Below, in pieces: positions 1 to 64,000 of a stretch of DNA of 64,000 nucleotides (positions are counted from its first letter, which is position 1; the number at the start of each line of letters is the position of its first letter). The translations under genes and the position numbers were made by a program. The stretch is taken from NCBI GenBank assembly GCA_963932905.1, contig CAWVRN010000009.1, positions 32,001-96,000 of the forward strand, written 5' to 3'. The notes beneath the pieces are model-generated. The model was not told the DNA's origin. It saw only the letters and a list, made by a program, of their open reading frames with translations, and made no database searches. This DNA is from an uncultured Bdellovibrio sp. GTDB lineage: Bacteria; Bdellovibrionota; Bdellovibrionia; Bdellovibrionales; Bdellovibrionaceae.

Positions 1-1331
1 TCAAGCAGCTTTTTGATTTGCGAATTTATATCCGCGAAAATTTTCAAGCCGCTTATTTCGAAAATCCAAAAATTTCAGCTGAATGTGCATTTTCCCACCG
101 TCGTGTATTTCGTGCCATTCGTGTGCTGGAGGATTACATTGGTATGCTAGCCGAAAACGTAATCAGCGCGAAAGGCCTGACTGTACGTACGGATGAAAAA
201 TTCTATCGTGTGTTTGAAGGTAACGAGATGAATTTTATGTGGAATGATAAATACAAACCGGCGGATCCATTAAAATATGAACCGCAATCGGGTGACGTGG
301 TTCTTTCACGTGGTTCAGCGTCGGTGTCGGCGGCTATTGCGCGTATTACCGATGAAGACTCTAATTTCTCGCATGCAGGTATTATTTATGTAGATCCAGT
401 GAGCAAGAAAATCGAAACGGTAGAGGCCCACATTGAGTTCGGTACTTTGGTGGCTGATATCGCAGACTATAAAGATATGAAAGTTCGTTCGGTTGTATTC
501 CGTTTGAAGCGCCCAGGCGCAACGGATAAACAAAATGCAGAAGCAGCTCATGAAGCGGCTACGAAAGTACGTGCCGAAGTTTTGAAATACAAAGCGGCTT
601 ATGGAAAATCAAAGTATCCAAACCCATGTTATGATTTTGGAATGAGAATCGACAATCCTACGAACATCGTACCTTCTAACGATTTAAAAACTCGTAAGTG
701 TATTTTTTGCTCGGAAGTGGTGTCATTAGCGTATTCGTTGTTAACTAAAGACAGATACAATTTGCCGACTTACAAATCGCCAATCAATCCAAAAAACAGA
801 AAGTTCTTAAATGATATCGGCGTGGAAGTGAAAGAAACGTTTGCACCAGCTGATATGGAGATCGAACCGTATTTCGATATGGTTTTAGAATGGAGAGATT
901 ATATCCGCGTTCACAAAAGTCATGTTATGGATTCTATTTTGACAAGTATGTATGCTTGGATGGATGACTATGATTATCAATTTTACGTACCGTTAGTTGA
1001 TAAACTTAAATCCAACATTGCCTTTACTGGTCGTCGTATTCCTTTCTTTGACCGCATGACGGGTCTAGATGAAAAGTTTCCTTTAAATATGAGTAAGAAC
1101 GCATTGTACGCGATGTTGATGCTGGATGAAGTCTCGAATCAATTAGCGGCCTTTATTTCTGATGGCGAGAAAGCAAACAATGTTACTTACACACCAGCTC
1201 AAATGAACGACGCCTTAAATGCTTGGCGCAAACATGATGCTGATGATTATAAAAAGGGCACTAACTACAATACTGGAAATGATCCAGCGAAAGCTCATCG
1301 GTTCCATCATTTGTTACGTCCTAAAAAATAA
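1..1331 (+). CDS. Permuted papain-like amidase (YiiX/YebB, NlpC/P60 superfamily), 5'-truncated by the window edge
   Basis: Motifs GDVVLSRG, FSHAGII (His), CYDF and FCSEVV (Cys) in the permuted His-before-Cys order; the frame is open back to the window start. Confidence 0.8.
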   Translation, partial: KQLFDLRIYIRENFQAAYFENPKISAECAFSHRRVFRAIRVLEDYIGMLAENVISAKGLTVRTDEKFYRVFEGNEMNFMWNDKYKPADPLKYEPQSGDVVLSRGSASVSAAIARITDEDSNFSHAGIIYVDPVSKKIETVEAHIEFGTLVADIADYKDMKVRSVVFRLKRPGATDKQNAEAAHEAATKVRAEVLKYKAAYGKSKYPNPCYDFGMRIDNPTNIVPSNDLKTRKCIFCSEVVSLAYSLLTKDRYNLPTYKSPINPKNRKFLNDIGVEVKETFAPADMEIEPYFDMVLEWRDYIRVHKSHVMDSILTSMYAWMDDYDYQFYVPLVDKLKSNIAFTGRRIPFFDRMTGLDEKFPLNMSKNALYAMLMLDEVSNQLAAFISDGEKANNVTYTPAQMNDALNAWRKHDADDYKKGTNYNTGNDPAKAHRFHHLLRPKK

Positions 1332-1354
1332 TAAGATCAGTATTTATTGATTTA

Positions 1355-1397
1355 AAACTAAAAAGCCCAAATGTTTATCATTTGGGCTTTTTAGTTT
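1355..1397. terminator. Bidirectional rho-independent terminator
   Basis: 19-bp perfect arms AAACTAAAAAGCCCAAATG / CATTTGGGCTTTTTAGTTT with a 5-nt loop, between convergent genes. Confidence 0.85.
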
Positions 1398-1433
1398 CTA
1401 ATTCATCTGTTTTAAGTTCAGGCTAACTAGCGC

Positions 1434-2111
1434 CTACGGTGCGTTTGCATCTAAAGTACGTACGTATTGACGTAAAGGAGATGGAGCGTAGCTACCGTCA
1501 GTAGTTAACAACTGACGAGGAACTGATTTGCGGTTGTACATGATTGCATTTGCATCATGATCGATCGCTAGAGCAGCGCCTTCGATTGTTAAACCGGCAA
1601 ATAAACCGCGTGAACGAGAGTAGCTGTAGACTTCGCTTTTTAATTGATAGTCAGTGTTAGCTTTGGCTTCGCGGCCTATTGGACCAACCGATACTGAAGC
1701 GTCGCCGCCCAATGTGAAGTTGTTTACGCTTAAACGATCAACTGCATTTGGGTTAACAAATACAAGGATCATATCTACAGCCGAGATACCAACTTGTAGA
1801 CCCCAGTTACCACCAGCGATTCTTACGAATGATGGTTGGCTCCAACCTTTTTCAACGCGGCAAGATACAAGACCTTGACCAATACGTGCACCAAATACAA
1901 ATCCACCACGGATGACATCTGGTAATACAGCGATACAAACGGCTCTATCTAGTAGATCAATTGGGATGGCTCTATCTTGAATTTTCATCACTTCGTCCAA
2001 AACTTGTGATGCACGAACTGTCTTTTGCATTAGACCATTTTCTGTTGTTGCCGCGAAACCAGCAGTTGGAATCACCGCAGCGATTACTAATGCTAATAAA
2101 CTTTTTCTCAT
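1434..2111 (-). CDS. Secreted lipid-binding SYLF (Ysc84) domain protein
   Basis: Signal peptide; motifs GGFVFGARIGQG, WSQP, GLQVG, SYSRSRGLFAG. Confidence 0.9.
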   Translation of the reverse strand: MRKSLLALVIAAVIPTAGFAATTENGLMQKTVRASQVLDEVMKIQDRAIPIDLLDRAVCIAVLPDVIRGGFVFGARIGQGLVSCRVEKGWSQPSFVRIAGGNWGLQVGISAVDMILVFVNPNAVDRLSVNNFTLGGDASVSVGPIGREAKANTDYQLKSEVYSYSRSRGLFAGLTIEGAALAIDHDANAIMYNRKSVPRQLLTTDGSYAPSPLRQYVRTLDANAP

Positions 2112-2170
2112 GACTATCTCCTTTTTGTTTTTATGTTTTCTTCAAACATGTTGAGTCAAAACGGTATCAA

Positions 2171-2187
2171 AGCAAAATGATGGCCAG
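2171..2187 (-). promoter_or_regulatory. Putative sigma54 (-24/-12) promoter for the SYLF gene
   Basis: Minus strand CTGGCCATCATTTTGCT, i.e. GG-N10-GC, about 60 bp upstream of the ATG. Confidence 0.55.
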
Positions 2188-2362
2188 GAAAAAAATTCGA
2201 TGTAAGTTCGCTAGAGGTGCTTATCCTATCTATTAAAATTTTGTGAGTTGAAAAATATCCTGAGTCATCCGTTTTAGCCCCGCGACCGTTAGGGAAAATT
2301 TGTACAATAGCATTCATCATAAAATTGAAATCTATTTCACTGTGACACCAGCGACGCAGATG

Positions 2363-2379
2363 TGGGCGTAGTTATTGCA
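2363..2379 (+). promoter_or_regulatory. Putative sigma54 (-24/-12) promoter for the DUF883 gene
   Basis: TGGGCGTAGTTATTGCA, i.e. GG-N10-GC with TTGCA at -12. Confidence 0.5.
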
Positions 2380-2460
2380 ATCACAGTTTGAAGAGATGGC
2401 AATCGCCAAATTTTTTTAAGAGTCGGCTAGCGCCAAACAAACAACACAAGGAGACAGAAG

Positions 2461-2742
2461 ATGGCTAACGTAACAACTGAGACATTTAATAAAGTAGACA
2501 AAGTAGCTCATAACATGAAAGATAAAGTGGCAAATGGTGAAGACCAATTGACACAAATGACGTATGATGCGGGCAAAAAAGTAGGAGCTATTGCTTCTGA
2601 GTTTGCTCATTCAACTTTAGACTATGCTAAAAATGGTCGTGAATTCGTAAAAGAAAATCCAGGTAAAGGTATTGCAATCGCTGCCGGCGTTGGCTTACTG
2701 GCTGGCAGCTTATTAACGATGGCCATGCGTCGTCGTCACTAG
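2461..2742 (+). CDS. DUF883 / ElaB-YqjD-like tail-anchored protein
   Basis: C-terminal FVKENPGKGIAIAAGVGLLAG TM helix followed by RRR; AAGGAG RBS. Confidence 0.85.
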   Translation: MANVTTETFNKVDKVAHNMKDKVANGEDQLTQMTYDAGKKVGAIASEFAHSTLDYAKNGREFVKENPGKGIAIAAGVGLLAGSLLTMAMRRRH

Positions 2743-2753
2743 ATATTAATTCT

Positions 2754-2792
2754 AAGAGGTCAGGGGTGATAAATCCCTGGCCTCTTTTTTTT
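2754..2792 (+). terminator. Rho-independent terminator
   Basis: AAGAGGTCAGGG...CCCTGGCCTCTT followed by a T-run. Confidence 0.75.
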
Positions 2793-2808
2793 GGAGGAGG
2801 GAATCCAA

Positions 2809-3162
2809 ATGATTAAGTCATTTCTAGAAGAAGAAGCACAAGGTATCGTGATTAAATTTTGTTTGGCGATGGTGTGCTTGTCGGTTTTAATTTTTTCTTT
2901 ATTTCAATTAGGTTATGCTTTTCAAACGTGGGTGGCTCAATATAAAGATGCGTTCCAAATGTCATGCGTGATGTTCTCGTCAACCTTGTTGTTAAGCTTG
3001 CTTGGTATGTACTTCCTTTTCAGCAAGCGTACACCCGAAGTTGACGAAAACGGCATTGTCGATGTTCATCACCCATTAATGGGTATGAGCCTTCAAGAGA
3101 AAGGTTTCACATTTGTTCGCGGGCTCATTGATGGGCTCGTAAACGGTCGCAGTACTCAGTAA
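2809..3162 (+). CDS. Small two-TM membrane protein (possibly YqjE/holin-like partner of DUF883)
   Basis: GGAGG RBS before ATG 2809; two hydrophobic helices; family inferred only from context. Confidence 0.6.
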   Translation: MIKSFLEEEAQGIVIKFCLAMVCLSVLIFSLFQLGYAFQTWVAQYKDAFQMSCVMFSSTLLLSLLGMYFLFSKRTPEVDENGIVDVHHPLMGMSLQEKGFTFVRGLIDGLVNGRSTQ

Positions 3163-3193
3163 ATCTGGTCACAAATTTGCCTGGTTTATCGCT

Positions 3194-4480
3194 ATGCTGA
3201 ATTGTAGAGCGTGGATTGTGCTTCAGATATTGCTGTTTTCGTTTTGGGCGGGTGCCGACTCGCTGTCTTGCGGTAGTTTTTACAGACTTGTAAAGCCGGT
3301 TTTGTCCTATGGATTAGAGATCGAATTTACGGCCAGCCGCCATCCTGAATTATTAAACGATTATCGACCTTACCACACGTCAGAAAAAAAGTGGCTTTCG
3401 TTTCCTATGGAAAAACGGATGCAGATCGTGGAAAGCCAGGTGACTAAAGACCGTGTGAATACATTAGTTCGCATGTCGATGGCCCCTGCCTGGGCACCTG
3501 AATTTATGGATAGAGAAGGCCACGGGACGTTTGAAGCTAATTCGATGATTTTTTCGGACTTGTTCGCTCTTAAACAAGGACTGAGTCGAATGGGACGACG
3601 TTACGGCAAAGGTTCAGCTCAAGTGCACGTGGTTTTTGATCGCAATGAAGTAAAGGCTTCGCACACGGGTTTTATTACTTTCTCTGCCGATCGCGCGCAA
3701 CTGCGAAACTTAGTTTTGGGATATGGTAAATACCAACAAGATAAATCTAAAATTCCGGCCGCCAATATCATGCATTATGTGTTAGGTCCCATGACGGCCT
3801 CTGGTGAAGAAGCCACTGCGACGTTAGATAGGAAAATAGCAAAAGGAGAATATTTGTCCGACGATACAGGGGGTAAGTATTATTTGTCTACCGTATTGCG
3901 TGCAGGCGTCTATGGCAAGGACAGTGATTTGGTGGGCTATGAATTAAGGCAGTTCAACTTTGATCACGAAGGACTAGTTCAAGAAGTCGAGCATGTGAGC
4001 CATGTGATTCAGAATAAAAAAATTGATCGTTTCAATCGTTTTGCTGGTTCTATAGAAACTAAGGAAGTTATTTGGGCGCGCATCGCTGATGAATATGGAT
4101 CGGCCGCCCTTCGCTGGAAAGAAAAACTAAATGTGATCACGCCGAAAGATTCAAACTTGATGCTGGCCATATTGTTTTTCATGCGAGATTGGAAGAAGCA
4201 TCCTATTATTGAAACGCTTCCAGGCGATCAGAAAATAAAAATGCGAACACGGTTGATCGAATTGCAAGGAAATCTTCTACTAGATCTAAATGCGATAATG
4301 GATAGACCTGATCTTAGATCTAAAGAGAAACTATATTTTGTACGTATTGCCGTCGCTAAATGGGCCAGCGATACCGGGTTGTTATACGCCTTTGATGACT
4401 TTGAACAGTCCGTATCACCTGAGTTTTTTGACCTCCAGCCTCATTTATTGCGAGTTGGTAATTCTCTCCCTGAAAAATAG
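3194..4480 (+). CDS. Secreted protein with putative COOH-NH2 ligase (amidoligase) fold motifs
   Basis: Signal-like N-terminus; YGLEIEF, FEANS, QVHVVF and YELRQF resemble the GxExE / E / HxH / ExR motifs. Confidence 0.5.
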   Translation: MLNCRAWIVLQILLFSFWAGADSLSCGSFYRLVKPVLSYGLEIEFTASRHPELLNDYRPYHTSEKKWLSFPMEKRMQIVESQVTKDRVNTLVRMSMAPAWAPEFMDREGHGTFEANSMIFSDLFALKQGLSRMGRRYGKGSAQVHVVFDRNEVKASHTGFITFSADRAQLRNLVLGYGKYQQDKSKIPAANIMHYVLGPMTASGEEATATLDRKIAKGEYLSDDTGGKYYLSTVLRAGVYGKDSDLVGYELRQFNFDHEGLVQEVEHVSHVIQNKKIDRFNRFAGSIETKEVIWARIADEYGSAALRWKEKLNVITPKDSNLMLAILFFMRDWKKHPIIETLPGDQKIKMRTRLIELQGNLLLDLNAIMDRPDLRSKEKLYFVRIAVAKWASDTGLLYAFDDFEQSVSPEFFDLQPHLLRVGNSLPEK

Positions 4481-4597
4481 TAAATTCAGGTGACCGTTTT
4501 TGGTAAAAGATTTCATGGCGACCAAAAAAAATCCTTATGAATAAAATAATCTGGTAAAACCTTGGTATTCAAAAAAAACAATAAAGGGTGTGGTTAT

Positions 4598-5731
4598 ATG
4601 AAATTTGTCGTTTTATGTGTATTAGCTTTGGCTATGCTTCAAGGTTGTAACAAGGGTGATGACAATCAAGACTCCAGCGGCGCGTGTAAGCAAGAATATA
4701 TTGATGCCTGGAATGCGGTAGGATTAGCTAAAATTTATTCTACTTCGACTGAAAAATCGAATGCTTGTGCGACTTTGAAAAACAAAGGCGGCGTTAGTTG
4801 TAAGGCCAGCGTAACCACAACTGGTGTTGGTAGCAAAACAGAAGAGCGTAATATTTCCTATGCTGATCACAAAGAGTTTTGTGAAGGTTCTAGCAGCACG
4901 ACTCCAAGCACGCCGTCGACCGATAATTACAACGGATACAATGGTGGATATGAATCGACGCCAAGATCTAAATACTCTTCGTCTTATGGAGGTGCTTGTA
5001 GTCAAGGTTTCATAGATTTGTATAATGATTTAGTAGTGAAAAGAGGAAAAATACTAGGTGCTTATTCGAACGAAACTAAGTTAGCCGCCTATGTAGATTT
5101 GCTTCCTAAATGTGCCGATAAAAAAATTGCTGAAGCGGAAACATCATCTTGTTTAGCTTCTATGTACGACTCTTATTCATATTCAAACACTACTAAGAGG
5201 ATTTATCTTTCAGAGTTCACGACAGCATGTAAGCTAGCAGAAGAGTCGGTTGCTGAAGCTAAGCAAATTGAATTGGCCCGCTCTGTTCGCGTTCTTTCAA
5301 AAGTTGAAACTGTCGAAGGCAATATTGAAAACATGGTTGAGTTAAAAAAATTCAACTCAGTTGGCGGTGCTACGTACCTAGTTGATGGTAAATGGTTAAA
5401 ACAAGAACAAATGAAAGCTAGATTAGCGACGTTAGCTGAAGATCAAACAGTGTGTAATGTGACGACGACGGCTGTTAATGTGCCTGCTACAACATTGTTC
5501 AGAGCCTTAGATGTTAAGGTGTCTAAAGACACTATTAAAATCGCAGCCAAAGAACAAACTCCCGAACTTTCTGCTGACTTGAATAGAGTTGAAATGACTT
5601 TGGTAACAGCAAAAACGGCGGAAGTTACCGTTAAAGTTCGTTGTTTCAAGAAAACTGAAATCACTATAGATGATATTCAGACCGCTTTGAAAAACACGTT
5701 GAAATTAGACGCTGTTAAGACACGAGAGTAG
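4598..5731 (+). CDS. Lipoprotein with two tandem 4-Cys domains
   Basis: Lipobox LQGC; repeats GACKQEYIDAWN and GACSQGFIDLYN, each followed by SCxAS. Confidence 0.75.
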   Translation: MKFVVLCVLALAMLQGCNKGDDNQDSSGACKQEYIDAWNAVGLAKIYSTSTEKSNACATLKNKGGVSCKASVTTTGVGSKTEERNISYADHKEFCEGSSSTTPSTPSTDNYNGYNGGYESTPRSKYSSSYGGACSQGFIDLYNDLVVKRGKILGAYSNETKLAAYVDLLPKCADKKIAEAETSSCLASMYDSYSYSNTTKRIYLSEFTTACKLAEESVAEAKQIELARSVRVLSKVETVEGNIENMVELKKFNSVGGATYLVDGKWLKQEQMKARLATLAEDQTVCNVTTTAVNVPATTLFRALDVKVSKDTIKIAAKEQTPELSADLNRVEMTLVTAKTAEVTVKVRCFKKTEITIDDIQTALKNTLKLDAVKTRE

Positions 5732-5756
5732 TTTTTTTGTAATATGCTTGTTCGCG

Positions 5757-8700
5757 TTAGCCCCAGAAATATTGATCTGGTTCTAACGCGAGCGGTGTTT
5801 CATGCAAGGTTTCTGTCTGCCACAATGGGGCCACATGATTCACGATAATACTGACCGTATTTCCATCTCGCTCCATTTTTCCACCAACAATTAAAAAGCA
5901 GTGATTTAAAAAGACGTCGTTATATTTCTCGAAGGTGTCGGGGAATAAAACTAGATCGATAAATCCATATTCATCTTCTAGCGTTGAAAAGCAGGTGCCC
6001 TTAGCCGTAGGTGGTTTTTGTCTGATTAAAACTAGGCCGCACGTTTTTATCTGCGAACCACTTTTCATTTCTCGGATTTTCTTGGACGTCATTTTTGGAA
6101 TTGTCGTTATGGTTTTTCGTAATTCCTGCATCGGGTGGCCTTGCAGGGATAGCGAAAATGCGCCGTAGTCGTTTTGAACTTTTTCGAAGCCATTCAAATC
6201 AGAAAAATTCAGTGATGGTGAACGGTTGGTTTCCTGTTGATTCAAATAGGATGTGTGTGTAAAAAAACTGAGTTGTTCTGAGCTTGTTTTAGTCAGTACG
6301 TTTTCATATTCCATAATAGCCCAAAGGGAATTGCGGGCATTCCAGTTAAAATCTTCAAAACGACTCGCCAAGGCAAGTCGCTGGATCACATCGGCTCGCA
6401 ATGACGATCGCTTCAAAAAATCAGCCAGGCTGGTGAATTCTTTTTGTTCGCGTTCCAGCACCATAGCTTCGACATGTGATTGGCTTAAACCACTGACGAC
6501 GCGAAATCCTAAACGAATCGTATTTTCGCCTTCGATCGCACAATCCCATTGGGATTTGTTGATTGAAACGGGAAGCACGCGCACCCCATGCCTGATGGCA
6601 TCGTAAATGATCGTGTCATTTCTATAGAAGCCCATCGGTTGACTGTTGACCAGTGAACAGGCGAATTCCGCTGGGTGATGGCATTTTAAATAGCACGATA
6701 CATAGGCCAGCAGAGCAAACGAAGCCGCATGGCTTTCGGGAAAACCATAATTACTGAAGCCTTGGATCTGTTCAAAAATTTGATTTGAAAATTCAGGGCT
6801 CATCCCACCCTTAATTAATCCGCGTCGCAAACGATCACCCATTTCTCCGAGGGGGCGACTGGTTTTCCAGGCGTTGATCGATTTTCTCAGCAGATCGGAT
6901 TCACCTGGGGTAAATCCAGCTAAATCGATAGCGAGCTTCATGACTTGTTCTTGGAATAAAGGAACACCTTTTGTTTTACCCAAAATATTTTCGACAGCTT
7001 TGTTGGGGTATTTAATTTCTTCTAAACCGCGTCGGCGTTTCAAATAAGGATGAACCATGTTGCCCACGATGGGGCCAGGGCGCACGATGGCGACTTGAAC
7101 GACTAGGTCATAAAAGTTCTCTGGCTTCAGACGGCCCAGCATTGACATCTGCGCGCGCGATTCCACTTGGAAGGTGCCGACGGTGTCACAGTTCTGAATC
7201 ATCGTGTAAGTGGCTTTGTCGTCGGCCGGTATTTCATACAGTTTATGATGAGTTAATTTCAAAGTTTTGCTGAGGCACGACAGCATTCCTAACGATAGCA
7301 CATCGACTTTGATCAGCCCGAGTGTGTCTAAATCATATTTATCCCACTGAATAATGGTACGACCTTCTTTGCGTGCGGGTTCGACAGGAACAATATCGAT
7401 GATGGGATCGGCACTCAATGTGAAACCACCGCTGTGAATAGAGAGATGACGAGGAAAACCTTGCATTTCGCCAGCGATGTAGGAAATTTTATCTTGAAGG
7501 CTTTCTTTTTGTGGGTGATCTTTGATCAATTCATCAAACTGCCGTTCCAGTTTCTTCGCGGATAAGGTTCCGACAGCAACGCCAAAGGCTTTACAGACCT
7601 CACGAAAAGCACTGCGGTACTGATACGTCACAACAGCGCTGACCATGGCGGCGCGATCGCGACCATAACGACTGTACATATACTGAATGATTTCTTCACG
7701 GCGTTCGTGTTCAAAATCAATATCGATATCTGGTGGTTCGCCACGTTCAGCACTGATGAATCTTTCAAATAGCAGATTCATTTCAGATGGGTTGATCGCC
7801 GTGATTCCTAAAACATAACAGACAGCTGAATTCGCTGCCGATCCACGTCCCTGACATAAGATATCTAGTTCATTGGCTTTGCGGACAATGTCATAAATGG
7901 TTAAAAAATAATCGGCATAGCCAAGCTCACCAATCAGTTTTAATTCGTGATCTAATAATTTTTGCATTTTTTCATCGATAGTTCGATGGACAGCATTTTC
8001 TTTGACTAAAAATTCCAAATACGTTTGAGCCGTGTAGTTTTCAGGAATCCATTCGGAAGGGTAGCGGTATTTCAATTCGCTTGGGGAAAACGTACATTCA
8101 TCGGCAATCTCGACGGTTTTTTGTAGAGCCTCAGGAAAATCTTTATATAGCATCACCATGTGCTGTGGGCTTTTGATGTAACGTTCGCCGTTACCTCGAA
8201 TTTTAAATCCAATCTCTGATAAAGGTTTTGTCTCACGAATAGAAATCAAAACGTCTTGGACCAGTTTACGTTTTTTAACGTGATATTCCACATCGTTACT
8301 GGCGACAAGTTCCAGGTCCCACGTGTTTTTAATTTCTAGCAGTCGACGCACGCGTTTTTCATCGTGACCATCTTGATAAAAAGTCAGCGGGAGATACAGA
8401 TTGCGTTTAAATAGTTTTTTCAATTCAGGCCACAGAATGCCTAATTCAGATTCCGTGCGCGGAATAACGACTAAGTTTGCGGCGATGGTATCGGATAAAC
8501 TGTTCAAAAAGTGATTGATGAATAAATTGCCTTCACCTTTTTCGCTCTCTTTTTTAGACAGGGTGACCAGCTGACAAATGCGTGCATAAGCGGCGCGGTT
8601 TTTTGCTATCAGCGTAAGGGGAGCGTGATCAAAGAAAGTCAGTTCCGCACCGCAGAGGTATTTAAAATTAGGATGATCCTTGGCCACGCGATAACCACGA

Positions 8701-8843
8701 GGCATACCATACACACCATTGATATCTGTTAAGGCCATGCCAGAGAGATTCATTTTCACAGCTTGCTCAATGAGCTCGTTAGGATGGGAAGCTCCGGTCA
8801 GGAAACTAAAATTGGTTTTCGTGCGCAGTTCGACGTAGTTCAT
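5757..8843 (-). CDS. dnaE2: Error-prone DNA polymerase DnaE2 (ImuC)
   Basis: YVEL..TNFSFLTGASHP PHP start, GRGSAANS, PPDIDIDFEH, YGFPESHAASFA, C-terminal OB fold; lies downstream of imuB. Confidence 0.97.
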   Translation of the reverse strand: MNYVELRTKTNFSFLTGASHPNELIEQAVKMNLSGMALTDINGVYGMPRGYRVAKDHPNFKYLCGAELTFFDHAPLTLIAKNRAAYARICQLVTLSKKESEKGEGNLFINHFLNSLSDTIAANLVVIPRTESELGILWPELKKLFKRNLYLPLTFYQDGHDEKRVRRLLEIKNTWDLELVASNDVEYHVKKRKLVQDVLISIRETKPLSEIGFKIRGNGERYIKSPQHMVMLYKDFPEALQKTVEIADECTFSPSELKYRYPSEWIPENYTAQTYLEFLVKENAVHRTIDEKMQKLLDHELKLIGELGYADYFLTIYDIVRKANELDILCQGRGSAANSAVCYVLGITAINPSEMNLLFERFISAERGEPPDIDIDFEHERREEIIQYMYSRYGRDRAAMVSAVVTYQYRSAFREVCKAFGVAVGTLSAKKLERQFDELIKDHPQKESLQDKISYIAGEMQGFPRHLSIHSGGFTLSADPIIDIVPVEPARKEGRTIIQWDKYDLDTLGLIKVDVLSLGMLSCLSKTLKLTHHKLYEIPADDKATYTMIQNCDTVGTFQVESRAQMSMLGRLKPENFYDLVVQVAIVRPGPIVGNMVHPYLKRRRGLEEIKYPNKAVENILGKTKGVPLFQEQVMKLAIDLAGFTPGESDLLRKSINAWKTSRPLGEMGDRLRRGLIKGGMSPEFSNQIFEQIQGFSNYGFPESHAASFALLAYVSCYLKCHHPAEFACSLVNSQPMGFYRNDTIIYDAIRHGVRVLPVSINKSQWDCAIEGENTIRLGFRVVSGLSQSHVEAMVLEREQKEFTSLADFLKRSSLRADVIQRLALASRFEDFNWNARNSLWAIMEYENVLTKTSSEQLSFFTHTSYLNQQETNRSPSLNFSDLNGFEKVQNDYGAFSLSLQGHPMQELRKTITTIPKMTSKKIREMKSGSQIKTCGLVLIRQKPPTAKGTCFSTLEDEYGFIDLVLFPDTFEKYNDVFLNHCFLIVGGKMERDGNTVSIIVNHVAPLWQTETLHETPLALEPDQYFWG

Positions 8844-10153
8844 TCAAATATTCCGTGTAGGTAATAACCGTCTTTATTTTTAAACACCCAGAAACTATCA
8901 CCGCTGACTGTGTTTAATCGGTAGTACACGCGTTCGCCACCTGAAATTTCCCACCAGTTGGATAACAAGACTTCGGGATTTTTCCATTCGGTGATGTCAT
9001 GGGGAAGCCGGTTGTAAACCAAGCGATTGTTGTGAATGGGAATCGCCAAGGGTTCTTTGAATAGGCGTAAAGGTCGTTCGGGAATAAATGATTCTTGAAC
9101 GGTGTCATTTGATTTTTCAGGGGTGCGAAACCAATTGCGCTCAGGAAGATAGTTTTCTTTGATCTGGGCGAAGAAAGCCCCGTCAGTGCCAAGTTTAGTC
9201 GCCAGCCTTGAAACTAAATGGAAAAAGGACTCCGACGTTTCTTCTTTCTTTTGATCAAACAAATCTTTCTGACTGGTTAAATAAGGCGCTTCTTCGGTGA
9301 CGACCAAAGATACACTGATAATCGCGTGTTCCAGTGGCATTCGATGAACCATAGAGTCTAATTTTTCCCTAGCAATTTGAAAAATCGTTTTCACAGAAAC
9401 AAAAGGCAACTGGATAATAACAGGTACTTCATAACTTTGCTTTGACTTGCGTGTTTCATATTCCTGTTGCAAAACAATTTTAAATTGACGAACACGCTGA
9501 CCACGACCACGCAGACGAAGATAAATTTTTTCCAACATCGGACGTAAGATAAAATAAACAGGTTCTAAATCGCGCGGCGGGTAGGCTAAATCAAATTCAT
9601 GCGTTTCTTCTACCACTTGACGAGGTTTGAATTCTGTCCAAGGGATTTCATGAAGTCCTAAAATACGTTGATACGCCATCAAAATGACAGGACCAAATCG
9701 CGGTGATATTTCATAAGAAGGAATTTTTAAAAAATCTTTAACGGTGTGAATACGAAGTGATTTTAATAAATTCATGGCTTTGACCACGATTCCTTGCTGT
9801 TCCGGATATTGCCCCAGTGGGTCGCTATAATAAATCAAAGATTCAATGGGCAGTGAGTCTTTGTCGACAACAGGATAAATGGCCATGGCCAGTGCCGTGC
9901 TTATATCATCGGCGATGGACAGGTCGGCGTGGATACCAATGCGCTCTAGGGTTACGTAGGTGCGTTTTAGAAACGTCGATTCTGAATACAGGGCGTGGCA
10001 TTTAGAAATTTCTAGAAAAATCGCCGTGTGATCAAACGGACCCTTTCCATGGCCCGCCTGGCGAAGTCGAATTTGTGGAGTCGCACGGTAGAAAATTTCG
10101 GCGATGGTTTGTGCGTTAGTGTCCTTGGGTAATTTAATACAAACGATCCTCAC
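8840..10153 (-). CDS. imuB: ImuB, inactive Y-family polymerase homolog
   Basis: Clamp motif QKDLF, RPLRLF, C-terminal NWW...RVYY..FWVF..YLHGIFE; 4-bp overlap with dnaE2. Confidence 0.9.
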   Translation of the reverse strand: MRIVCIKLPKDTNAQTIAEIFYRATPQIRLRQAGHGKGPFDHTAIFLEISKCHALYSESTFLKRTYVTLERIGIHADLSIADDISTALAMAIYPVVDKDSLPIESLIYYSDPLGQYPEQQGIVVKAMNLLKSLRIHTVKDFLKIPSYEISPRFGPVILMAYQRILGLHEIPWTEFKPRQVVEETHEFDLAYPPRDLEPVYFILRPMLEKIYLRLRGRGQRVRQFKIVLQQEYETRKSKQSYEVPVIIQLPFVSVKTIFQIAREKLDSMVHRMPLEHAIISVSLVVTEEAPYLTSQKDLFDQKKEETSESFFHLVSRLATKLGTDGAFFAQIKENYLPERNWFRTPEKSNDTVQESFIPERPLRLFKEPLAIPIHNNRLVYNRLPHDITEWKNPEVLLSNWWEISGGERVYYRLNTVSGDSFWVFKNKDGYYLHGIFE

Positions 10154-10698
10154 AAAGCACCTCGTTTACGAAGAGCTTGCACGGACCATTGATTGTCTAT
10201 CTTGCGTGTTTTTAATTGCAAATGGGGAACCCAGCTGGGGGTTGGATTCGCAGACAATAGAAAAAAATGATTTTGCGCTTTTTCAGATAATAATTGAAAA
10301 CGACGCAAATCTTTTTCCTGAAAACGACTATTTTCAGTGACGACGATTTGAAAACAACCAGAGCCTAAAACTTGATTCAAACACCAGGCTAAATCTTTTT
10401 TGCCTTCGATAAATAAAATATGATCCAGGCAAACGCCTTTTTGTTTCAAAGCATAGGGATTGATAGTGATAGATTCTTCGACCCAAGCCACTTTCAATTC
10501 TGGATTTTCACTTAGAAACTGAGCCGTGAATTCCGTGCGCTGAGATCCCGTAAGCTCAACAAAAGAACCGACGGCAAATCCATCGGGATACAAAGAACAC
10601 GCATGACGAGGGCGATCGTCAGGCTTGGTGGCGCCAATCAGTTCTCGAAGTTCCGCAATAGTAGGTTTGACAATCTGTAGCCCCATAAACCATCCCAA
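10150..10698 (-). CDS. imuA: ImuA, RecA/SulA-like protein
   Basis: GSFVELTG degenerate P-loop, VAWVE, NPYAL, LRRFQL; lies between lexA and imuB (start may be 10686). Confidence 0.85.
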   Translation of the reverse strand: MGWFMGLQIVKPTIAELRELIGATKPDDRPRHACSLYPDGFAVGSFVELTGSQRTEFTAQFLSENPELKVAWVEESITINPYALKQKGVCLDHILFIEGKKDLAWCLNQVLGSGCFQIVVTENSRFQEKDLRRFQLLSEKAQNHFFLLSANPTPSWVPHLQLKTRKIDNQWSVQALRKRGAL

Positions 10699-10702
10699 GA
10701 CA

Positions 10703-11296
10703 TTATTGAGTTCTCAGTAATCCGCAGAATACGCCCGCAATACGCAGTTGCGCGCTGTCGTTGACGATGATGGGTTTGTATTTCTCATTAGCAGAATGTA
10801 ATTCAATGTGCGTGCGTTTTTTATGAAAGCGCTTAATAGTGGCGCTGTCTTCAATTTCGGCCACAACAATGTCGCCCTGATGGGCGGTCTTTTGTTGACG
10901 AATGATCACGTAATCGCCGTCTTGAATGCACTCGCCGATCATCGAATCACCCGAAACTTGCAAAACAAAATAGGGGCCGGGACCTTTGATCATAAACGAA
11001 GGAACTTCAACATGTTCATCGGCTTTTTTGAAATCGATGGGTTGTCCGGCCGCGACTTTCCCAAGGACGGGCAGTAGGTTGCCATCTTTATGCAAAGTGA
11101 GTCCATGCGAGAGATGGTTTTCTTTCGTCATGTAACCCTTGGCAATCAAAGCCTCAATATAATGATGAACGGTGGACTTGGCTTTATAACCCAGGCTCTT
11201 AGCAATCACTTCGTAGGTGGGCGGAGTGCCATTTTTATCTACGTAGGACTTAATGAAATCTAAAACTTTTTTTTGATTTAAAGTTAAATTTTGCAT
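10703..11296 (-). CDS. lexA: LexA transcriptional repressor
   Basis: Winged HTH (PPTYEVIA), Ala-Gly cleavage site VAAGQP, catalytic Ser (GDSM) and Lys (ATIKR). Confidence 0.96.
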   Translation of the reverse strand: MQNLTLNQKKVLDFIKSYVDKNGTPPTYEVIAKSLGYKAKSTVHHYIEALIAKGYMTKENHLSHGLTLHKDGNLLPVLGKVAAGQPIDFKKADEHVEVPSFMIKGPGPYFVLQVSGDSMIGECIQDGDYVIIRQQKTAHQGDIVVAEIEDSATIKRFHKKRTHIELHSANEKYKPIIVNDSAQLRIAGVFCGLLRTQ

Positions 11297-11424
11297 CTGT
11301 AGCTCCTGTTCTTGGGCTTATTATTTAGTTTAGAGGCGTTCTCGTAGAGTAAACCTTATGCTCTTTTCTTTGTTCTTTGCTTTGCTCTTTACCTTGCCCT
11401 TTGAACAGGGCGCTCCCACTTGAT

Positions 11425-11473
11425 TCGAACAAAACTCGAACTTTCAATATATCGAACAAAACTCGAACTTCAA
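11425..11473 (-). promoter_or_regulatory. lexA promoter with two GTTC-N7-GTTC direct-repeat operators (putative SOS boxes)
   Basis: TCGAACAAAACTCGAACTT at 11425-11443 and 11452-11470; overlaps minus-strand TTGAAG-N16-TATATT. Confidence 0.75.
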
Positions 11474-11536
11474 GAAAAATGTAAAAGGGCCCGGATATTT
11501 ATCCAGACGCGGGACCGCAAAATATGTCAGAATGAA

Positions 11537-12196
11537 TTAAATTAGCTCTTGGCCTAAATCTTTAAGATAAGCCCGCATGACCTGAGCGCGGCGTTGGCCT
11601 TCTGCCAGGGCCGATTTTGTTTTCAGAGTGTCAGCGACTTTAAAAAGTTTAATATAAAAATGATCGATCGAATACTGACCATCATCAGCCGGGCGGCCGT
11701 GTTCGCACAAAGGATCGACTTCGCTGTAGAGGGGACGTTTCATACGTCCGGCCGTAATCATCATACGCGCAATTCCAATAGCACCCAGGGCATCTAACCG
11801 ATCCGCATCTTGAACGATTTTGGCTTCCAGCGTTTCTGTCGGAATGTTGGCGCTAAAACTGTGCGCTTCAATACAATGAGCAATTGCGGAATGAAATTCT
11901 TTGGGATAACCAACACGTTCTAAAAACTCAACTGCACGAGTCGCTGAAATACGCGACGCTTGTTTGCGCAGCGGACTGTCTTTAGGAATCACGACGAAAT
12001 CATGCAGCCAAGCGCCGGGAATCACGACGCAAGGATTTGCATTTTCTTTTTCGCATAAATGCTTGGCCATAGTGACAACACGCTTTAAGTGAAGCGAATC
12101 GTGTGACGGGTCAAAATCGACAGCCAGGCTTTCGATTTCAGTTTGAAATATTTTTTCCCACTCAGCGAGTGTTTTATTGGCCACTAGCATCTTCAC
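11537..12196 (-). CDS. HD-domain phosphohydrolase (YedJ-like)
   Basis: SHDSLH, WLHD, IEAHSFS, QDADRLDALGAIG. Confidence 0.92.
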   Translation of the reverse strand: MKMLVANKTLAEWEKIFQTEIESLAVDFDPSHDSLHLKRVVTMAKHLCEKENANPCVVIPGAWLHDFVVIPKDSPLRKQASRISATRAVEFLERVGYPKEFHSAIAHCIEAHSFSANIPTETLEAKIVQDADRLDALGAIGIARMMITAGRMKRPLYSEVDPLCEHGRPADDGQYSIDHFYIKLFKVADTLKTKSALAEGQRRAQVMRAYLKDLGQELI

Positions 12197-12198
12197 CT

Positions 12199-13464
12199 TT
12201 ATACGCGGACAGAAAGACCATCTTTAAGCGCTAACCGAGTCGCTTGCAGCGCAGGAATTAATCCCACTAGAATGCCAATCAGTAATGTAGCTCCCATATA
12301 GATAAAATCAGTCGACGTTAAAACAGCACCCACCGAATAGAAACCAAATTTTTCTTCCAGCCATGATTCTAAAATAAAAAAGCCACTCAATTCTATCGCT
12401 AGCCCTAGCAGTATTCCGAGCAGAGTGATTAAGCCGGATTCAAACACTAAAAGGAAAGTGATTTTAGACGGGGGCGCGCCAACGGCACGTAAGATGGCCA
12501 TTTCACGACGACGTTCATTAAGGCTAGCTAACAGCGAACTCACCATCGACGCTAAACCGACAGCCATCACCATCAAAGAAATTACTTTAAGCACGCGTTC
12601 TATCTGGCTTAATCCTCGCCATAAATCAGATAACGTCGCCCCGGGAATGATCGCCATCAAAGGTTCATCTTTGTAGTTGTTAATATCACGTTGCAGTTGC
12701 AAGGTTTCAATCCGCGTCTTAGTCCGCAAGAAAAATGCGGTGATAGCATGAATAGGCAATTTTTCTTTCGTGATTTGATCTTGAGGAACGGCTTTGTCTT
12801 TGGTCGGCGCAGCGCCCGTTTGCCAGTCGATATGAATCGCTTCCATTCCATACAGAGAAATATAAAGGCTTTGATCAATCGCCGTTCCCGTTGGTTTTAG
12901 AATACCGGAAACGCGAAACGGTTTATCATCATGCATTTGAATACCTTCACCGCGAGTCACGCCATGGGCGACAACTACGGGATCACCCAGCTTGTATTTC
13001 AATTTCGCTTCTACATCAGAGCCAATGACGACATCCCAAATTCCCAGCGCGGGTTGACCTTCACGTAGTTCTACTTTTTTATCACCACGAAAACGGTAAT
13101 GCTCGTAGAAGTTTTCATCCGTAGCTACGACTCGAAATCCACGATGGCCATCGCCCAGTGAGTACGGAATTGTCCAAGCCACCGTTGGGTGTTTTTTTAA
13201 TTCTTGATAGGATTCCCATGAAATATTATTTGAAGCATTGCCCATATTGAAAACGGTATACAAAATTAAATTTAAAGGACCCGTGCGAGCACCCACAAGT
13301 AAATCCACTTGGCTGATCGACTGAGTGAAACCCTCTTGAGCTGATCGTTGTGTACGTTCCACAGATAACAACAAAGCTAAACTCAACGCCACGGAAGCAA
13401 TTGTTAAAAATGCGGTGAGTTTACGATTCCACAGTGATTTTAGAGCGAGTCGGACGAAAATCAT
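12199..13464 (-). CDS. ABC transporter permease, MacB/FtsX type (ZrgC-like)
   Basis: LGDGHRGFRVV, HDDKPF, LNERRREMAILRAVGA; 1+3 TM topology. Confidence 0.9.
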   Translation of the reverse strand: MIFVRLALKSLWNRKLTAFLTIASVALSLALLLSVERTQRSAQEGFTQSISQVDLLVGARTGPLNLILYTVFNMGNASNNISWESYQELKKHPTVAWTIPYSLGDGHRGFRVVATDENFYEHYRFRGDKKVELREGQPALGIWDVVIGSDVEAKLKYKLGDPVVVAHGVTRGEGIQMHDDKPFRVSGILKPTGTAIDQSLYISLYGMEAIHIDWQTGAAPTKDKAVPQDQITKEKLPIHAITAFFLRTKTRIETLQLQRDINNYKDEPLMAIIPGATLSDLWRGLSQIERVLKVISLMVMAVGLASMVSSLLASLNERRREMAILRAVGAPPSKITFLLVFESGLITLLGILLGLAIELSGFFILESWLEEKFGFYSVGAVLTSTDFIYMGATLLIGILVGLIPALQATRLALKDGLSVRV

Positions 13465-14165
13465 GACAGACCTCCGTTATTTTTCACGGCGGCTTTGTTA
13501 ATGTCCGCCAGAGCCACCACGCGATCAAACAAACCTTGCAGTGATCGATCGTGACTTACGAAAATTAAACTGATGGATTGTTCTTTGCAAATTTCAAATA
13601 TTAAACTCAAAAATTTCTCACGATGATCAAAATCTAAAGCGGATGTGGGTTCGTCGGCTAAAATTAATTTAGGATGACCAATCAGAGAACGGGCGGCAGC
13701 GACACGCTGTTGTTGTCCAACGGATAATTCGCCTGTTTTGTGACTTAGAAGTTCTAGTATTCCTAAACGCTTGGCCATTTCTTGAATTTTTTGAAGTTCT
13801 TGATCCTTAGGAACTAATTTTCGTCTTTCGGGGCTTAGATTTAAAGGCAATGCGATGTTTTCGATGACGCTTAAATAGGGAATCAAATTAAAACTTTGAA
13901 AAATATAACCAATATTATCTGCACGAAAGGCATCCCGCTGGGTGCTTGATAATTGCGTGAGTTCCGTGCCGCCCAACTTGATGGAACCCGAGGCAGGAGT
14001 CAGGACTCCAGCTAGAATTTCCAGGAACGTCGTTTTACCACTGCCGCTGGGGCCAAAAAGAAATATTTTTTCACCGACGTTGACTTGAAAGTGTTCGATA
14101 TCAAGTCGACCGCGTTCGGAATTGGGATAGCTAAATTTAAGTTGGTTCAGGCTCAGTAGTTCCAT
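13461..14165 (-). CDS. ABC transporter ATP-binding protein (LolD/ZrgB-like)
   Basis: Walker A GPSGSGKTT, LSVGQQQR signature, ILADEPT, VSHD. Confidence 0.95.
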   Translation of the reverse strand: MELLSLNQLKFSYPNSERGRLDIEHFQVNVGEKIFLFGPSGSGKTTFLEILAGVLTPASGSIKLGGTELTQLSSTQRDAFRADNIGYIFQSFNLIPYLSVIENIALPLNLSPERRKLVPKDQELQKIQEMAKRLGILELLSHKTGELSVGQQQRVAAARSLIGHPKLILADEPTSALDFDHREKFLSLIFEICKEQSISLIFVSHDRSLQGLFDRVVALADINKAAVKNNGGLS

Positions 14166-14195
14166 GGCCCGGTATTCTAATGTAAAAAGATCAAG

Positions 14196-14248
14196 GGTGC
14201 CAGCCTACTTTTCCGGACACGCCGTGTCCGGAAAAGTAGGCTGGCACC
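14196..14248. repeat. Perfect 25-bp-arm palindrome (REP-like, GGTGCCAG type)
   Basis: GGTGCCAGCCTACTTTTCCGGACAC-gcc-GTGTCCGGAAAAGTAGGCTGGCACC. Confidence 0.95.
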
Positions 14249-15084
14249 TAAAGTTCGAGCTCTTCATCGATAGTTAGTTGAGATTCTGCCAATTTGCCCT
14301 TGTTTTTAAGCCCTTGGCAGGCCACGTTCAAGCGCTTGGTAAGTAGGGCCTCTTCTTTTAAACCACGATTCGTTGTGTAGCTAACAAACGGCGAGCTACC
14401 GTAAAAAAAACCGGTCGAACCATTGGTATAATTCCAAGTTTGGGCATCATAGTAGTTGCTATCAACGACCTCAAATTTATATCCATTCGTTGTCGGCTGC
14501 ATACCGATCACGAGCCAGCCATGTGCCGTAATTCCTGGCAGTTGCAGAACTTGATAAATTGGTTTTTGGTATGTTTGTAGACGATTGTACATTTCATCCA
14601 TCAATATTTTTAAATCGTCCGCAGGAATCGAGTTAGAACCCATCAGACCATCTAAAAACCCAAGACCGAAGCCCCCATTAGAGATTTGCCAAGCCTCTAG
14701 ATTTTCCTGAATCACCTCTTGGTGGTCGATCGAAAAATCTTGAAGGTTATGATAGCCATTGATCGTAACTGGGCGTCCCTCACGCAGACGCTGAACTAAT
14801 TTATAGGCCTCATCGGAAGTTACCTTCGGTTCTGATGGATCAAATACGGCCAAATACTGAGCCGCCCGAGTCAGTCGACTATGCCACCAGCAGACCCCCC
14901 CGTTAAACAATCCGCCACGATTTGTGAAACTCAATCGATTCTGCGATAAACTCAAATTCTTAATAAATAGCGAGGGGTCCATAGCCACTTTCGCGCAATG
15001 CTGCTTCCAACGCTCAGTGTCCGCCGCGGGAGCAAAATGAAATGCCAACACCAGAGCACACAATAAAAACAAAAACTTATTCAT
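14248..15084 (-). CDS. Secreted protein with candidate papain-like Cys-His-Asp triad
   Basis: Signal peptide from ATG 15084; GGVCWW...AHGWLVIG...VVDSN. Confidence 0.6.
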   Translation of the reverse strand: MNKFLFLLCALVLAFHFAPAADTERWKQHCAKVAMDPSLFIKNLSLSQNRLSFTNRGGLFNGGVCWWHSRLTRAAQYLAVFDPSEPKVTSDEAYKLVQRLREGRPVTINGYHNLQDFSIDHQEVIQENLEAWQISNGGFGLGFLDGLMGSNSIPADDLKILMDEMYNRLQTYQKPIYQVLQLPGITAHGWLVIGMQPTTNGYKFEVVDSNYYDAQTWNYTNGSTGFFYGSSPFVSYTTNRGLKEEALLTKRLNVACQGLKNKGKLAESQLTIDEELEL

Positions 15085-15151
15085 ACAAAAATTGTATTTC
15101 GAATCCAGATCCAAAAGAACAAAAAACAAGCACCTCCATCTATTCGTCCAG

Positions 15152-15204
15152 GGTGCCAGGTCCTCTTTGCGGAAGCGGTGTGTCCGGAAAAGTAGGCTGG
15201 CACC
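15152..15204. repeat. Second, partly degenerate copy of the GGTGCCAG palindrome
   Basis: 15180-15204 is identical to 14224-14248; the left arm is degenerate (GGTGCCAGGTCCTCTTTGCGGA). Confidence 0.9.
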
Positions 15205-15335
15205 TTTTGAAAAAAGGTTAGGGCACTTTGTCTAATTTGTTTTCATAGTTTTTGCTTAAAGCTTTTGTGGTTATTTTTGGGTTGGTATTGAGTTGGCAAT
15301 ACTGAGTTGGATCTACTATTTCTGGGAGTTTTGGA

Positions 15336-15815
15336 ATGAAGAATTTTTTGATAATGTCGGTCTTTTTTGTAGCAGGTTTAGCGCAGGCAGACGTTGAGTT
15401 TAACAAAGCGGCGTGTTTAAAAGTGATGCCGGCTGCCTACACAGCCTTATGTGGATTGCATGAAGATCAGTTTAAGCAACTTTCGTTTCGTAAAGATGTC
15501 GTTTATGGCTATTCGTACACAAGCTGTGATAGATTCACTGGCCAAGTTTCTGCGCCTACAACACGGACAGTTCCCTGTTTAGTTTACTTTGCGGAAAATG
15601 AATCTAAAAAAGAAATCGCTATTCAGTCTATCTTTGGAAACACGCCACGATACCCACTTAGCTACAAAGGTTTGTTTGTTGGAGTTATCGTTCGCGCGAG
15701 ACAAGTTCAAATGGGGCATAATTCAGGAATTCCTCAGCGTCAGTATGGCGAATCACAAACAGTTCGCCAATATGGTGATAGTCAAAACGGACTAGCCCAG
15801 CAGCAAATGCAGTAG
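15336..15815 (+). CDS. Secreted hypothetical protein
   Basis: Signal peptide (AQA), four Cys, followed by a terminator. Confidence 0.75.
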   Translation: MKNFLIMSVFFVAGLAQADVEFNKAACLKVMPAAYTALCGLHEDQFKQLSFRKDVVYGYSYTSCDRFTGQVSAPTTRTVPCLVYFAENESKKEIAIQSIFGNTPRYPLSYKGLFVGVIVRARQVQMGHNSGIPQRQYGESQTVRQYGDSQNGLAQQQMQ

Positions 15816-15834
15816 TCGCAAATAAAAATAGAAA

Positions 15835-15862
15835 AACCCGAAGCTATTTCTAACTTCGGGTT
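15835..15862. terminator. Bidirectional terminator
   Basis: AACCCGAAG...CTTCGGGTT flanked by A/T runs between convergent genes. Confidence 0.7.
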
Positions 15863-15887
15863 CGATTTTTCTGCGTACTGTGAAAAA

Positions 15888-16772
15888 TTATTTCTGTTTA
15901 ATCGCTTCTAGAAAATTAGATTCCTTGTCTGAACCATTAGAACGAACCTGATTCAAACGTTCGGTGCGCTTGTTCAAGTCAACAATTCCGTATACGTTAG
16001 CTTGAATGCCGCGAGGTAAAAGAGCATCGCTGCTTTCGATTAATATTCTAAGAGGACCCTGGTCAATACGAATTCTATTTTTTTCCGCCACTCCGATTTT
16101 TTTTGCACCTTCAAAGGGCAAATAACTCATGTAGACAGATCCCTGATGAGTAGTGACGCCGTAGTAAACATTGTTTCCCGTCGAATTATCCAAACGTGAG
16201 GCCCAAACATTTCCCTTGTTGTCAAAGATCGTCATGCGATTAGAATTGATACCTAACTTGCCAATATCAACCGTGTTGTCGTCAGTCCAAACTTGAATGT
16301 GAAACTGAGCCACAATCCGACGAGTGTCATCTTGGTATAGAACGATCGATGGGCCCGCCATGTTTTCAACTGTGTAGTCTTTCTCTTGAAGTAACTTTCC
16401 TGTTTTCACACTGCCGTCGCGATTTTTAGCCATAGAATCGTACTGACGAAATTTAACTTGAAGTTCACCTTGAGCATTGAACTGCCATTCATGATACAAA
16501 GCCGTTGTCGGTAAACCCTTAGTCGCTACATTCCAGTAACTAGTGATGGGTTTATCATTACCGAATCTCCACTTGCGTTCTTCGTCGGCTTTAAATAACA
16601 AGCGAGTGCCTGTTTTGTTAAATACTAACAGATTTCCTTGGATTTCAATTTTCCAGCGCAATGATTCCACGTCTAATTCTTTGCGGGGTGTATCGAATTC
16701 CGAAAAATTGATATCTTCGGCGTGAGTAGCGAAAGCCATAACTAAAGTTAAAAACAAAAAACAAAATTTCAT
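15888..16772 (-). CDS. Secreted hypothetical beta-rich protein, last gene of the ECF locus
   Basis: Signal peptide MKFCFLFLTLVMAFATHA from ATG 16772 with an AAGGT RBS. Confidence 0.75.
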   Translation of the reverse strand: MKFCFLFLTLVMAFATHAEDINFSEFDTPRKELDVESLRWKIEIQGNLLVFNKTGTRLLFKADEERKWRFGNDKPITSYWNVATKGLPTTALYHEWQFNAQGELQVKFRQYDSMAKNRDGSVKTGKLLQEKDYTVENMAGPSIVLYQDDTRRIVAQFHIQVWTDDNTVDIGKLGINSNRMTIFDNKGNVWASRLDNSTGNNVYYGVTTHQGSVYMSYLPFEGAKKIGVAEKNRIRIDQGPLRILIESSDALLPRGIQANVYGIVDLNKRTERLNQVRSNGSDKESNFLEAIKQK

Positions 16773-16830
16773 AAATCTACCTTTCAAAAAATATTCAAAC
16801 AAGCACTTGCGAATGGTTATGTTGTCAACA

Positions 16831-17100
16831 CTAGTTATTGGTGTAAACGTACTCGAAAGTTTCATCTTCAACCTGATTTTTTGCGACCATCGAGAAAAAA
16901 TCGGGACTAGATTGTAATAGAAATTTACCAATCAAGATACCTGCAATCAAAGCCGCCGCTAAAGACCACCAATTATTCTTCTTCATTGAAAATGTGGAAA
17001 CCTTAAATGGTGTACGCGCCCATTCCATCATCATTTGCGGAGTCGGAGGCTGATCTAATTTTTTACCTAATTGCTTAAGTGATTTAAAATCATCATTCAT
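16831..17100 (-). CDS. Small single-TM protein, putative anti-sigma factor
   Basis: Overlaps the sigma stop codon (ATGA); one TM helix. Confidence 0.7.
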   Translation of the reverse strand: MNDDFKSLKQLGKKLDQPPTPQMMMEWARTPFKVSTFSMKKNNWWSLAAALIAGILIGKFLLQSSPDFFSMVAKNQVEDETFEYVYTNN

Positions 17101-17609
17101 AAACTGATTCCCTTTGTTTCTAATAAATTTTTCAATTTTTCTTTGGCTCGAAACAGGTGACTCTTCACAGTGCCCACTGGCAATTTCATCAACAGCGCAA
17201 TATCTTCCAGTTTTAATTCGTCATCCATATATAGAGTGAGCACTTCCTGCTGGACCGGATTCAAATTTTTAATTTCTTTTAAAAATAATTCGATAGTTTG
17301 ATGGCGCTGGTAACTGCTTTCAAGATTTGACTCAGGCGAGTCTACAATGTCATCCCAATTAAAATCGTCGTCCATTAAATAGATCTGGCTATTTTGGTGA
17401 TTTTCTAAAGCCACAAATCGAGCAATCCCAAACGCAAAGGCATCGAGAGAACCTTTGGCTTTGTCAAAAGCTCCATCGGTAATTTTTTGATACAAGCGTG
17501 AGAAAACGTCCTGAGTTAGGTCGTCGGTATCTTTTAGGAACCCGCGTCGTATAAAATAATTATAAAGACGAGGCCCTAGGCGCTCGACGATTTCATTCCA
17601 GTCCAACAT
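17097..17609 (-). CDS. ECF RNA polymerase sigma factor
   Basis: DDLTQDVF (region 2) and IALLMKLPVGTVKSHLFRAK (region 4.2); likely start ATG 17609 with GAGGG RBS. Confidence 0.93.
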   Translation of the reverse strand: MLDWNEIVERLGPRLYNYFIRRGFLKDTDDLTQDVFSRLYQKITDGAFDKAKGSLDAFAFGIARFVALENHQNSQIYLMDDDFNWDDIVDSPESNLESSYQRHQTIELFLKEIKNLNPVQQEVLTLYMDDELKLEDIALLMKLPVGTVKSHLFRAKEKLKNLLETKGISL

Positions 17610-17672
17610 GTTCCCTCTGGATATTAATTGTCGCTTTTGCCCTAAAAGTTGCAAGATTTTTTAAAATCCCGG

Positions 17673-17911
17673 TTTTTTGATTTTTGAGGGCTACCTTCTT
17701 TTAAAAACTTAGGTCCTTGTTAGTGCGTGGGGACTTCCTTTTGATGGAATTTTTTTTAAGGTATATGAAAAAGCCTCGGCAGTCCTCGCCGGCGCTGAAC
17801 GCCTGTCTGCGGAACTCATTTTTTCATATACCTTAAAAAAAATTCCATCAAAAGGAAGTCCGAGCTTGAATTGGCGTTTTTAAAAGAAGGTAGCCCTCAA
17901 AAATCAAAAAA
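17673..17911. repeat. Nested double-hairpin element, copy A
   Basis: Outer arms 17673-17708 / 17876-17911 (36/36 complementary); inner arms 17731-17772 / 17820-17861 (42/42); 47-nt core 17773-17819. Confidence 0.95.
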
Positions 17912-18033
17912 AACATCCACACCGGGGGCGCCTAACCGTTGCAATGTGGTTTTCTTTTGAGACTTCGTAAACGGAAAGCAGAACGGTAACGTCGAGCGGA
18001 GGCGATCAGCCTCACAAGTCATCGATTTAGAGC

Positions 18034-18411
18034 TTAAACAGACTCTGTCTGAATCGTGACGTGACTCGTGATTAATTTATGAATAGGACACTTATCCGCA
18101 ATTTCCATCAATCGTGTTTTGTCTTCAGCACTCAAAGTACCGACTAAATGAACTTTGCGAGACAAAATAGAATCCTTACCTTCGGAAACCGTGTGCACTT
18201 CAACTTGCACATCTTCCAATGCCATGTTCTTGCGTTTAGCATACATCTTTAATGTGATCGCTGTGCAGGCAGCCAGTGCTGTTTCTAAAACTTCATGTGG
18301 ATTCATGGCTTCGTCATTGCCTCCGTTGGCAATGCTCGTGTCAGCCAGAATGGAGTGGGTACGAACAGTGGATTTAACGACTAAATTGTGGACGCCTTTA
18401 AGTTGAATCAT
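18034..18411 (-). CDS. OsmC/Ohr family protein (YhfA-like)
   Basis: GGNDEAMNPHE..ALAACTAIT..MYA and ADKCPIHK, with both conserved Cys. Confidence 0.92.
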   Translation of the reverse strand: MIQLKGVHNLVVKSTVRTHSILADTSIANGGNDEAMNPHEVLETALAACTAITLKMYAKRKNMALEDVQVEVHTVSEGKDSILSRKVHLVGTLSAEDKTRLMEIADKCPIHKLITSHVTIQTESV

Positions 18412-18455
18412 TTCTATACCTTGATTTATCTTCTAAAAAAAATCAATATGAATAG

Positions 18456-19289
18456 GTGAGAGCAGAGATAATTTTAGTCGCCTCGGCATTTTTTCATTCA
18501 TCTTGGAATTTTATTTTCAAACGCCTGAATCCCAAGCATTCGGTATTATTACTTGTCGTAACTACGGCGACGTTGACCTCTATTTGTGTCGCGCCCTTCA
18601 CGGGTGGATTAAAAATTGGATCTACTTTGGGGCTTGCATTCACAGTCACCGCGGGATTATTTGAGGCTGGTTATTTCCATTCCTTGAGTCGCACCTATGA
18701 AACAGCCCCGTTTGGAATTTCCTATTCCATCATGAGGGGTGGGGCGATGTTGCTTGTTGCTGTAATTTCAGTTTTATTTCTGAAAGAGCCACTTTCGGGA
18801 CTAAAGCTGGTCGGGATGTTGCTTCTGGTGCTGGGTATTTTTCTAACGCCGTCAAAAGATAAAGATACATTAAGTCGAGCGGGATTATTTTGGGCATTGA
18901 GCTGTTCGTTCTTTATTGCTGGCTATCATATTTTCTACGGCTTAGCGTTGGCGGAAGGGGTCAGCCAAGTCGGGTTATTTGTTCTTTCCATGCTGACGTC
19001 GGTTCCATTTCTGGCGCTGAAATCTCGAGCCGCGGCTTTAAAAGATATGAAGAAAATTGATCCTAAAAATTATCGCTGGATTATCTTTGCTGGGGTCTTG
19101 TCCGGTAGTTCGTTCATACTATTTCTATATGGTTTGAAAAATAGTTATGCGGGCGTGGCGATATCGCTGCGTAATACCTCGATATTATTTTCCCAGGGAT
19201 TTGCGTGGTGGCTGGGTGAGCGTTTGACCAAAGCGCAATGGCTGGGTGTTAGCGCTATCTTTATCGGTGCGTTGCTGATCGGTCAGTAA
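18456..19289 (+). CDS. EamA/DMT family transporter
   Basis: About 10 TM; HSSWN, SYSIMRG, FLKE, LRNTSI, LGE motifs. Confidence 0.88.
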   Translation: MRAEIILVASAFFHSSWNFIFKRLNPKHSVLLLVVTTATLTSICVAPFTGGLKIGSTLGLAFTVTAGLFEAGYFHSLSRTYETAPFGISYSIMRGGAMLLVAVISVLFLKEPLSGLKLVGMLLLVLGIFLTPSKDKDTLSRAGLFWALSCSFFIAGYHIFYGLALAEGVSQVGLFVLSMLTSVPFLALKSRAAALKDMKKIDPKNYRWIIFAGVLSGSSFILFLYGLKNSYAGVAISLRNTSILFSQGFAWWLGERLTKAQWLGVSAIFIGALLIGQ

Positions 19290-19457
19290 AAAAGTATCGA
19301 CGCTGCTAAAAATCGATGACTTTTTCGCAGATTCATTGCCAATAAGAGGCCATGAAAATCGCGCCATTGTTGGTGAGTCCGGTTTCAATATGATTTTTAA
19401 TCTTCTTCAATTTCAGTTGAAGGCATTTTTAAAGGACTATCATCTCAATGAAAAAAA

Positions 19458-19955
19458 TTAACGTCGTAGACCAGACGATCGTGCGGCGACTTTCGATGTG
19501 GCGATTCCAATTTGCTCGCTACCAATTCGACCCGAACACGCACCTGTTGGAAATCCTTTAATCATTTCAGGTGTGTCATAACGACTGCACTCAAATACCA
19601 AACCATTCGTTGCATGAGTTAATTTAAATTGTGACACGATATAATCGCGTTCCGGTGATGGCGGCAGGACCCAGTACATGCTAACGACAGCGTTCCAGCC
19701 ATTTTGAGTCAACGTCATCGATTTCACCGTCGATGTACCCGGCTGCGTCGGGTGCGGCAGTTCAATTTCAACAGCCCATGGCGATCCAAATGCTTGTGGC
19801 AAAGGGCAGTTTTTAGGTTCTAAACACACCGGACGTTTCCATAAATTAATTTGACCCACAAATTTCTCAGCCGAAAACGAAGATAGGGGAAAGGCAGCAA
19901 TAAAAGTAAAAAATAACGATAATATCCAGCGGCGGTTGATATTCTTGTGTTGCAT
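19458..19955 (-). CDS. Secreted hypothetical protein
   Basis: Signal peptide preceded by RR, two Cys pairs. Confidence 0.65.
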   Translation of the reverse strand: MQHKNINRRWILSLFFTFIAAFPLSSFSAEKFVGQINLWKRPVCLEPKNCPLPQAFGSPWAVEIELPHPTQPGTSTVKSMTLTQNGWNAVVSMYWVLPPSPERDYIVSQFKLTHATNGLVFECSRYDTPEMIKGFPTGACSGRIGSEQIGIATSKVAARSSGLRR

Positions 19956-19983
19956 GAGAATCCTAACGAGTTATGCTTTTTTT

Positions 19984-20646
19984 ATGCGTATATCTATCTT
20001 TTTAATTTCGATTTTTCTACTAAAAACAACAGCCTTCGCCGTCCATATCGGTTGTGTAACGATTTACGAGCGATCTTTATGCGAAACGGAACAAACATTT
20101 CAGTATAAATCAGAAGCGCTAAGCTGGGAAATGCCTAAAGAAGAATTTAAAAATAAATTGGTGGCTATGTTAGATAAAGCGCAGCCTGGACACGGGGCAC
20201 GTGTGGGTAACGTGTTCTTGTGGGTCAACGATTTTAATTCACAAAGTGCGATGCGCGTTCAATTTTGGTCGAATGAGCGAAGTTTTATTGTCGATGTACC
20301 GCTGGACATTAATAATTTAGATAAGGAAGAAAGTTTCACGGTTCGTGCGGCGGGACTTGTGCCGTATCCCGTGGATTTTGGTTATACGGTGGGTGAAGTG
20401 ATCATTTCATGTGTGGATGATTGCGGACAGCAACACAAAGACTGGTTAGCCAATGCTGGATTTGCCGAGGTTCAATTGTTGCTTCCAAAAATGTATTTGG
20501 TGACTGTACCGAAATTCACCGAAGCTAAAACGGTTGAAAATTTAAAAACTAAATCTGATTTTAACCGCTTGTTTACATCGTTAGAATTATCCCCTGTATT
20601 AGAAGGTAATGGATCTAGAGAAATGGCGTTTTCGATCTTCTTTTGA
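19984..20646 (+). CDS. Secreted hypothetical protein
   Basis: Signal peptide MRISIFLISIFLLKTTAFA; exact start uncertain. Confidence 0.65.
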   Translation: MRISIFLISIFLLKTTAFAVHIGCVTIYERSLCETEQTFQYKSEALSWEMPKEEFKNKLVAMLDKAQPGHGARVGNVFLWVNDFNSQSAMRVQFWSNERSFIVDVPLDINNLDKEESFTVRAAGLVPYPVDFGYTVGEVIISCVDDCGQQHKDWLANAGFAEVQLLLPKMYLVTVPKFTEAKTVENLKTKSDFNRLFTSLELSPVLEGNGSREMAFSIFF

Positions 20647-20686
20647 TCTATTGACCTTTCTATAGCTGTCAATTATTTTTCTGATC

Positions 20687-22240
20687 ATGAAAAACGATCA
20701 ATCATCCGAATCAAATAAATTATGGTACCGCGCTCTACGTCACGTAGAAGCGGCAGGAAATGCACTTCCGCATCCCGCTCTTCTTTTTTTATATTTAACG
20801 GGATTTGTGCTGCTGTTGTCGGGATTTGTAACGGCGATCGATATGCAAGCAGTTCATCCCGTCAGTAAAGAAACTTTGCTTCCAGTGAATTTACTTTCTG
20901 GTCATGGTCTACGGTATATCTTAACGGACATGGTGAAAAATTTTACGTCGTTTGCACCGCTCGGAACTGTTTTGGTCGCGATGCTTGGCTTTAGTTTAGC
21001 CGAAAAAAGTGGAATGCTGTCCGCACTTCTTCGCCTGCTGGTGCTAAATTCGCCTCGAAAAATGTTAGTCCCCATTATTCTAATGGCCGGGGTTTTATCA
21101 CACACCGGCGGAGACATTGGTTACATTCTGTTAATTCCACTCGCTGCGATGACATTTCATAGTGCGGGATTAAATCCACTCGCGGGTCTGGCGATTTGTT
21201 TTGCCGGTGTATCAGGGGGATTTGCCGCGAATTTACTATTAAGCACTGCAGATCCACTGTTATCCGGGATCTCGCAAGAAGCCGCACGCATTTTAGATAA
21301 ATCGTATATCGTAACACCGTTATCCAATTGGTTTTTTATGTCATCGTCATCATTTTTAATCGTCGGTGTAGGAACATTTATCGCGTATAAAATTACAATT
21401 CCCTTTTTAGGTGACTACCATGGTCCGGTAGAAAAAGCGCCATTAGAAAAATTGTCGACGGCAGAAAAACGCGGATTAAAAGCTGCGGGTATAGTGGCTT
21501 TGGTATTCTTTGCTTTTTTACTGGCGGGACTAGTTCCAGAAAATGGATACTTGCGCGAACCAAAGACTCCGGATCTATTTCATTCGTCAGCTTTGAAAGG
21601 TGTTGTGACATTGATCTTTATTTTAGGTTCAACGACGGGTTTAGCATTTGGTTTTAAAAGTGGAACGTTTACCAAGGTGGAAGACATCGTAAAATCTATG
21701 CAGGAAGCTATGGTTTCGATGGCGCCGTATCTGGTTTTGGTATTCTTTGCTTCGCAATTTATTTCTTTATTTAATTATTCGAATATTGGAATTATTTTAG
21801 CCGTTAAAGGGTCGGAAGTTTTAAAATCGTGGGAACTAGGGACTATACCTTTAATGCTAGGATTTGTTTTATTAACTGTATTCCTAGATCTCGTGATTGG
21901 TTCGGCATCGGCGAAATGGGCGTTGATGGCGCCGGTGTTTGTGCCAATGTTTATGCTGCTGGGAGTTTCGCCAGAATTGTCGCAGACGTCCTACAGAGTT
22001 GCTGATTCGGTTGTGAATATCATTTCGCCGTTGATGACTTATTTTCCAATGATCCTCGCATTTGCTCATAAATATGATTCAAATGCCAAGGTAGGGACAA
22101 TCATTGCGTTGATGTTGCCATATTCGATTGGCTTTTTGATCTTCTGGTCGTTAATGTTATTTGTTTGGATTACGTTTGGAATTCCAGTGGGACCTGGTGC
22201 AGCGCTGGAATATATGCTTCCTGAATCGCAAGCCAAGTAG
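20687..22240 (+). CDS. abgT: AbgT family transporter (p-aminobenzoyl-glutamate / MtrF-YdaH type)
   Basis: GNALPHP, NFTSFAPLG, AGVSGGFAAN, SASAKW, YRVADS, ISPL. Confidence 0.93.
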   Translation: MKNDQSSESNKLWYRALRHVEAAGNALPHPALLFLYLTGFVLLLSGFVTAIDMQAVHPVSKETLLPVNLLSGHGLRYILTDMVKNFTSFAPLGTVLVAMLGFSLAEKSGMLSALLRLLVLNSPRKMLVPIILMAGVLSHTGGDIGYILLIPLAAMTFHSAGLNPLAGLAICFAGVSGGFAANLLLSTADPLLSGISQEAARILDKSYIVTPLSNWFFMSSSSFLIVGVGTFIAYKITIPFLGDYHGPVEKAPLEKLSTAEKRGLKAAGIVALVFFAFLLAGLVPENGYLREPKTPDLFHSSALKGVVTLIFILGSTTGLAFGFKSGTFTKVEDIVKSMQEAMVSMAPYLVLVFFASQFISLFNYSNIGIILAVKGSEVLKSWELGTIPLMLGFVLLTVFLDLVIGSASAKWALMAPVFVPMFMLLGVSPELSQTSYRVADSVVNIISPLMTYFPMILAFAHKYDSNAKVGTIIALMLPYSIGFLIFWSLMLFVWITFGIPVGPGAALEYMLPESQAK

Positions 22241-22330
22241 TGTTGTAGGATTTACCGACCAGAATAACGACATCCAGAAAGGCCAGGTCTTTCGGTATAC
22301 TGCGGGACCCTAAAAGAACCCGGAGGCCCC

Positions 22331-23020
22331 ATGTCTGCTTTTAAAAACATCCTTGTGATGTCGGCATTAATTTTTTCTGTGAACGCATTTTCACAAATCA
22401 AAAATTTTCATGCATTATCAGGTCAAATTTTCCGTAGCGCGGCTCCTACAAAAGATTCAACGTTCTTGAAACAAACAGGATTTACTCACGTTTTAATTTT
22501 TAAAAACGAAGTAAAAGACGAGGTATCAAAAGAAATCGCCGATTTACAAAAGGCAGGAATTCCGGCAGCCAATATTTACCATGTTCCATTTAAATGGAAA
22601 GACATGGGACCAGTTGAAGAATCCTGCGTTCAAGTGGTTCAAGCATTGGACTACTTAGTAAAAATCGAAAAATCGCGTTCACATAAAATTTTATTTCACT
22701 GTACAGCGGGCGAAGACAGAACGGGCGCTTTAGCTGGTTTATATCGTATGCTATACAGCCGCTGGAATATCGATCGCGCTTTCGTAGATGAAATGTGTGC
22801 ACATGGTTATGAAGCGGGCGATAAAAGAAAACCACAACCGGTTGTGAACGAAGTTCGTGAAGAAGTAACACCGGTGTTTTTGGCTGTAGCCGGGTTAATA
22901 ATCGATGGAAAGATTTCGTTTAATAACTTAAACACGGGTGCGTGCCGTGCTGGTGGGCATAAATCAGCTACGTATACGAATCTTCTGGCTGCGCAGAAGA
23001 CTCGTTATACGTGCCGATAA
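22331..23020 (+). CDS. Secreted tyrosine/dual-specificity phosphatase
   Basis: CX5R motif HCTAGEDRTG; signal peptide. Confidence 0.9.
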   Translation: MSAFKNILVMSALIFSVNAFSQIKNFHALSGQIFRSAAPTKDSTFLKQTGFTHVLIFKNEVKDEVSKEIADLQKAGIPAANIYHVPFKWKDMGPVEESCVQVVQALDYLVKIEKSRSHKILFHCTAGEDRTGALAGLYRMLYSRWNIDRAFVDEMCAHGYEAGDKRKPQPVVNEVREEVTPVFLAVAGLIIDGKISFNNLNTGACRAGGHKSATYTNLLAAQKTRYTCR

Positions 23021-23033
23021 TCAGTTATAAGAA

Positions 23034-24509
23034 CTAGAACACTAAATCATTAGCAAACGAACGCATTTCTTGTGTTGTTGAATTGACATTGAAAATACGT
23101 CTTGGTGCGCTGACTTCTTTTTGATCGGCAACCCCTTGGATAGACGCTGCAATGGCAGCTGGTACCGTCATTGATTTAGATTTTTCTGAAGCCATGTAAG
23201 CGCGGTCTGCATTGACAACGCCCGAACTGATGACTTTAGTTTTTAACCAATCTTTTTTATCCACTGTGCCCATCAAAATTTCTTTCATTTGAGCCGGTGT
23301 CAAAGCTGGATTGATATCTTTCATTTTTGCCGCCACACCCGCTACATACGGAGCCGCCATCGAAGTTCCAGACATTGGTAACACCATTTTGTTATCTAAG
23401 CTGGGAACAGAACTCTTAATCGCAACACCTGGCGCCGCCACGTGGACCGTTTTTAAACCATAGTTAGAAAAACTTGCTAAAGACATAACGCCGTTCGAAG
23501 CCGCTACTGTGATACCGTTATCGATAGCAATATTCGCTGGGAACGTAGGGCGTTTATCATTGTCAGAACCATCGTTGCCGGCCGCGATAACAAATAAGGT
23601 TTTAGCTGCAGAACCTAACCATTTTCTTCCAAGAGGTTCGTACTGGGCATTCATACGAGTGACTTCCGCATCCAATTTCAAATTGTAGGGAGCCATCATT
23701 TGAACATTCACTGCGGCTACACATTTTTTGTAAGCGGCTTCGTCACTACCTTTAGGACATTGTTTAGCGGCTTCCGCTGCGATCGCATCCGCAGTCGGTG
23801 GAACTACTTTTTGCAATTGTAATGACATACCCGCTATAGCTGCTAGTTGTACACCCAAACTATAATTAGCCACATCGATTTGTTGTTCATTGATATAAGC
23901 GGCTGCTTTTTCAAATGTACCATTTGTAAGGACTGCTAGTAATTTGTAGGCTAAATCAAGGATACCTTTCTTTTGACCCGGAGCTGCTGCTAGTGGATTT
24001 ACGAAATTGAGTGGCGTATCTGGGAACACGCGGTTCGACATAATTCTAGCATCCGGAGAAACTGATGCGACAATGCCCGATACATGCGTGCTGTGTGCAT
24101 ACTGTCCAAAAAAATTCAATTCGGTGCTTAGTTTTTGCTTTTCAGCGGTTGAAAGACTTGTGATATTTTCTTTCCAAAATTTTTCATCATCTGCAGTTTG
24201 AGCTCCGCTTTGAATGCGTGATAAAACGTCCATGATTTTAAATACTTTTTCTGGCACGTCTGCTACGTGCTGTTTGAAGAAAACTTTGCCGTAATTATCC
24301 GCAAAGTTCCAACCATAGATATCATCCACTTTTCCATTGCGATCATCGTCGACACGATTACCGGCGATTTCTTTAGTGTTGATAAGCGCGCGGCCAGTTA
24401 ACCATTCGTGGGTAAAATCAGTACCTGAATCCGTTACGGCTACGCGAGCTGAAAATGCGTTAAGTCCAACAAGTAGTAATGAGAGTGTTAGTTTATTGCT
24501 TATTTTCAT
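23034..24509 (-). CDS. Secreted S8 subtilisin-like serine protease
   Basis: VAVTDSG (Asp), HSTHVSG (His), AAGNDG, SGTSMAAP (Ser); DDDRNGKVDD Ca-binding loop. Confidence 0.95.
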   Translation of the reverse strand: MKISNKLTLSLLLVGLNAFSARVAVTDSGTDFTHEWLTGRALINTKEIAGNRVDDDRNGKVDDIYGWNFADNYGKVFFKQHVADVPEKVFKIMDVLSRIQSGAQTADDEKFWKENITSLSTAEKQKLSTELNFFGQYAHSTHVSGIVASVSPDARIMSNRVFPDTPLNFVNPLAAAPGQKKGILDLAYKLLAVLTNGTFEKAAAYINEQQIDVANYSLGVQLAAIAGMSLQLQKVVPPTADAIAAEAAKQCPKGSDEAAYKKCVAAVNVQMMAPYNLKLDAEVTRMNAQYEPLGRKWLGSAAKTLFVIAAGNDGSDNDKRPTFPANIAIDNGITVAASNGVMSLASFSNYGLKTVHVAAPGVAIKSSVPSLDNKMVLPMSGTSMAAPYVAGVAAKMKDINPALTPAQMKEILMGTVDKKDWLKTKVISSGVVNADRAYMASEKSKSMTVPAAIAASIQGVADQKEVSAPRRIFNVNSTTQEMRSFANDLVF

Positions 24510-24517
24510 ATGATCTC

Positions 24518-26245
24518 CTAGTTGATTCCTAATAATGATTTATTAGCAGCGATCAACGCGTTTTCAAAATTTAGTGTTTTAGGCATAAATGGATTTAAGT
24601 TTTGAATGTACATCCAGTTAAGCATGCTTTGAGCTTCCACAGTCGCTGTGCCAGCCATTTTGTTTTTGTAAAGCGTATTTTGTAAGTACGCTTCGTCCAC
24701 AACACCAGCGCGCATGAATTTTTTCAATGAGCTGTTAAGCTGGTAAGTGACCGATCTGTTAAGAGGTAAACCAACTACACGCAAAGCCACTGATAATAAC
24801 CAAGTGCCACCACGAACTACAGATACTTCGTAAGGACGTTTGTATCTATGGATTAGGGGAGCTCCCATATTTTTAAACGCCAAATTCTGCTCACTGATCA
24901 ATGAATACAAGCCGTCTTTCACGCCATTTCTATAACAAACAGCAAAGTAGTCATTAACGATTTCTGTTTTGCAGCCTTTTTCTAGAACTAAACGCGAATG
25001 AGTTTTATCCATTAAAACGTCACGTTGTTTATCTAAAGAGTAGCGAACTGATTTGCCGGCTTTCTCGAAGGCTTGCCAGTCAAACTGGGTGCCTTGAGCG
25101 ACCGACATAATGTATGAACTCATCATGTCGCTTTTTTGTCCGTACAAAATATTTAAAGCGCGAGTTTCAAGAAAAGGCAAATCAACAGCACCGACCTGGT
25201 ATGATTTGATATTTTTCAATGTTTGTTCCAAACGATTTGTTTGGTATTCGTACATTACGTCGATTTGTTCAAAGATGTCCTCAACAGCCACTTCAACGAT
25301 AGCGCCGATAGTGCGGTTTGGAATCAGACGGGGTAGTTGAACCAATACGCTGCTTAAAATGCTGCGGAATAATTTTTCAACCATGCCTTTATATTGGGTT
25401 TGGAAATTTACAATTTCAACAGGACCCATCAAAGGTAAGAAATCGCCATCAATAGCAACATCATAAACTTTGTTCAGATCATTCCAGTTAAATTTCACGG
25501 ATTGCAAAACTTTTTGCGGCTGATTCAACACTTGCAAAAAGTACTGTTGAATTTGACTTGATTTTTCTGCTGACAAAGAAGTATCGGCCTCTAAGCTTTG
25601 AATGACATCATTCAATTGGGCTTTAGTTGCCGCCGGTAATTCAAGCGTCGTGTTTGTCTCTAAGTCGGCCAAAGAAAATGAAACAGGTAACCCAACATCT
25701 GTCGATGTCGTCTGTGATCCTGGGACTGCTTTTGGTTTATTTTTAAATTTCAATGTTGAAATGAAACTTGTTCTAGCGGCCATGCGAGCATCAAAACGCG
25801 CGCTGTAGTCGCTGTTTCGAGCTTGAATTGCATTCCAGTCACCATCCAGCGCATTGATGAAATCTTTAGATGCCATTTGTCTGACAGGCATTTGAAACAT
25901 CGAAACAGCTTTTACAACTGCTTTTAAATTTGGAAATGACAAATCGTAGATACGGCAGGGAGCGCCTTGAGCATCGTAGGTCAGTATATATTTATCAGCG
26001 AATGGAACTTTTTTAGCATCCACACATTTTGGCTGACGTGTTTGGCCTTTCTTTAAAAAACTTTGCAGATGTGCCAGTGTTGGCTTAGGCGCTATGTTGA
26101 TTTGCGCTTGTGTTTTTGTTTTCACAGTGCTCATCACACGTTGTTCTAGCTCAAGATCATCTGCCGACAATTGTGTCTGGGCCAACGTTTGGCTTGTGCT
26201 CATCACGCCAGCGATGAATAGTAAAATCCATTTTATTCGAACCAT
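24518..26245 (-). CDS. Large secreted hypothetical protein, likely co-transcribed with the S8 protease
   Basis: Signal peptide from ATG 26245 (GGGGGA RBS); 8-bp gap to the protease gene. Confidence 0.8.
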   Translation of the reverse strand: MVRIKWILLFIAGVMSTSQTLAQTQLSADDLELEQRVMSTVKTKTQAQINIAPKPTLAHLQSFLKKGQTRQPKCVDAKKVPFADKYILTYDAQGAPCRIYDLSFPNLKAVVKAVSMFQMPVRQMASKDFINALDGDWNAIQARNSDYSARFDARMAARTSFISTLKFKNKPKAVPGSQTTSTDVGLPVSFSLADLETNTTLELPAATKAQLNDVIQSLEADTSLSAEKSSQIQQYFLQVLNQPQKVLQSVKFNWNDLNKVYDVAIDGDFLPLMGPVEIVNFQTQYKGMVEKLFRSILSSVLVQLPRLIPNRTIGAIVEVAVEDIFEQIDVMYEYQTNRLEQTLKNIKSYQVGAVDLPFLETRALNILYGQKSDMMSSYIMSVAQGTQFDWQAFEKAGKSVRYSLDKQRDVLMDKTHSRLVLEKGCKTEIVNDYFAVCYRNGVKDGLYSLISEQNLAFKNMGAPLIHRYKRPYEVSVVRGGTWLLSVALRVVGLPLNRSVTYQLNSSLKKFMRAGVVDEAYLQNTLYKNKMAGTATVEAQSMLNWMYIQNLNPFMPKTLNFENALIAANKSLLGIN

Positions 26246-26609
26246 AACTTCCCCCCTTGGAAGATAAAAATAACATGTGAAAAGTGTCATCCAGGACTGC
26301 CAAAATCCCAAGCATTTTAATGGTTTGGCACGAGGTATCGCACTATAACGAGCGCTGATATGAACTATAAGTAAATATTGGAAAATGGTCGAAAAAGGCA
26401 CTCAGGACGTATGTATTGCTTCTACTGTGAAATGATTTCGTAAGGAGAATGCTCATCTTAAAAAATCTGTACAGGAAAGCCGTCCTCGGCGAGAGCTCGT
26501 GACAGAAAGTTACATTAAAAAGGAAGTCTATGCAGAGGGTCCCAATTATTGGCGCAGCGAAAGCAAAACCAGCCAATGCAGCAAGTGAAGTTTGCACACG
26601 GAAGGCGTT

Positions 26610-27098
26610 GTGATAGCGACAAATATAGTGCGGGCATTGCTGCTTAGTTTGTTGTTAGGAGTGGGATGTCTACTGAATGCCTCGCCGTTAACGATACGCG
26701 ATTCAAACTTAAAGGTAAGTTCGCCCGGACATTTGGAGACTGAGATGAAATATTCTAAAATTACAGGAACATTTTTGGATTTCCAAAACGGGCAGAGACT
26801 CGATACTGGAATTTCCTTCTCGAGCCAGAAAATAGATTTCAAACAAAAAGTATTAATCATAAAAACCTACGAGAGTAAAAAAGTTATAGAAACTCATCTA
26901 ATTTTAAAAGGACCAAGGTTCCTCGAGTTCACAAGTCGATTGGATGATCCCGGAATTCCTGTAGTCACAGGTGAGTTCTTTAGCTCTGACTATGAAGATT
27001 GTATTTTGAAGTCAGGTCCGCCTGATAAAAACATCGACATCAACGGGGTCGTAACCAAGATAGATAGGAAGCACGCTACCAGTACATTCTTCCAGTGA
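26610..27098 (+). CDS. Secreted hypothetical protein, probably 3'-truncated at the IS remnant
   Basis: Signal-like N-terminus; its stop codon lies inside the antisense IS3 orfA fragment. Confidence 0.5.
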   Translation: MIATNIVRALLLSLLLGVGCLLNASPLTIRDSNLKVSSPGHLETEMKYSKITGTFLDFQNGQRLDTGISFSSQKIDFKQKVLIIKTYESKKVIETHLILKGPRFLEFTSRLDDPGIPVVTGEFFSSDYEDCILKSGPPDKNIDINGVVTKIDRKHATSTFFQ

Positions 27099-27340
27099 TG
27101 AACTGATCCATGTGATACATTGTAAATTTTTGAGGCTTCTCGGTAACTCATTCCTTGTTCAACCACGTTTTTAGCCATCATCATGTAGTAATCAAGGTTG
27201 TACTTCGGAGCTCTTCCTATCTTCTTGGGTTCTTTAGCTTTTCTTGGATGCAATATTTCCATTTTGGACTCTCTTTCGATAGAACCAAGCGCTGTTCAAT
27301 AAATATGGGCTGTAGTGTCTGACCACAGGGGCGCAGTTTA
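27088..27340 (-). mobile_element. IS3-family (IS150-like) remnant: left inverted repeat plus truncated OrfA
   Basis: Minus-strand end TAAACTGCGCCCCTGTGGTCAGACA resembles IS150-group ends (TGAACTGCACCCC...AGACA). The ORF from 27262 has an OrfA-type HTH (KY...SYREASKIYNVSHGSVHHW) and then loses homology. Confidence 0.75.
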
Positions 27341-27562
27341 TAACCCTAGCTTTTTGTCGGAAGCTGGTTTTGCTATTAGAACTTTCGTGGCCAGATTTTA
27401 ACGGAAATAAGCGCCATAAATTTCGGGCAATCTCCTATTAAATATTGGCCATTATTTCATAAAGTCAGTTTTCTTCAATGCCCGTGTTATTTCCGGAAAA
27501 GTCAGGTCAGCAAAGCTCAGGAATTCTTGATAGCATGGCGAAAATTAGACAGTGGTTTAAAG

Positions 27563-28171
27563 TCAAAACAAACGAACACCCTCATCAAGAGCCTGTATAA
27601 TAATTTTTATATCCGGCTGTTCTCCTGGGGCTATTTGATACCTAGAGCTAAATTCCTTATTAAATTGTAATGGAAACTCTAAAATATTTCCCACAGGGGG
27701 GAATCCTAAGCTGACGCAGGTTTCTTTATGCAGTCTGATAGTTTTTGCCTTTATCGTCTCTTTAATAACCAGAAAGCCAGCGTGAGATAAACTAACCCAT
27801 AAAATTTGATCAGCAATCAGAGAGCGTCCAACACCAAGTTGAGAATCCCATCCTATGGCCATATTTTTAACTCGAATTTCGCCCGTTATTATTAGTACAG
27901 TATACGCGTCGGCTGTATAAAATCCAAACGTGCCATCAACTTCCAGCGAGCCATCCAAAATAAAAACCCCAAAACCTTGGGCGTACATTGAAAAAGATTT
28001 ATCTAATTTTAGATCTCCCTTATGCAAATATATTTTAGGCAATTCACCAAATAGATCTACACCCTGAGGGTCCAAATCTGCTTGTTCGAAATAAAATGCA
28101 ACATCGTATTTCTCTGATTGCTTAGAATCGATTTCTATCCATTGGCATAAAGAGAAAATATCATTCTGCAT
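27563..28171 (-). CDS. Hypothetical protein with bactofilin-like beta-helical repeats
   Basis: HKGDLKL, ILDGSLEVDG, LIITGEIRVKN repeats. Confidence 0.6.
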   Translation of the reverse strand: MQNDIFSLCQWIEIDSKQSEKYDVAFYFEQADLDPQGVDLFGELPKIYLHKGDLKLDKSFSMYAQGFGVFILDGSLEVDGTFGFYTADAYTVLIITGEIRVKNMAIGWDSQLGVGRSLIADQILWVSLSHAGFLVIKETIKAKTIRLHKETCVSLGFPPVGNILEFPLQFNKEFSSRYQIAPGEQPDIKIIIQALDEGVRLF

Positions 28172-28443
28172 GTCACCTACTTCCTCAGCAAATTAAAAAC
28201 TGAGATTTAAATCCGGTCAACTTGGAAACCCTTAAAACGAATTAAAGGTCATCTGAGCTGAACTTTCCTAACCACCCCCAATAAGAAATAACCGCTAGAC
28301 TTTCGAGCCAGCCATTCTATTAAAGAAGTGCCTTATTATTTCAATGACTGTCAGACTAAATGTAAACTACTTGAAGGACGTGTCAGATCGAATTTAAGTT
28401 TGTACATCTAAGCGCTAAAGCTATTATCAATAGCAAATTAAAA

Positions 28444-29025
28444 TTAGTTACAATTCTGTAAGCCGCGCAGACCAAATGTTAGTGATTTAGTAGTATCGGC
28501 ATACGACCAAACTCCACCCGAATATTCGCGAAATCCTTTTCTAAAGACATCGTCGCTTCCGATAGTGTCCACACTGTATTTCATACTGGCATTTGAAATC
28601 TCGATGCTTACAAAATAGCTGCTGCCAAATTCAGACTTGAACTCATAGGTTTCAGGCAATTCAAGCCAGATTATTTGTTTTGATGTATTGGCGACCACAG
28701 GGCCAATATTAAATTTTTTGTCTGGGACACTCGCTTCGCTGAGTGTATCATTGAGACTAGCTTTATAAATAGAAACCGTAAAAAAAGCCGGTGAGCTGCC
28801 GGGAATTTCTGCTTTTATGGCGAACGCGTTCGCTTTTATATCTTTTGTGGTTTGAAAATGTTGGCCGATTTTTCCAGTTCCTAATAGAGTAGAGTCGGTA
28901 CTAGTCTGAGTACTTTCTGCTTGTAGGCTCAGATTAGAAACACATTGGTCTGGGGTGCCCGTTGGTTTTGCGCAGCTTGCACAAAAAAGTACCCATCCAA
29001 ATGTTGCTATAAGAAATTTTATCAT
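28444..29025 (-). CDS. Lipoprotein, beta-sandwich-like
   Basis: Lipobox CASC; GQHF...SYFVSI pattern. Confidence 0.7.
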   Translation of the reverse strand: MIKFLIATFGWVLFCASCAKPTGTPDQCVSNLSLQAESTQTSTDSTLLGTGKIGQHFQTTKDIKANAFAIKAEIPGSSPAFFTVSIYKASLNDTLSEASVPDKKFNIGPVVANTSKQIIWLELPETYEFKSEFGSSYFVSIEISNASMKYSVDTIGSDDVFRKGFREYSGGVWSYADTTKSLTFGLRGLQNCN

Positions 29026-29105
29026 TAGTACATCCTGACCGTGGAATTCGAAGGGCGCAAGAAAATCTCGTTGCTTCAGTATACGCTTTAACCGACAATT
29101 TAGCC

Positions 29106-30284
29106 TTGAATCAAAAAATATATGATTGTTTAGCTAAGCGTAATATGGTCGCAATGTTTGTCTGCGTTTTCGCGACCACTGTCAGCGTTGGTCAAGTGGC
29201 TACGTCAGCCTATTTTATGGACCAAAGACTAATTAATCCAGCCGTTACAACGTCAAGAAGTGTATTTGGATTGTCTCTGCAATTAAAAAAACAAACCGAA
29301 ACCGATCATGTATTGGATTTAGTGGATTCCTCGATTGATGTCAGTACGACCGTTGAAACTGTGGATATTAATAATTCGTTTCAGGCCGGGCCTTTTAATT
29401 GTGAGGTTAATCTGGCTCCTCAATCGGGTCTTAAGGTTACCGACACGGTATCGGTGGCGCAGTCAGCACTGGGTTCTAAATCGTTCAGCTCAAAAGTGTC
29501 GTTTGTTCCTATTCAGTTGGCGATGGGCTATAGAAGTAGTTCTGATATTAAGTATGGAATCAAGCTATTGTACACGTCGTTTAACTTAAGCGACCTCAGT
29601 ATGTATTCGTATGGAACGTCGTCGGCCACGATAACAGTTGATTATGATGGTTTATTCAGCGGCAACTTTCTTGTTTTTGCTCCCGGAATTCTATATGAAA
29701 TAAAAAACACTGGCATTTCGTTTGGCTATGTCGCCGACATTTACCAGTTTGATCAAAAACAGAGTTCGAACAGCATGCAAACTCAGAAAACGTCGTCTAT
29801 GTCGATGACAACAAATGAGAATACTAACAGCCAAGATAAAGTGACTGTAAAAAAAGATATTCTAGGAGTTGGTTATTTTCAAAAAATTGGTCAAAACAAA
29901 TCAATTAGACTGGATTTGTCATTTGAAAAAATGCCGCCAATTTCAAGGAGCGACTATTTCACAAATGGGGAACTGAGTCGCGTCGTCGCCGAGCTAAATC
30001 TGTCTATTTTTCGCCTCGGGATTGAAAGCACGTTAAAAAAAGGGTTCTATGTCGATCCCTATAATTTGGTCCCATTTCTTTATAACCAAGGAAAGTCATT
30101 TAACGAGAGTGTATCTGAAATTAGTTTTTTTGGCGGTTTCAAAACGCAAAAGGGTCACGGCCTTGGAGCTTTTTATTCCGCATCCAGTGCAACGGTTCAG
30201 GAACGATCAGAAAGTTTTGAATCGTTTCAGAAAATTGAACGAAAGAGCTCTAAAATCAATTTAAGCTATTCTTATGTATATTGA
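29106..30284 (+). CDS. Putative outer-membrane beta-barrel protein
   Basis: Signal-like N-terminus (start may be 29145), NPA motif near the N-terminus, amphipathic strands, C-terminal LSYSYVY. Confidence 0.65.
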   Translation: MNQKIYDCLAKRNMVAMFVCVFATTVSVGQVATSAYFMDQRLINPAVTTSRSVFGLSLQLKKQTETDHVLDLVDSSIDVSTTVETVDINNSFQAGPFNCEVNLAPQSGLKVTDTVSVAQSALGSKSFSSKVSFVPIQLAMGYRSSSDIKYGIKLLYTSFNLSDLSMYSYGTSSATITVDYDGLFSGNFLVFAPGILYEIKNTGISFGYVADIYQFDQKQSSNSMQTQKTSSMSMTTNENTNSQDKVTVKKDILGVGYFQKIGQNKSIRLDLSFEKMPPISRSDYFTNGELSRVVAELNLSIFRLGIESTLKKGFYVDPYNLVPFLYNQGKSFNESVSEISFFGGFKTQKGHGLGAFYSASSATVQERSESFESFQKIERKSSKINLSYSYVY

Positions 30285-30339
30285 ATGAAATATTAAACTA
30301 ACTCTTGCTCTTTTTATAGAATATGTAAATAATATGTAA

Positions 30340-31425
30340 ATGTCTAAGGAATTCCGCAAGGATATTCGAGGTCGTGGGGCTTCGAGCAACATCGCCAATC
30401 GATTTCTTTCCACGCACTTTGAGGCGACAGAGGAAGATCATGATAATTATCTTCTCGAGGAAGAACGCTCGATGTTGCAGACAGAATTAATCAAAGACAC
30501 GTCTCGCACTATTATCACCAAAAACAACAGCCCCGATGTTGGCTTTGATTTCTCAATTAATTGCTATCGTGGTTGTGAACATGGCTGCGCGTATTGTTAT
30601 GCTCGACCAACACATGAATATCTGGGCTATTCCGCGGGTCTTGATTTCGAAACTAAAATTCATGTTAAATACGAGGCGCCGCAATTATTGCGTGAAGCTT
30701 TGATGAAAAAATCTTGGGAAGGGCAGCCGTTGTTCATGAGCGGAGTGACGGATTGTTATCAACCTATTGAGCGAAAATTAAAACTGACTCGGGGATGTTT
30801 AGAAGTATTGAATCAGTTTAAAAACCCTGTAGCGATGATTACCAAGAACTCACTAGTCACTCGGGATATCGATATTCTTCAAGAGATGGCCGAATGGAAC
30901 GGTTGTGTGGTGTTTCTTTCGATCACCACACTCGATACAGACCTTGCGCGCAGTTTAGAACCACGCACGTCGACTCCAGCGGCAAAGCTGGCAGCCATTG
31001 CCAAGCTCAGTGCGGCGGGGATTCCTACCGGCGTGAATGTGGCGCCTGTGATTCCGGGTTTGACGGACCAGGAAGTGCCCTTGATTTTGAAAGCAGCGAA
31101 CGAAGCGGGCGCGCAGATGGCGGGCTTTGGAATGCTGAGAATGCCGGGCGCTGTGTTGCCCGTTTTTCAAGAGTGGGTGCAAATTCATCGTCCACTGCGC
31201 TATGAGAAAATTATGAATGCCGTTCGTGATATTCGTGATGGTGAATTGAACAGTTCAGAGTTTGGTGATCGCATGCGTGGTTCTGGGCCTCGGGCTGAAC
31301 ACATTCGCAATTTATTTAAGCTGACGACACGTAAATTAGGTTTAAATAAAATGGATATTGAACTTTGTTCAGCGCATTTCAAACGTCCGCCTCAAATCGG
31401 CGATCAGCTGGCTTTTGATGTTTAA
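30340..31425 (+). CDS. PA0069/Rv2578c-family radical SAM protein (SplB-like, DNA-repair associated)
   Basis: RGRGA, YRGCEHGCAYCYARPTH (CxxxCxxC), TDCYQPIE; C-terminal clamp-like QLAF. Confidence 0.93.
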   Translation: MSKEFRKDIRGRGASSNIANRFLSTHFEATEEDHDNYLLEEERSMLQTELIKDTSRTIITKNNSPDVGFDFSINCYRGCEHGCAYCYARPTHEYLGYSAGLDFETKIHVKYEAPQLLREALMKKSWEGQPLFMSGVTDCYQPIERKLKLTRGCLEVLNQFKNPVAMITKNSLVTRDIDILQEMAEWNGCVVFLSITTLDTDLARSLEPRTSTPAAKLAAIAKLSAAGIPTGVNVAPVIPGLTDQEVPLILKAANEAGAQMAGFGMLRMPGAVLPVFQEWVQIHRPLRYEKIMNAVRDIRDGELNSSEFGDRMRGSGPRAEHIRNLFKLTTRKLGLNKMDIELCSAHFKRPPQIGDQLAFDV

Positions 31426-31429
31426 TTTT

Positions 31430-32119
31430 TTAGTTAGTGAGCTCAACATGCGCCAATGAAACTGCTTTAGCCATCTTGCCACTATTGTCAATACCAAGCA
31501 GGGATCTGACCTCTGTGAGAGGCATTTCCATATAGCTTTCCAGGCGGATTCCAAACAAGGGCGGAATCGATTTACCAAGATGATAAAGCCTAAATAGGTC
31601 TTCAAAGTGTTGTGGAATGTCTAGCGGGTTATTTTGCGCCTCATGCAATAAGCCGCCGGATAGGATTATGGCTGGAATCCCTGATTGTGTCTGGGCTAAC
31701 GTGAACGCTTGAACTGCTAGTTCGGCTCTGTACGAGATATCCTCGTTAAGAAGGACATGATACATATCGTGCGTCTTATAGAGGCGCAGAATAAAATAGT
31801 CGATAGCTGATTGAATTTCAATTTCAGGATAAAAATTTAAGTCCAAGTTATGTTTTTGTAAAAATTCAAAATACGTTCTACCAAAACTTCCACTTGGCAT
31901 CTTGGAAAGTTCATCTGTTGAAAGTTGCGGAAAATATTTTTCTTCCCACATTTTCTTAAACGCATCGTTATTTAGATAGACCGATTGATAGTGATCAAAA
32001 AGTTCTTTTTTTTCAGGCATAGCGCGAATGGCATCTATGAATTTAAAGATTAACTCAGTACGTTTAGGGTTTTTTGCAAATTTTAAATAGTTAATTAGGA
32101 ACCTTAGTTTGTTTATCAT
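31430..32119 (-). CDS. Coq4-family protein
   Basis: LSKMPSGSFG, THDMYHVL (HDxxH) and a downstream Glu (AELAVQAF). Confidence 0.85.
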   Translation of the reverse strand: MINKLRFLINYLKFAKNPKRTELIFKFIDAIRAMPEKKELFDHYQSVYLNNDAFKKMWEEKYFPQLSTDELSKMPSGSFGRTYFEFLQKHNLDLNFYPEIEIQSAIDYFILRLYKTHDMYHVLLNEDISYRAELAVQAFTLAQTQSGIPAIILSGGLLHEAQNNPLDIPQHFEDLFRLYHLGKSIPPLFGIRLESYMEMPLTEVRSLLGIDNSGKMAKAVSLAHVELTN

Positions 32120-32174
32120 GTGACCATTTTATCACGGGATCGGGAATTTCCTACTCGCGTTTGAACTTGATATT

Positions 32175-32227
32175 TCCCTTCCTAAATGTGAGTGGTTGTT
32201 ATATAACTGCTCACATTTAGGAAGGGA
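32175..32227. promoter_or_regulatory. Long inverted repeat: TetR operator and/or RBS-sequestering hairpin
   Basis: 18-bp arms TCCCTTCCTAAATGTGAG / CTCACATTTAGGAAGGGA between divergent coq4-like and tetR genes. Confidence 0.7.
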
Positions 32228-32233
32228 CTATCA

Positions 32234-32854
32234 ATGCCAATAAAAAACAAGAATTCAAGACGTTCACCGCTTCAAAATCGTTCGGTTCGACTCACTATGG
32301 ATCTTATTGAAGGTGGATTTAAAGTTCTTGATCAATTCGGGTTGGAAAAATTCAGTACTAATAAAGTAGCTGAGGTTACAGGCGTTAGTATTGGATCAAT
32401 TTATCAGTATTTTAGTAATAAAGAGGAGCTACTGTTAAGAATGATCGAGGTCACGACAACGGACATTCTGGTCGAAGTGACACAGAAAATGAATTCGCTA
32501 GAATTTGAGAACCCTCAAGATTTTGTAAATGTTTTTGTCTTCGACGTCTATTCATTATTTATGAAAAGAAAAAGTATCGGTCATATGCTTTTTCTATCAG
32601 GACGCAATGAAATCGGATTATTACTTATAAAAAAAAGTCGAGAAGAATTTATTTCTAAACTGATCGTTTACTACAATGAACGTTTCCCAATTGAAAATGA
32701 AAGTGAAAAACAAAGTCGGAAGCAAACTTTAGAGGTTCTAGTGATTAGTTTTATGGGACTTGTCCAGGCGATTATATTAGAGAAAAAAACAAAAAAAGAA
32801 GCTGACAGTTTGATGTTGAAATTCTCCCATTTAGCTCGGGCTGCAGTTTCATAA
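32234..32854 (+). CDS. TetR/AcrR family regulator
   Basis: PLQNRS, FSTNKVAEVTGVSIGSIYQYFSNKE. Confidence 0.95.
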   Translation: MPIKNKNSRRSPLQNRSVRLTMDLIEGGFKVLDQFGLEKFSTNKVAEVTGVSIGSIYQYFSNKEELLLRMIEVTTTDILVEVTQKMNSLEFENPQDFVNVFVFDVYSLFMKRKSIGHMLFLSGRNEIGLLLIKKSREEFISKLIVYYNERFPIENESEKQSRKQTLEVLVISFMGLVQAIILEKKTKKEADSLMLKFSHLARAAVS

Positions 32855-33065
32855 TTTAGGAAACTAATAATCTAGTTAAGTTATAAATAAGAAAATAGGT
32901 CTACAAGTGTTGGCATATTTTGATCGCAGAATTGAGCGATCAACTCTGAATAATTTATGACACCGAAGTCTATCCATGCAGCATGAGCGGTACCAAAGAA
33001 CTCTGTGTCCGGTAGACTTCGCTCAAGTGTTTTTTTACGAGTCGCGTATTCACCTTTGTGATTCT

Positions 33066-34220
33066 CTATCTAATTACCCGATTGATGGGGTCTAAACGAC
33101 CGCTTTTAAAGTTGCCTAAGCTGACCGGCTTCGCACTGATTCGAAGGCTGGCCCCTTCAATACGCTGCAGTTTTAAATATGGACTCAACACAATTTCGTT
33201 CGTGTCCGGATTGAAAGAGTAATCGCGAGGGCGTTCTAAAATTTGCTCGTCGGCTGTTGATTCAGTGGATTGGCACGTTCTAGCTTTCGAAAAACACACT
33301 TTCAAAGTTGTAATGTCAGGAGTGTAGTCTAATTGTCGCTTCTGAGCCGCCACACGCTGAACTAAGTTGTGACCAAATTCGGCTAAGTGGGAACCGAAAT
33401 CCCGTGAACATAAATCCGCAAAGATACCTCCGGAAACTGACAGTAGTGAAGGGAAGGCCTGCACGGGACCTCGGCCATCTTTTGAGCAACTAGTGCTATT
33501 GTTGTCACGGTTAGGCAATGCAGCAGCGATCAATACTTTAGAGCGATCGCCACCTTTAAGATCTACCAATTGTTGATAAAAATCTTCAGCAGATAAACCC
33601 GGAGTCACATCGTCCGCATCTGTTAAGAAAATAACAGCAAGGTACGCGTCAGTTTGGTAGAAGCCCTTGTTTTTCTCTAAGTTCGTTTCTAGATCGGTCA
33701 CCGCCAAAACGGGAGAGAATGATTCTTCGGCTTCTGGACCCCATTGAGTTCCGATCATCACCGTATTTTTCAAAACCTCTTTAGGATTTGGTGTATCACG
33801 AGTGATAAATAACTGATCTGGGATTTCTTTACCGTCGGCACTTTTTAATTTTACTAATTCACCAAGTGGGTTCATTTTTCTTACGCCCGACGGAATGTAC
33901 TCCGTTTTATCATTTAGGTATTTTGAGTCATAAACTGGAACCACACCGATTCTGTAGTCAACGCGTGAGTTTTCAAAAAATGTTTCAGCAAATAATTGAA
34001 TATTGGCTGCCATTTTTGCTTGATAACCCTTCATTGAGCCCGAGTTATCGACAACGAAAAGAATATTTACCTTTGGATCTGGTAAAACGGCTTCTTGTGT
34101 TACTTCTGCTGTGACTTCGCTGAATTTTTCTGGAGGCGCTTGGCGCTGAGGTGATTTGACGCCACACGCAGCCATCAATACAGTCGTTGCTAAAGCGAGA
34201 GTTAAATTTTTAGTCATCAT
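33066..34220 (-). CDS. VWA-domain lipoprotein, CglB-like gliding adhesin
   Basis: Lipobox MAAC; MIDAS ILFVVDNSGSM and IFLTDADD; last gene of the agl/glt operon. Confidence 0.8.
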   Translation of the reverse strand: MMTKNLTLALATTVLMAACGVKSPQRQAPPEKFSEVTAEVTQEAVLPDPKVNILFVVDNSGSMKGYQAKMAANIQLFAETFFENSRVDYRIGVVPVYDSKYLNDKTEYIPSGVRKMNPLGELVKLKSADGKEIPDQLFITRDTPNPKEVLKNTVMIGTQWGPEAEESFSPVLAVTDLETNLEKNKGFYQTDAYLAVIFLTDADDVTPGLSAEDFYQQLVDLKGGDRSKVLIAAALPNRDNNSTSCSKDGRGPVQAFPSLLSVSGGIFADLCSRDFGSHLAEFGHNLVQRVAAQKRQLDYTPDITTLKVCFSKARTCQSTESTADEQILERPRDYSFNPDTNEIVLSPYLKLQRIEGASLRISAKPVSLGNFKSGRLDPINRVIR

Positions 34221-35056
34221 AGAGAGGCCCCTTTGTACGGACAGTTGTCAGTTTTCACTTCAAAATGTCCAACTTCATCCACCCAAACTTCGTCATCATT
34301 TACCGGGAACGTCATGCTTTTATTTGTGTCAATGCCAGAAAATTTTAATTTCTTGTTCTTACCGGCGTGATCTTTGTCCATCGTTAAAACGTTCTGGATT
34401 AATTCCACATCGATAATTTTCATTTTTTTCAAGTTCGTTTCAATTTCAGCTAGGTCTTGTTTCGCTAAAACTTTCAATCGAGCGTGCGCTTTTTCTCGCG
34501 CCCCTTTTTTAACTAGCGATTCTAGTTGAAGATCGCGATAGAAATAACGAGGGTATTTTTCTGCTTGTTGGCCAAGACTGCTCATAGTAATTATCGATTT
34601 CTTCATTTTTGATAATGTCGTCCAGGTCTCTTCGGACATAGACGGTTGATCGATCATGGATTGCAAAGCCTCTACACGTGGAAGCATGCGTTTTTTGAAG
34701 ATTTCGATTTTTTTAGTGACATCTTTGTACGCGCAGATTTTTAGCGATACGAACGTAGACAACATATACGTTTCGGGACCCACTTGTGGTGCCCAAACCG
34801 GTGATGTGATCGATTGCAAATCAGCTAATGATTCTTCAAATTTACCTTGGCGAGTGTGCGCCCATGCGCGTTCTTCCAAAGCCTCTAACCAAAAGTCTGA
34901 ACTAGGTTGGATTTTTGAATAAATCTCTACAGCTGCGTCTAGCTTGCCTTTTTCATAAAGCGCGCGCGCTTTATTCATTTTATCTTTATCACTACCCGCA
35001 GCAAAAGCTGTAGATAGGGATAAAGTTAGTAATAAGTTGGCGACTGTTTTTACCAT
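34217..35056 (-). CDS. GltC-like TPR protein
   Basis: YSKIQPSSDFWLEALEERAW and C-terminal EVWVDEVGHF resemble GltC; operon context. Confidence 0.7.
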   Translation of the reverse strand: MVKTVANLLLTLSLSTAFAAGSDKDKMNKARALYEKGKLDAAVEIYSKIQPSSDFWLEALEERAWAHTRQGKFEESLADLQSITSPVWAPQVGPETYMLSTFVSLKICAYKDVTKKIEIFKKRMLPRVEALQSMIDQPSMSEETWTTLSKMKKSIITMSSLGQQAEKYPRYFYRDLQLESLVKKGAREKAHARLKVLAKQDLAEIETNLKKMKIIDVELIQNVLTMDKDHAGKNKKLKFSGIDTNKSMTFPVNDDEVWVDEVGHFEVKTDNCPYKGASL

Positions 35057-35787
35057 ACAAGAATTCCGAGGCTGGCAACCACTTGTAGGTTGTTTTGTTT
35101 ACGGTGATCCGTCAGTAATAAATCTTCGTACTGTTGGTAGCGAGCTTCTAAACGAGTCGTTAATCGTTGAGTTAACCAAACCCCTGAACCTACACCAACT
35201 GAAGTTACATCTGTTGATCCTGTAAATAAATTAATTTTTCCGTAACCTAACTGAATGTACATATCAAACTGAGCGATTCCTGTGTCGAAAAGATTCATCT
35301 TTCCATAAATAGGGTAGTAGCTGATCGTCGCTAGTTGCGTATCTAACGTGTAATCAATCGCTGGGTATTTTTTAGTGCTACCTGGATTAATTTTTTGATC
35401 AGCTAGTGCTGCGTCCAATTGGTTTTCACCTTCAGGTGATAACGTATTGTATGATTTTTGGTATTGAACACCTAACGACCAACGTGGGTTGATATGATAT
35501 TCAAGGCGAGCGCCTACGTTTTGTGTTTTTACGTAGCTGTCACCACCACCATTGTAGGCGTAGTTACCCGCAAGTTCGATGCGATTGTTACGATCTACCA
35601 GACGATTTTGTACGACTCTTACTTTTTGGTTTGTATCCATGTTCTTAACACGTTCCACCACATCACGGTTGTCACCGAGTGTACTGAATTCACTTTTTAG
35701 GTCTTTCTTTGTGCCACCTTGAGCCATTGCAAACGTTGGTACCAGCATCGAGATAACTAGAGTCGAAGTTAGAATTAAGTTTCTCAT
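35050..35787 (-). CDS. GltA/B/H-type outer-membrane beta-barrel
   Basis: VRVVQNR, YPIYGKMNLF, FDMY..LGYG; signal peptide. Confidence 0.85.
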   Translation of the reverse strand: MRNLILTSTLVISMLVPTFAMAQGGTKKDLKSEFSTLGDNRDVVERVKNMDTNQKVRVVQNRLVDRNNRIELAGNYAYNGGGDSYVKTQNVGARLEYHINPRWSLGVQYQKSYNTLSPEGENQLDAALADQKINPGSTKKYPAIDYTLDTQLATISYYPIYGKMNLFDTGIAQFDMYIQLGYGKINLFTGSTDVTSVGVGSGVWLTQRLTTRLEARYQQYEDLLLTDHRKQNNLQVVASLGILVW

Positions 35788-37247
35788 TATTGCGCTCCTG
35801 TTTCAGTGGCTTGTTGAGCCGTTACTGGTGTTGGTTTCGCAGGGATCTTAGATTTCGGAGTTTCCACCTTTGCCGCGGGCACTTCTGCTTTCACCGCCGG
35901 TTTAGCTGGTGTTTTAGCTACTGGAGCTGGGCAGTTCTCTTCAGAAGGAATGACCGTGAATTCTTTAACGAAAGTTTCAGATTTTGATTTCTTACCTGTC
36001 ACAGAATCGATTTTTAAGCTTAATTTCTTAGTCAACGGCGCTTTCACACACGTCGGAGCCCAAGTTAATTCACAATTTTGAAGTGACAAATTAGTCGCGC
36101 TTTCTGGCGAGCAGATCAAATCTTTTTTACCTGTTAAACCAGAAATTTGTTGTGCCATATTTTTGATGCTGACTTGGCCTAAACCATTTCCAGCAACGGC
36201 TTTAAATTTAATAACAGTCGGTGCGCCCGCTTTGATTTCTTTAAGCGCGTCGTTTTCCCATTGGATTAATGGTAACTGAGCCGCGTAACGACCTTTGAAG
36301 CACACTTGTTCTTTGATCGATTTAGTTCCTATCACGCTATCGACCATAATATGGAAACATACGTCCACAGCAGGTGACAGTGGATTTTCGATACCACGAC
36401 GATCGCGATCTAATGGAAGCTCATCGACTTTCAGGATGTAGAAAAATCTCCAAGCTGTTTTTGAAGTTCCGATACGTGCTGGATTAGCCGTTTTGCTGTA
36501 ATCAAGTGTCACATAACGAGCGCCATCAACGCGGAAGGCTTCCGTGTTTGAATAAATATAAGAAGAGATGCGGATCTCTGGAATGTTGGGACTATTAGCA
36601 GATGCTTTATCTTCGATATCTACAGTGAATGGAATTGATTGACCTTCATCGATACCATTTTCCAATTTTGTTTTGCCAATGATTGTTGGAATACTGTTGT
36701 CTTTAACAACCGTGACAGTGATTACGTCTTCTCGAGTCATGCCTTTTAAATTGAGATCAGTTGCCGCAGTCGACGTTGTTCTTAATTTCAATTTAAATGA
36801 TTCCGACGTCTTTCCGTTTGGAATTACTCCCAATGGCGGTGTCCACTTTAGTCCATGAACATTTAGTAGTGTTGTCGGAATGATTGTTGGGCGTGAGCTA
36901 ATTGGAAAATCAGCTATTTCCATTTTAAACTCAGTTATTTTTTGAGATTTGGCAGTCATTTTAAAATAAAGAACGCCTTCTTTGCCTTCAAGAAAGTTAG
37001 CGTTATTCACTTCATTGGTTCCTTGAAGTTTTAGATCTGCAAATTCGTTTCCTACCGGAACTGTTGCCGAAGTAAAAACTTCGGGAACAAATTTTTGTGA
37101 TTCTGACTGTTCTGTCGTCGGCATACCTGTTTTTAACTCAGAGTATTTTTCCATCGGATCAGAAGATTGACCCATGCACGACGTCAGTAGGGTACCCGCT
37201 GATATAATCAATAATGATTTGATAAGTTTAGTTTTCATACGTAGCAC
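35787..37247 (-). CDS. Lipoprotein with Ig-like repeats (WTP/WAP motifs) in the gliding operon
   Basis: Lipobox LTSC; LKWTP and LTWAP; Pro/Ala/Lys-rich tail. Start may be 37238. Confidence 0.75.
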   Translation of the reverse strand: MLRMKTKLIKSLLIISAGTLLTSCMGQSSDPMEKYSELKTGMPTTEQSESQKFVPEVFTSATVPVGNEFADLKLQGTNEVNNANFLEGKEGVLYFKMTAKSQKITEFKMEIADFPISSRPTIIPTTLLNVHGLKWTPPLGVIPNGKTSESFKLKLRTTSTAATDLNLKGMTREDVITVTVVKDNSIPTIIGKTKLENGIDEGQSIPFTVDIEDKASANSPNIPEIRISSYIYSNTEAFRVDGARYVTLDYSKTANPARIGTSKTAWRFFYILKVDELPLDRDRRGIENPLSPAVDVCFHIMVDSVIGTKSIKEQVCFKGRYAAQLPLIQWENDALKEIKAGAPTVIKFKAVAGNGLGQVSIKNMAQQISGLTGKKDLICSPESATNLSLQNCELTWAPTCVKAPLTKKLSLKIDSVTGKKSKSETFVKEFTVIPSEENCPAPVAKTPAKPAVKAEVPAAKVETPKSKIPAKPTPVTAQQATETGAQ

Positions 37248-37253
37248 CCCTTA

Positions 37254-38504
37254 TTAAGAATCCGTTACACGTCGTAATGCGAAAGGATAGTTAACCTTTA
37301 CGTTCACGCCGCCATGTGGTTGAGGAAATTTCCAAGTTTTCAAGCGATCACGAATACAGTTTTCAACTGGCGCGTGACCAAGACTTGAATTATTGATTTT
37401 TGCTGTCGAAACACTGCCTGATGGACCAATGATGAAATTCATAGATACACGACCAGACAAATTAGGTTTCTTTTGTAGACCTTGCTCGTAGCAAAATCTA
37501 ACTTCACTTAAATGACGGTTGATAACAGCTGCGATCGCATTGCGATCAAGGCCACCTTCAGTCCAAGCTTCACTTTCAATCGGTTCAAAGAATGAATTTC
37601 CAGAACCACCAGCACCAACTAAAGTTACTTTGCCGTAACCTGCGCGACCGCCGCCTTTGCCTTTAGTTCCGTAGCCACCGCCACCGCTAGCACGGTTGCC
37701 AGAACCTAGGGGAGCTGCGAACATTCCTTTAGAGTAAATCGAAGTTTGAACGCCGCCGCTACCAGCAGAACCACCACGACCAATACCAGCCGTTGTTTGC
37801 GCTTGGTTTACTTGCAAGCCACCTTTTTGGTTAGACTTCTGCATGCTGCCTAAAATCCCTAGTGCGCCCATTTGAGCCACGTTAGGAGCTTTTTTAGCTA
37901 CAGCTACGTTTGTGTTTTTACGACGTGTGATTTGTGCCGTAGGTTTTTTCTCTTGTTTCTTAGGTTTAATAATCTTTGCGATTTTTTGTTTAGGCATTTG
38001 TTTTTCAACGGGAGCGACAACTACTGGTGGTTTTTCGATTTGTTTACGATCTAAAACCTGGACGATTTCTAACTCTTCTTTCGGTGGAGTTGTGCTCGAC
38101 GCAAAATAGCTGATACCTAACAAAAACAAAGCTACGAAAACAGCGGCAGCGGCTGTCTTTTTCAAGATAACTACGAATTCTTTTGTGTCGTCTTCAGTTA
38201 GTTCAACGTTTTGCTGAACTTCTTCCGTTTCAGCCACTAGACTTAGTTCGCCAGTGATCGAACGAATAGGGTAGCGTTTTTTTAAATTAAAAAACTTTTT
38301 ATCTACTGATTCTAGAACCGTGAATTCGACACCTGCTTTTTTCAAAGCTTGTAAATCACTGCACACTTCCATGCGGCGAGTGTCGTGACGTAGGATAAAG
38401 TTTAATTCATTTGTTTGCCATTCAACGGCACGAACGGTTTGACCCTGTTCGTTTTCAAGAAAGTAGATCTCTTTTTGTGAGTCTCTTTGTGTTGAAGAAG
38501 CCAT
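37254..38504 (-). CDS. GltG/AgmX-PglI family TonB-like transducer
   Basis: Single TM, Gly-rich linker, C-terminal GGLD..I..VI..HL.EVRFCYEQGL...CI...WKFPQP..VNYPF. Confidence 0.88.
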   Translation of the reverse strand: MASSTQRDSQKEIYFLENEQGQTVRAVEWQTNELNFILRHDTRRMEVCSDLQALKKAGVEFTVLESVDKKFFNLKKRYPIRSITGELSLVAETEEVQQNVELTEDDTKEFVVILKKTAAAAVFVALFLLGISYFASSTTPPKEELEIVQVLDRKQIEKPPVVVAPVEKQMPKQKIAKIIKPKKQEKKPTAQITRRKNTNVAVAKKAPNVAQMGALGILGSMQKSNQKGGLQVNQAQTTAGIGRGGSAGSGGVQTSIYSKGMFAAPLGSGNRASGGGGYGTKGKGGGRAGYGKVTLVGAGGSGNSFFEPIESEAWTEGGLDRNAIAAVINRHLSEVRFCYEQGLQKKPNLSGRVSMNFIIGPSGSVSTAKINNSSLGHAPVENCIRDRLKTWKFPQPHGGVNVKVNYPFALRRVTDS

Positions 38505-38506
38505 AG

Positions 38507-38878
38507 TTACCTCATCCCTTTAGTACGCGCTACGCGATCTTGAAAGTTTTTGCGTACACCAATTAAATCATCGATTGATTTTTCATTTTCTACGACTGAC
38601 AAAGCTTCCATTGGTAATTGATATTTACCGCCGACAGCTTGATCACCAAAGCGAACATCGGTTGATAATCCTGACTTGCTTGGTTGTTGCTGAGGCTGAG
38701 CTGGCGTTGCCGCCGTTTTATCCGTCGAGTTCACCTTTGCAGCGTCTGTTTTTGACATATTCTTTTTGGACAAAAAACTTGTCGTTGGCTTAACTGCCGC
38801 TTTCTTATTCTTTGTTGATGTAGATGCCGAAACAGTTCCCACTGCTAGTAATGAAACTAGAACGATAAGTGTTTTCAA
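38507..38878 (-). CDS. GltF/CglF-like small secreted protein
   Basis: TDVRFGDQAVGG..P...LIGVRKNF resembles the GltF motif; lies between the TPR gene and gltG. Confidence 0.7.
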   Translation of the reverse strand: MKTLIVLVSLLAVGTVSASTSTKNKKAAVKPTTSFLSKKNMSKTDAAKVNSTDKTAATPAQPQQQPSKSGLSTDVRFGDQAVGGKYQLPMEALSVVENEKSIDDLIGVRKNFQDRVARTKGMR

Positions 38879-41800
38879 TTTCTACCTCCCCGCGAGTTTA
38901 GTCGTGATTCTAAGTAAGCAACCATTGGGCCGCGTCCTAGAGCCTTTTGAAGTGATTTCAATTTCTCTATGTCATTGAAATTAAAAGGATCTTCCACAAT
39001 GCTCTTTTGCAGTTGATTGGCCTCGTTCGCCACTTTGTGTCGCTCACGAGTAAAGTTTATAAATGGATTCTCTTTCTGACCGCTTTGTTCAGCGGCTTTC
39101 TTTAATTTTTCAATTTCAGCCGATGCTAAACGCGAACCTGGCTTAGATGATTCTTCTGCTAAATCGAATAGATCTTTGAATACGGCTTGTTTAGTCGCCA
39201 CATCCCACATCTCAGCCACTTTTTCTTTAACAGTGATGGCTTGGGTGATGTACGGCTTAACTTGAAGCTGAACTTGTTCTTGATAGAATTTCTTTTGAGC
39301 CGCATCTAACTGCTTAGGTGCTGGCAACGCTAGGATGTCTTGAACTAGCTTAGAATTCTCGTGGTACACTTGAGCTAACATAATTAACTGCAATGAAGTA
39401 TCTTTAGCTTTGATGGCCGCCTGTGAACGTTTCTCTAACTGTTTGATTAGCTTGATACGTTCAACCAAGTTCTTTTGAATTACACGGTCAGATCGTCCTG
39501 AAAGGGGAGTTGAAGCCAGTTTCTTTTGCAATTGTTCAAAAGATTTAATTTCCATTGAACGAGCTAGAATTTGAGATTCAAATGTATCTTTCGACGATTT
39601 GTTCGCAAGGACAGTGCGGGCGATACCCATGTCCGCTGATTTTTCGTATGTGATCACACCAGCCGCCGCAAACAATTGCGGATTGCCTTTTAAAACACGA
39701 CTGTATTTAGAGAACAATTTTTTAGGCTCGCTGCTGAAATGAATCAACTGGTAAGCCGCGTACTGATTTTTTTCTTGGTCTTTTGAAACCGTCATAAATT
39801 TCAAATACTCTGGCGTTGGATCTTGGTGAGCCAATTCCATTAACAATGCAATTTTGAAATGGTGTTCGCCGATTTGAGATTTCTTAGGAGTAACTTGTTT
39901 TAACAACCGTAATGCACCTTGGAAATCCATACGCATTTCAGCGACCCAAGCGGCTTGATCCAGCGCCCAGTTTTTCTCATCCAGAGATAAACCGTCTAAT
40001 CCTAAGTATTGTTCAGATGATTTAGCTACCATGTCTAAGTTTTTCAAACGTAGTGCGATCGCTAATTTGTTTTTAATCAATGTGCGTTTTTCACCAGCCG
40101 GCCAGCTAGAGTACGCCACTTTATCTAACTTAGTTAGTTGTGATGTTAACTGTTCTTTAGTTGAAACTGTGCTGTTGATGATCTTAGCGGCTTGGTTAAG
40201 GATCGATTTTCTCCATAGACCTAAGAAGTAAGCCGCACGTGGTTTAAACGTTTGAGAGAAAAGTAGAGAATCTTCTTCGATCTGTGCTTCGTTTTTCAAG
40301 ATCACAGATGAATCTAAGCAAAGCTCTGATGATTTCTCGCGAATGCTTGCCGGGGCTTTAGCATCTACCGCTAGTTCACGGAAAAGATCAGCCGCTTGTA
40401 CGTAATCTTCATTTTCATAAAAGATATGACCAATTTGGTATTTGATTTCATCGCGTTTTGGACCTTTAGGATTTAACTCCAGGTACAAACGGAATGATGA
40501 TAACTGCATCGACGCATCTTCAGATAACTCAGCGGCTTCAATGGCGCCTAATAAAGATCCCTCGAACATACGAGCAAAGCGAGCTTCCGAGCGATCCATT
40601 TTTGCAAATAGATGTCCCGCTTTGCTGAATGCAGTGAACGCTTCTTGGTACATTTTGCGTTTTAATGAGGAATGTCCTGTCCAGTAGCTCATTTCAGCGT
40701 CATCAAATGCAGCTGTGTATTTGCCGAACCCAATAATTAACTCGGTGGTGGGTGCCCGCTCTTCGGCTTTACCCCAGTCAGTTAGAATTTTCTTAAGTCC
40801 TTGCTGACCTAAGGTACACTCATCGCCCGCTTTTTTACAGGCAGGACCTTTCAGTAACGCAATCGAGCGATCGATTTCAGTCAAAAGCTTAGCTTTGTGA
40901 CCAAGATCGTACTGAATACGAGTGATTTGAATTTGACCCTCTAGCTGACTAGCAAAATCTACTTCTTGTTTACCGATGATGGCCCATACTAACAGAGCGC
41001 TTTCTTTTTTAGCTGTGCGATCTAATTCAGTCGCTAAGTAAACTAAGTTTTTCTGACGAGCTGAATCTGGGCTTAGTGTCACAAGAGTCTGTACATCTGA
41101 TTCAACGATATTGTTTCTAGCCATGAATGTCGCTAGATCGCGAGATACTTCTTCTTGGAAGCTGGTGTCGACAACCATGGTTTTATCTGTTTTTGATTTC
41201 TTCAAAAACAGAGATTTGTTTTTTAATAAAGTAATAAGCTGTACTTGAGCTTCTTTAGTTTTGCCTAAGTTGTATTGGCACCAAGCATCGCGATATAGCG
41301 CGTAGCCTTTAGATGGATTCTCTTTAATTTTTAAAGAGTCGCGAAATAGTTTTGAGGACTTATCAAATTCGCCTTTGTAAAACAGTATGTCGGCCCATTG
41401 GATTTGAGCCACAGCCACTGTTTCTTTTTTATTTTGAGCGGCATTTTTAACGATGCCCGCGTAAATTTTTACGGCGTCATCTTGGTTTTGCATTAATAAA
41501 TGCAAATGCGCCGTTTGTAAAAGAACACGGCCTTTTTCTTGAGATTTTAATGATGGCAGAACTTGTGTGTAGATTTTTACGGCTTTTGTTCTGTCCGTTG
41601 CTATTTGATCTTTATAAAGCTGATCGCCTTTGCCTTCTTTTTCTAAAGACCATAAGCGAGCACGCTCAGAATACAAGTCCGCTAAACGTAATGCTAGCTG
41701 AGACTGCTTGTACATAGTGTCGTTATCGCGAATTGATAAAATCGACTCTAGTTTTTGGATTAATGAATCATGTGTCGAAAGATCCAGCTTCTCTGCTGCA

Positions 41801-41898
41801 TTTACTAAAGGAGCGATAACTAAATGAGAGGCTAGTAGCGATGTGATCGCTACGAATCTCATTGTGTTGATAAATTTAGTATAAGAAGCTTGTATCAT
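38875..41898 (-). CDS. Large TPR protein, GltD/AgmU-like
   Basis: Signal peptide, LRLADLYSERAR, multiple TPRs, PAPKQL..Y near the C-terminus. Confidence 0.8.
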   Translation of the reverse strand: MIQASYTKFINTMRFVAITSLLASHLVIAPLVNAAEKLDLSTHDSLIQKLESILSIRDNDTMYKQSQLALRLADLYSERARLWSLEKEGKGDQLYKDQIATDRTKAVKIYTQVLPSLKSQEKGRVLLQTAHLHLLMQNQDDAVKIYAGIVKNAAQNKKETVAVAQIQWADILFYKGEFDKSSKLFRDSLKIKENPSKGYALYRDAWCQYNLGKTKEAQVQLITLLKNKSLFLKKSKTDKTMVVDTSFQEEVSRDLATFMARNNIVESDVQTLVTLSPDSARQKNLVYLATELDRTAKKESALLVWAIIGKQEVDFASQLEGQIQITRIQYDLGHKAKLLTEIDRSIALLKGPACKKAGDECTLGQQGLKKILTDWGKAEERAPTTELIIGFGKYTAAFDDAEMSYWTGHSSLKRKMYQEAFTAFSKAGHLFAKMDRSEARFARMFEGSLLGAIEAAELSEDASMQLSSFRLYLELNPKGPKRDEIKYQIGHIFYENEDYVQAADLFRELAVDAKAPASIREKSSELCLDSSVILKNEAQIEEDSLLFSQTFKPRAAYFLGLWRKSILNQAAKIINSTVSTKEQLTSQLTKLDKVAYSSWPAGEKRTLIKNKLAIALRLKNLDMVAKSSEQYLGLDGLSLDEKNWALDQAAWVAEMRMDFQGALRLLKQVTPKKSQIGEHHFKIALLMELAHQDPTPEYLKFMTVSKDQEKNQYAAYQLIHFSSEPKKLFSKYSRVLKGNPQLFAAAGVITYEKSADMGIARTVLANKSSKDTFESQILARSMEIKSFEQLQKKLASTPLSGRSDRVIQKNLVERIKLIKQLEKRSQAAIKAKDTSLQLIMLAQVYHENSKLVQDILALPAPKQLDAAQKKFYQEQVQLQVKPYITQAITVKEKVAEMWDVATKQAVFKDLFDLAEESSKPGSRLASAEIEKLKKAAEQSGQKENPFINFTRERHKVANEANQLQKSIVEDPFNFNDIEKLKSLQKALGRGPMVAYLESRLNSRGGRN

Positions 41899-41906
41899 AA
41901 TTCTTC

Positions 41907-42404
41907 CTACTTGTTTCCTGCGTTGATGGCGTAGTTACCTGGAAGTACGGCAAATGCATACTTCTCGAAACCAGCAACACCACCGGCTCTTAAGATCAAA
42001 CTAATTTTGTCGTAATCGGCATCTTTGTCCGCTTGGATGATCAGAGAATTTTTTTCTTCCGTTTTGCTGTCAATTAAAACTTTAACGATAGTTTCAGATG
42101 TTGTTGGCTTGTCTTCGACAAAAATGTCGTTACCTTCCATGCGAACAACAACACCGGCGTTCATAATTTCAGTCAGAGTCGCCGTCGGCAGAGTTGTGTT
42201 TTTACCAACCGTTAAGTTTTGTAATTGGCCATTCATGTTTGAAAGTAAGAAAATAACCAAGATACAAAAAGCATCGATCAACGTCGTTAAGTTCATCGCA
42301 AACAATAGGCTCTTGCCTTTGGATTTAACTCCGGCGGCACGCACGCGCTTTTGAATCAGCAGCGGGCTATTTTTAATTTGAGTAGCTAAAATACCTTGTT
42401 TCAT
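41907..42404 (-). CDS. ExbD/TolR family gliding motor subunit (AglS-like)
   Basis: NLTTLIDAFCILVIFLL (conserved TM Asp), IIQADK. Confidence 0.88.
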   Translation of the reverse strand: MKQGILATQIKNSPLLIQKRVRAAGVKSKGKSLLFAMNLTTLIDAFCILVIFLLSNMNGQLQNLTVGKNTTLPTATLTEIMNAGVVVRMEGNDIFVEDKPTTSETIVKVLIDSKTEEKNSLIIQADKDADYDKISLILRAGGVAGFEKYAFAVLPGNYAINAGNK

Positions 42405-42448
42405 CGAATACGTCCTAGTTAGAGTCTGTAGCTAATTTTCTAAAGTGC

Positions 42449-42904
42449 TTAAATCGGTGAAAGACCAACGTCTTTGATGCCGTTCTGTTTTAGTAAATCC
42501 ATTAAACGAATAACTTGATCATACTTAGTCGTCTTAGTTGGCAGAACATGGGCGTTCTCGATTTTTTGAGAGGTAGTAGCAAGAAGATAACTTTTTGCTT
42601 TCATCCAATCGATTTGCCCATCTTTTGCCGCTAGCGTATTTGATTTATCCGCCGCTTTTGGTTTTTTGATTGTCACCGTGATATTGTTTTTCTCGTCGAT
42701 AGAGACCCAAAGGCTAGCGCGTGGGTCTGTTTCATCCAGGCTTTGTCCACCGATCGCTTGTTTGGTTTCTAGTGATCGGACTTCAACCCAAACCACTGTC
42801 ATCAACAAGAAACAAATACAGACAGAAAGAATATCGAAAACGGGAAGCAAATTAAGCTCAACGTTTAAATCTTTTTTTCCACCTGATCCAGAAGCTAATC
42901 CCAT
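42449..42904 (-). CDS. ExbD/TolR family gliding motor subunit (AglQ-like)
   Basis: ELNLLPVFDILSVCICFLL, YDQVIRLMD. Confidence 0.88.
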   Translation of the reverse strand: MGLASGSGGKKDLNVELNLLPVFDILSVCICFLLMTVVWVEVRSLETKQAIGGQSLDETDPRASLWVSIDEKNNITVTIKKPKAADKSNTLAAKDGQIDWMKAKSYLLATTSQKIENAHVLPTKTTKYDQVIRLMDLLKQNGIKDVGLSPI

Positions 42905-42945
42905 AACAACCTCACGTTCCTAAATATGATCTGTTTTAACTCGTA

Positions 42946-43626
42946 CTACTCTTGGCTTGCTTTTGATTTCTTTTGAACCGGCTCGTAACTGTAAGTTAAC
43001 CAGTTGTAGACCATCAATGCTGTTTGATTTACGTCTTCAGAAACTGAGTTAGCGCGATTTTGAAGAACTGCGAACATCGCAAGGGCCGGGATCGCAACTA
43101 ATAAACCGTACGCTGTTGCGTACATTGCCATCGAGATACCTTGTGATAACAACGCTGCTTTTTCCGCTGGGTTAACGTTAGCTACCGCAGCGAAAGAGTC
43201 GATAAGACCGATGATTGTACCTAATAGACCAGCTAATGTGCCGATGTTACCGATAGCGGCTAAGAAACCAGTGCGTTTTTCAACGGCTGAGGCTTCAGCT
43301 AATAATACTTCATCCATTTTAGATTGGATTTCTTCACTACCACCGCGAGCTTGCGCGGCTTGTGTTCCAGCTACGATAACTTTACCGATGGCTGAATCTT
43401 TTTGTGAAAGCTTTTGCGCTTTCGCTAGTACTGTTTCAAGACGACCTTTTTTAATGTCTTCTTCAAACGTCTTTGCCACCTTTTTGTTGTCTAAAGAGCG
43501 CGACACATAAAGTGCGTAAACTCTTTCGATGATGATCGCTAGAGAGAAAATCTGTCCAACGAAAATGATCCACATAACAAAGCCACCATGGCCGAATGCG
43601 TGAATGATATTTGTAAAAAATGCCAT
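42946..43626 (-). CDS. MotA/TolQ/ExbB proton channel (AglR-like)
   Basis: IIIERV, NIGTLAGLLGTIIGLI, GISMAMYATAYGL; start ATG 43626 with GAGG RBS. Confidence 0.93.
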   Translation of the reverse strand: MAFFTNIIHAFGHGGFVMWIIFVGQIFSLAIIIERVYALYVSRSLDNKKVAKTFEEDIKKGRLETVLAKAQKLSQKDSAIGKVIVAGTQAAQARGGSEEIQSKMDEVLLAEASAVEKRTGFLAAIGNIGTLAGLLGTIIGLIDSFAAVANVNPAEKAALLSQGISMAMYATAYGLLVAIPALAMFAVLQNRANSVSEDVNQTALMVYNWLTYSYEPVQKKSKASQE

Positions 43627-43682
43627 AACTACCTCTTTTTTCATGTTTTTACAGGTTAGCACCTGGTTCGGGAGAGGTAGTG

Positions 43683-43699
43683 AGCAACGACTAGGCCGA
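43683..43699 (-). promoter_or_regulatory. Putative sigma54 promoter of the gliding operon
   Basis: Minus strand TTCGGCCTAGTCGTTGCT, i.e. GG-N10-GC, about 57 bp upstream of the first ATG. Confidence 0.5.
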
Positions 43700-43831
43700 A
43701 ACCTCTACTGCAATCTAAACAGGGTAGAGGTCAAATTTTCTTAAATGAAAAGATTTTGGACACTCGATAATGACAATTGCGGTCCGCACCGAAACAAAAA
43801 CGGGCCCTGTTATTTTCTGAACAGGGAGAAA

Positions 43832-46201
43832 TTACATATCGTATCGACCAACGCTTAGATGCGATTCAACCTGTTTACGGATCGCATTTACATCTAACGT
43901 CGATAGCTTATCATTAGCTTTTGACGGCAGAACTAAAGAATCCTTATTCAATTTGAACTTGATCACTGAGTTTGGGTCCGTACATTTCATATCTGTCGCC
44001 GTTAATTCGCAGGTACGCAGCGTTTGTGACGTTTGGTTTTCAATTGAGTATTTGAACGGGAAGATAGGGACTAAATGCTTAGGGATGCCCACTGTATGAC
44101 GTAGCTTGCTTTCAAGGACGCGGCTCCATGATTCATTGGAAAATGCGATGGTTACATTCTGTTTTGCAATTAGTTGAAGTGAATCACCGTTGACGAATGT
44201 AAACTCAAGAGGAAAACTCTCTTGGCCTTCGATAATTGTAAGAGTACCGACATTGTTGGCCTTCAGATTCAAATCAAATACGAAGTTTACATTTTCAATT
44301 GGCTCTTCGCTTAGAGGCATACGGCTAGTGAACGGCTCTTTCCCATCGACGCCAACCGTAGATTGGATTTCACCCGCGATTTGTTTCAGTGAATACGTAA
44401 CGATACCGCCAGAGGTTTGCGACCTGTTGATTGCGCCTGTTAATTTAGTATTTAAGAATTTAAATTCAGACGCTAATCCATAATAACGGATAAGAATTTC
44501 TTTTAATTCGTCTTGGTATGTCGAAGCAGTTACTACGTTATAGAAATCAAGAACGGCGCCTGATTTAGGGTAGTTGGCTTTCACTTTTTCATTGAGCGTT
44601 TTATGAAGAGTCGCATTAGTTTCTGCCGTCGCCGAAATTTTACATTGAGTCAGCAAAATATTTTTAAGCACGGTTAATTGATATGGGCTGCTGATGTCTG
44701 AGGTTTTTTCCTTAGAAAGTTTGATTAATGTGTCGCTAGTTTCATTGATACATTTTTCAAACGATGGAAGATCTTTCAGTTCAATAGGCGCAGTTGTTGG
44801 CTGAACAGTCGCAGACGCTGTTTTATCTTTAGGAATCGGAGCTGCTGACGCTGCCTGCGCTACAGGTTTAACCGCAGCTTTATTCGAATCTTTTGGTTTG
44901 CCATAGGCGCTGTAAGCTTGACGGCGAGTTTTCAGGTTTTCATTTTTAGCTTCCGTTTCAGCGAAGAATTTGATTTCCGCTGCAGAATCGGGGAACGATT
45001 TAGTCGCGACGTCCACCACGGTTTGAGTCATGAATAATTCAACCGTATTCTCTTTAATACTCGAACGACCACACATCGCGGCTGCGGCTAATTTTAGTTC
45101 CAGTAATTCATGCGGTGTAGCCGCTTTCGCTTTTGCGGATTTCATACCGCCAAGACCCTTGTTGACAAGTTCTGTGAAGCATCCTTTGAATGTGGTGTAG
45201 ACTTCAGATTCTTTTTTGTCTTTCTTTTTATCGTCATTGGCCCCAGTAACAGCTGGTTTCGCAGCCGGCGCCACGGTGTTAACAACGGGCGCAGAGGCGA
45301 CGGGAGTTCCTGTAGCTACTTTGTTTGTTGTAACAGTAGGAGCAGCTGCTGCCTTGTCTGTGGCTTTCGGAGCTGCAGAGGAAGCTGCTTTATCTGCCGG
45401 TTTAACAGCCACGGCAGCTGGAGTCGTAGCAACCACCGCCGGTGTTGGCTGAAGTTGAGGTGTTGCGATCGGTTGAACGGACGGTGCCGCGCTTGTTTGG
45501 TTTGGCGCTGCCGCCAATGCCGCTGCTTCCGCAGCGACTTGATCATAAAGTTTAGCACGCTCGGACTCAGAAGCTTTTTCACCTTCAATACCCATGAAGG
45601 TATCAACGATTTCATCGACATCTGAAAATTTACTTAATGTGTACTCTGCGATTTTCTTGTTAATCGAAGCTTCAGCTTCATCTGCTTTTGCAGCCGGCTT
45701 TGGACAGTCCTTTAATATAGCTAATTTAGTTTCAAATAGTTTCTTAGCCGCAATAGTTTTCGTGTCTTTATCGCGTTCTTTAGAAATAGCGGAAGAAATT
45801 TTCGGACTGATGCACTCTTCAAATAGTTCCAGTTCGGTTTTTTTGGTGTTTGATTGAGTGATACTAACACCTGGCTGAGTCACCGTAGCCGTTGAGCCAC
45901 CTCTAGATGAAGTACCTGCCGCCGAACTGTCGGACGAAGCCGCTGGATTTCCTTTCGCTTCATCAGCGGGCGTCGGAGTCGAAACTGGTGCCGCACCCGA
46001 AGTCTCACCGCCAGTAGCCCCTGGTTTAGGATCTTCTTTAATAGGCCCAGTGACTGGAGGCGTATCTTTCTTGGCATCTTTTGCTTCCACTTTTTCAGCT
46101 GGTTTAGCTTTCGCATCCTTGTTTGTGTTCTTCTTCGTACAACCCGATGCCAAAGTCAGACAACTAATAGATAAAATTAGTAGTTTATATCCTGGTTTCA
46201 T
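43832..46201 (-). CDS. Large lipoprotein with three C-x35-C helical repeats and Ala/Pro/Thr linkers
   Basis: Lipobox ASGC; AAGGAG RBS before ATG 46201; repeats described in findings. Confidence 0.85.
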   Translation of the reverse strand: MKPGYKLLILSISCLTLASGCTKKNTNKDAKAKPAEKVEAKDAKKDTPPVTGPIKEDPKPGATGGETSGAAPVSTPTPADEAKGNPAASSDSSAAGTSSRGGSTATVTQPGVSITQSNTKKTELELFEECISPKISSAISKERDKDTKTIAAKKLFETKLAILKDCPKPAAKADEAEASINKKIAEYTLSKFSDVDEIVDTFMGIEGEKASESERAKLYDQVAAEAAALAAAPNQTSAAPSVQPIATPQLQPTPAVVATTPAAVAVKPADKAASSAAPKATDKAAAAPTVTTNKVATGTPVASAPVVNTVAPAAKPAVTGANDDKKKDKKESEVYTTFKGCFTELVNKGLGGMKSAKAKAATPHELLELKLAAAAMCGRSSIKENTVELFMTQTVVDVATKSFPDSAAEIKFFAETEAKNENLKTRRQAYSAYGKPKDSNKAAVKPVAQAASAAPIPKDKTASATVQPTTAPIELKDLPSFEKCINETSDTLIKLSKEKTSDISSPYQLTVLKNILLTQCKISATAETNATLHKTLNEKVKANYPKSGAVLDFYNVVTASTYQDELKEILIRYYGLASEFKFLNTKLTGAINRSQTSGGIVTYSLKQIAGEIQSTVGVDGKEPFTSRMPLSEEPIENVNFVFDLNLKANNVGTLTIIEGQESFPLEFTFVNGDSLQLIAKQNVTIAFSNESWSRVLESKLRHTVGIPKHLVPIFPFKYSIENQTSQTLRTCELTATDMKCTDPNSVIKFKLNKDSLVLPSKANDKLSTLDVNAIRKQVESHLSVGRYDM

Positions 46202-46376
46202 AGCCATCTCCTTAGGAAGGGTCTTTTCATCCAAGAGAGGTTAGTTCAATTTCCATGGCACAAATTGAGACTTCATCGCGGATATAGAGGGTTTGGGAAC
46301 GGTTTCGGGGGACGTACCTAATGGGTGATTACGGTCGTCTAATTTTAAGACAGTGGGCGGCCGGGTGCGGATGAAA

Positions 46377-46609
46377 TTTTTTTTGAGTTTGGCCCTCGCA
46401 TTGGTAGCTTTGGATCGGGGTGGTGCGAGGGTCTTCCTTTTGCGGAATTTCGTTTTAAAGGTATATGGAAAAGCCTCGGCAATCCTCGCCGTGCGCTTTA
46501 CGCCGGCTGCGGAACTCATTTTTCCATATACCTTTAAAACGAAATTCCGCAAAAGGAAGACCGAGCTTGAATTGAAAGCTGCCAATGCGAGGGATAAACT
46601 CAAAAAAAA
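46377..46609. repeat. Nested double-hairpin element, copy B
   Basis: Outer arms 46377-46411 / 46575-46609 (32 WC, 2 G-T, 1 mismatch); inner arms 46430-46472 / 46520-46562 (43/43); 47-nt core 46473-46519. Confidence 0.95.
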
Positions 46610-46632
46610 AGCCCGAGGTTTTATCCTTGGGC
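46602..46632 (-). terminator. Rho-independent terminator of the beta-propeller gene
   Basis: Minus strand GCCCAAGG-ataaaa-CCTCGGGC followed by T9, which is the A-run at the end of element copy B. Confidence 0.65.
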
Positions 46633-46669
46633 CTTGTCGTTTTTGTAAATTTAGATCTTACTTTCTAGT

Positions 46670-49600
46670 TTATTCTAGGAAGAATTGTTTTACTCCGAAT
46701 AATCCTGAACTCACTTCTATACTTCTTTGTTCTGGAGAGAAGTGGATGCTGTCTGACGATGAACTGTAGCCTTCGAGTACTGATACTACGGGCATTGCCT
46801 TTTGTTTTTTATTTTGCCAATCTACCGGTGCTAAAGGGACTACCGATGGGCGTGTGTTGCCGGCTTGGAATTTTACGACTTGGATTTGTCTCCAGCTTTT
46901 TACTACGCCGTAGAATAATCCTGGTTCTTTTTGGTCGGCAAATACTTTAGCTAGGCTAGCGTATTCGATGGTGTCTGGCATTGTGAATACATCTTGAGTT
47001 AAATATGCATCTTTATCGGCAGTCACTACTTGTAAGGAAGCGCGGCTGTTGTAGTTGTCGCGGACTTTGCTTGTGTATTTCATTAAACTTAGATTTTTAG
47101 AATAAGATTTAGGTAACGCTAGGTAATTTAAATCATCTGCTGCTGATTCCAACATATCTACCAATACTGCTTTAGTGCCTTTTTCTGACTTCACTAATTT
47201 TAATGATGTTAAACTTGTCGTCGTATTCAATACTTCTTGTTCTTTGGTAGCGTAGATATCATTTACCCAGCTGTCGGAAACAACCACTACCGAACCGTCA
47301 TAGGCTATAACATCGCCCGGAATATTAAACCCATCGCCGCACGATAGAGTTTGATTCTGCCACGAAAGTGGAAATAATTCATTTCTAGTCGCTGTGCTGT
47401 ACGTTTTTGCAAAATCTTTAGTTAAATCGACAGATGTTTTTCTAACTAAGAACAATTCGTTGTTGAATTGCTTAACGTCGGCGCGAGTTGATTTTGAAAG
47501 ACCACATTTATCGATAGATACTGTTTTTGGTTCAGCCGCTTTATCCGCAGATACTAAACGTAATTCATTTCCTACACTCACTAATGTTTCACCCGAAGCT
47601 AATTTCAAGAATGAAGCCTGGCGGTAACCATAACCTGGAGGCATGATACCCATCGCAGCGCTGCTGTTAGCACTTACGTCGATTGAAAACTCAGAACCAG
47701 ATCCCGCTTCCCATGATTTAGTCGAAGTCGCTTTCAGAGCTTTGTTAGCGCCCAAAGAGATTTCATGTAATTGATATGTTTGCAAATAACGATTGTTTTC
47801 ATAGCCAGACTTGCTTGTTAATACTAACATGGTCTTTTTATCAGCGTTGATTAAATGTGCCGTGTGGGAACCTTGTAGAACCACTTCACTTAGTACTGCC
47901 GGTTTTTCAGCATCTACATCCATTTTAGAAACCGTTCTTAAGATTGTTTTTTCTGTTGAATTCGCAGGCCAAGAATTACCTTCTGTGATCACCTGAACAC
48001 CTAAATCGCCCACTGTTACAAACGCTTTAATGTTACGAGCTAATTCCAGCACGTTAACCGCTTGTACAGTAGTCGAAGGCGCATTTGAATTGGCACCAAA
48101 TGTAACTAACGAAGAATCTGAAAAACTGTTGATACGGTTGATTTCAGAGTTTGTGAAAATACGGCGAATCCAAGATGAATCACCAGCTAAGAATGAACCT
48201 TCTTTAAAGATCGCATCTGTATCTGTCGTACCTAGGTCGAACGAAATGATCTGACCACCGCTTTGGTAAGATGATACGCCATTTGAATTTTTGTAATAAC
48301 GAGAACCTTCAAAAAGGATTTCGCCTTTACCATTTTCATCAGGACGAAATTCAATCTTTTTATCTTCGCCGCTAAAATTAGCCCAGAATTGTGAACCAGA
48401 TAATATTAAAGATGACACTTCAGTGGCTTTAGCCGATTTGCCATTGGATGTGATTTCAAAAAGTTTAACTTGGGCAAAACGTTTGTTGTCTTCGTTATTA
48501 ACGGCGGGAACAATCCAACCTAAACCAACGATATAGTTTTTGCCTTTATAGCTGATTGGCTCCGCACGTGAAATCCAACCATCAAACGTTAAACGTTGTA
48601 CGTGACGAACACCTTTTTCCGGAGCCGAAATATCAAATAGATCTAACGGGTCGACTTGGTTCGCTGGAACCCAGAAAACGTATAACCAATCACCATAAAT
48701 ACGTACGTCTTGTAAGTTAGCGCTTAAACCCGTCGTATCGCCCGTCGTTACCACGCTATCAGGCATGATTTTACGAACTTGATCTTTAGTTAAAACGAAA
48801 CGACCGTAAACACCCCAAGTGGCGTCTTGAGTCCATTTTGATTTTGCCACTTCAGAATCTGTGCCTTTATCTGTTTCGGATTTCACTTGCTTTTCAATAT
48901 ATAAACGTCTTAATTCCGCTTCGTTTTCTGATAAGATTTCAGAATTTTTAGTAGGGAATTTAAATGTTTCAACAGCGACGCGACCAATTCTTGGCGATGA
49001 ATTGTTTGCTGTTGGTTGTCCTGTGATGGTGTAGTTGCTAACCACGATTAGAGTGTTGTTTTTGATTTGCATTTGGTGTGGGCGCTGAATTGTGCCCTTA
49101 ACCGAAACGGTCATGACGGATTGAATTTTACCTTTGTCATCAGAAATATCTACGACTTGAACCATACTTTGACGGTCCCACCAACCCCAACCATGTTCTG
49201 ATAAATGGGCGATTAGATAGTACTTATAAGAATCGCCTTCAGGAACAGTGACAACTCTTAGGTTGTTTCCGTAAACGGCAGGAAGAGATAAGTTAGCTTC
49301 TTGAATTTTGCTCACTTGTTTTCCGCTTAAGTCAAACGAAGTCACGATTCCTTGAGACAGACTTTGTGTTTCTGAATAACGGTAGGAATTAGTATCTGGG
49401 CGAAGAGTTGTCACCGTGTAAAGAACGCTGCCCACCATGCGTGAGTCTGCGATTTCACCTTTAAGATCGATTTTTTCAGCTAGAATTGGATTTTCAGGTT
49501 TAGATACATCGTAAACTAAAATACGACTCTGATTTTCATTATAGTTGTAGGACTGAGTCGCCGAATCAAACCAAACTCTCTCAAGAACAAACAAACGATC

Positions 49601-50062
49601 TTGAACTGCATCTAAGTACATATCTGATGGATAGTTACCTGTTGGCTCTGCGCGACCTAATAATTTAGGTTTTTCAGTTCCATCAACATAGCTAACGACT
49701 TGAAGCCCGCGATAGTTATTTAAAAGATAAAGTAATTTTGAGCCCGGTTTTCCCACTTTAAATACGTCGGCTTCTTGTTCGGCACGGGGGCCTGCGCCGG
49801 CCGTGGGTGACGGAGCCGCAGCACGAGCCGCTTCCAGTCTGAAGCCCCCGCCGCGAGTTGCCGTAAGGAACGATGTCTGACCACGATAGCGAGTTAAATC
49901 CCCACGTAGAGCGGATGTACCTTCTTTAGGTGCGGCCATCAACGACGAAGCGTTGTTCGCGGATAACGAACCTTCGTCCTTTTTAGTCGAGCAACCAATA
50001 GAAAGAAGAGCTACTGTAGTTAAAGATAATGTTAACGTTGATAAAGTGTATGGTTTCATCAT
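46670..50062 (-). CDS. Large beta-propeller-domain lipoprotein
   Basis: Lipobox SIGC; EQEADVFK, YDVSKPENP, DSRMVG, VDPL.LFDIS motifs of the secreted Beta_propel family. Confidence 0.85.
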   Translation of the reverse strand: MMKPYTLSTLTLSLTTVALLSIGCSTKKDEGSLSANNASSLMAAPKEGTSALRGDLTRYRGQTSFLTATRGGGFRLEAARAAAPSPTAGAGPRAEQEADVFKVGKPGSKLLYLLNNYRGLQVVSYVDGTEKPKLLGRAEPTGNYPSDMYLDAVQDRLFVLERVWFDSATQSYNYNENQSRILVYDVSKPENPILAEKIDLKGEIADSRMVGSVLYTVTTLRPDTNSYRYSETQSLSQGIVTSFDLSGKQVSKIQEANLSLPAVYGNNLRVVTVPEGDSYKYYLIAHLSEHGWGWWDRQSMVQVVDISDDKGKIQSVMTVSVKGTIQRPHQMQIKNNTLIVVSNYTITGQPTANNSSPRIGRVAVETFKFPTKNSEILSENEAELRRLYIEKQVKSETDKGTDSEVAKSKWTQDATWGVYGRFVLTKDQVRKIMPDSVVTTGDTTGLSANLQDVRIYGDWLYVFWVPANQVDPLDLFDISAPEKGVRHVQRLTFDGWISRAEPISYKGKNYIVGLGWIVPAVNNEDNKRFAQVKLFEITSNGKSAKATEVSSLILSGSQFWANFSGEDKKIEFRPDENGKGEILFEGSRYYKNSNGVSSYQSGGQIISFDLGTTDTDAIFKEGSFLAGDSSWIRRIFTNSEINRINSFSDSSLVTFGANSNAPSTTVQAVNVLELARNIKAFVTVGDLGVQVITEGNSWPANSTEKTILRTVSKMDVDAEKPAVLSEVVLQGSHTAHLINADKKTMLVLTSKSGYENNRYLQTYQLHEISLGANKALKATSTKSWEAGSGSEFSIDVSANSSAAMGIMPPGYGYRQASFLKLASGETLVSVGNELRLVSADKAAEPKTVSIDKCGLSKSTRADVKQFNNELFLVRKTSVDLTKDFAKTYSTATRNELFPLSWQNQTLSCGDGFNIPGDVIAYDGSVVVVSDSWVNDIYATKEQEVLNTTTSLTSLKLVKSEKGTKAVLVDMLESAADDLNYLALPKSYSKNLSLMKYTSKVRDNYNSRASLQVVTADKDAYLTQDVFTMPDTIEYASLAKVFADQKEPGLFYGVVKSWRQIQVVKFQAGNTRPSVVPLAPVDWQNKKQKAMPVVSVLEGYSSSSDSIHFSPEQRSIEVSSGLFGVKQFFLE

Positions 50063-50267
50063 GGGCGACGAATCTCCTGTAAAGCAGCCGAGATAGCTGT
50101 TTAGTTTTTAAAATCGTCGCACTCTAGCACCAAGAATCAAGAAATTCGAAAACAAAAAAAAATGACGGGTAAACCTTGCTAAATAAGTAGAGTTTCCGAA
50201 AAAAATTCAAACTGTGAAATGGCTTCAATGATAGGCAGTCAAACCAATTCCACAAGTGTTGTTAAGG

Positions 50268-51092
50268 CTATTTAGAAATATAGAAGCTTAAACAGCTGTT
50301 AGGAACCATGTAACCAAGGTCTTTGTATTTAAACCATGGGTAAACCAGTTGGCCCCAAACGCGGTACGGGCCTTCTTTTTTGATTCGAGCTCTAACGATT
50401 CGAACGACTGAGTCGCGTTGTTCTGCGCTGATTAAGCCATCATTATGCATTAAGATGGCTAGGTCACCCGCATTGTGAAAGGCCTTTTGGTCTTGGCGAA
50501 GGCTTTGAGTATTAGGGGTTTTGGGTTTATAAACGATATGAATATAGGTTAAGACCTTGATTTCCTTGCCGACCTGTTCTGATAATTTTTTAATCGCATT
50601 TGATATTTTTCTATAAATAGCCGGATCTTGTTCACCATTATCACCGATAAGAACTACCTCATCCGGCAGATCATTTTTAATAGCCGCCATGATAGTTTCA
50701 AATTTGTGTTCACGATGTCTTAATTTATCAAGTAAATTAGTAGGAAAATGATTTTTAGGATTGGGAAATCGAAAGTTTTTTAAAAGGGCACGATGGGCAT
50801 CATTTACGGTGAAGTCAATACCATTGGTCACGTAAGAAAACGAAATTTTGTTTCCTAATTTTTGCTGATTTTTTCTAGCTTCAGTGTAGACGGTATTCAT
50901 TCCAAAAAATAATTGTTCTGGGTAGGACGAGAACGCAGCATTTTCTGCAAAATCATGGACGTAGGAAATTTTAATGGTGTCATCAACGTCAGAAAATACA
51001 CGGATCTTTTTTGGGCCGTCAGCTGCGGAGAGATTAGCAGCCGGTAACAAATAAAAGGCTATTGTAAACACAATTGACAAAACTTTTCCCAT
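50268..51092 (-). CDS. Secreted App1-family (DUF2183) phosphatidate phosphatase, HAD-like
   Basis: FSDVDDTIK (DxDxT), YVTNG, HK, LIGDNGEQDP; signal peptide from ATG 51092. Confidence 0.88.
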   Translation of the reverse strand: MGKVLSIVFTIAFYLLPAANLSAADGPKKIRVFSDVDDTIKISYVHDFAENAAFSSYPEQLFFGMNTVYTEARKNQQKLGNKISFSYVTNGIDFTVNDAHRALLKNFRFPNPKNHFPTNLLDKLRHREHKFETIMAAIKNDLPDEVVLIGDNGEQDPAIYRKISNAIKKLSEQVGKEIKVLTYIHIVYKPKTPNTQSLRQDQKAFHNAGDLAILMHNDGLISAEQRDSVVRIVRARIKKEGPYRVWGQLVYPWFKYKDLGYMVPNSCLSFYISK

Positions 51093-51216
51093 AAACGTCC
51101 TATATTCGAGTGTGATAATCGCAAGGAATTCAATGCAGTATTTAGACCATTTTTGCCCCAGATGCCTTCGGGGCAAAAAGTCTCTAAAGTACTTATTTCT
51201 TCTCATTATTTGAAAT

Positions 51217-53568
51217 ATGTTTTTTACTCGGCTTATGAAATTAGCCGTCGAATTAAGAAGCCTAGTCCATGAATCTGTCGCTTTATTAGGAACTGTTATC
51301 AAACATCGGGTCGGGGATAGCGGTTACCGTCGAATAGAAAAAATTCGGCAGCAGATGACATCCTTTCGTCATCAATCAGAAAGAAAATCTGAAAAAATGT
51401 TAGAAGAGTTGGCGACTCATCTAGTAAAACTAAAACAAGACGAACGATACGAAATTGCGCACTCGTTCACTTTAATGCTTGAGTTAATGAACACGTCGGA
51501 AAATGCCTATCGCAGTTTTCGCCTCAGTCAAAAAAGTGCAGCGCCGATGGAAAAAAACAAACCGGCCTCAATTACCTATGTGTTAACGGCCCATCCCACG
51601 GAAGCACGGGCACCAAAGAACATCAATATTTTTAATGAAATTCAAACTCTACTTATTTCCATTTTAGAAAATTCGACTGCGGGGCAAAAGGTCAACCTGA
51701 CCGAGCAAAATAAAAATGATTTTCAGCATTTGCTTGAAATCGCCTGGCGTACTTCGATCGTGCGTCAGCGATCGCCGAAAGTAAAAGATGAGGCCGAATA
51801 TATATACTCGCAAGTTTTCCGTGAAAATGTTTTGTTTTCACTGATGGATGCTAATCGCAGCGAAGTCGCATTTCGCCTTGGTAGCTGGGTGGGCGGGGAC
51901 AAAGATGGCCATCCTGGGGTCGATGAAAAAACGATGATTCAAAGCCTAACTTTATCTAGCGGCCATATTTTATTGGTACTGAATGAATTACTAAAAGAAG
52001 TCAGTGCCACTGTCGATTCCGTAGGACATTCTAATTTGATTCAGCACGTTTCGAAATTACAGTCGCGGCTGCGAACGTGCCGCGTGCTAAAGCCCGGTGA
52101 CCTTAAAAAGATTCAGCTGTGTCATTCTTTATTTTTAAGACTGCAAAAGGAATACAAAAATCTTTTCTACAGCGAACACCCTCAGCTACGTCGCATAGAT
52201 CAGATTTTTATATTGTTTCCAGGATTAGTGATCCCCCTAGAACTGAGAGAGTCGTCGGATGTTCTGATGTCAAAGCCGCCCAAGAGTAAACGATTAGTCA
52301 TCGATCGGATGTTAGAAAAAGTCGGCGGTCTATGCGGATCGGGTGATCCGCGCTTTTACATTCGCGGGTTTATTATTGCGATGACCCAGTCTGCTGAACA
52401 CTTGAAAATGGCGGCCAGCAAGCAAAGAAAAGTTTTTGGTGCAGCTAAATTACCAATCATCCCGCTTTTTGAAGAAGCGCAGTCGCTGGCCAATTCCGAT
52501 AAAATCATGCGCGATGTTTTAAAAGATCGAGAACTAAAATCCGTCATCAAAAATTATTGGCGTTCTACCGTTGAGATGATGGTGGGCTATTCTGATTCTA
52601 GTAAAGAGGGCGGAGTTTTACCCAGTCGGTTGGCAATTTCATTAGCACTGCCGAAACTGGAACGGTTGTGTCGGCATGCAGGCGTAACACCGGTGTTTTT
52701 CCATGGCTCAGGAGGCAGTGTCGATCGCGACGGGGGAAATATCGAAGACCAAATGGTTTGGTGGCCTCGGTCGGCGGCTAGGCGCTACAAAGTGACTATT
52801 CAAGGTGAAATGGTGGAACGATCGATGGCGACGCCGGCGATTGCCCGTCGTCAGCTTGAAAAGATTGCACATAGTTCAAGTATTGTATTAAGCCGTCGCT
52901 TTCATGTTCAGAAAAGTTTGGCCTTAAACACGTTTACAGAAAAAATTACGCACGCGTATCGTCGCAAGGTCACAGACCCAGATTTTCTTCAAATCGTTGG
53001 TGCGGCGACTCCGTATTCGTATATTAATTATTTAAAAATAGGATCTCGGCCAGCTAAGCGTCAGCAAGAGTTAACCGTCAAAGGTCTACGCGCAATTCCG
53101 TGGATTTTATGTTGGACACAAACTCGGCTGTTATTTCCCACGTGGTGGGGCGTGGGAAGCGCTTGGCGTTCCACCAGCAAGACCGACCGAGTTAAATTGA
53201 AATCAGCATTTGAAAACGACGCGGTTTTTACGTCGTACGTGAAAGCTTTAGATTTTACTTTGGCAAAGGTGGAACTAGAAGTTTTTAAAATCTACTTAAA
53301 ACAAAGCCGTTTACCCCAGACACTCATTCAAGATTTTAGTAACGAGGTGAACCAAGAATTCCGATGGGCCTGCCAATTTGTAAGTGCTATGACCGGCTCG
53401 TCAAAGCGCTTAGCCCACAAAGAGTGGTTAAAAGAAAGCATCGATTTGCGGTCAACGATGATTCATCCGTTAAATGTGCTGCAAATTATTGCACAAAAAA
53501 ATAAAGAAATTGCCTTGTTGAGACTAACAGTCACCGGGATTTCTGCCGGCATGATGGCGACCGGATAA
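51217..53568 (+). CDS. ppc: Phosphoenolpyruvate carboxylase (divergent)
   Basis: VLTAHPTE, IPLFE, MVGYSDSSK, IGSRPAKR, LRAIPW, C-terminal AGMMATG. Confidence 0.92.
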   Translation: MFFTRLMKLAVELRSLVHESVALLGTVIKHRVGDSGYRRIEKIRQQMTSFRHQSERKSEKMLEELATHLVKLKQDERYEIAHSFTLMLELMNTSENAYRSFRLSQKSAAPMEKNKPASITYVLTAHPTEARAPKNINIFNEIQTLLISILENSTAGQKVNLTEQNKNDFQHLLEIAWRTSIVRQRSPKVKDEAEYIYSQVFRENVLFSLMDANRSEVAFRLGSWVGGDKDGHPGVDEKTMIQSLTLSSGHILLVLNELLKEVSATVDSVGHSNLIQHVSKLQSRLRTCRVLKPGDLKKIQLCHSLFLRLQKEYKNLFYSEHPQLRRIDQIFILFPGLVIPLELRESSDVLMSKPPKSKRLVIDRMLEKVGGLCGSGDPRFYIRGFIIAMTQSAEHLKMAASKQRKVFGAAKLPIIPLFEEAQSLANSDKIMRDVLKDRELKSVIKNYWRSTVEMMVGYSDSSKEGGVLPSRLAISLALPKLERLCRHAGVTPVFFHGSGGSVDRDGGNIEDQMVWWPRSAARRYKVTIQGEMVERSMATPAIARRQLEKIAHSSSIVLSRRFHVQKSLALNTFTEKITHAYRRKVTDPDFLQIVGAATPYSYINYLKIGSRPAKRQQELTVKGLRAIPWILCWTQTRLLFPTWWGVGSAWRSTSKTDRVKLKSAFENDAVFTSYVKALDFTLAKVELEVFKIYLKQSRLPQTLIQDFSNEVNQEFRWACQFVSAMTGSSKRLAHKEWLKESIDLRSTMIHPLNVLQIIAQKNKEIALLRLTVTGISAGMMATG

Positions 53569-53682
53569 ATAAAAGTAAAAAATCTAGTTTAGTCCTTGAT
53601 TTGACCCCAATTGTTGAACATAGTGCGGCCTTTGCCGCCAAACGCAATATAGCGGCCTAAATTCAATGAGTTGGGGAGCATT

Positions 53683-55554
53683 ATGTCCATTAAAGAATTA
53701 AGCGACGATCAAGTAAAAAGCATGACCTTGTTAGAAAAAGATAAATGGTGGTTTGAAAATGTTTACCAAGGCAATGCACCTCAGTTAACAATTCGTTCGG
53801 CGATCACAGGTATGTTACTTGGCGGAATTCTAAGTCTGACAAATTTATACGTTGGTATTAAAACCGGATGGACTTTGGAAGTTGGGGTAACTTCAGTTAT
53901 CTTATCATTTGCTATCTTTAAATTATTCGCACGTTTTAAAATCGGAAATGAAATGGGCGTTCTAGAAAATAACGCCATGCAATCGATTGCGACCAGTGCG
54001 GGTTACATGACGGCGCCGATGATGGCATCGTTACCAGCGTACATGATGGTAACTAATAAAGTGATCCCTATGTGGCAAACCTACTGGTGGATTGTCATCC
54101 TATCTTTGTTAGGTGTTTTGTTTGCGTTTCCATTGAAACGTCGTTTTATCAATGACGAACAGTTGCCGTTTCCAGAAGGCTATGCTTCGGGTGTTGTACT
54201 TGATAGCTTACATTCAGATACAGGCAAAGAAGGTATCTTCAAAGCCAAAGTCCTAATGGGCGGTGCGGGTGTAGCGGCGATAACTGAATTTTTACGAAAT
54301 GAGCCGATCATGACAAAACTAAAAGCTCCGTTTTTAGTTTTACCAGAATACTGGGATGATTTAATTTATAAATTTGCAACTCCGGCCATTTTCGGTACGC
54401 CAATGAAAGACTTAACTATCCGTTTAGATTCTTCGATCGTGTTGATGGGTACAGGCGGACTAATGAGCATGAAGACAGCAATGTCGATGTTACTAGGTGC
54501 TATTCTGAATTATTTTATTCTAGCTCCGTATTTAATTAAAATCGGTATTATTTCGCACGCGACATTCAAGGGGATCACTATGTGGTCGCTGTGGTTTGGT
54601 GTGGCGATGATGACGACAGCTTCTTTATATTCTTTCTTTGCGCGTCCAGAAATTATTCTGTCGGCATTTAAACGTAAAACGAAAGAAGTGAAAACTAAAG
54701 ATGCTGATCCATTAAAAGATATCGAATTGCCGGTTTGGATTTCCTTGGTTGGTATCCCTATAGTGGGCGCGATCGCTGTTTGGATGGGTCATGCATGGTT
54801 TGGCGTTGAATGGTGGTTAGGTGTGATTGCGATTCCATTGGTATTTGTATTCACTTTGATCGCGGTGAATTCGACGGGCTTGACAGCAATCACTCCCGGA
54901 AGTGCGTTAGGTAAATTGACTCAAGTGACATACAGTATGTTGGCCCCAGGACAGATCGCGACGAATTTAATGACGGCGGGAATTACCAGTGAAGTGTCAC
55001 TGAATTCTAGTAATCTATTAATGGATATCAAGCCCGGTTACATGCTGGGTGGTAAACCTCGCCATCAGGCAGTTGGTCACATTCTAGGGATCTTTGCCGG
55101 TGGTTTGGTTGCTGTTCCTGTATTCTACATGTTATTCCATAATGATATTTCGTTATTCACATCTGAAAAATTACCTCTGCCTTCGGCTACCGTATGGAAA
55201 GCTGTGGCGGAAGTTCTGACAGTGGGTCTTGCGGCTCTTCATCCGACGGCTCAATTAGCGGCACTAGTCGGGGGAATTTTAGGTATCATCATGGCGTACC
55301 TTGATCAGAAAACAAAAGGTAAATTCCCAATTTCTGCCGTGGGTGTTGGATTAGCATTCGTTCTACGTTTCACAGATTCTTTAATGATGGCTTTAGGCGC
55401 ATTATTCTTCTGGGTTATTGGAAAAATGGCTAAGGATAAATCATCGGTTACTTACCGTGCGTTTATCGACAATCAAGAAACAATGTCTGCTGGCGTAATT
55501 GCCGGTGGATCGATCATTGGATTGATCTTGTTGATTCTAGAGACAAGCATTTAA
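53683..55554 (+). CDS. OPT family oligopeptide/metal-chelate transporter (YSL-like)
   Basis: QLTIRS, LENNAMQSIA, LPFPEG, MDIKPGYMLG, P.A.VWKAVA. Confidence 0.93.
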   Translation: MSIKELSDDQVKSMTLLEKDKWWFENVYQGNAPQLTIRSAITGMLLGGILSLTNLYVGIKTGWTLEVGVTSVILSFAIFKLFARFKIGNEMGVLENNAMQSIATSAGYMTAPMMASLPAYMMVTNKVIPMWQTYWWIVILSLLGVLFAFPLKRRFINDEQLPFPEGYASGVVLDSLHSDTGKEGIFKAKVLMGGAGVAAITEFLRNEPIMTKLKAPFLVLPEYWDDLIYKFATPAIFGTPMKDLTIRLDSSIVLMGTGGLMSMKTAMSMLLGAILNYFILAPYLIKIGIISHATFKGITMWSLWFGVAMMTTASLYSFFARPEIILSAFKRKTKEVKTKDADPLKDIELPVWISLVGIPIVGAIAVWMGHAWFGVEWWLGVIAIPLVFVFTLIAVNSTGLTAITPGSALGKLTQVTYSMLAPGQIATNLMTAGITSEVSLNSSNLLMDIKPGYMLGGKPRHQAVGHILGIFAGGLVAVPVFYMLFHNDISLFTSEKLPLPSATVWKAVAEVLTVGLAALHPTAQLAALVGGILGIIMAYLDQKTKGKFPISAVGVGLAFVLRFTDSLMMALGALFFWVIGKMAKDKSSVTYRAFIDNQETMSAGVIAGGSIIGLILLILETSI

Positions 55555-55581
55555 TCGCTAAAAATAAATTTTATTAAATCT

Positions 55582-55618
55582 AAAAGGCGTTACATTTTGA
55601 ATCGTAACGCCTTTTTTT
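55582..55618 (+). terminator. Rho-independent terminator
   Basis: AAAAGGCGTTAC...GTAACGCCTTTT followed by a T-run. Confidence 0.8.
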
Positions 55619-55708
55619 ATGGTCCTAGGTTTGCTTTATCTCAAAGTAGTGGATGTTTTCGTTCTGATTTGGGGAAAATTTCCATATACAAACATCTATT
55701 GGGGGCTT

Positions 55709-56098
55709 ATGAAAACAAGTGTATTAAAAAAAATGATGCGGTTAGTGATGGTTGTTTTGATGATGATACCACTGCCACAAATGGCGCTCGCATCCAATGG
55801 GCAAAAAGAAATGGTTACGGCGTCCGCCGTACTAGATGAAATGAATAGGGTGGCGCTACCAACATCTAGACAGCAACAAGAAAAAGAAATTCAAGCCTTC
55901 TTGCAAAATGATCAAGTGAAAGCACAGCTTCACGCCAAAGGAGTTTCAGCAGAGGAAATGACCTCGCGTTTAGCGAGTTTGTCGGATCAAGAATTAAAAT
56001 CCATGTCGACTCAAATTCAACAATCACGCGCGGGTGGTGATTTGCTTGTGACGGTATTGTTAATTGTCCTAATTATCTATTTTATTAAACGGATTTAG
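55709..56098 (+). CDS. PA2779-family protein
   Basis: Signal peptide, FL...VKAQL...GV...RLASLSDQEL, then AGG and a hydrophobic C-terminal tail. Confidence 0.85.
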   Translation: MKTSVLKKMMRLVMVVLMMIPLPQMALASNGQKEMVTASAVLDEMNRVALPTSRQQQEKEIQAFLQNDQVKAQLHAKGVSAEEMTSRLASLSDQELKSMSTQIQQSRAGGDLLVTVLLIVLIIYFIKRI

Positions 56099-56110
56099 GT
56101 GTGTTAATAA

Positions 56111-56947
56111 ATGAAATTGAAATACTTTTTCTCACTCACACTATGGACAGTAATTAATTTTGGGTGCGCGACCACTGTGGTATTGGAAGCGCCATCCATG
56201 ATGTCATTATCTTTACCAAAAGAGCAAGTAATACCCAACGTTGAGTTTATAGACCAAGAAAAAGATTTCTGTGGGCCAGCGACCGTGACGATGGCGCTTC
56301 GTTGGAATGGGATCGACGCCGACATCAATCACGTGGCCCAGAATGTATTCACCCCCGAATTGTCCGGCTCGTTGCCAGTTGATATTCTGAGCGCAAATCG
56401 CCGTTACGGAATGCTTGCCATGTCCGTGAATACTATGGATTCTTTGATGACAGAAATTGCAGCGAACAATCCTGTCATAGTCTTTCAAAATCTGACAGTC
56501 AGTTGGGCTCCGCAATGGCACTATGCTTTGGTAGTCGGTTACGATCTGACTCGGAAAAAAATAGTATTACATACCGGACATCAGCCCTATATGGAGATGG
56601 ATCTGTCAGATTTCGAGTACACTTGGAACCTGGCTGATAATTGGGGGCTAGTTGTTTTGTCTCCCGATAAACTATCAAGTTCCGCATCGGAAATGGATCA
56701 CGTAAAAGCGGCTGTTATCCTAGAGCAACTAAAGAAATCGGAGGATGCGAGTGTCAGCTATCAACGTATTTTAGAAAAGTGGCCTAACAACTTGGTCGCA
56801 CTGATTGGTGCTGCAAATAATGCTTATCAAAATGGCAATCGTAAGCTGGCTATTCGGATTTTAAAACATGCTGTGAAGGTTCATCCAGAATCTGTCGCGG
56901 CCAAAAATAATCTGACAATCGCGATCGCCGAAAAAATAAAAAAATAA
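56111..56947 (+). CDS. PA2778-family C39-like cysteine peptidase with TPRs (lipoprotein)
   Basis: NFGC lipobox, Q..FCGPA (Cys), PVIVFQNL, WHYALVVGYD (His), C-terminal TPR. Confidence 0.88.
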   Translation: MKLKYFFSLTLWTVINFGCATTVVLEAPSMMSLSLPKEQVIPNVEFIDQEKDFCGPATVTMALRWNGIDADINHVAQNVFTPELSGSLPVDILSANRRYGMLAMSVNTMDSLMTEIAANNPVIVFQNLTVSWAPQWHYALVVGYDLTRKKIVLHTGHQPYMEMDLSDFEYTWNLADNWGLVVLSPDKLSSSASEMDHVKAAVILEQLKKSEDASVSYQRILEKWPNNLVALIGAANNAYQNGNRKLAIRILKHAVKVHPESVAAKNNLTIAIAEKIKK

Positions 56948-57036
56948 ATCTCACCCCAAGTCACAGCTTTTTTAGTTGTAACCGTAAAAATGCTGTCCTA
57001 CCTTTTTTGTCTATAACTAAATCAAAAGGGGTTGTT

Positions 57037-57990
57037 ATGAAAACAATGATGTTGGTACTATTATTTTTCGTGGGTGCCGCTCAGGCTCAATCACGCTATG
57101 GTTTCGCCTATTACGGGTCTCCGCAAATGCGCTGGACATTGCCAGCAAATAATTTACATAGGGAAGATACTGGCCGCGTGGCGAATATCACTGAACAACG
57201 GTTTGGACAGATCATTGACGAAGTGATGGCTGTTTGGACACCGGTAGCAAAAGCTAAAGGTGTTACATTAACAGCGGAAAAACGTTGGTCAGATCCAACG
57301 GTTAACGCGTCTGCGTCTCAAAGCGGAAAAAACTGGGTTGTAAATATGTACGGCGGTTTAGCTCGTCGTCCAGAAGTCACTGAAGATGGTTTTGCACTCG
57401 TAGTATGTCATGAATTAGGTCATCATTTCGGTGGTTACTCTTTCTACGGTCGCACAGACTGGGCATCAGCTGAAGGTGAATCTGATTTCTTCGCTACAAA
57501 CGTTTGTGCGAAATACATCTGGGGCAAACAACAAAATAGAAACGTACTTTACCGTCGCCTTCGTGAAACACCACCCGTTGTTCAAAAAGCGTGTGAAACT
57601 GTTTGGAACGGAAATGCAAATGCACAAGCTTGGTGTGTACGTACGGCTCTAGGTGGTCATTCCCTAGCGACTTTACTTCATGCAATCGGAGGCAGAAATG
57701 CAGCTCCAGCTCCAAGTTTTGATACTCCTGATAAAACGGTAGTAACTAAAACGTCGGTATCACATCCTAAAGCACAGTGCCGTTTGGATACTTATTTTTC
57801 TGGCGCTCTTTGCACAGCTAAATGGGATCTAAATGTTATTCCAGCGAAAAATTTCTCTGGTGGACAAGACACTCCACAAGCTGAACAAGAAGCGATGAAA
57901 TACTCTTGCTTTACAGCAGGTGGCGCAAAAGTAGGCGTGCGTCCTCTTTGCTGGTTCAAGCCTTTAAATTCGGGTTTCCGCACTTTCTAA
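57037..57990 (+). CDS. Secreted zinc metalloprotease (HExxH, M48-like)
   Basis: VNASA, MYGGLAR, VCHELGHH, EGESD, SHP...CR. Confidence 0.85.
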   Translation: MKTMMLVLLFFVGAAQAQSRYGFAYYGSPQMRWTLPANNLHREDTGRVANITEQRFGQIIDEVMAVWTPVAKAKGVTLTAEKRWSDPTVNASASQSGKNWVVNMYGGLARRPEVTEDGFALVVCHELGHHFGGYSFYGRTDWASAEGESDFFATNVCAKYIWGKQQNRNVLYRRLRETPPVVQKACETVWNGNANAQAWCVRTALGGHSLATLLHAIGGRNAAPAPSFDTPDKTVVTKTSVSHPKAQCRLDTYFSGALCTAKWDLNVIPAKNFSGGQDTPQAEQEAMKYSCFTAGGAKVGVRPLCWFKPLNSGFRTF

Positions 57991-58019
57991 TTTTATTTTG
58001 ATTGAAATGTTAAAATAAA

Positions 58020-58067
58020 CAAATGGCGCGCTCTTTACTGAAAATGTATAGACGTGCCATTTTTTTT
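58020..58067 (+). terminator. Probable terminator
   Basis: AAATGGCGCG...CGTGCCATTT followed by a T-run; the loop is long. Confidence 0.5.
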
Positions 58068-58100
58068 AGGTTGGGATTACAAGCATAAAGGAGATCATGT

Positions 58101-58478
58101 ATGAAATATCTTTTAGTTCTATTGATGGTTCTAGTTGGTGCAAAAGTAATGGCGGAACCAGGTCCTGGTGGTGTTATTGAAAATCGTGCTATATCAGTGA
58201 AAGTTTTAGGTGGATTCACAGGCTTCGATGCTGATGGGTACAAAGTCGTTCGTGCGGCAATGGCGTCATTAATCACTGAAGGTGTTGTTGATCATTTCGT
58301 GACCACAGCTTGGGGTTTTGAAGGCGGGCACACGTTCTGTGTTCAGTTAAATCCCGATCCTAATTTCACACTCGATCGTATCACAAAAATGTTAGCGGCC
58401 ATTAAGCCGGGAAATAACACCATTTATGAATATCACGAAGTTCTTTCGTGCATTGGCGATACATCAGAATCTAAATAA
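58101..58478 (+). CDS. Small secreted hypothetical protein
   Basis: AAGGAG RBS, signal peptide, WGFEGG..FC motif. Confidence 0.8.
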   Translation: MKYLLVLLMVLVGAKVMAEPGPGGVIENRAISVKVLGGFTGFDADGYKVVRAAMASLITEGVVDHFVTTAWGFEGGHTFCVQLNPDPNFTLDRITKMLAAIKPGNNTIYEYHEVLSCIGDTSESK

Positions 58479-58654
58479 TCTGTTTAGCTCTTTGCAACCT
58501 TGGGACAAATTGGGGCCTTTTTCGGGGAAAAAATCTCTCAGAACAAGGGTTCTTCAGATATGCCTAAGCTATGAACCCTGCAAAAACTTCCTAGCGTAGC
58601 GTTAATTTCCTGTAAGTGATTGAGAGATTTCGCTTCGCCATATAGATTCACGCT

Positions 58655-60136
58655 ATGAAAATTAATCATCCGATTCTTATTCAAGGTGGTATGGGTATCG
58701 CAGTTTCCGATTGGAAACTAGCGCGGACCGTTTCTTTAACTGGACAGCTGGGCGTTGTCTCTGGAACGGCCATAAATTCAGTCCTGGTCCGCCGTCTTCA
58801 GGATGGAGATAAAGACGGTAATATTCGTCGCGCTTTAAAAGCATTTCCCTCACAAACGATCGCTCAAAAAATTATCGACTCTTTTTATATTGAAGGTGGT
58901 CGTCCGGCAGGTCAGCCTTATAAACGGGCACTAATGTACAACGTGGTGTCTCCGGTCGCTTTGCTCCAACAAACGGTAGCGGCTTGTTTTGTTGAAGTTT
59001 GGCTAGCTAAAGAGGGTCATTGCGGCGTTGTGGGTGTTAACTTGCTTGAAAAAATTCATTTACCAAATTTGGCCTGCCTATATGGCGCCATGTTGGCTGA
59101 CGTGGATTACGTAATTATGGGAGCCGGGATTCCACGTGAAATTCCAGGTGTGTTGGATTTGTTTGCTGAAAATAAAAAAGCCAGTTTGAAAATTCCAGTG
59201 GCGGGCGGGGACGACACGTTAACTCACTTTGATCCTCATGCTGTCATGGACGGTATGGAGTTGAAACCTCTGAAGCGTCCTTTCTTTTTCCCGATTGTTT
59301 CAAGTGCTACTTTAGCTTTAAGTTTAAAGAAAAAATCGACAGGACGAGTAGACGGTTTCATCGTAGAAGGTCCTTTAGCGGGTGGCCACAATGCGCCTCC
59401 GCGTGGACAGATGCAGTTGAACGAGCGTGGTGAACCCATTTACGGTGTTCGTGACCAAGTCGATCTAGCAGATATGGCGGCACTTGAATTACCGTTTTGG
59501 ATGGCGGGCGATTACGCGACTCCAGATAAAATGAAAGCCGTTCGTGATCAAGGTGCACATGGGATTCAAGTGGGAACTCTATTTGCATTTTCAGAAGAAT
59601 CTGGCGTTGATCGCAAGCTAAGATTAGATGCGATCAAAACAATCTTAACGACAACGCCACCAGATGGGGGGTGGATTTTCACGGATCCCAGATCTTCGCC
59701 AACAGGATTTCCCTTCAAAGCGGCTCGATTGCCGGGCAGTATTTCAGAAAAAGCCAATTATCTAAATCGCAAACGTATTTGTGATTTGGGATATCTTAGA
59801 CACACATACAAAAAACCAGATGGAACTTTAGGTCAGCGTTGCCCAGCAGAACCGGTTGCGGACTATATCAAAAAAGGTGGCCTGGAGGAAGATACAGTTG
59901 GTCGTAAGTGCCTGTGTAATGCCTTAATGGCCGATATTGGCATGGCACAAATTCAAGCCGATGGAACACCTGAAATTCATTTATTAACCGCAGGTGATGA
60001 TCTAAATAACATCGGCCGTTTGGTCAAAGCTGGTCAAGGAACCTACGCCGCTACCGACGTCATTGCGTACCTTCTAGGACCAGAGGTTGCAAAAACGAAA
60101 TTACCAAAAACACGCGAAGAACTGAGTTCGCTTTAA
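58655..60136 (+). CDS. Nitronate monooxygenase / FabK-like FMN-dependent oxidoreductase
   Basis: LIQGGMG, MGAGIP, VEGPLAGGH, GIQVGT, SPTGFPF. Confidence 0.9.
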   Translation: MKINHPILIQGGMGIAVSDWKLARTVSLTGQLGVVSGTAINSVLVRRLQDGDKDGNIRRALKAFPSQTIAQKIIDSFYIEGGRPAGQPYKRALMYNVVSPVALLQQTVAACFVEVWLAKEGHCGVVGVNLLEKIHLPNLACLYGAMLADVDYVIMGAGIPREIPGVLDLFAENKKASLKIPVAGGDDTLTHFDPHAVMDGMELKPLKRPFFFPIVSSATLALSLKKKSTGRVDGFIVEGPLAGGHNAPPRGQMQLNERGEPIYGVRDQVDLADMAALELPFWMAGDYATPDKMKAVRDQGAHGIQVGTLFAFSEESGVDRKLRLDAIKTILTTTPPDGGWIFTDPRSSPTGFPFKAARLPGSISEKANYLNRKRICDLGYLRHTYKKPDGTLGQRCPAEPVADYIKKGGLEEDTVGRKCLCNALMADIGMAQIQADGTPEIHLLTAGDDLNNIGRLVKAGQGTYAATDVIAYLLGPEVAKTKLPKTREELSSL

Positions 60137-60288
60137 AGCTCTGAAAAAATAAGCTTTGCTGGCTGAATATCTGATACGAGCAGAATAAACGGTTCTTTAC
60201 TAGAGCTAATGATCAGTTTTTTTGTATCATTTTGATATCCTGTTGTTAGTATACATATGAAATCATTAGCTATTTAACGAGGTTTGCA

Positions 60289-61830
60289 TTGTTTTCATTA
60301 CATTCTATTGCTAAACTGCTATCGATTTCCTTAAATTATACCGATAAGAATCATGGTATGAAAAAATCTTGTTTAAGAGATATAATTTACCTTGTCCAAA
60401 ACATAGTTTTTCCAGATGTTCGTCTCATTTTGAATTATGCAAACTCACAAAACAATGGACAGATTTTAAGAATTATTCTTTTACAAAGTTATATTTTGCT
60501 TTTGGGCTGCACTTTAAATTCAAGAATTTACGATCTAAATCCAAAACCCGTACCCATCACTTTGGCAAGCGTAAGCCCAAATCAGAGTTTCTTTTTGGGG
60601 GGAGAAAAAATCACAATTTCCGGAACCGGATTTAGAGAAGGAATTTCTGTTTTTATTGAAGATAAAGAATGTTCGAATTTAGTTGTCCTAAGTCAGGAAA
60701 GCCTAAATTGTATCGCTCCAAAATTCGATATGGCAAACTTAGATTCGTCAAGTGGCGCTACGGAAAAGCAATTGAAAGCGATTAGTAGTAAAAAGCTGAG
60801 TGTAAGTATTAAGTCGCCTGATGGAACCAAAGTAAATTTAGCAGAAGCCTTTCAGTATAAAAGCGATGCGTTTACAAAAGTTGAACTTTTTTCAGGCCGC
60901 CTTTCTAATGCCGGGCGATCCAATGGAATTGGAACACAAATAAAATTTTATCGCCCCTCAAAGGCGATTATTCATGATGGATACATGTACGTTTCCGACA
61001 CTGGAAATCAACTCATTCGCCGAATTAATATGAGTACCCTTCAATCTGAGGATCTTGCAGGAAAGTGTTTTCAACGAGGGTCGACCGATGGAATTGGAAC
61101 CAATGCCACTTTTAACGATCCAATGGGCTTGGTAGCAGTTGGAAATAATCTTTTCGTAGTTGAAAACCAATCCTGCATCGTAAGAAAAATTGATCTGACC
61201 ACCAAGCAAGTTTCACTTTTCGCGGGTCAGCCAGATAACTGTTCTGCTGCTAGTGATAACGTAGTGGGGACAAATGCTGCCTTTTCAAATCTCTCAGGGA
61301 TAACGGCTGATAATAACTTCCTCTATGTATCAGACGACAGCTCAAACCTTCGCAAAATTTCTCTGAGCGGGACGAATAGTGTAACGACGGTGAACGTTGA
61401 TCCAAACGTTTATATGACCCTAATGGATATCACCCTTATGAATCAAGCGCTTTATATGACTGAAACTGATAATATAAATTCTTATTATATTACCAAATTA
61501 GATCTTACAACCGGAGCTACGTCTACCGTATTAGGCCCGATATCTGTGCAAGCATCAGGAATAACAAATGACGGAGCTTATTTATATGTTTCCTCCTCGT
61601 CTTCAGATAGAATAGCAAAAGTGGATCTCAATTCACCTTCTCTAGTCACCTTAGTTGGCACTACATATGGAAATACCGACGGTGTAGGAACTGCTGCTAG
61701 GCTCGCTGCCCCAGCGGGTTTATTTTACTATAACAATGAAATCTATTTTTCGTCTTATAGTTCTCATAATATTAGAAAGTTTCACACGGGGACATTAGAA
61801 GTAAAAACCATCGTTGGTGATTCAAAATGA
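60289..61830 (+). CDS. IPT/TIG plus NHL-repeat protein (probable lipoprotein; start uncertain)
   Basis: SVSP...GGEKITISGTGF (IPT); repeated DG.GT.A.F..P.G (NHL); possible lipobox LLGC. Confidence 0.8.
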   Translation: MFSLHSIAKLLSISLNYTDKNHGMKKSCLRDIIYLVQNIVFPDVRLILNYANSQNNGQILRIILLQSYILLLGCTLNSRIYDLNPKPVPITLASVSPNQSFFLGGEKITISGTGFREGISVFIEDKECSNLVVLSQESLNCIAPKFDMANLDSSSGATEKQLKAISSKKLSVSIKSPDGTKVNLAEAFQYKSDAFTKVELFSGRLSNAGRSNGIGTQIKFYRPSKAIIHDGYMYVSDTGNQLIRRINMSTLQSEDLAGKCFQRGSTDGIGTNATFNDPMGLVAVGNNLFVVENQSCIVRKIDLTTKQVSLFAGQPDNCSAASDNVVGTNAAFSNLSGITADNNFLYVSDDSSNLRKISLSGTNSVTTVNVDPNVYMTLMDITLMNQALYMTETDNINSYYITKLDLTTGATSTVLGPISVQASGITNDGAYLYVSSSSSDRIAKVDLNSPSLVTLVGTTYGNTDGVGTAARLAAPAGLFYYNNEIYFSSYSSHNIRKFHTGTLEVKTIVGDSK

Positions 61831-62855
61831 AATATTTAAAGAATAAAAAACAAGTTTTAGTTTCTATTTGTTCGTTGTTCCTAACTCTAGGACTAAGCGG
61901 CTGTTTATTCGAAAGTTTTATGGATACTGGATTGGATTTACATGAGGAATATCCGACCATCTTAATTGCCGATGAAAATTACTTATATAAAGCCGCCTTT
62001 TCGAATCCTGGATCTGGAAACAAAACACGAATAGAAAGAACGGATATCAAAAACGGACAAAGTGAAATTTTGATTGGTTCAGAGGAAATTGGATTTGTAA
62101 ATGGAACTGGTACTTCAGTTCGCTTCGAAAATATTTCTGCGATGGTCAAAGTTCCAAATTCAAATTTGATCTATATTGGTGATAAATGCACAATTAGAAA
62201 ATTGGATATTGCTTTGTTATCAGTGAATGTGGTTGCAGGATCAAGTACTAACTGTGTCGCACAGAATGGAATAGGTACATCAGCGTATTTTTCGACAATA
62301 AAAGGTCTTGTCGTGAAAGATAACTTTTTATTCATAGCAGACAATACGGCATTAAGAAAAATGAATCTAACCTCACTTGAGGTGACTACAATTGCCGGTT
62401 CGCTCAGTGCGTCTGGAGATACGAACGACACCGGTACAAATGCAAGATTTGGGTTAATTGGAGATTTAGCTCTTATACAAGATGATATATATTTATTGGA
62501 TCTGACCTATTCGAAAATAAAAAAAGTTTCGTTGGCAACCAGTCTCGTAACCACTTTTATCGGAAGTGGAACATGGGCATCAAAAGATGGAGTCGGTTTA
62601 GATGCCCAAGTTTATTTTAACACATCTCGAATGTCTTCCGATGGAGTTAACTTTTTATTTTTTACTGAGGACGTCGCCATTCGAAAAGTTGATATTTCTA
62701 AGCAGGAAGTAACAACTATCGTGAAGTTTGACGACGCAAGGGAAGATATCGATGGTTCTATTAGTACGGCAAAAAGTTTTTTCCCTTCAGGAATTGTTTA
62801 TACAAATGAAGGTCTTTTCTTTTCCAATTATTCTGGCATCCGAAGATTAAGATAA
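61827..62855 (+). CDS. NHL-repeat lipoprotein
   Basis: Lipobox LSGC; NGTGTSVRF, NGIGTSAYF and DTGTNARF repeats; ATGA overlap with the upstream gene. Confidence 0.85.
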   Translation: MKYLKNKKQVLVSICSLFLTLGLSGCLFESFMDTGLDLHEEYPTILIADENYLYKAAFSNPGSGNKTRIERTDIKNGQSEILIGSEEIGFVNGTGTSVRFENISAMVKVPNSNLIYIGDKCTIRKLDIALLSVNVVAGSSTNCVAQNGIGTSAYFSTIKGLVVKDNFLFIADNTALRKMNLTSLEVTTIAGSLSASGDTNDTGTNARFGLIGDLALIQDDIYLLDLTYSKIKKVSLATSLVTTFIGSGTWASKDGVGLDAQVYFNTSRMSSDGVNFLFFTEDVAIRKVDISKQEVTTIVKFDDAREDIDGSISTAKSFFPSGIVYTNEGLFFSNYSGIRRLR

Positions 62856-63073
62856 CAGGAATAAAAAATAAAACCATTTACCTCTGTAATTTTCAAATTC
62901 GAGTGAGTCAACGGGTAGATATTGCGACATATGGTGTTTCGAAATGAGTCTAAGTTTTTCTTAAAAATTTTATTTTCCGTCGATAACTTTGGCACTTTTT
63001 GCATTTTCAACCAAGTTGATACTTAATTAAATTTGTTTACCGTCTTGTAGAAGAGGGAGCTTATAATAAGGCT

Positions 63074-63643
63074 ATGAGGAATAATCCAATGCTAAATAAA
63101 ACAAAGTCTTTTCTTTTAGTTTTCGCCCTAATTTCAACGTCTTTAACATTGAGTTCTTGTCGTTCTTCTTCGTCCAGCGATCCAGCAGAAAATGCCAATG
63201 GAACTTTAGAGAGTGGAAACGAGGACCATATAGTGGGATCTGACGCTGCATCTTATTATGAGAAGGAGGATGCTAATAATTCTTCGTCAAGTAAATCTGA
63301 AAATGTGGGATATACACTGGATAAAGTAGGTTTAGTAATTCACGGCACATTTGCTGACTCCGCGGGATCTGTTTCTAATGATTTTTATAAATTTAATACG
63401 GGAACGTTTAGCAAAATCAATGTGCAAGTGTACGTTGACGGAAAAAAGGAAACAGAAGCAAATCACCTAACAACAATTTCCCTAAATGCGGCTGTTGATG
63501 ACGGTTACTCGACATTGATGGGAAATGGTTATTTTATTCGTGGTTGGATTCAGCCATCAAAAGAATGGTTGCTCAATATTCTTCCTCCCACCGGCACGCC
63601 AGCCTCACAGAACTATACCATCGAACTAATTGGCGTTGATTAG
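63074..63643 (+). CDS. Lipoprotein with PPC-like beta-sandwich
   Basis: Lipobox LSSC; YEKEDANN..., IHGT...DFYKF, YTIEL. Confidence 0.7.
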   Translation: MRNNPMLNKTKSFLLVFALISTSLTLSSCRSSSSSDPAENANGTLESGNEDHIVGSDAASYYEKEDANNSSSSKSENVGYTLDKVGLVIHGTFADSAGSVSNDFYKFNTGTFSKINVQVYVDGKKETEANHLTTISLNAAVDDGYSTLMGNGYFIRGWIQPSKEWLLNILPPTGTPASQNYTIELIGVD

Positions 63644-63659
63644 AAAACTCATCTCCCGG

Positions 63660-63918
63660 GAACTGGCTCCTTAGCTTGCGGCTAAGAAGCTAAAATCTAT
63701 TGGAAAGACAGTTGTTTAGTTGAAATTTAAAAGCGCTGTCTTGAAACAGTTTTTCAAAAAAAAAATATTATCCGAATTAACTCGTAATACATTCGAGTTT
63801 CGATCCCTCAAAAAAAGCGAGCGTGTTGAATCTTTCTGGATTTTAGATAGCACGTTTTAAATTCACTTGATTTGGCGATATTTTACTTGGCCTTAGCCGC
63901 AGGCTAAGGGGCCAGTTC
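63660..63918. repeat. REPIN-like element: inverted pair of 27-bp REP-like hairpins enclosing a degenerate long stem
   Basis: 63660-63686 GAACTGGCTCCTTAGCTTGCGGCTAAG versus 63892-63918 (25/27 complementary); each arm contains a CTTAGC-N5-GCTAAG hairpin. Confidence 0.85.
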
Positions 63919-64000
63919 AGAGTGACCTTGCTATGGGCTTGCAAAGTGCCGTTTTTGGGCCTAAGTGGCTAAATATAAACAGGTGAAATTATTTAATCAC

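Follow-up and report, generated by a model that had tools for sequence, protein, structure and literature searches.

A family of ~290-bp fold-back elements with nested, covarying stems in one clade of Bdellovibrio

Results

Two copies of a nested fold-back element lie in the window. The window is a 64,000-nucleotide stretch of the genome of an uncultured Bdellovibrio sp. (G000). It holds two copies, A and B, of an element of ~290 bp. The element has two nested stems, outer and inner, joined by asymmetric conserved loops; the inner stem encloses a core, and a conserved head and tail lie at the ends. When we re-read the sequence, we found both copies at the coordinates and with the double-hairpin architecture described in an initial annotation, which had set the limits of the element at the hairpin; the conserved head and tail lie outside it.

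Copy A is on the plus strand. Its head motif, AAAATCCCGG (17663 to 17672), lies directly 5' of the T-run that opens the outer stem. The outer arms (36 nt each, 17673 to 17708 and 17876 to 17911) pair perfectly, and their sequence differs among copies. A semiconserved left internal loop of 22 nt (17709 to 17730) leads to the inner-stem base, which is conserved in the family as GGGG(A)(T/C)CTTCC. The inner arms (42 nt each, 17731 to 17772 and 17820 to 17861) also pair perfectly, so the arm columns of copy A contain no mismatches; the middle of the inner arm is variable among copies, and the partner arm mirrors the changes. Between these arms lies a core of 47 nt (17773 to 17819), which the core pattern assigns to type I, CTGAA mini-hairpin subtype. 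The right internal loop, GAGCTTGAATTGGC (14 nt, 17862 to 17875), forms the most conserved scaffold signature together with the inner-stem base. The tail (about 17912 to 17958) comprises the end of the A-run, CATCCACACC, GGGGGCGCCTAA, and then a T-rich run; GGGGGCGCCTAA is a 12-nt stretch (17924 to 17935) that resembles a mini-insert. In the family, the head consensus is AAAAATCCCCCG, conserved in an alignment of 26 full-length copies that come from 5 genomes, and the tail consensus is TACCCACGCCGCAGCC followed by T7. A GTTGCAA direct repeat brackets copy A; it overlaps the tail of the family and may be a coincidence.

In copy B, the outer arms (35 nt each, 46377 to 46411 and 46575 to 46609, plus strand) pair with 3 G.T and 1 other mismatch. 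The initial annotation had counted three imperfections in this copy, two of them G-T pairs; by our count there are four. The left internal loop (46412 to 46429), read from sequence and fold, is followed by inner arms of 43 nt (46430 to 46472 and 46520 to 46562) that pair perfectly. These arms enclose a type-I core of the TTT mini-hairpin subtype (46473 to 46519, by the core pattern), and the right internal loop, GAGCTTGAATTG (46563 to 46574), was seen in the sequence and in the scaffold signature search. All of these parts are on the plus strand. In contrast, the tail motif lies on the left as a reverse complement (46355 to 46376, minus strand; compared with the copy A tail), and therefore the interior is flipped relative to head and tail. 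A census of flips recorded this copy (locus L074) with the tail left and a reverse-complement head right. The claim that A and B share one orientation thus holds for the core but not for the element as a whole. The head-side flank of copy B (46610 to 46640, minus strand) contains a GC-rich hairpin (46611 to 46632) found by a terminator scan. Judged from the sequence, a beta-propeller gene at 46670 to 50062 (minus strand) seems to have its intrinsic terminator in this hairpin, with the A-run of the element read as a U-tract.

Both copies fold far better than their shuffled sequences (A, -133.9 kcal/mol versus -58; B, -144.2 kcal/mol versus -68; z of about -16), and none of 200 shuffles matched them. 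Many copies carry a bulged A at the inner-stem base, and the two type-I core subtypes differ by a compensated mini-hairpin.

The family is confined to half of the genomes of one genus. We compared 10 genomes of one Bdellovibrio genus. The initial annotation had counted two copies; G000 has 11 assembled type-I copies, 1 type-I copy split across two contig ends, 1 truncated remnant, and 2 copies in which the same scaffold carries an unrelated second core (type II). The type-I core thus occurs in at least 12 copies in G000, and 11 sites match the core pattern directly, as do 5 in G003 and 11 in G006. With 0 to 1 mismatches allowed, the core had no match in the other 172 genomes of the taxonomic family. 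The scaffold signature AAGACCGAGCTTGAATTG (≤2 mismatches) gave 14 matches in G000, 11 in G003, 15 in G006, 6 in G008, and 5 in G009, and reversed-pattern controls gave 0. Among 384 genomes of the order, the signature was enriched only in these five. The family is therefore present in 5 of the 10 genomes of the genus, and elsewhere in the searched sets we found none. Among species genomes, multiple matches occurred only in Bdellovibrio-titled records; the viral contigs searched contained no family matches, and 19 of 23 metagenome matches were true elements, all of ~290 bp. Copies are intergenic and dispersed singly or in convergent pairs. No family matched the element in a search of Rfam, and literature searches found no described family corresponding to it; within these searches, the original statement that it is not a named family holds.

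Stems covary almost without one-sided intermediates. We counted arm pairs in 19 of the 26 full-length copies, setting aside 5 without core anchors and 2 that were misparsed. There were 1,190 Watson-Crick pairs and 40 mismatches (~97% Watson-Crick). Double changes were found at 55 of 82 pairs. The covariation score was 0.389, versus 0.140 in shuffles, none of which (0 of 500) reached it, and 0.08 to 0.12 when the arms were slid. This bears out the earlier observations that differences in one arm are mirrored in the other and that the inner arms of A and of B are fully paired. The outer arms had been thought mostly unrelated between copies; the family alignment shows that they are homologous, though diverged.

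In five ortholog pairs, the arms diverged by 21 to 25%, compared with 9% for the head, 9% for the inner-stem base, 12% for the core, 11% for the right loop, 9% for the coding flank, and 36% for the noncoding flank. The stems thus change at about twice the rate of the conserved core, loops, and ends (21 to 25% versus 9 to 12%), in line with the earlier claim that core and loops are the most conserved. Between G003_C70 and G006_C31, the 3' flank differs at 3 of 143 positions and the inner arms differ at 6 of 36 and 6 of 38, including a mirrored 2-nt indel. Two mirrored outer-arm changes separate the close paralogs C13:40.4k and C18/C37.

Such stems might be kept paired by selection on an RNA fold. 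The elements would then be structured RNAs, either stabilizer, processing, or decay signals in mRNA 3' untranslated regions (UTRs) or precursors whose core a double-strand-specific RNase frees. The core and loops are conserved, and a covarying mini-hairpin is present in both core types, as would suit an RNA. A conserved G.U pair atop the inner stem and a polymorphic core pair (G-C in 12 copies, G.U in 8) both occur on the plus strand, the latter there only. In 14 of 21 copies, the plus strand also has a small folding advantage (P = 0.014); the G000 copies drive this result, and the copies are not independent. For the core alone, the folding energy is the same on both strands. Many copies begin directly after a stop codon; judged from ORF positions, ~6 of 11 G000 copies have their head after the stop codon of a gene in the same orientation, which would also suit a 3'-UTR role.

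Other features count against an RNA. In the long stems, wobble pairs are nearly absent (17 G.T in 1,230 arm positions), and mismatches show no strand bias (17 G.T versus 12 A.C; P = 0.46). Summed over the covariation table, the inner stem has 112 cells with changes in both arms but only 9 with a change in one arm, an unusual path for compensatory evolution of RNA. The near absence of one-sided intermediates, together with the lack of strand bias, points to copying of arms at the DNA level rather than to selection on RNA. Orientation relative to neighboring genes is mixed, the interior is flipped in three copies, and Rfam holds no matching family. A scan for promoter-like sites found none in or next to copy A and one near copy B, at chance level. 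The outer hairpin ends in an A-run and has no U-run, which rules it out as an intrinsic terminator. A role as structured RNA is doubtful but keeps some probability; the first reading in the initial annotation, a structured RNA or single-stranded DNA read by a protein, gained no positive support from these sequence comparisons.

Copies are gained or lost, and interiors are replaced and inverted. We found presence/absence at orthologous sites at four loci. G003 and G006 both lack copy A at the corresponding position (missing stretch, ~17656 to 18030), and for three G008/G009 copies the corresponding G000 sites are empty. The suggested comparison of filled and empty sites thus revealed presence/absence, but neither a target-site duplication nor an exact junction or end could be defined, because around the empty sites the intergenic DNA has diverged too far.

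Neither core subtype nor similarity of the arms strictly follows orthology. At one locus, a type-I-like copy (G009_C82) and a type-II copy (L199) have both flanks in common, one with 91% identity over 531 nt and the other, which takes in the tail, with 82% over 569 nt; the interiors between them differ. Here the whole fold-back has been replaced by one with the other core, with flanks and the locus-specific tail kept. In ~7% of copies, the interior runs opposite to the head and tail; 3 cases among 50 are robust, including copy B. Many copies occupy orthologous positions in three species, which indicates that movement is rare; such long retention could mean a host function.

By analogy with REP/BIME elements, which bind gyrase and IHF in Escherichia coli, the copies might be host-domesticated DNA sites, extruded as hairpins or cruciforms whose loops are bound by a chromosomal protein in nucleoid organization, replication, or recombination. 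The conserved unpaired parts, the unbiased stem mismatches, and the retention of sites across three species would fit this, and the core strand is the G-rich strand in 10 of 14 G000 copies, but the association with GC skew is not significant. A genome with the element has only 5 to 15 copies, and half of the genus has none, which makes an essential role in the chromosome unlikely. Sites have also been gained and lost, and one scaffold carries two unrelated cores. We give this possibility only a small chance.

No parent or partner enzyme was found. We looked for an autonomous parent element and for a partner enzyme and found neither. The initial annotation had suggested mobilization by an HUH-Y1 or RAYT enzyme, which would make the elements REPIN-type repeats moved in trans by a RAYT-like Y1 transposase of the genome. 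RAYT-like genes (~207 to 212 amino acids, HUH-like and Y motifs) are indeed present in G000 and most of the genus, and REPINs, as described in PMC3116915, share with the element a hairpin form, an intergenic site, mostly vertical inheritance, and compensatory changes. In contrast, the two RAYT-like genes in G000 each have ~25-bp inverted repeats of their own on either side; these repeats are unrelated to the element and make up separate families of 20 to 39 and 2 to 17 copies, and the element profile finds nothing there. The 1.5 kb around each of 8 Y1_Tnp loci, examined in 7 genomes, contained no scaffold motif, RAYT-like genes also occur in the element-free genomes G001, G004, and G007, and the conserved parts of the element do not amount to an inverted pair of a single REP. 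The suggested mobilizer is not supported, and we give mobilization by RAYT a slimmer chance than a host-domesticated site.

Discussion

We favor, with a probability of roughly 0.55, the view that these copies form a noncoding fold-back family of one Bdellovibrio clade, likely selfish and occasionally mobile DNA, whose stems are probably kept complementary by copying of arms in DNA, through template switching in replication, and also by exchange among the copies. Taken as a whole, the earlier interpretation is partly supported: its alternative of a nonautonomous mobile element with arm recopying fits best, given a dispersed, intergenic family in one clade with presence/absence and with covariation that lacks wobble steps and strand bias.

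According to published work, template switching between inverted-repeat arms homogenizes the arms and inverts the spacer (PMC8604942); it can give rise to hairpins and preserve them, with changes that look compensatory (PMC8794818). In the Bdellovibrio element, a nascent strand may fold back during replication, so that a mutation in a single arm would be undone or else transferred to the other arm. Such folding back, or recombination between arms, could occasionally invert the interior. Whole interiors may be swapped between copies by conversion or, alternatively, by some enzyme that recognizes the head, the tail, and the loops, all of them conserved. Several points count against this explanation, among them the conservation of core, loops, and ends and the covarying mini-stems of the type-II core. 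Template switching at arms of 35 to 43 bp around 47 to 190 nt would also be an extrapolation beyond the documented sizes (arms of ~7 to 16 bp with short spacers in PMC8604942). Multibase mirrored changes to perfect arms and occasional spacer inversion are common to that process and the Bdellovibrio element, but the published accounts describe a mutational process at ordinary short repeats and no repeat family (PMC8604942, PMC8794818), whereas the Bdellovibrio arms are nested in a multicopy element with conserved unpaired parts.

Among known repeats, REPINs are symmetric elements of ~100 bp in which a variable spacer separates two inverted REPs of high conservation, and a RAYT gene adjoins its REPs (PMC3116915). 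Both families are noncoding and dispersed, fold as single-stranded DNA into a long hairpin, show compensatory changes that are common in the less conserved part of the hairpin, and move rarely (PMC3116915). The Bdellovibrio element differs in its length, two nested stems, and alternative cores, in its asymmetric conserved parts (head, tail, two loops, and core) with the stems as the variable part, and in that other repeats flank the G000 RAYT-like genes. By description only, it can also be set beside ERIC/IRU. These enterobacterial sequences are imperfect palindromic intergenic repeats of >100 bp with low to moderate copy numbers, often at orthologous sites in relatives, with internal-insertion variants and no known mobilizer. 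All of these traits recall the Bdellovibrio element; ERIC, however, is a single palindrome of conserved sequence in another phylum, whereas the stems here are unconserved in sequence and nested and the cores are interchangeable.

MITEs and fold-back elements are likewise short, noncoding, multicopy, and hairpin forming, with presence/absence among relatives. Copies of a MITE share conserved terminal inverted repeats and show target-site duplications, and a related full-length insertion sequence usually exists; we found none of the three for the Bdellovibrio element. Integron attC sites (57 to 141 bp) recombine as folded single strands in which structure is conserved, stem sequence varies, and extrahelical bases matter. 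The element likewise keeps its structure while its stem sequence varies, and many copies have a bulged A, but attC sites lie in cassette arrays adjoining an integrase gene, whereas the elements are single or in convergent pairs and we saw no array or linked integrase.

That the long stems change freely yet stay matched is likely because DNA copies one arm from the other, and such copying makes the element probably selfish or mobile DNA rather than an RNA gene. Selection would then act on the conserved loops, core, and ends, which most likely serve as sites of recognition by the agent that spreads the element or keeps it in place.

Copies A and B belong to a larger family of fold-back elements

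We found that copies A (17673-17911) and B (46377-46609) lie where the initial annotation placed them and have the architecture that it described, two nested stems that enclose a 47-nt core (the type I core). Copy A folds at -133.9 kcal/mol, versus -58 kcal/mol when shuffled, and copy B folds at -144.2 versus -68 kcal/mol (z of about -16; 0 of 200 shuffles folded equally well). Copy A has zero mismatches in both stems. The inner stem of copy B is perfect, as claimed; by our count its outer stem has three G.T pairs and one other mismatch, where three imperfections, two of them G-T, had been noted. Both copies are intergenic and all four neighboring genes are on the minus strand: an ECF sigma-factor gene (17097-17654) and an OsmC-like gene (18034-18411) for copy A, and an 800-amino-acid gene without a Pfam match (43832-46234) and a beta-propeller-domain gene (46670-50062) for copy B. 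The likely ribosome-binding site and ATG of the ECF sigma-factor gene (near 17609, minus strand) are about 45 nt downstream of the copy A head (region 17609-17672). The beta-propeller gene has a likely intrinsic terminator at 46611-46640 on the minus strand, which has bases in common with copy B because its U-tract is the T-run complementary to the closing A-run of the element.

The claim that there are two copies did not hold for the genome of the window (G000; 58 contigs, 4.55 Mb). We found 11 assembled copies of the type I core, a twelfth divided between the ends of contigs C18 and C37, and a remnant. The copies are spread across 10 contigs, single or as convergent pairs, amid ordinary genes. 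Several copies in G000 and in G006, a genome of the same genus, are at contig ends, as expected since repeats break assemblies.

Alignment of 26 full-length copies from five genomes revealed sequence that is conserved beyond the hairpin. A head with the consensus AAAAATCCCCCG stands 5' of the T-run at the start of the outer stem, and a tail, TACCCACGCCGCAGCC and then about seven T, stands 3' of the closing A-run. Thus, the unit is about 290 bp long and has polarity. The conserved parts are the head, the tail, the core, and two internal loops that are dissimilar to one another; the variable part is the stems. The best conserved signature is the inner-stem base plus the right loop, GGAAGACC GAGCTTGAATTG.

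We also made several observations on individual copies. The remnant is a truncated left half at C19:63802-63960 (head, outer-left arm, left loop, inner-left arm, and core-like start), followed by CTAG-rich noncoding DNA and then a flagellin-like gene (64450-65283). One copy found in two relatives (G003_C70/G006_C31) has flanks that in G000 correspond to contig ends, the C32 start and the C20 end, and one more unassembled copy may lie in the gap between them. Four convergent pairs, of type I or of a second core type (type II), are 400 to 700 bp apart between convergent genes, with each head adjoining the stop codon of its own neighboring gene: G000 C29:14584-15405, G003 C143:40949-41920, G003 C62:14936-16068 (scaffold locus L142), and scaffold locus L194.

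The family is confined to a few Bdellovibrio genomes

In a search of the genus and family, we found 11, 5, and 11 copies of the type I core in G000, G003, and G006, respectively; the copies in G008 and G009 were diverged. In the remaining 172 family genomes, no match was found at zero to one mismatch. We then searched 384 genomes of the order for the scaffold signature (inner-stem base and right loop) with up to two mismatches. G000, G003, G006, G008, and G009 had 14, 11, 15, 6, and 5 matches, versus 0 for reversed-pattern controls in each, and the rest had 0 to 4 per genome, near the control. Single two-mismatch matches in other genera were at the control level and were rejected, as were matches in G133 (three of four fetched) and G007 (one), which had no fold (-26 to -37 kcal/mol).

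With one genome per bacterial or archaeal species, repeated matches to the core pattern were confined to records titled Bdellovibrio. About 10 single matches in unrelated phyla are probably chance matches, since we estimate that a 20-mer would yield about this many. Viral contigs had zero core-pattern matches. In metagenomes, 19 of the 23 matches to a core-agnostic scaffold pattern (the scaffold being the element minus its core) were genuine elements, all of the same size.

The stems diverge while remaining paired

The initial annotation reported that changes in one arm are mirrored in the other, and the larger family bears this out. In 21 aligned type I copies, with a consensus structure of 82 pairs, both sides had changed in 55 pairs. 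Paired cells made up 92.2%, versus 79.2% when shuffled, and the covariation score was 0.389, versus 0.140 when shuffled (reached by 0 of 500) and 0.08 to 0.12 with partners slid. Summed over the inner stem, 112 cells had double-sided changes versus 9 with one-sided changes. These counts are not independent events, since the copies are related, yet it remains striking that intermediates are nearly absent. Our script parsed 19 of the 26 full-length copies, and these had 1,190 Watson-Crick pairs, 17 G.T, 12 A.C, and 11 transversion mismatches. G.T did not differ from A.C (P = 0.46), so wobble tolerance is not strand specific.

Shared flanks defined six same-locus groups across G000, G003, and G006. 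Five of nine intended ortholog pairs could be cut into compartments by anchors, and four with missing head or tail anchors were omitted. In these five pairs, divergence was 9% in the 5' coding flank, the head, and the inner-stem base, 11% in the right loop, 12% in the core, 17% in the tail, 21% in the inner arms, 23 to 25% in the outer arms, and 36% in the noncoding 3' flank. Thus, the stems drift roughly like unconstrained DNA while staying paired, and the unpaired parts are constrained. The closest pair, G003_C70/G006_C31, has 3 differences in 143 nt of 3' flank and 6/36 and 6/38 in the inner arms; these arm differences include a 2-nt indel that is mirrored in both arms. Two close paralogs, C13:40.4k and the copy divided between C18 and C37, likewise have two mirrored outer-stem changes. 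With so little divergence, double hits that arose independently are much too unlikely, and either one arm must have been copied from its partner or both arms were replaced jointly.

Elements are gained or lost, flipped, and probably exchanged

In G006 and G003, the site of copy A lacks an element; its flanks are 79 to 82% identical and stand 15 to 25 bp apart, versus 388 bp in G000. The insertion of copy A (about 375 bp) must have displaced or replaced the promoter region of the ECF sigma-factor gene in this species. Conversely, three G008/G009 copies are missing at the matching G000 sites. The 396-bp spacer that contains copy B could not be aligned to any counterpart in G003 or G006. When filled and empty sites were compared in four cases, we could define no clean junction or target duplication; junctions other than that of copy A were too diverged, and a flanking direct repeat, GTTGCAA, was found at copy A only, where it overlaps the family tail.

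Two G000 elements (C5:126745-127040 and C8:28313-28702) carry type II cores. Their head, outer stem, loops, inner-stem base, and tail are those of type I elements; their core is different and longer, with ACAATACCGCATCC in common and covarying mini-stems of its own. Type II cores are frequent in G003, G006, G008, and G009, and metagenome contig L190 has an additional core variant. The core subtype does not track orthology. Similarly, the inner arm of G006_C95 has a similarity of 0.93 to a G000 copy on C19, versus 0.83 to its own ortholog. One locus exists in three states: a type I-like core in G009_C82, a type II core with different arms in L199, and empty in G000. The left flanks of G009_C82 and L199 are 91% identical over 531 nt, and the right flanks, which begin within a locus-specific tail variant, are 82% identical over 569 nt. 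At a second locus, three sources carry type I and L198 carries type II, with only the left flank in common. Taken together, two unrelated cores on a common scaffold and the swap of a whole fold-back in situ suggest cassette-like exchange without a described enzyme.

The G000 site that is empty at the three-state locus (C12:61530-61560) has a GC-rich stretch that, when reversed, resembles the tail plus a mini-insert (by eye, about 16 of 20 bases match) and may be the residue of a lost fold-back. A search of G000 for tail-like sequence with up to two mismatches found no stand-alone head/tail "docking sites"; 15 other matches were rejected because they were without A-run/T-run context, most being within long open frames.

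Of 50 distinct scaffold copies, 38 have canonical polarity, 3 are flipped, and 1 is a doubtful call; the remainder were assigned no polarity. In the flipped copies (copy B, G000 C19:40.7k, and L190), the loops, inner hairpin, and core are inverted relative to the head and tail. Among aligned copies, the core was never inverted relative to the loops.

We also observed a mini-insert of about 12 nt, GGG(G/A)GCGCCTAG, often flanked by a 2-nt duplication. It is found at 17924-17935 in the window, at G000 C19:40960, C29:15131-15156, C19:65291, and C23:13970, and at scaffold loci L140, L141, L186, L188, and L191. Within elements it occupies four kinds of position (tail, type I core, type II core, and right loop), in either orientation and sometimes in tandem, and a few sites are outside elements. 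G000 has five exact copies and nine at up to one mismatch, versus 4.5 expected by chance. The mini-insert may represent a footprint, templated insertion, or micro-repeat.

The family differs from described repeats

The described elements nearest to this family are REPINs, ERIC-type palindromes, fold-back MITEs, and attC sites, and it departs from each of them in defining features. A REPIN is two highly conserved inverted REP sequences with a less conserved spacer between them (PMC3116915). Our elements share with REPINs a hairpin in single-stranded DNA, compensatory changes, and a dispersed, intergenic distribution, but they conserve an asymmetric head, tail, loops, and core and vary in the stems. 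They also lack the REPIN/RAYT trait of a RAYT gene adjoining its own repeats. MITEs have terminal inverted repeats conserved across copies, whereas here the head and tail are not mutual inverted copies and the arms vary by copy. No transposase-encoding full-length relative, as MITEs have, was found in G000, the 23 metagenome matches, or viral contigs, and the metagenome matches included no longer form. The interrupted copy at C19:63.8k was rejected as an autonomous parent, being a left-half remnant beside the flagellin-like gene. Integron attC sites lie in cassette arrays beside an integrase, in contrast to these dispersed single copies or convergent pairs. Overall, the family behaves most like a REPIN or fold-back element.

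A RAYT/Y1 transposase had been suggested as the mobilizer. We found no scaffold motif near Y1_Tnp at eight loci examined, and elements do not cluster there. G000 has two RAYT-like Y1 transposase genes, at C12:65796-66434 (plus strand; 212 amino acids) and in the C5:25107-25307 region (minus strand; 207 amino acids). Each is flanked by its own inverted repeat of about 25 bp, where the element profile finds no match; the genome has 20 exact copies and up to 39 near copies of one repeat and 2 to 17 of the other. Neither locus belongs to the fold-back family, and both are ordinary REP/RAYT systems. We rejected the RAYT link on the basis of these unrelated repeats, the empty Y1_Tnp loci, and the presence of RAYT-like genes in element-free relatives. 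At metagenome locus L189, one such REP replaces the element tail. A link to reverse transcriptase was also rejected: RVT_1 genes are present in 9 of 10 genus genomes regardless of the element, and the one in G000 is on a different contig.

As the initial annotation supposed, the element matches no Rfam family (0 window matches at gathering thresholds). At E values of up to 1, there were only generic long-hairpin microRNA-precursor models, at 39 to 46 bits versus thresholds of 100 to 249. An intrinsic terminator was rejected: the outer stem has the T-run first and the A-run last on both strands, and terminator scans found only small internal hairpins in near-chance numbers. ARAGORN found no tRNA or tmRNA in the window. 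A small minus-strand ATG open reading frame in the core was rejected by eye, as the subtypes alter the peptide completely yet retain the mini-hairpin. Our literature search found no description of such Bdellovibrio repeats.

Mechanism and significance

A role for the elements as RNA is possible. Folding with RNA parameters favored the plus strand in 14 of 21 copies (P = 0.014), a result driven by G000, and for the core alone the two strands did not differ. The core strand is the G-rich strand in 10 of 14 G000 copies, which is not significant. Orientation relative to neighboring genes in G000 is mixed: by our reading of ORF positions and head-to-tail polarity, about 6 of 11 copies begin just 3' of the stop codon of a co-oriented gene, and the others face the opposite way or sit upstream of genes.

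The best-supported explanation is instead a DNA-level mechanism. Published work shows that polymerase template switching between inverted-repeat arms homogenizes the arms and inverts the spacer (PMC8604942) and that it can create and maintain hairpins resembling compensatory evolution (PMC8794818). Arm homogenization and spacer inversion are both present here. Template switching would keep the arms matched and invert the spacer, and exchange between copies would account for replacement of the whole interior and for mosaic cores and arms. For the conserved head, tail, loops, and cores, we favor recognition by a putative protein that would read them on folded single strands. We also considered a more specific reading, in which the fold-back is a cassette, a self-templating hairpin chassis with interchangeable structured cores. 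A putative enzyme would recognize its conserved asymmetric loops and ends in folded single-stranded DNA and would insert, exchange, and flip the cassette within a constant head and tail. We consider this reading unlikely, with a probability of slightly less than one in five. If true, it would be a mobilization system of a new kind, unlike RAYT/REPIN, MITE, or integron cassettes.

To our knowledge, persistent noncoding repeat families are few in bacterial genomes, and how most large palindromic ones spread and survive is not known. This family is an unusually clean natural experiment, as each copy has about 75 bp of stem that drifts near neutrally and is almost perfectly Watson-Crick paired. 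Hardly any wobble intermediates and occasional inverted interiors are the signature expected if template switching, not selection on RNA, yields "compensatory" evolution. Since the element easily passes covariation tests, it is a warning for covariation-based RNA discovery, and the family is a tractable system in which to measure arm-to-arm copying in vivo. For Bdellovibrio genomics, these elements fragment assemblies and occupy regulatory regions, as copy A does by the ECF sigma-factor gene.
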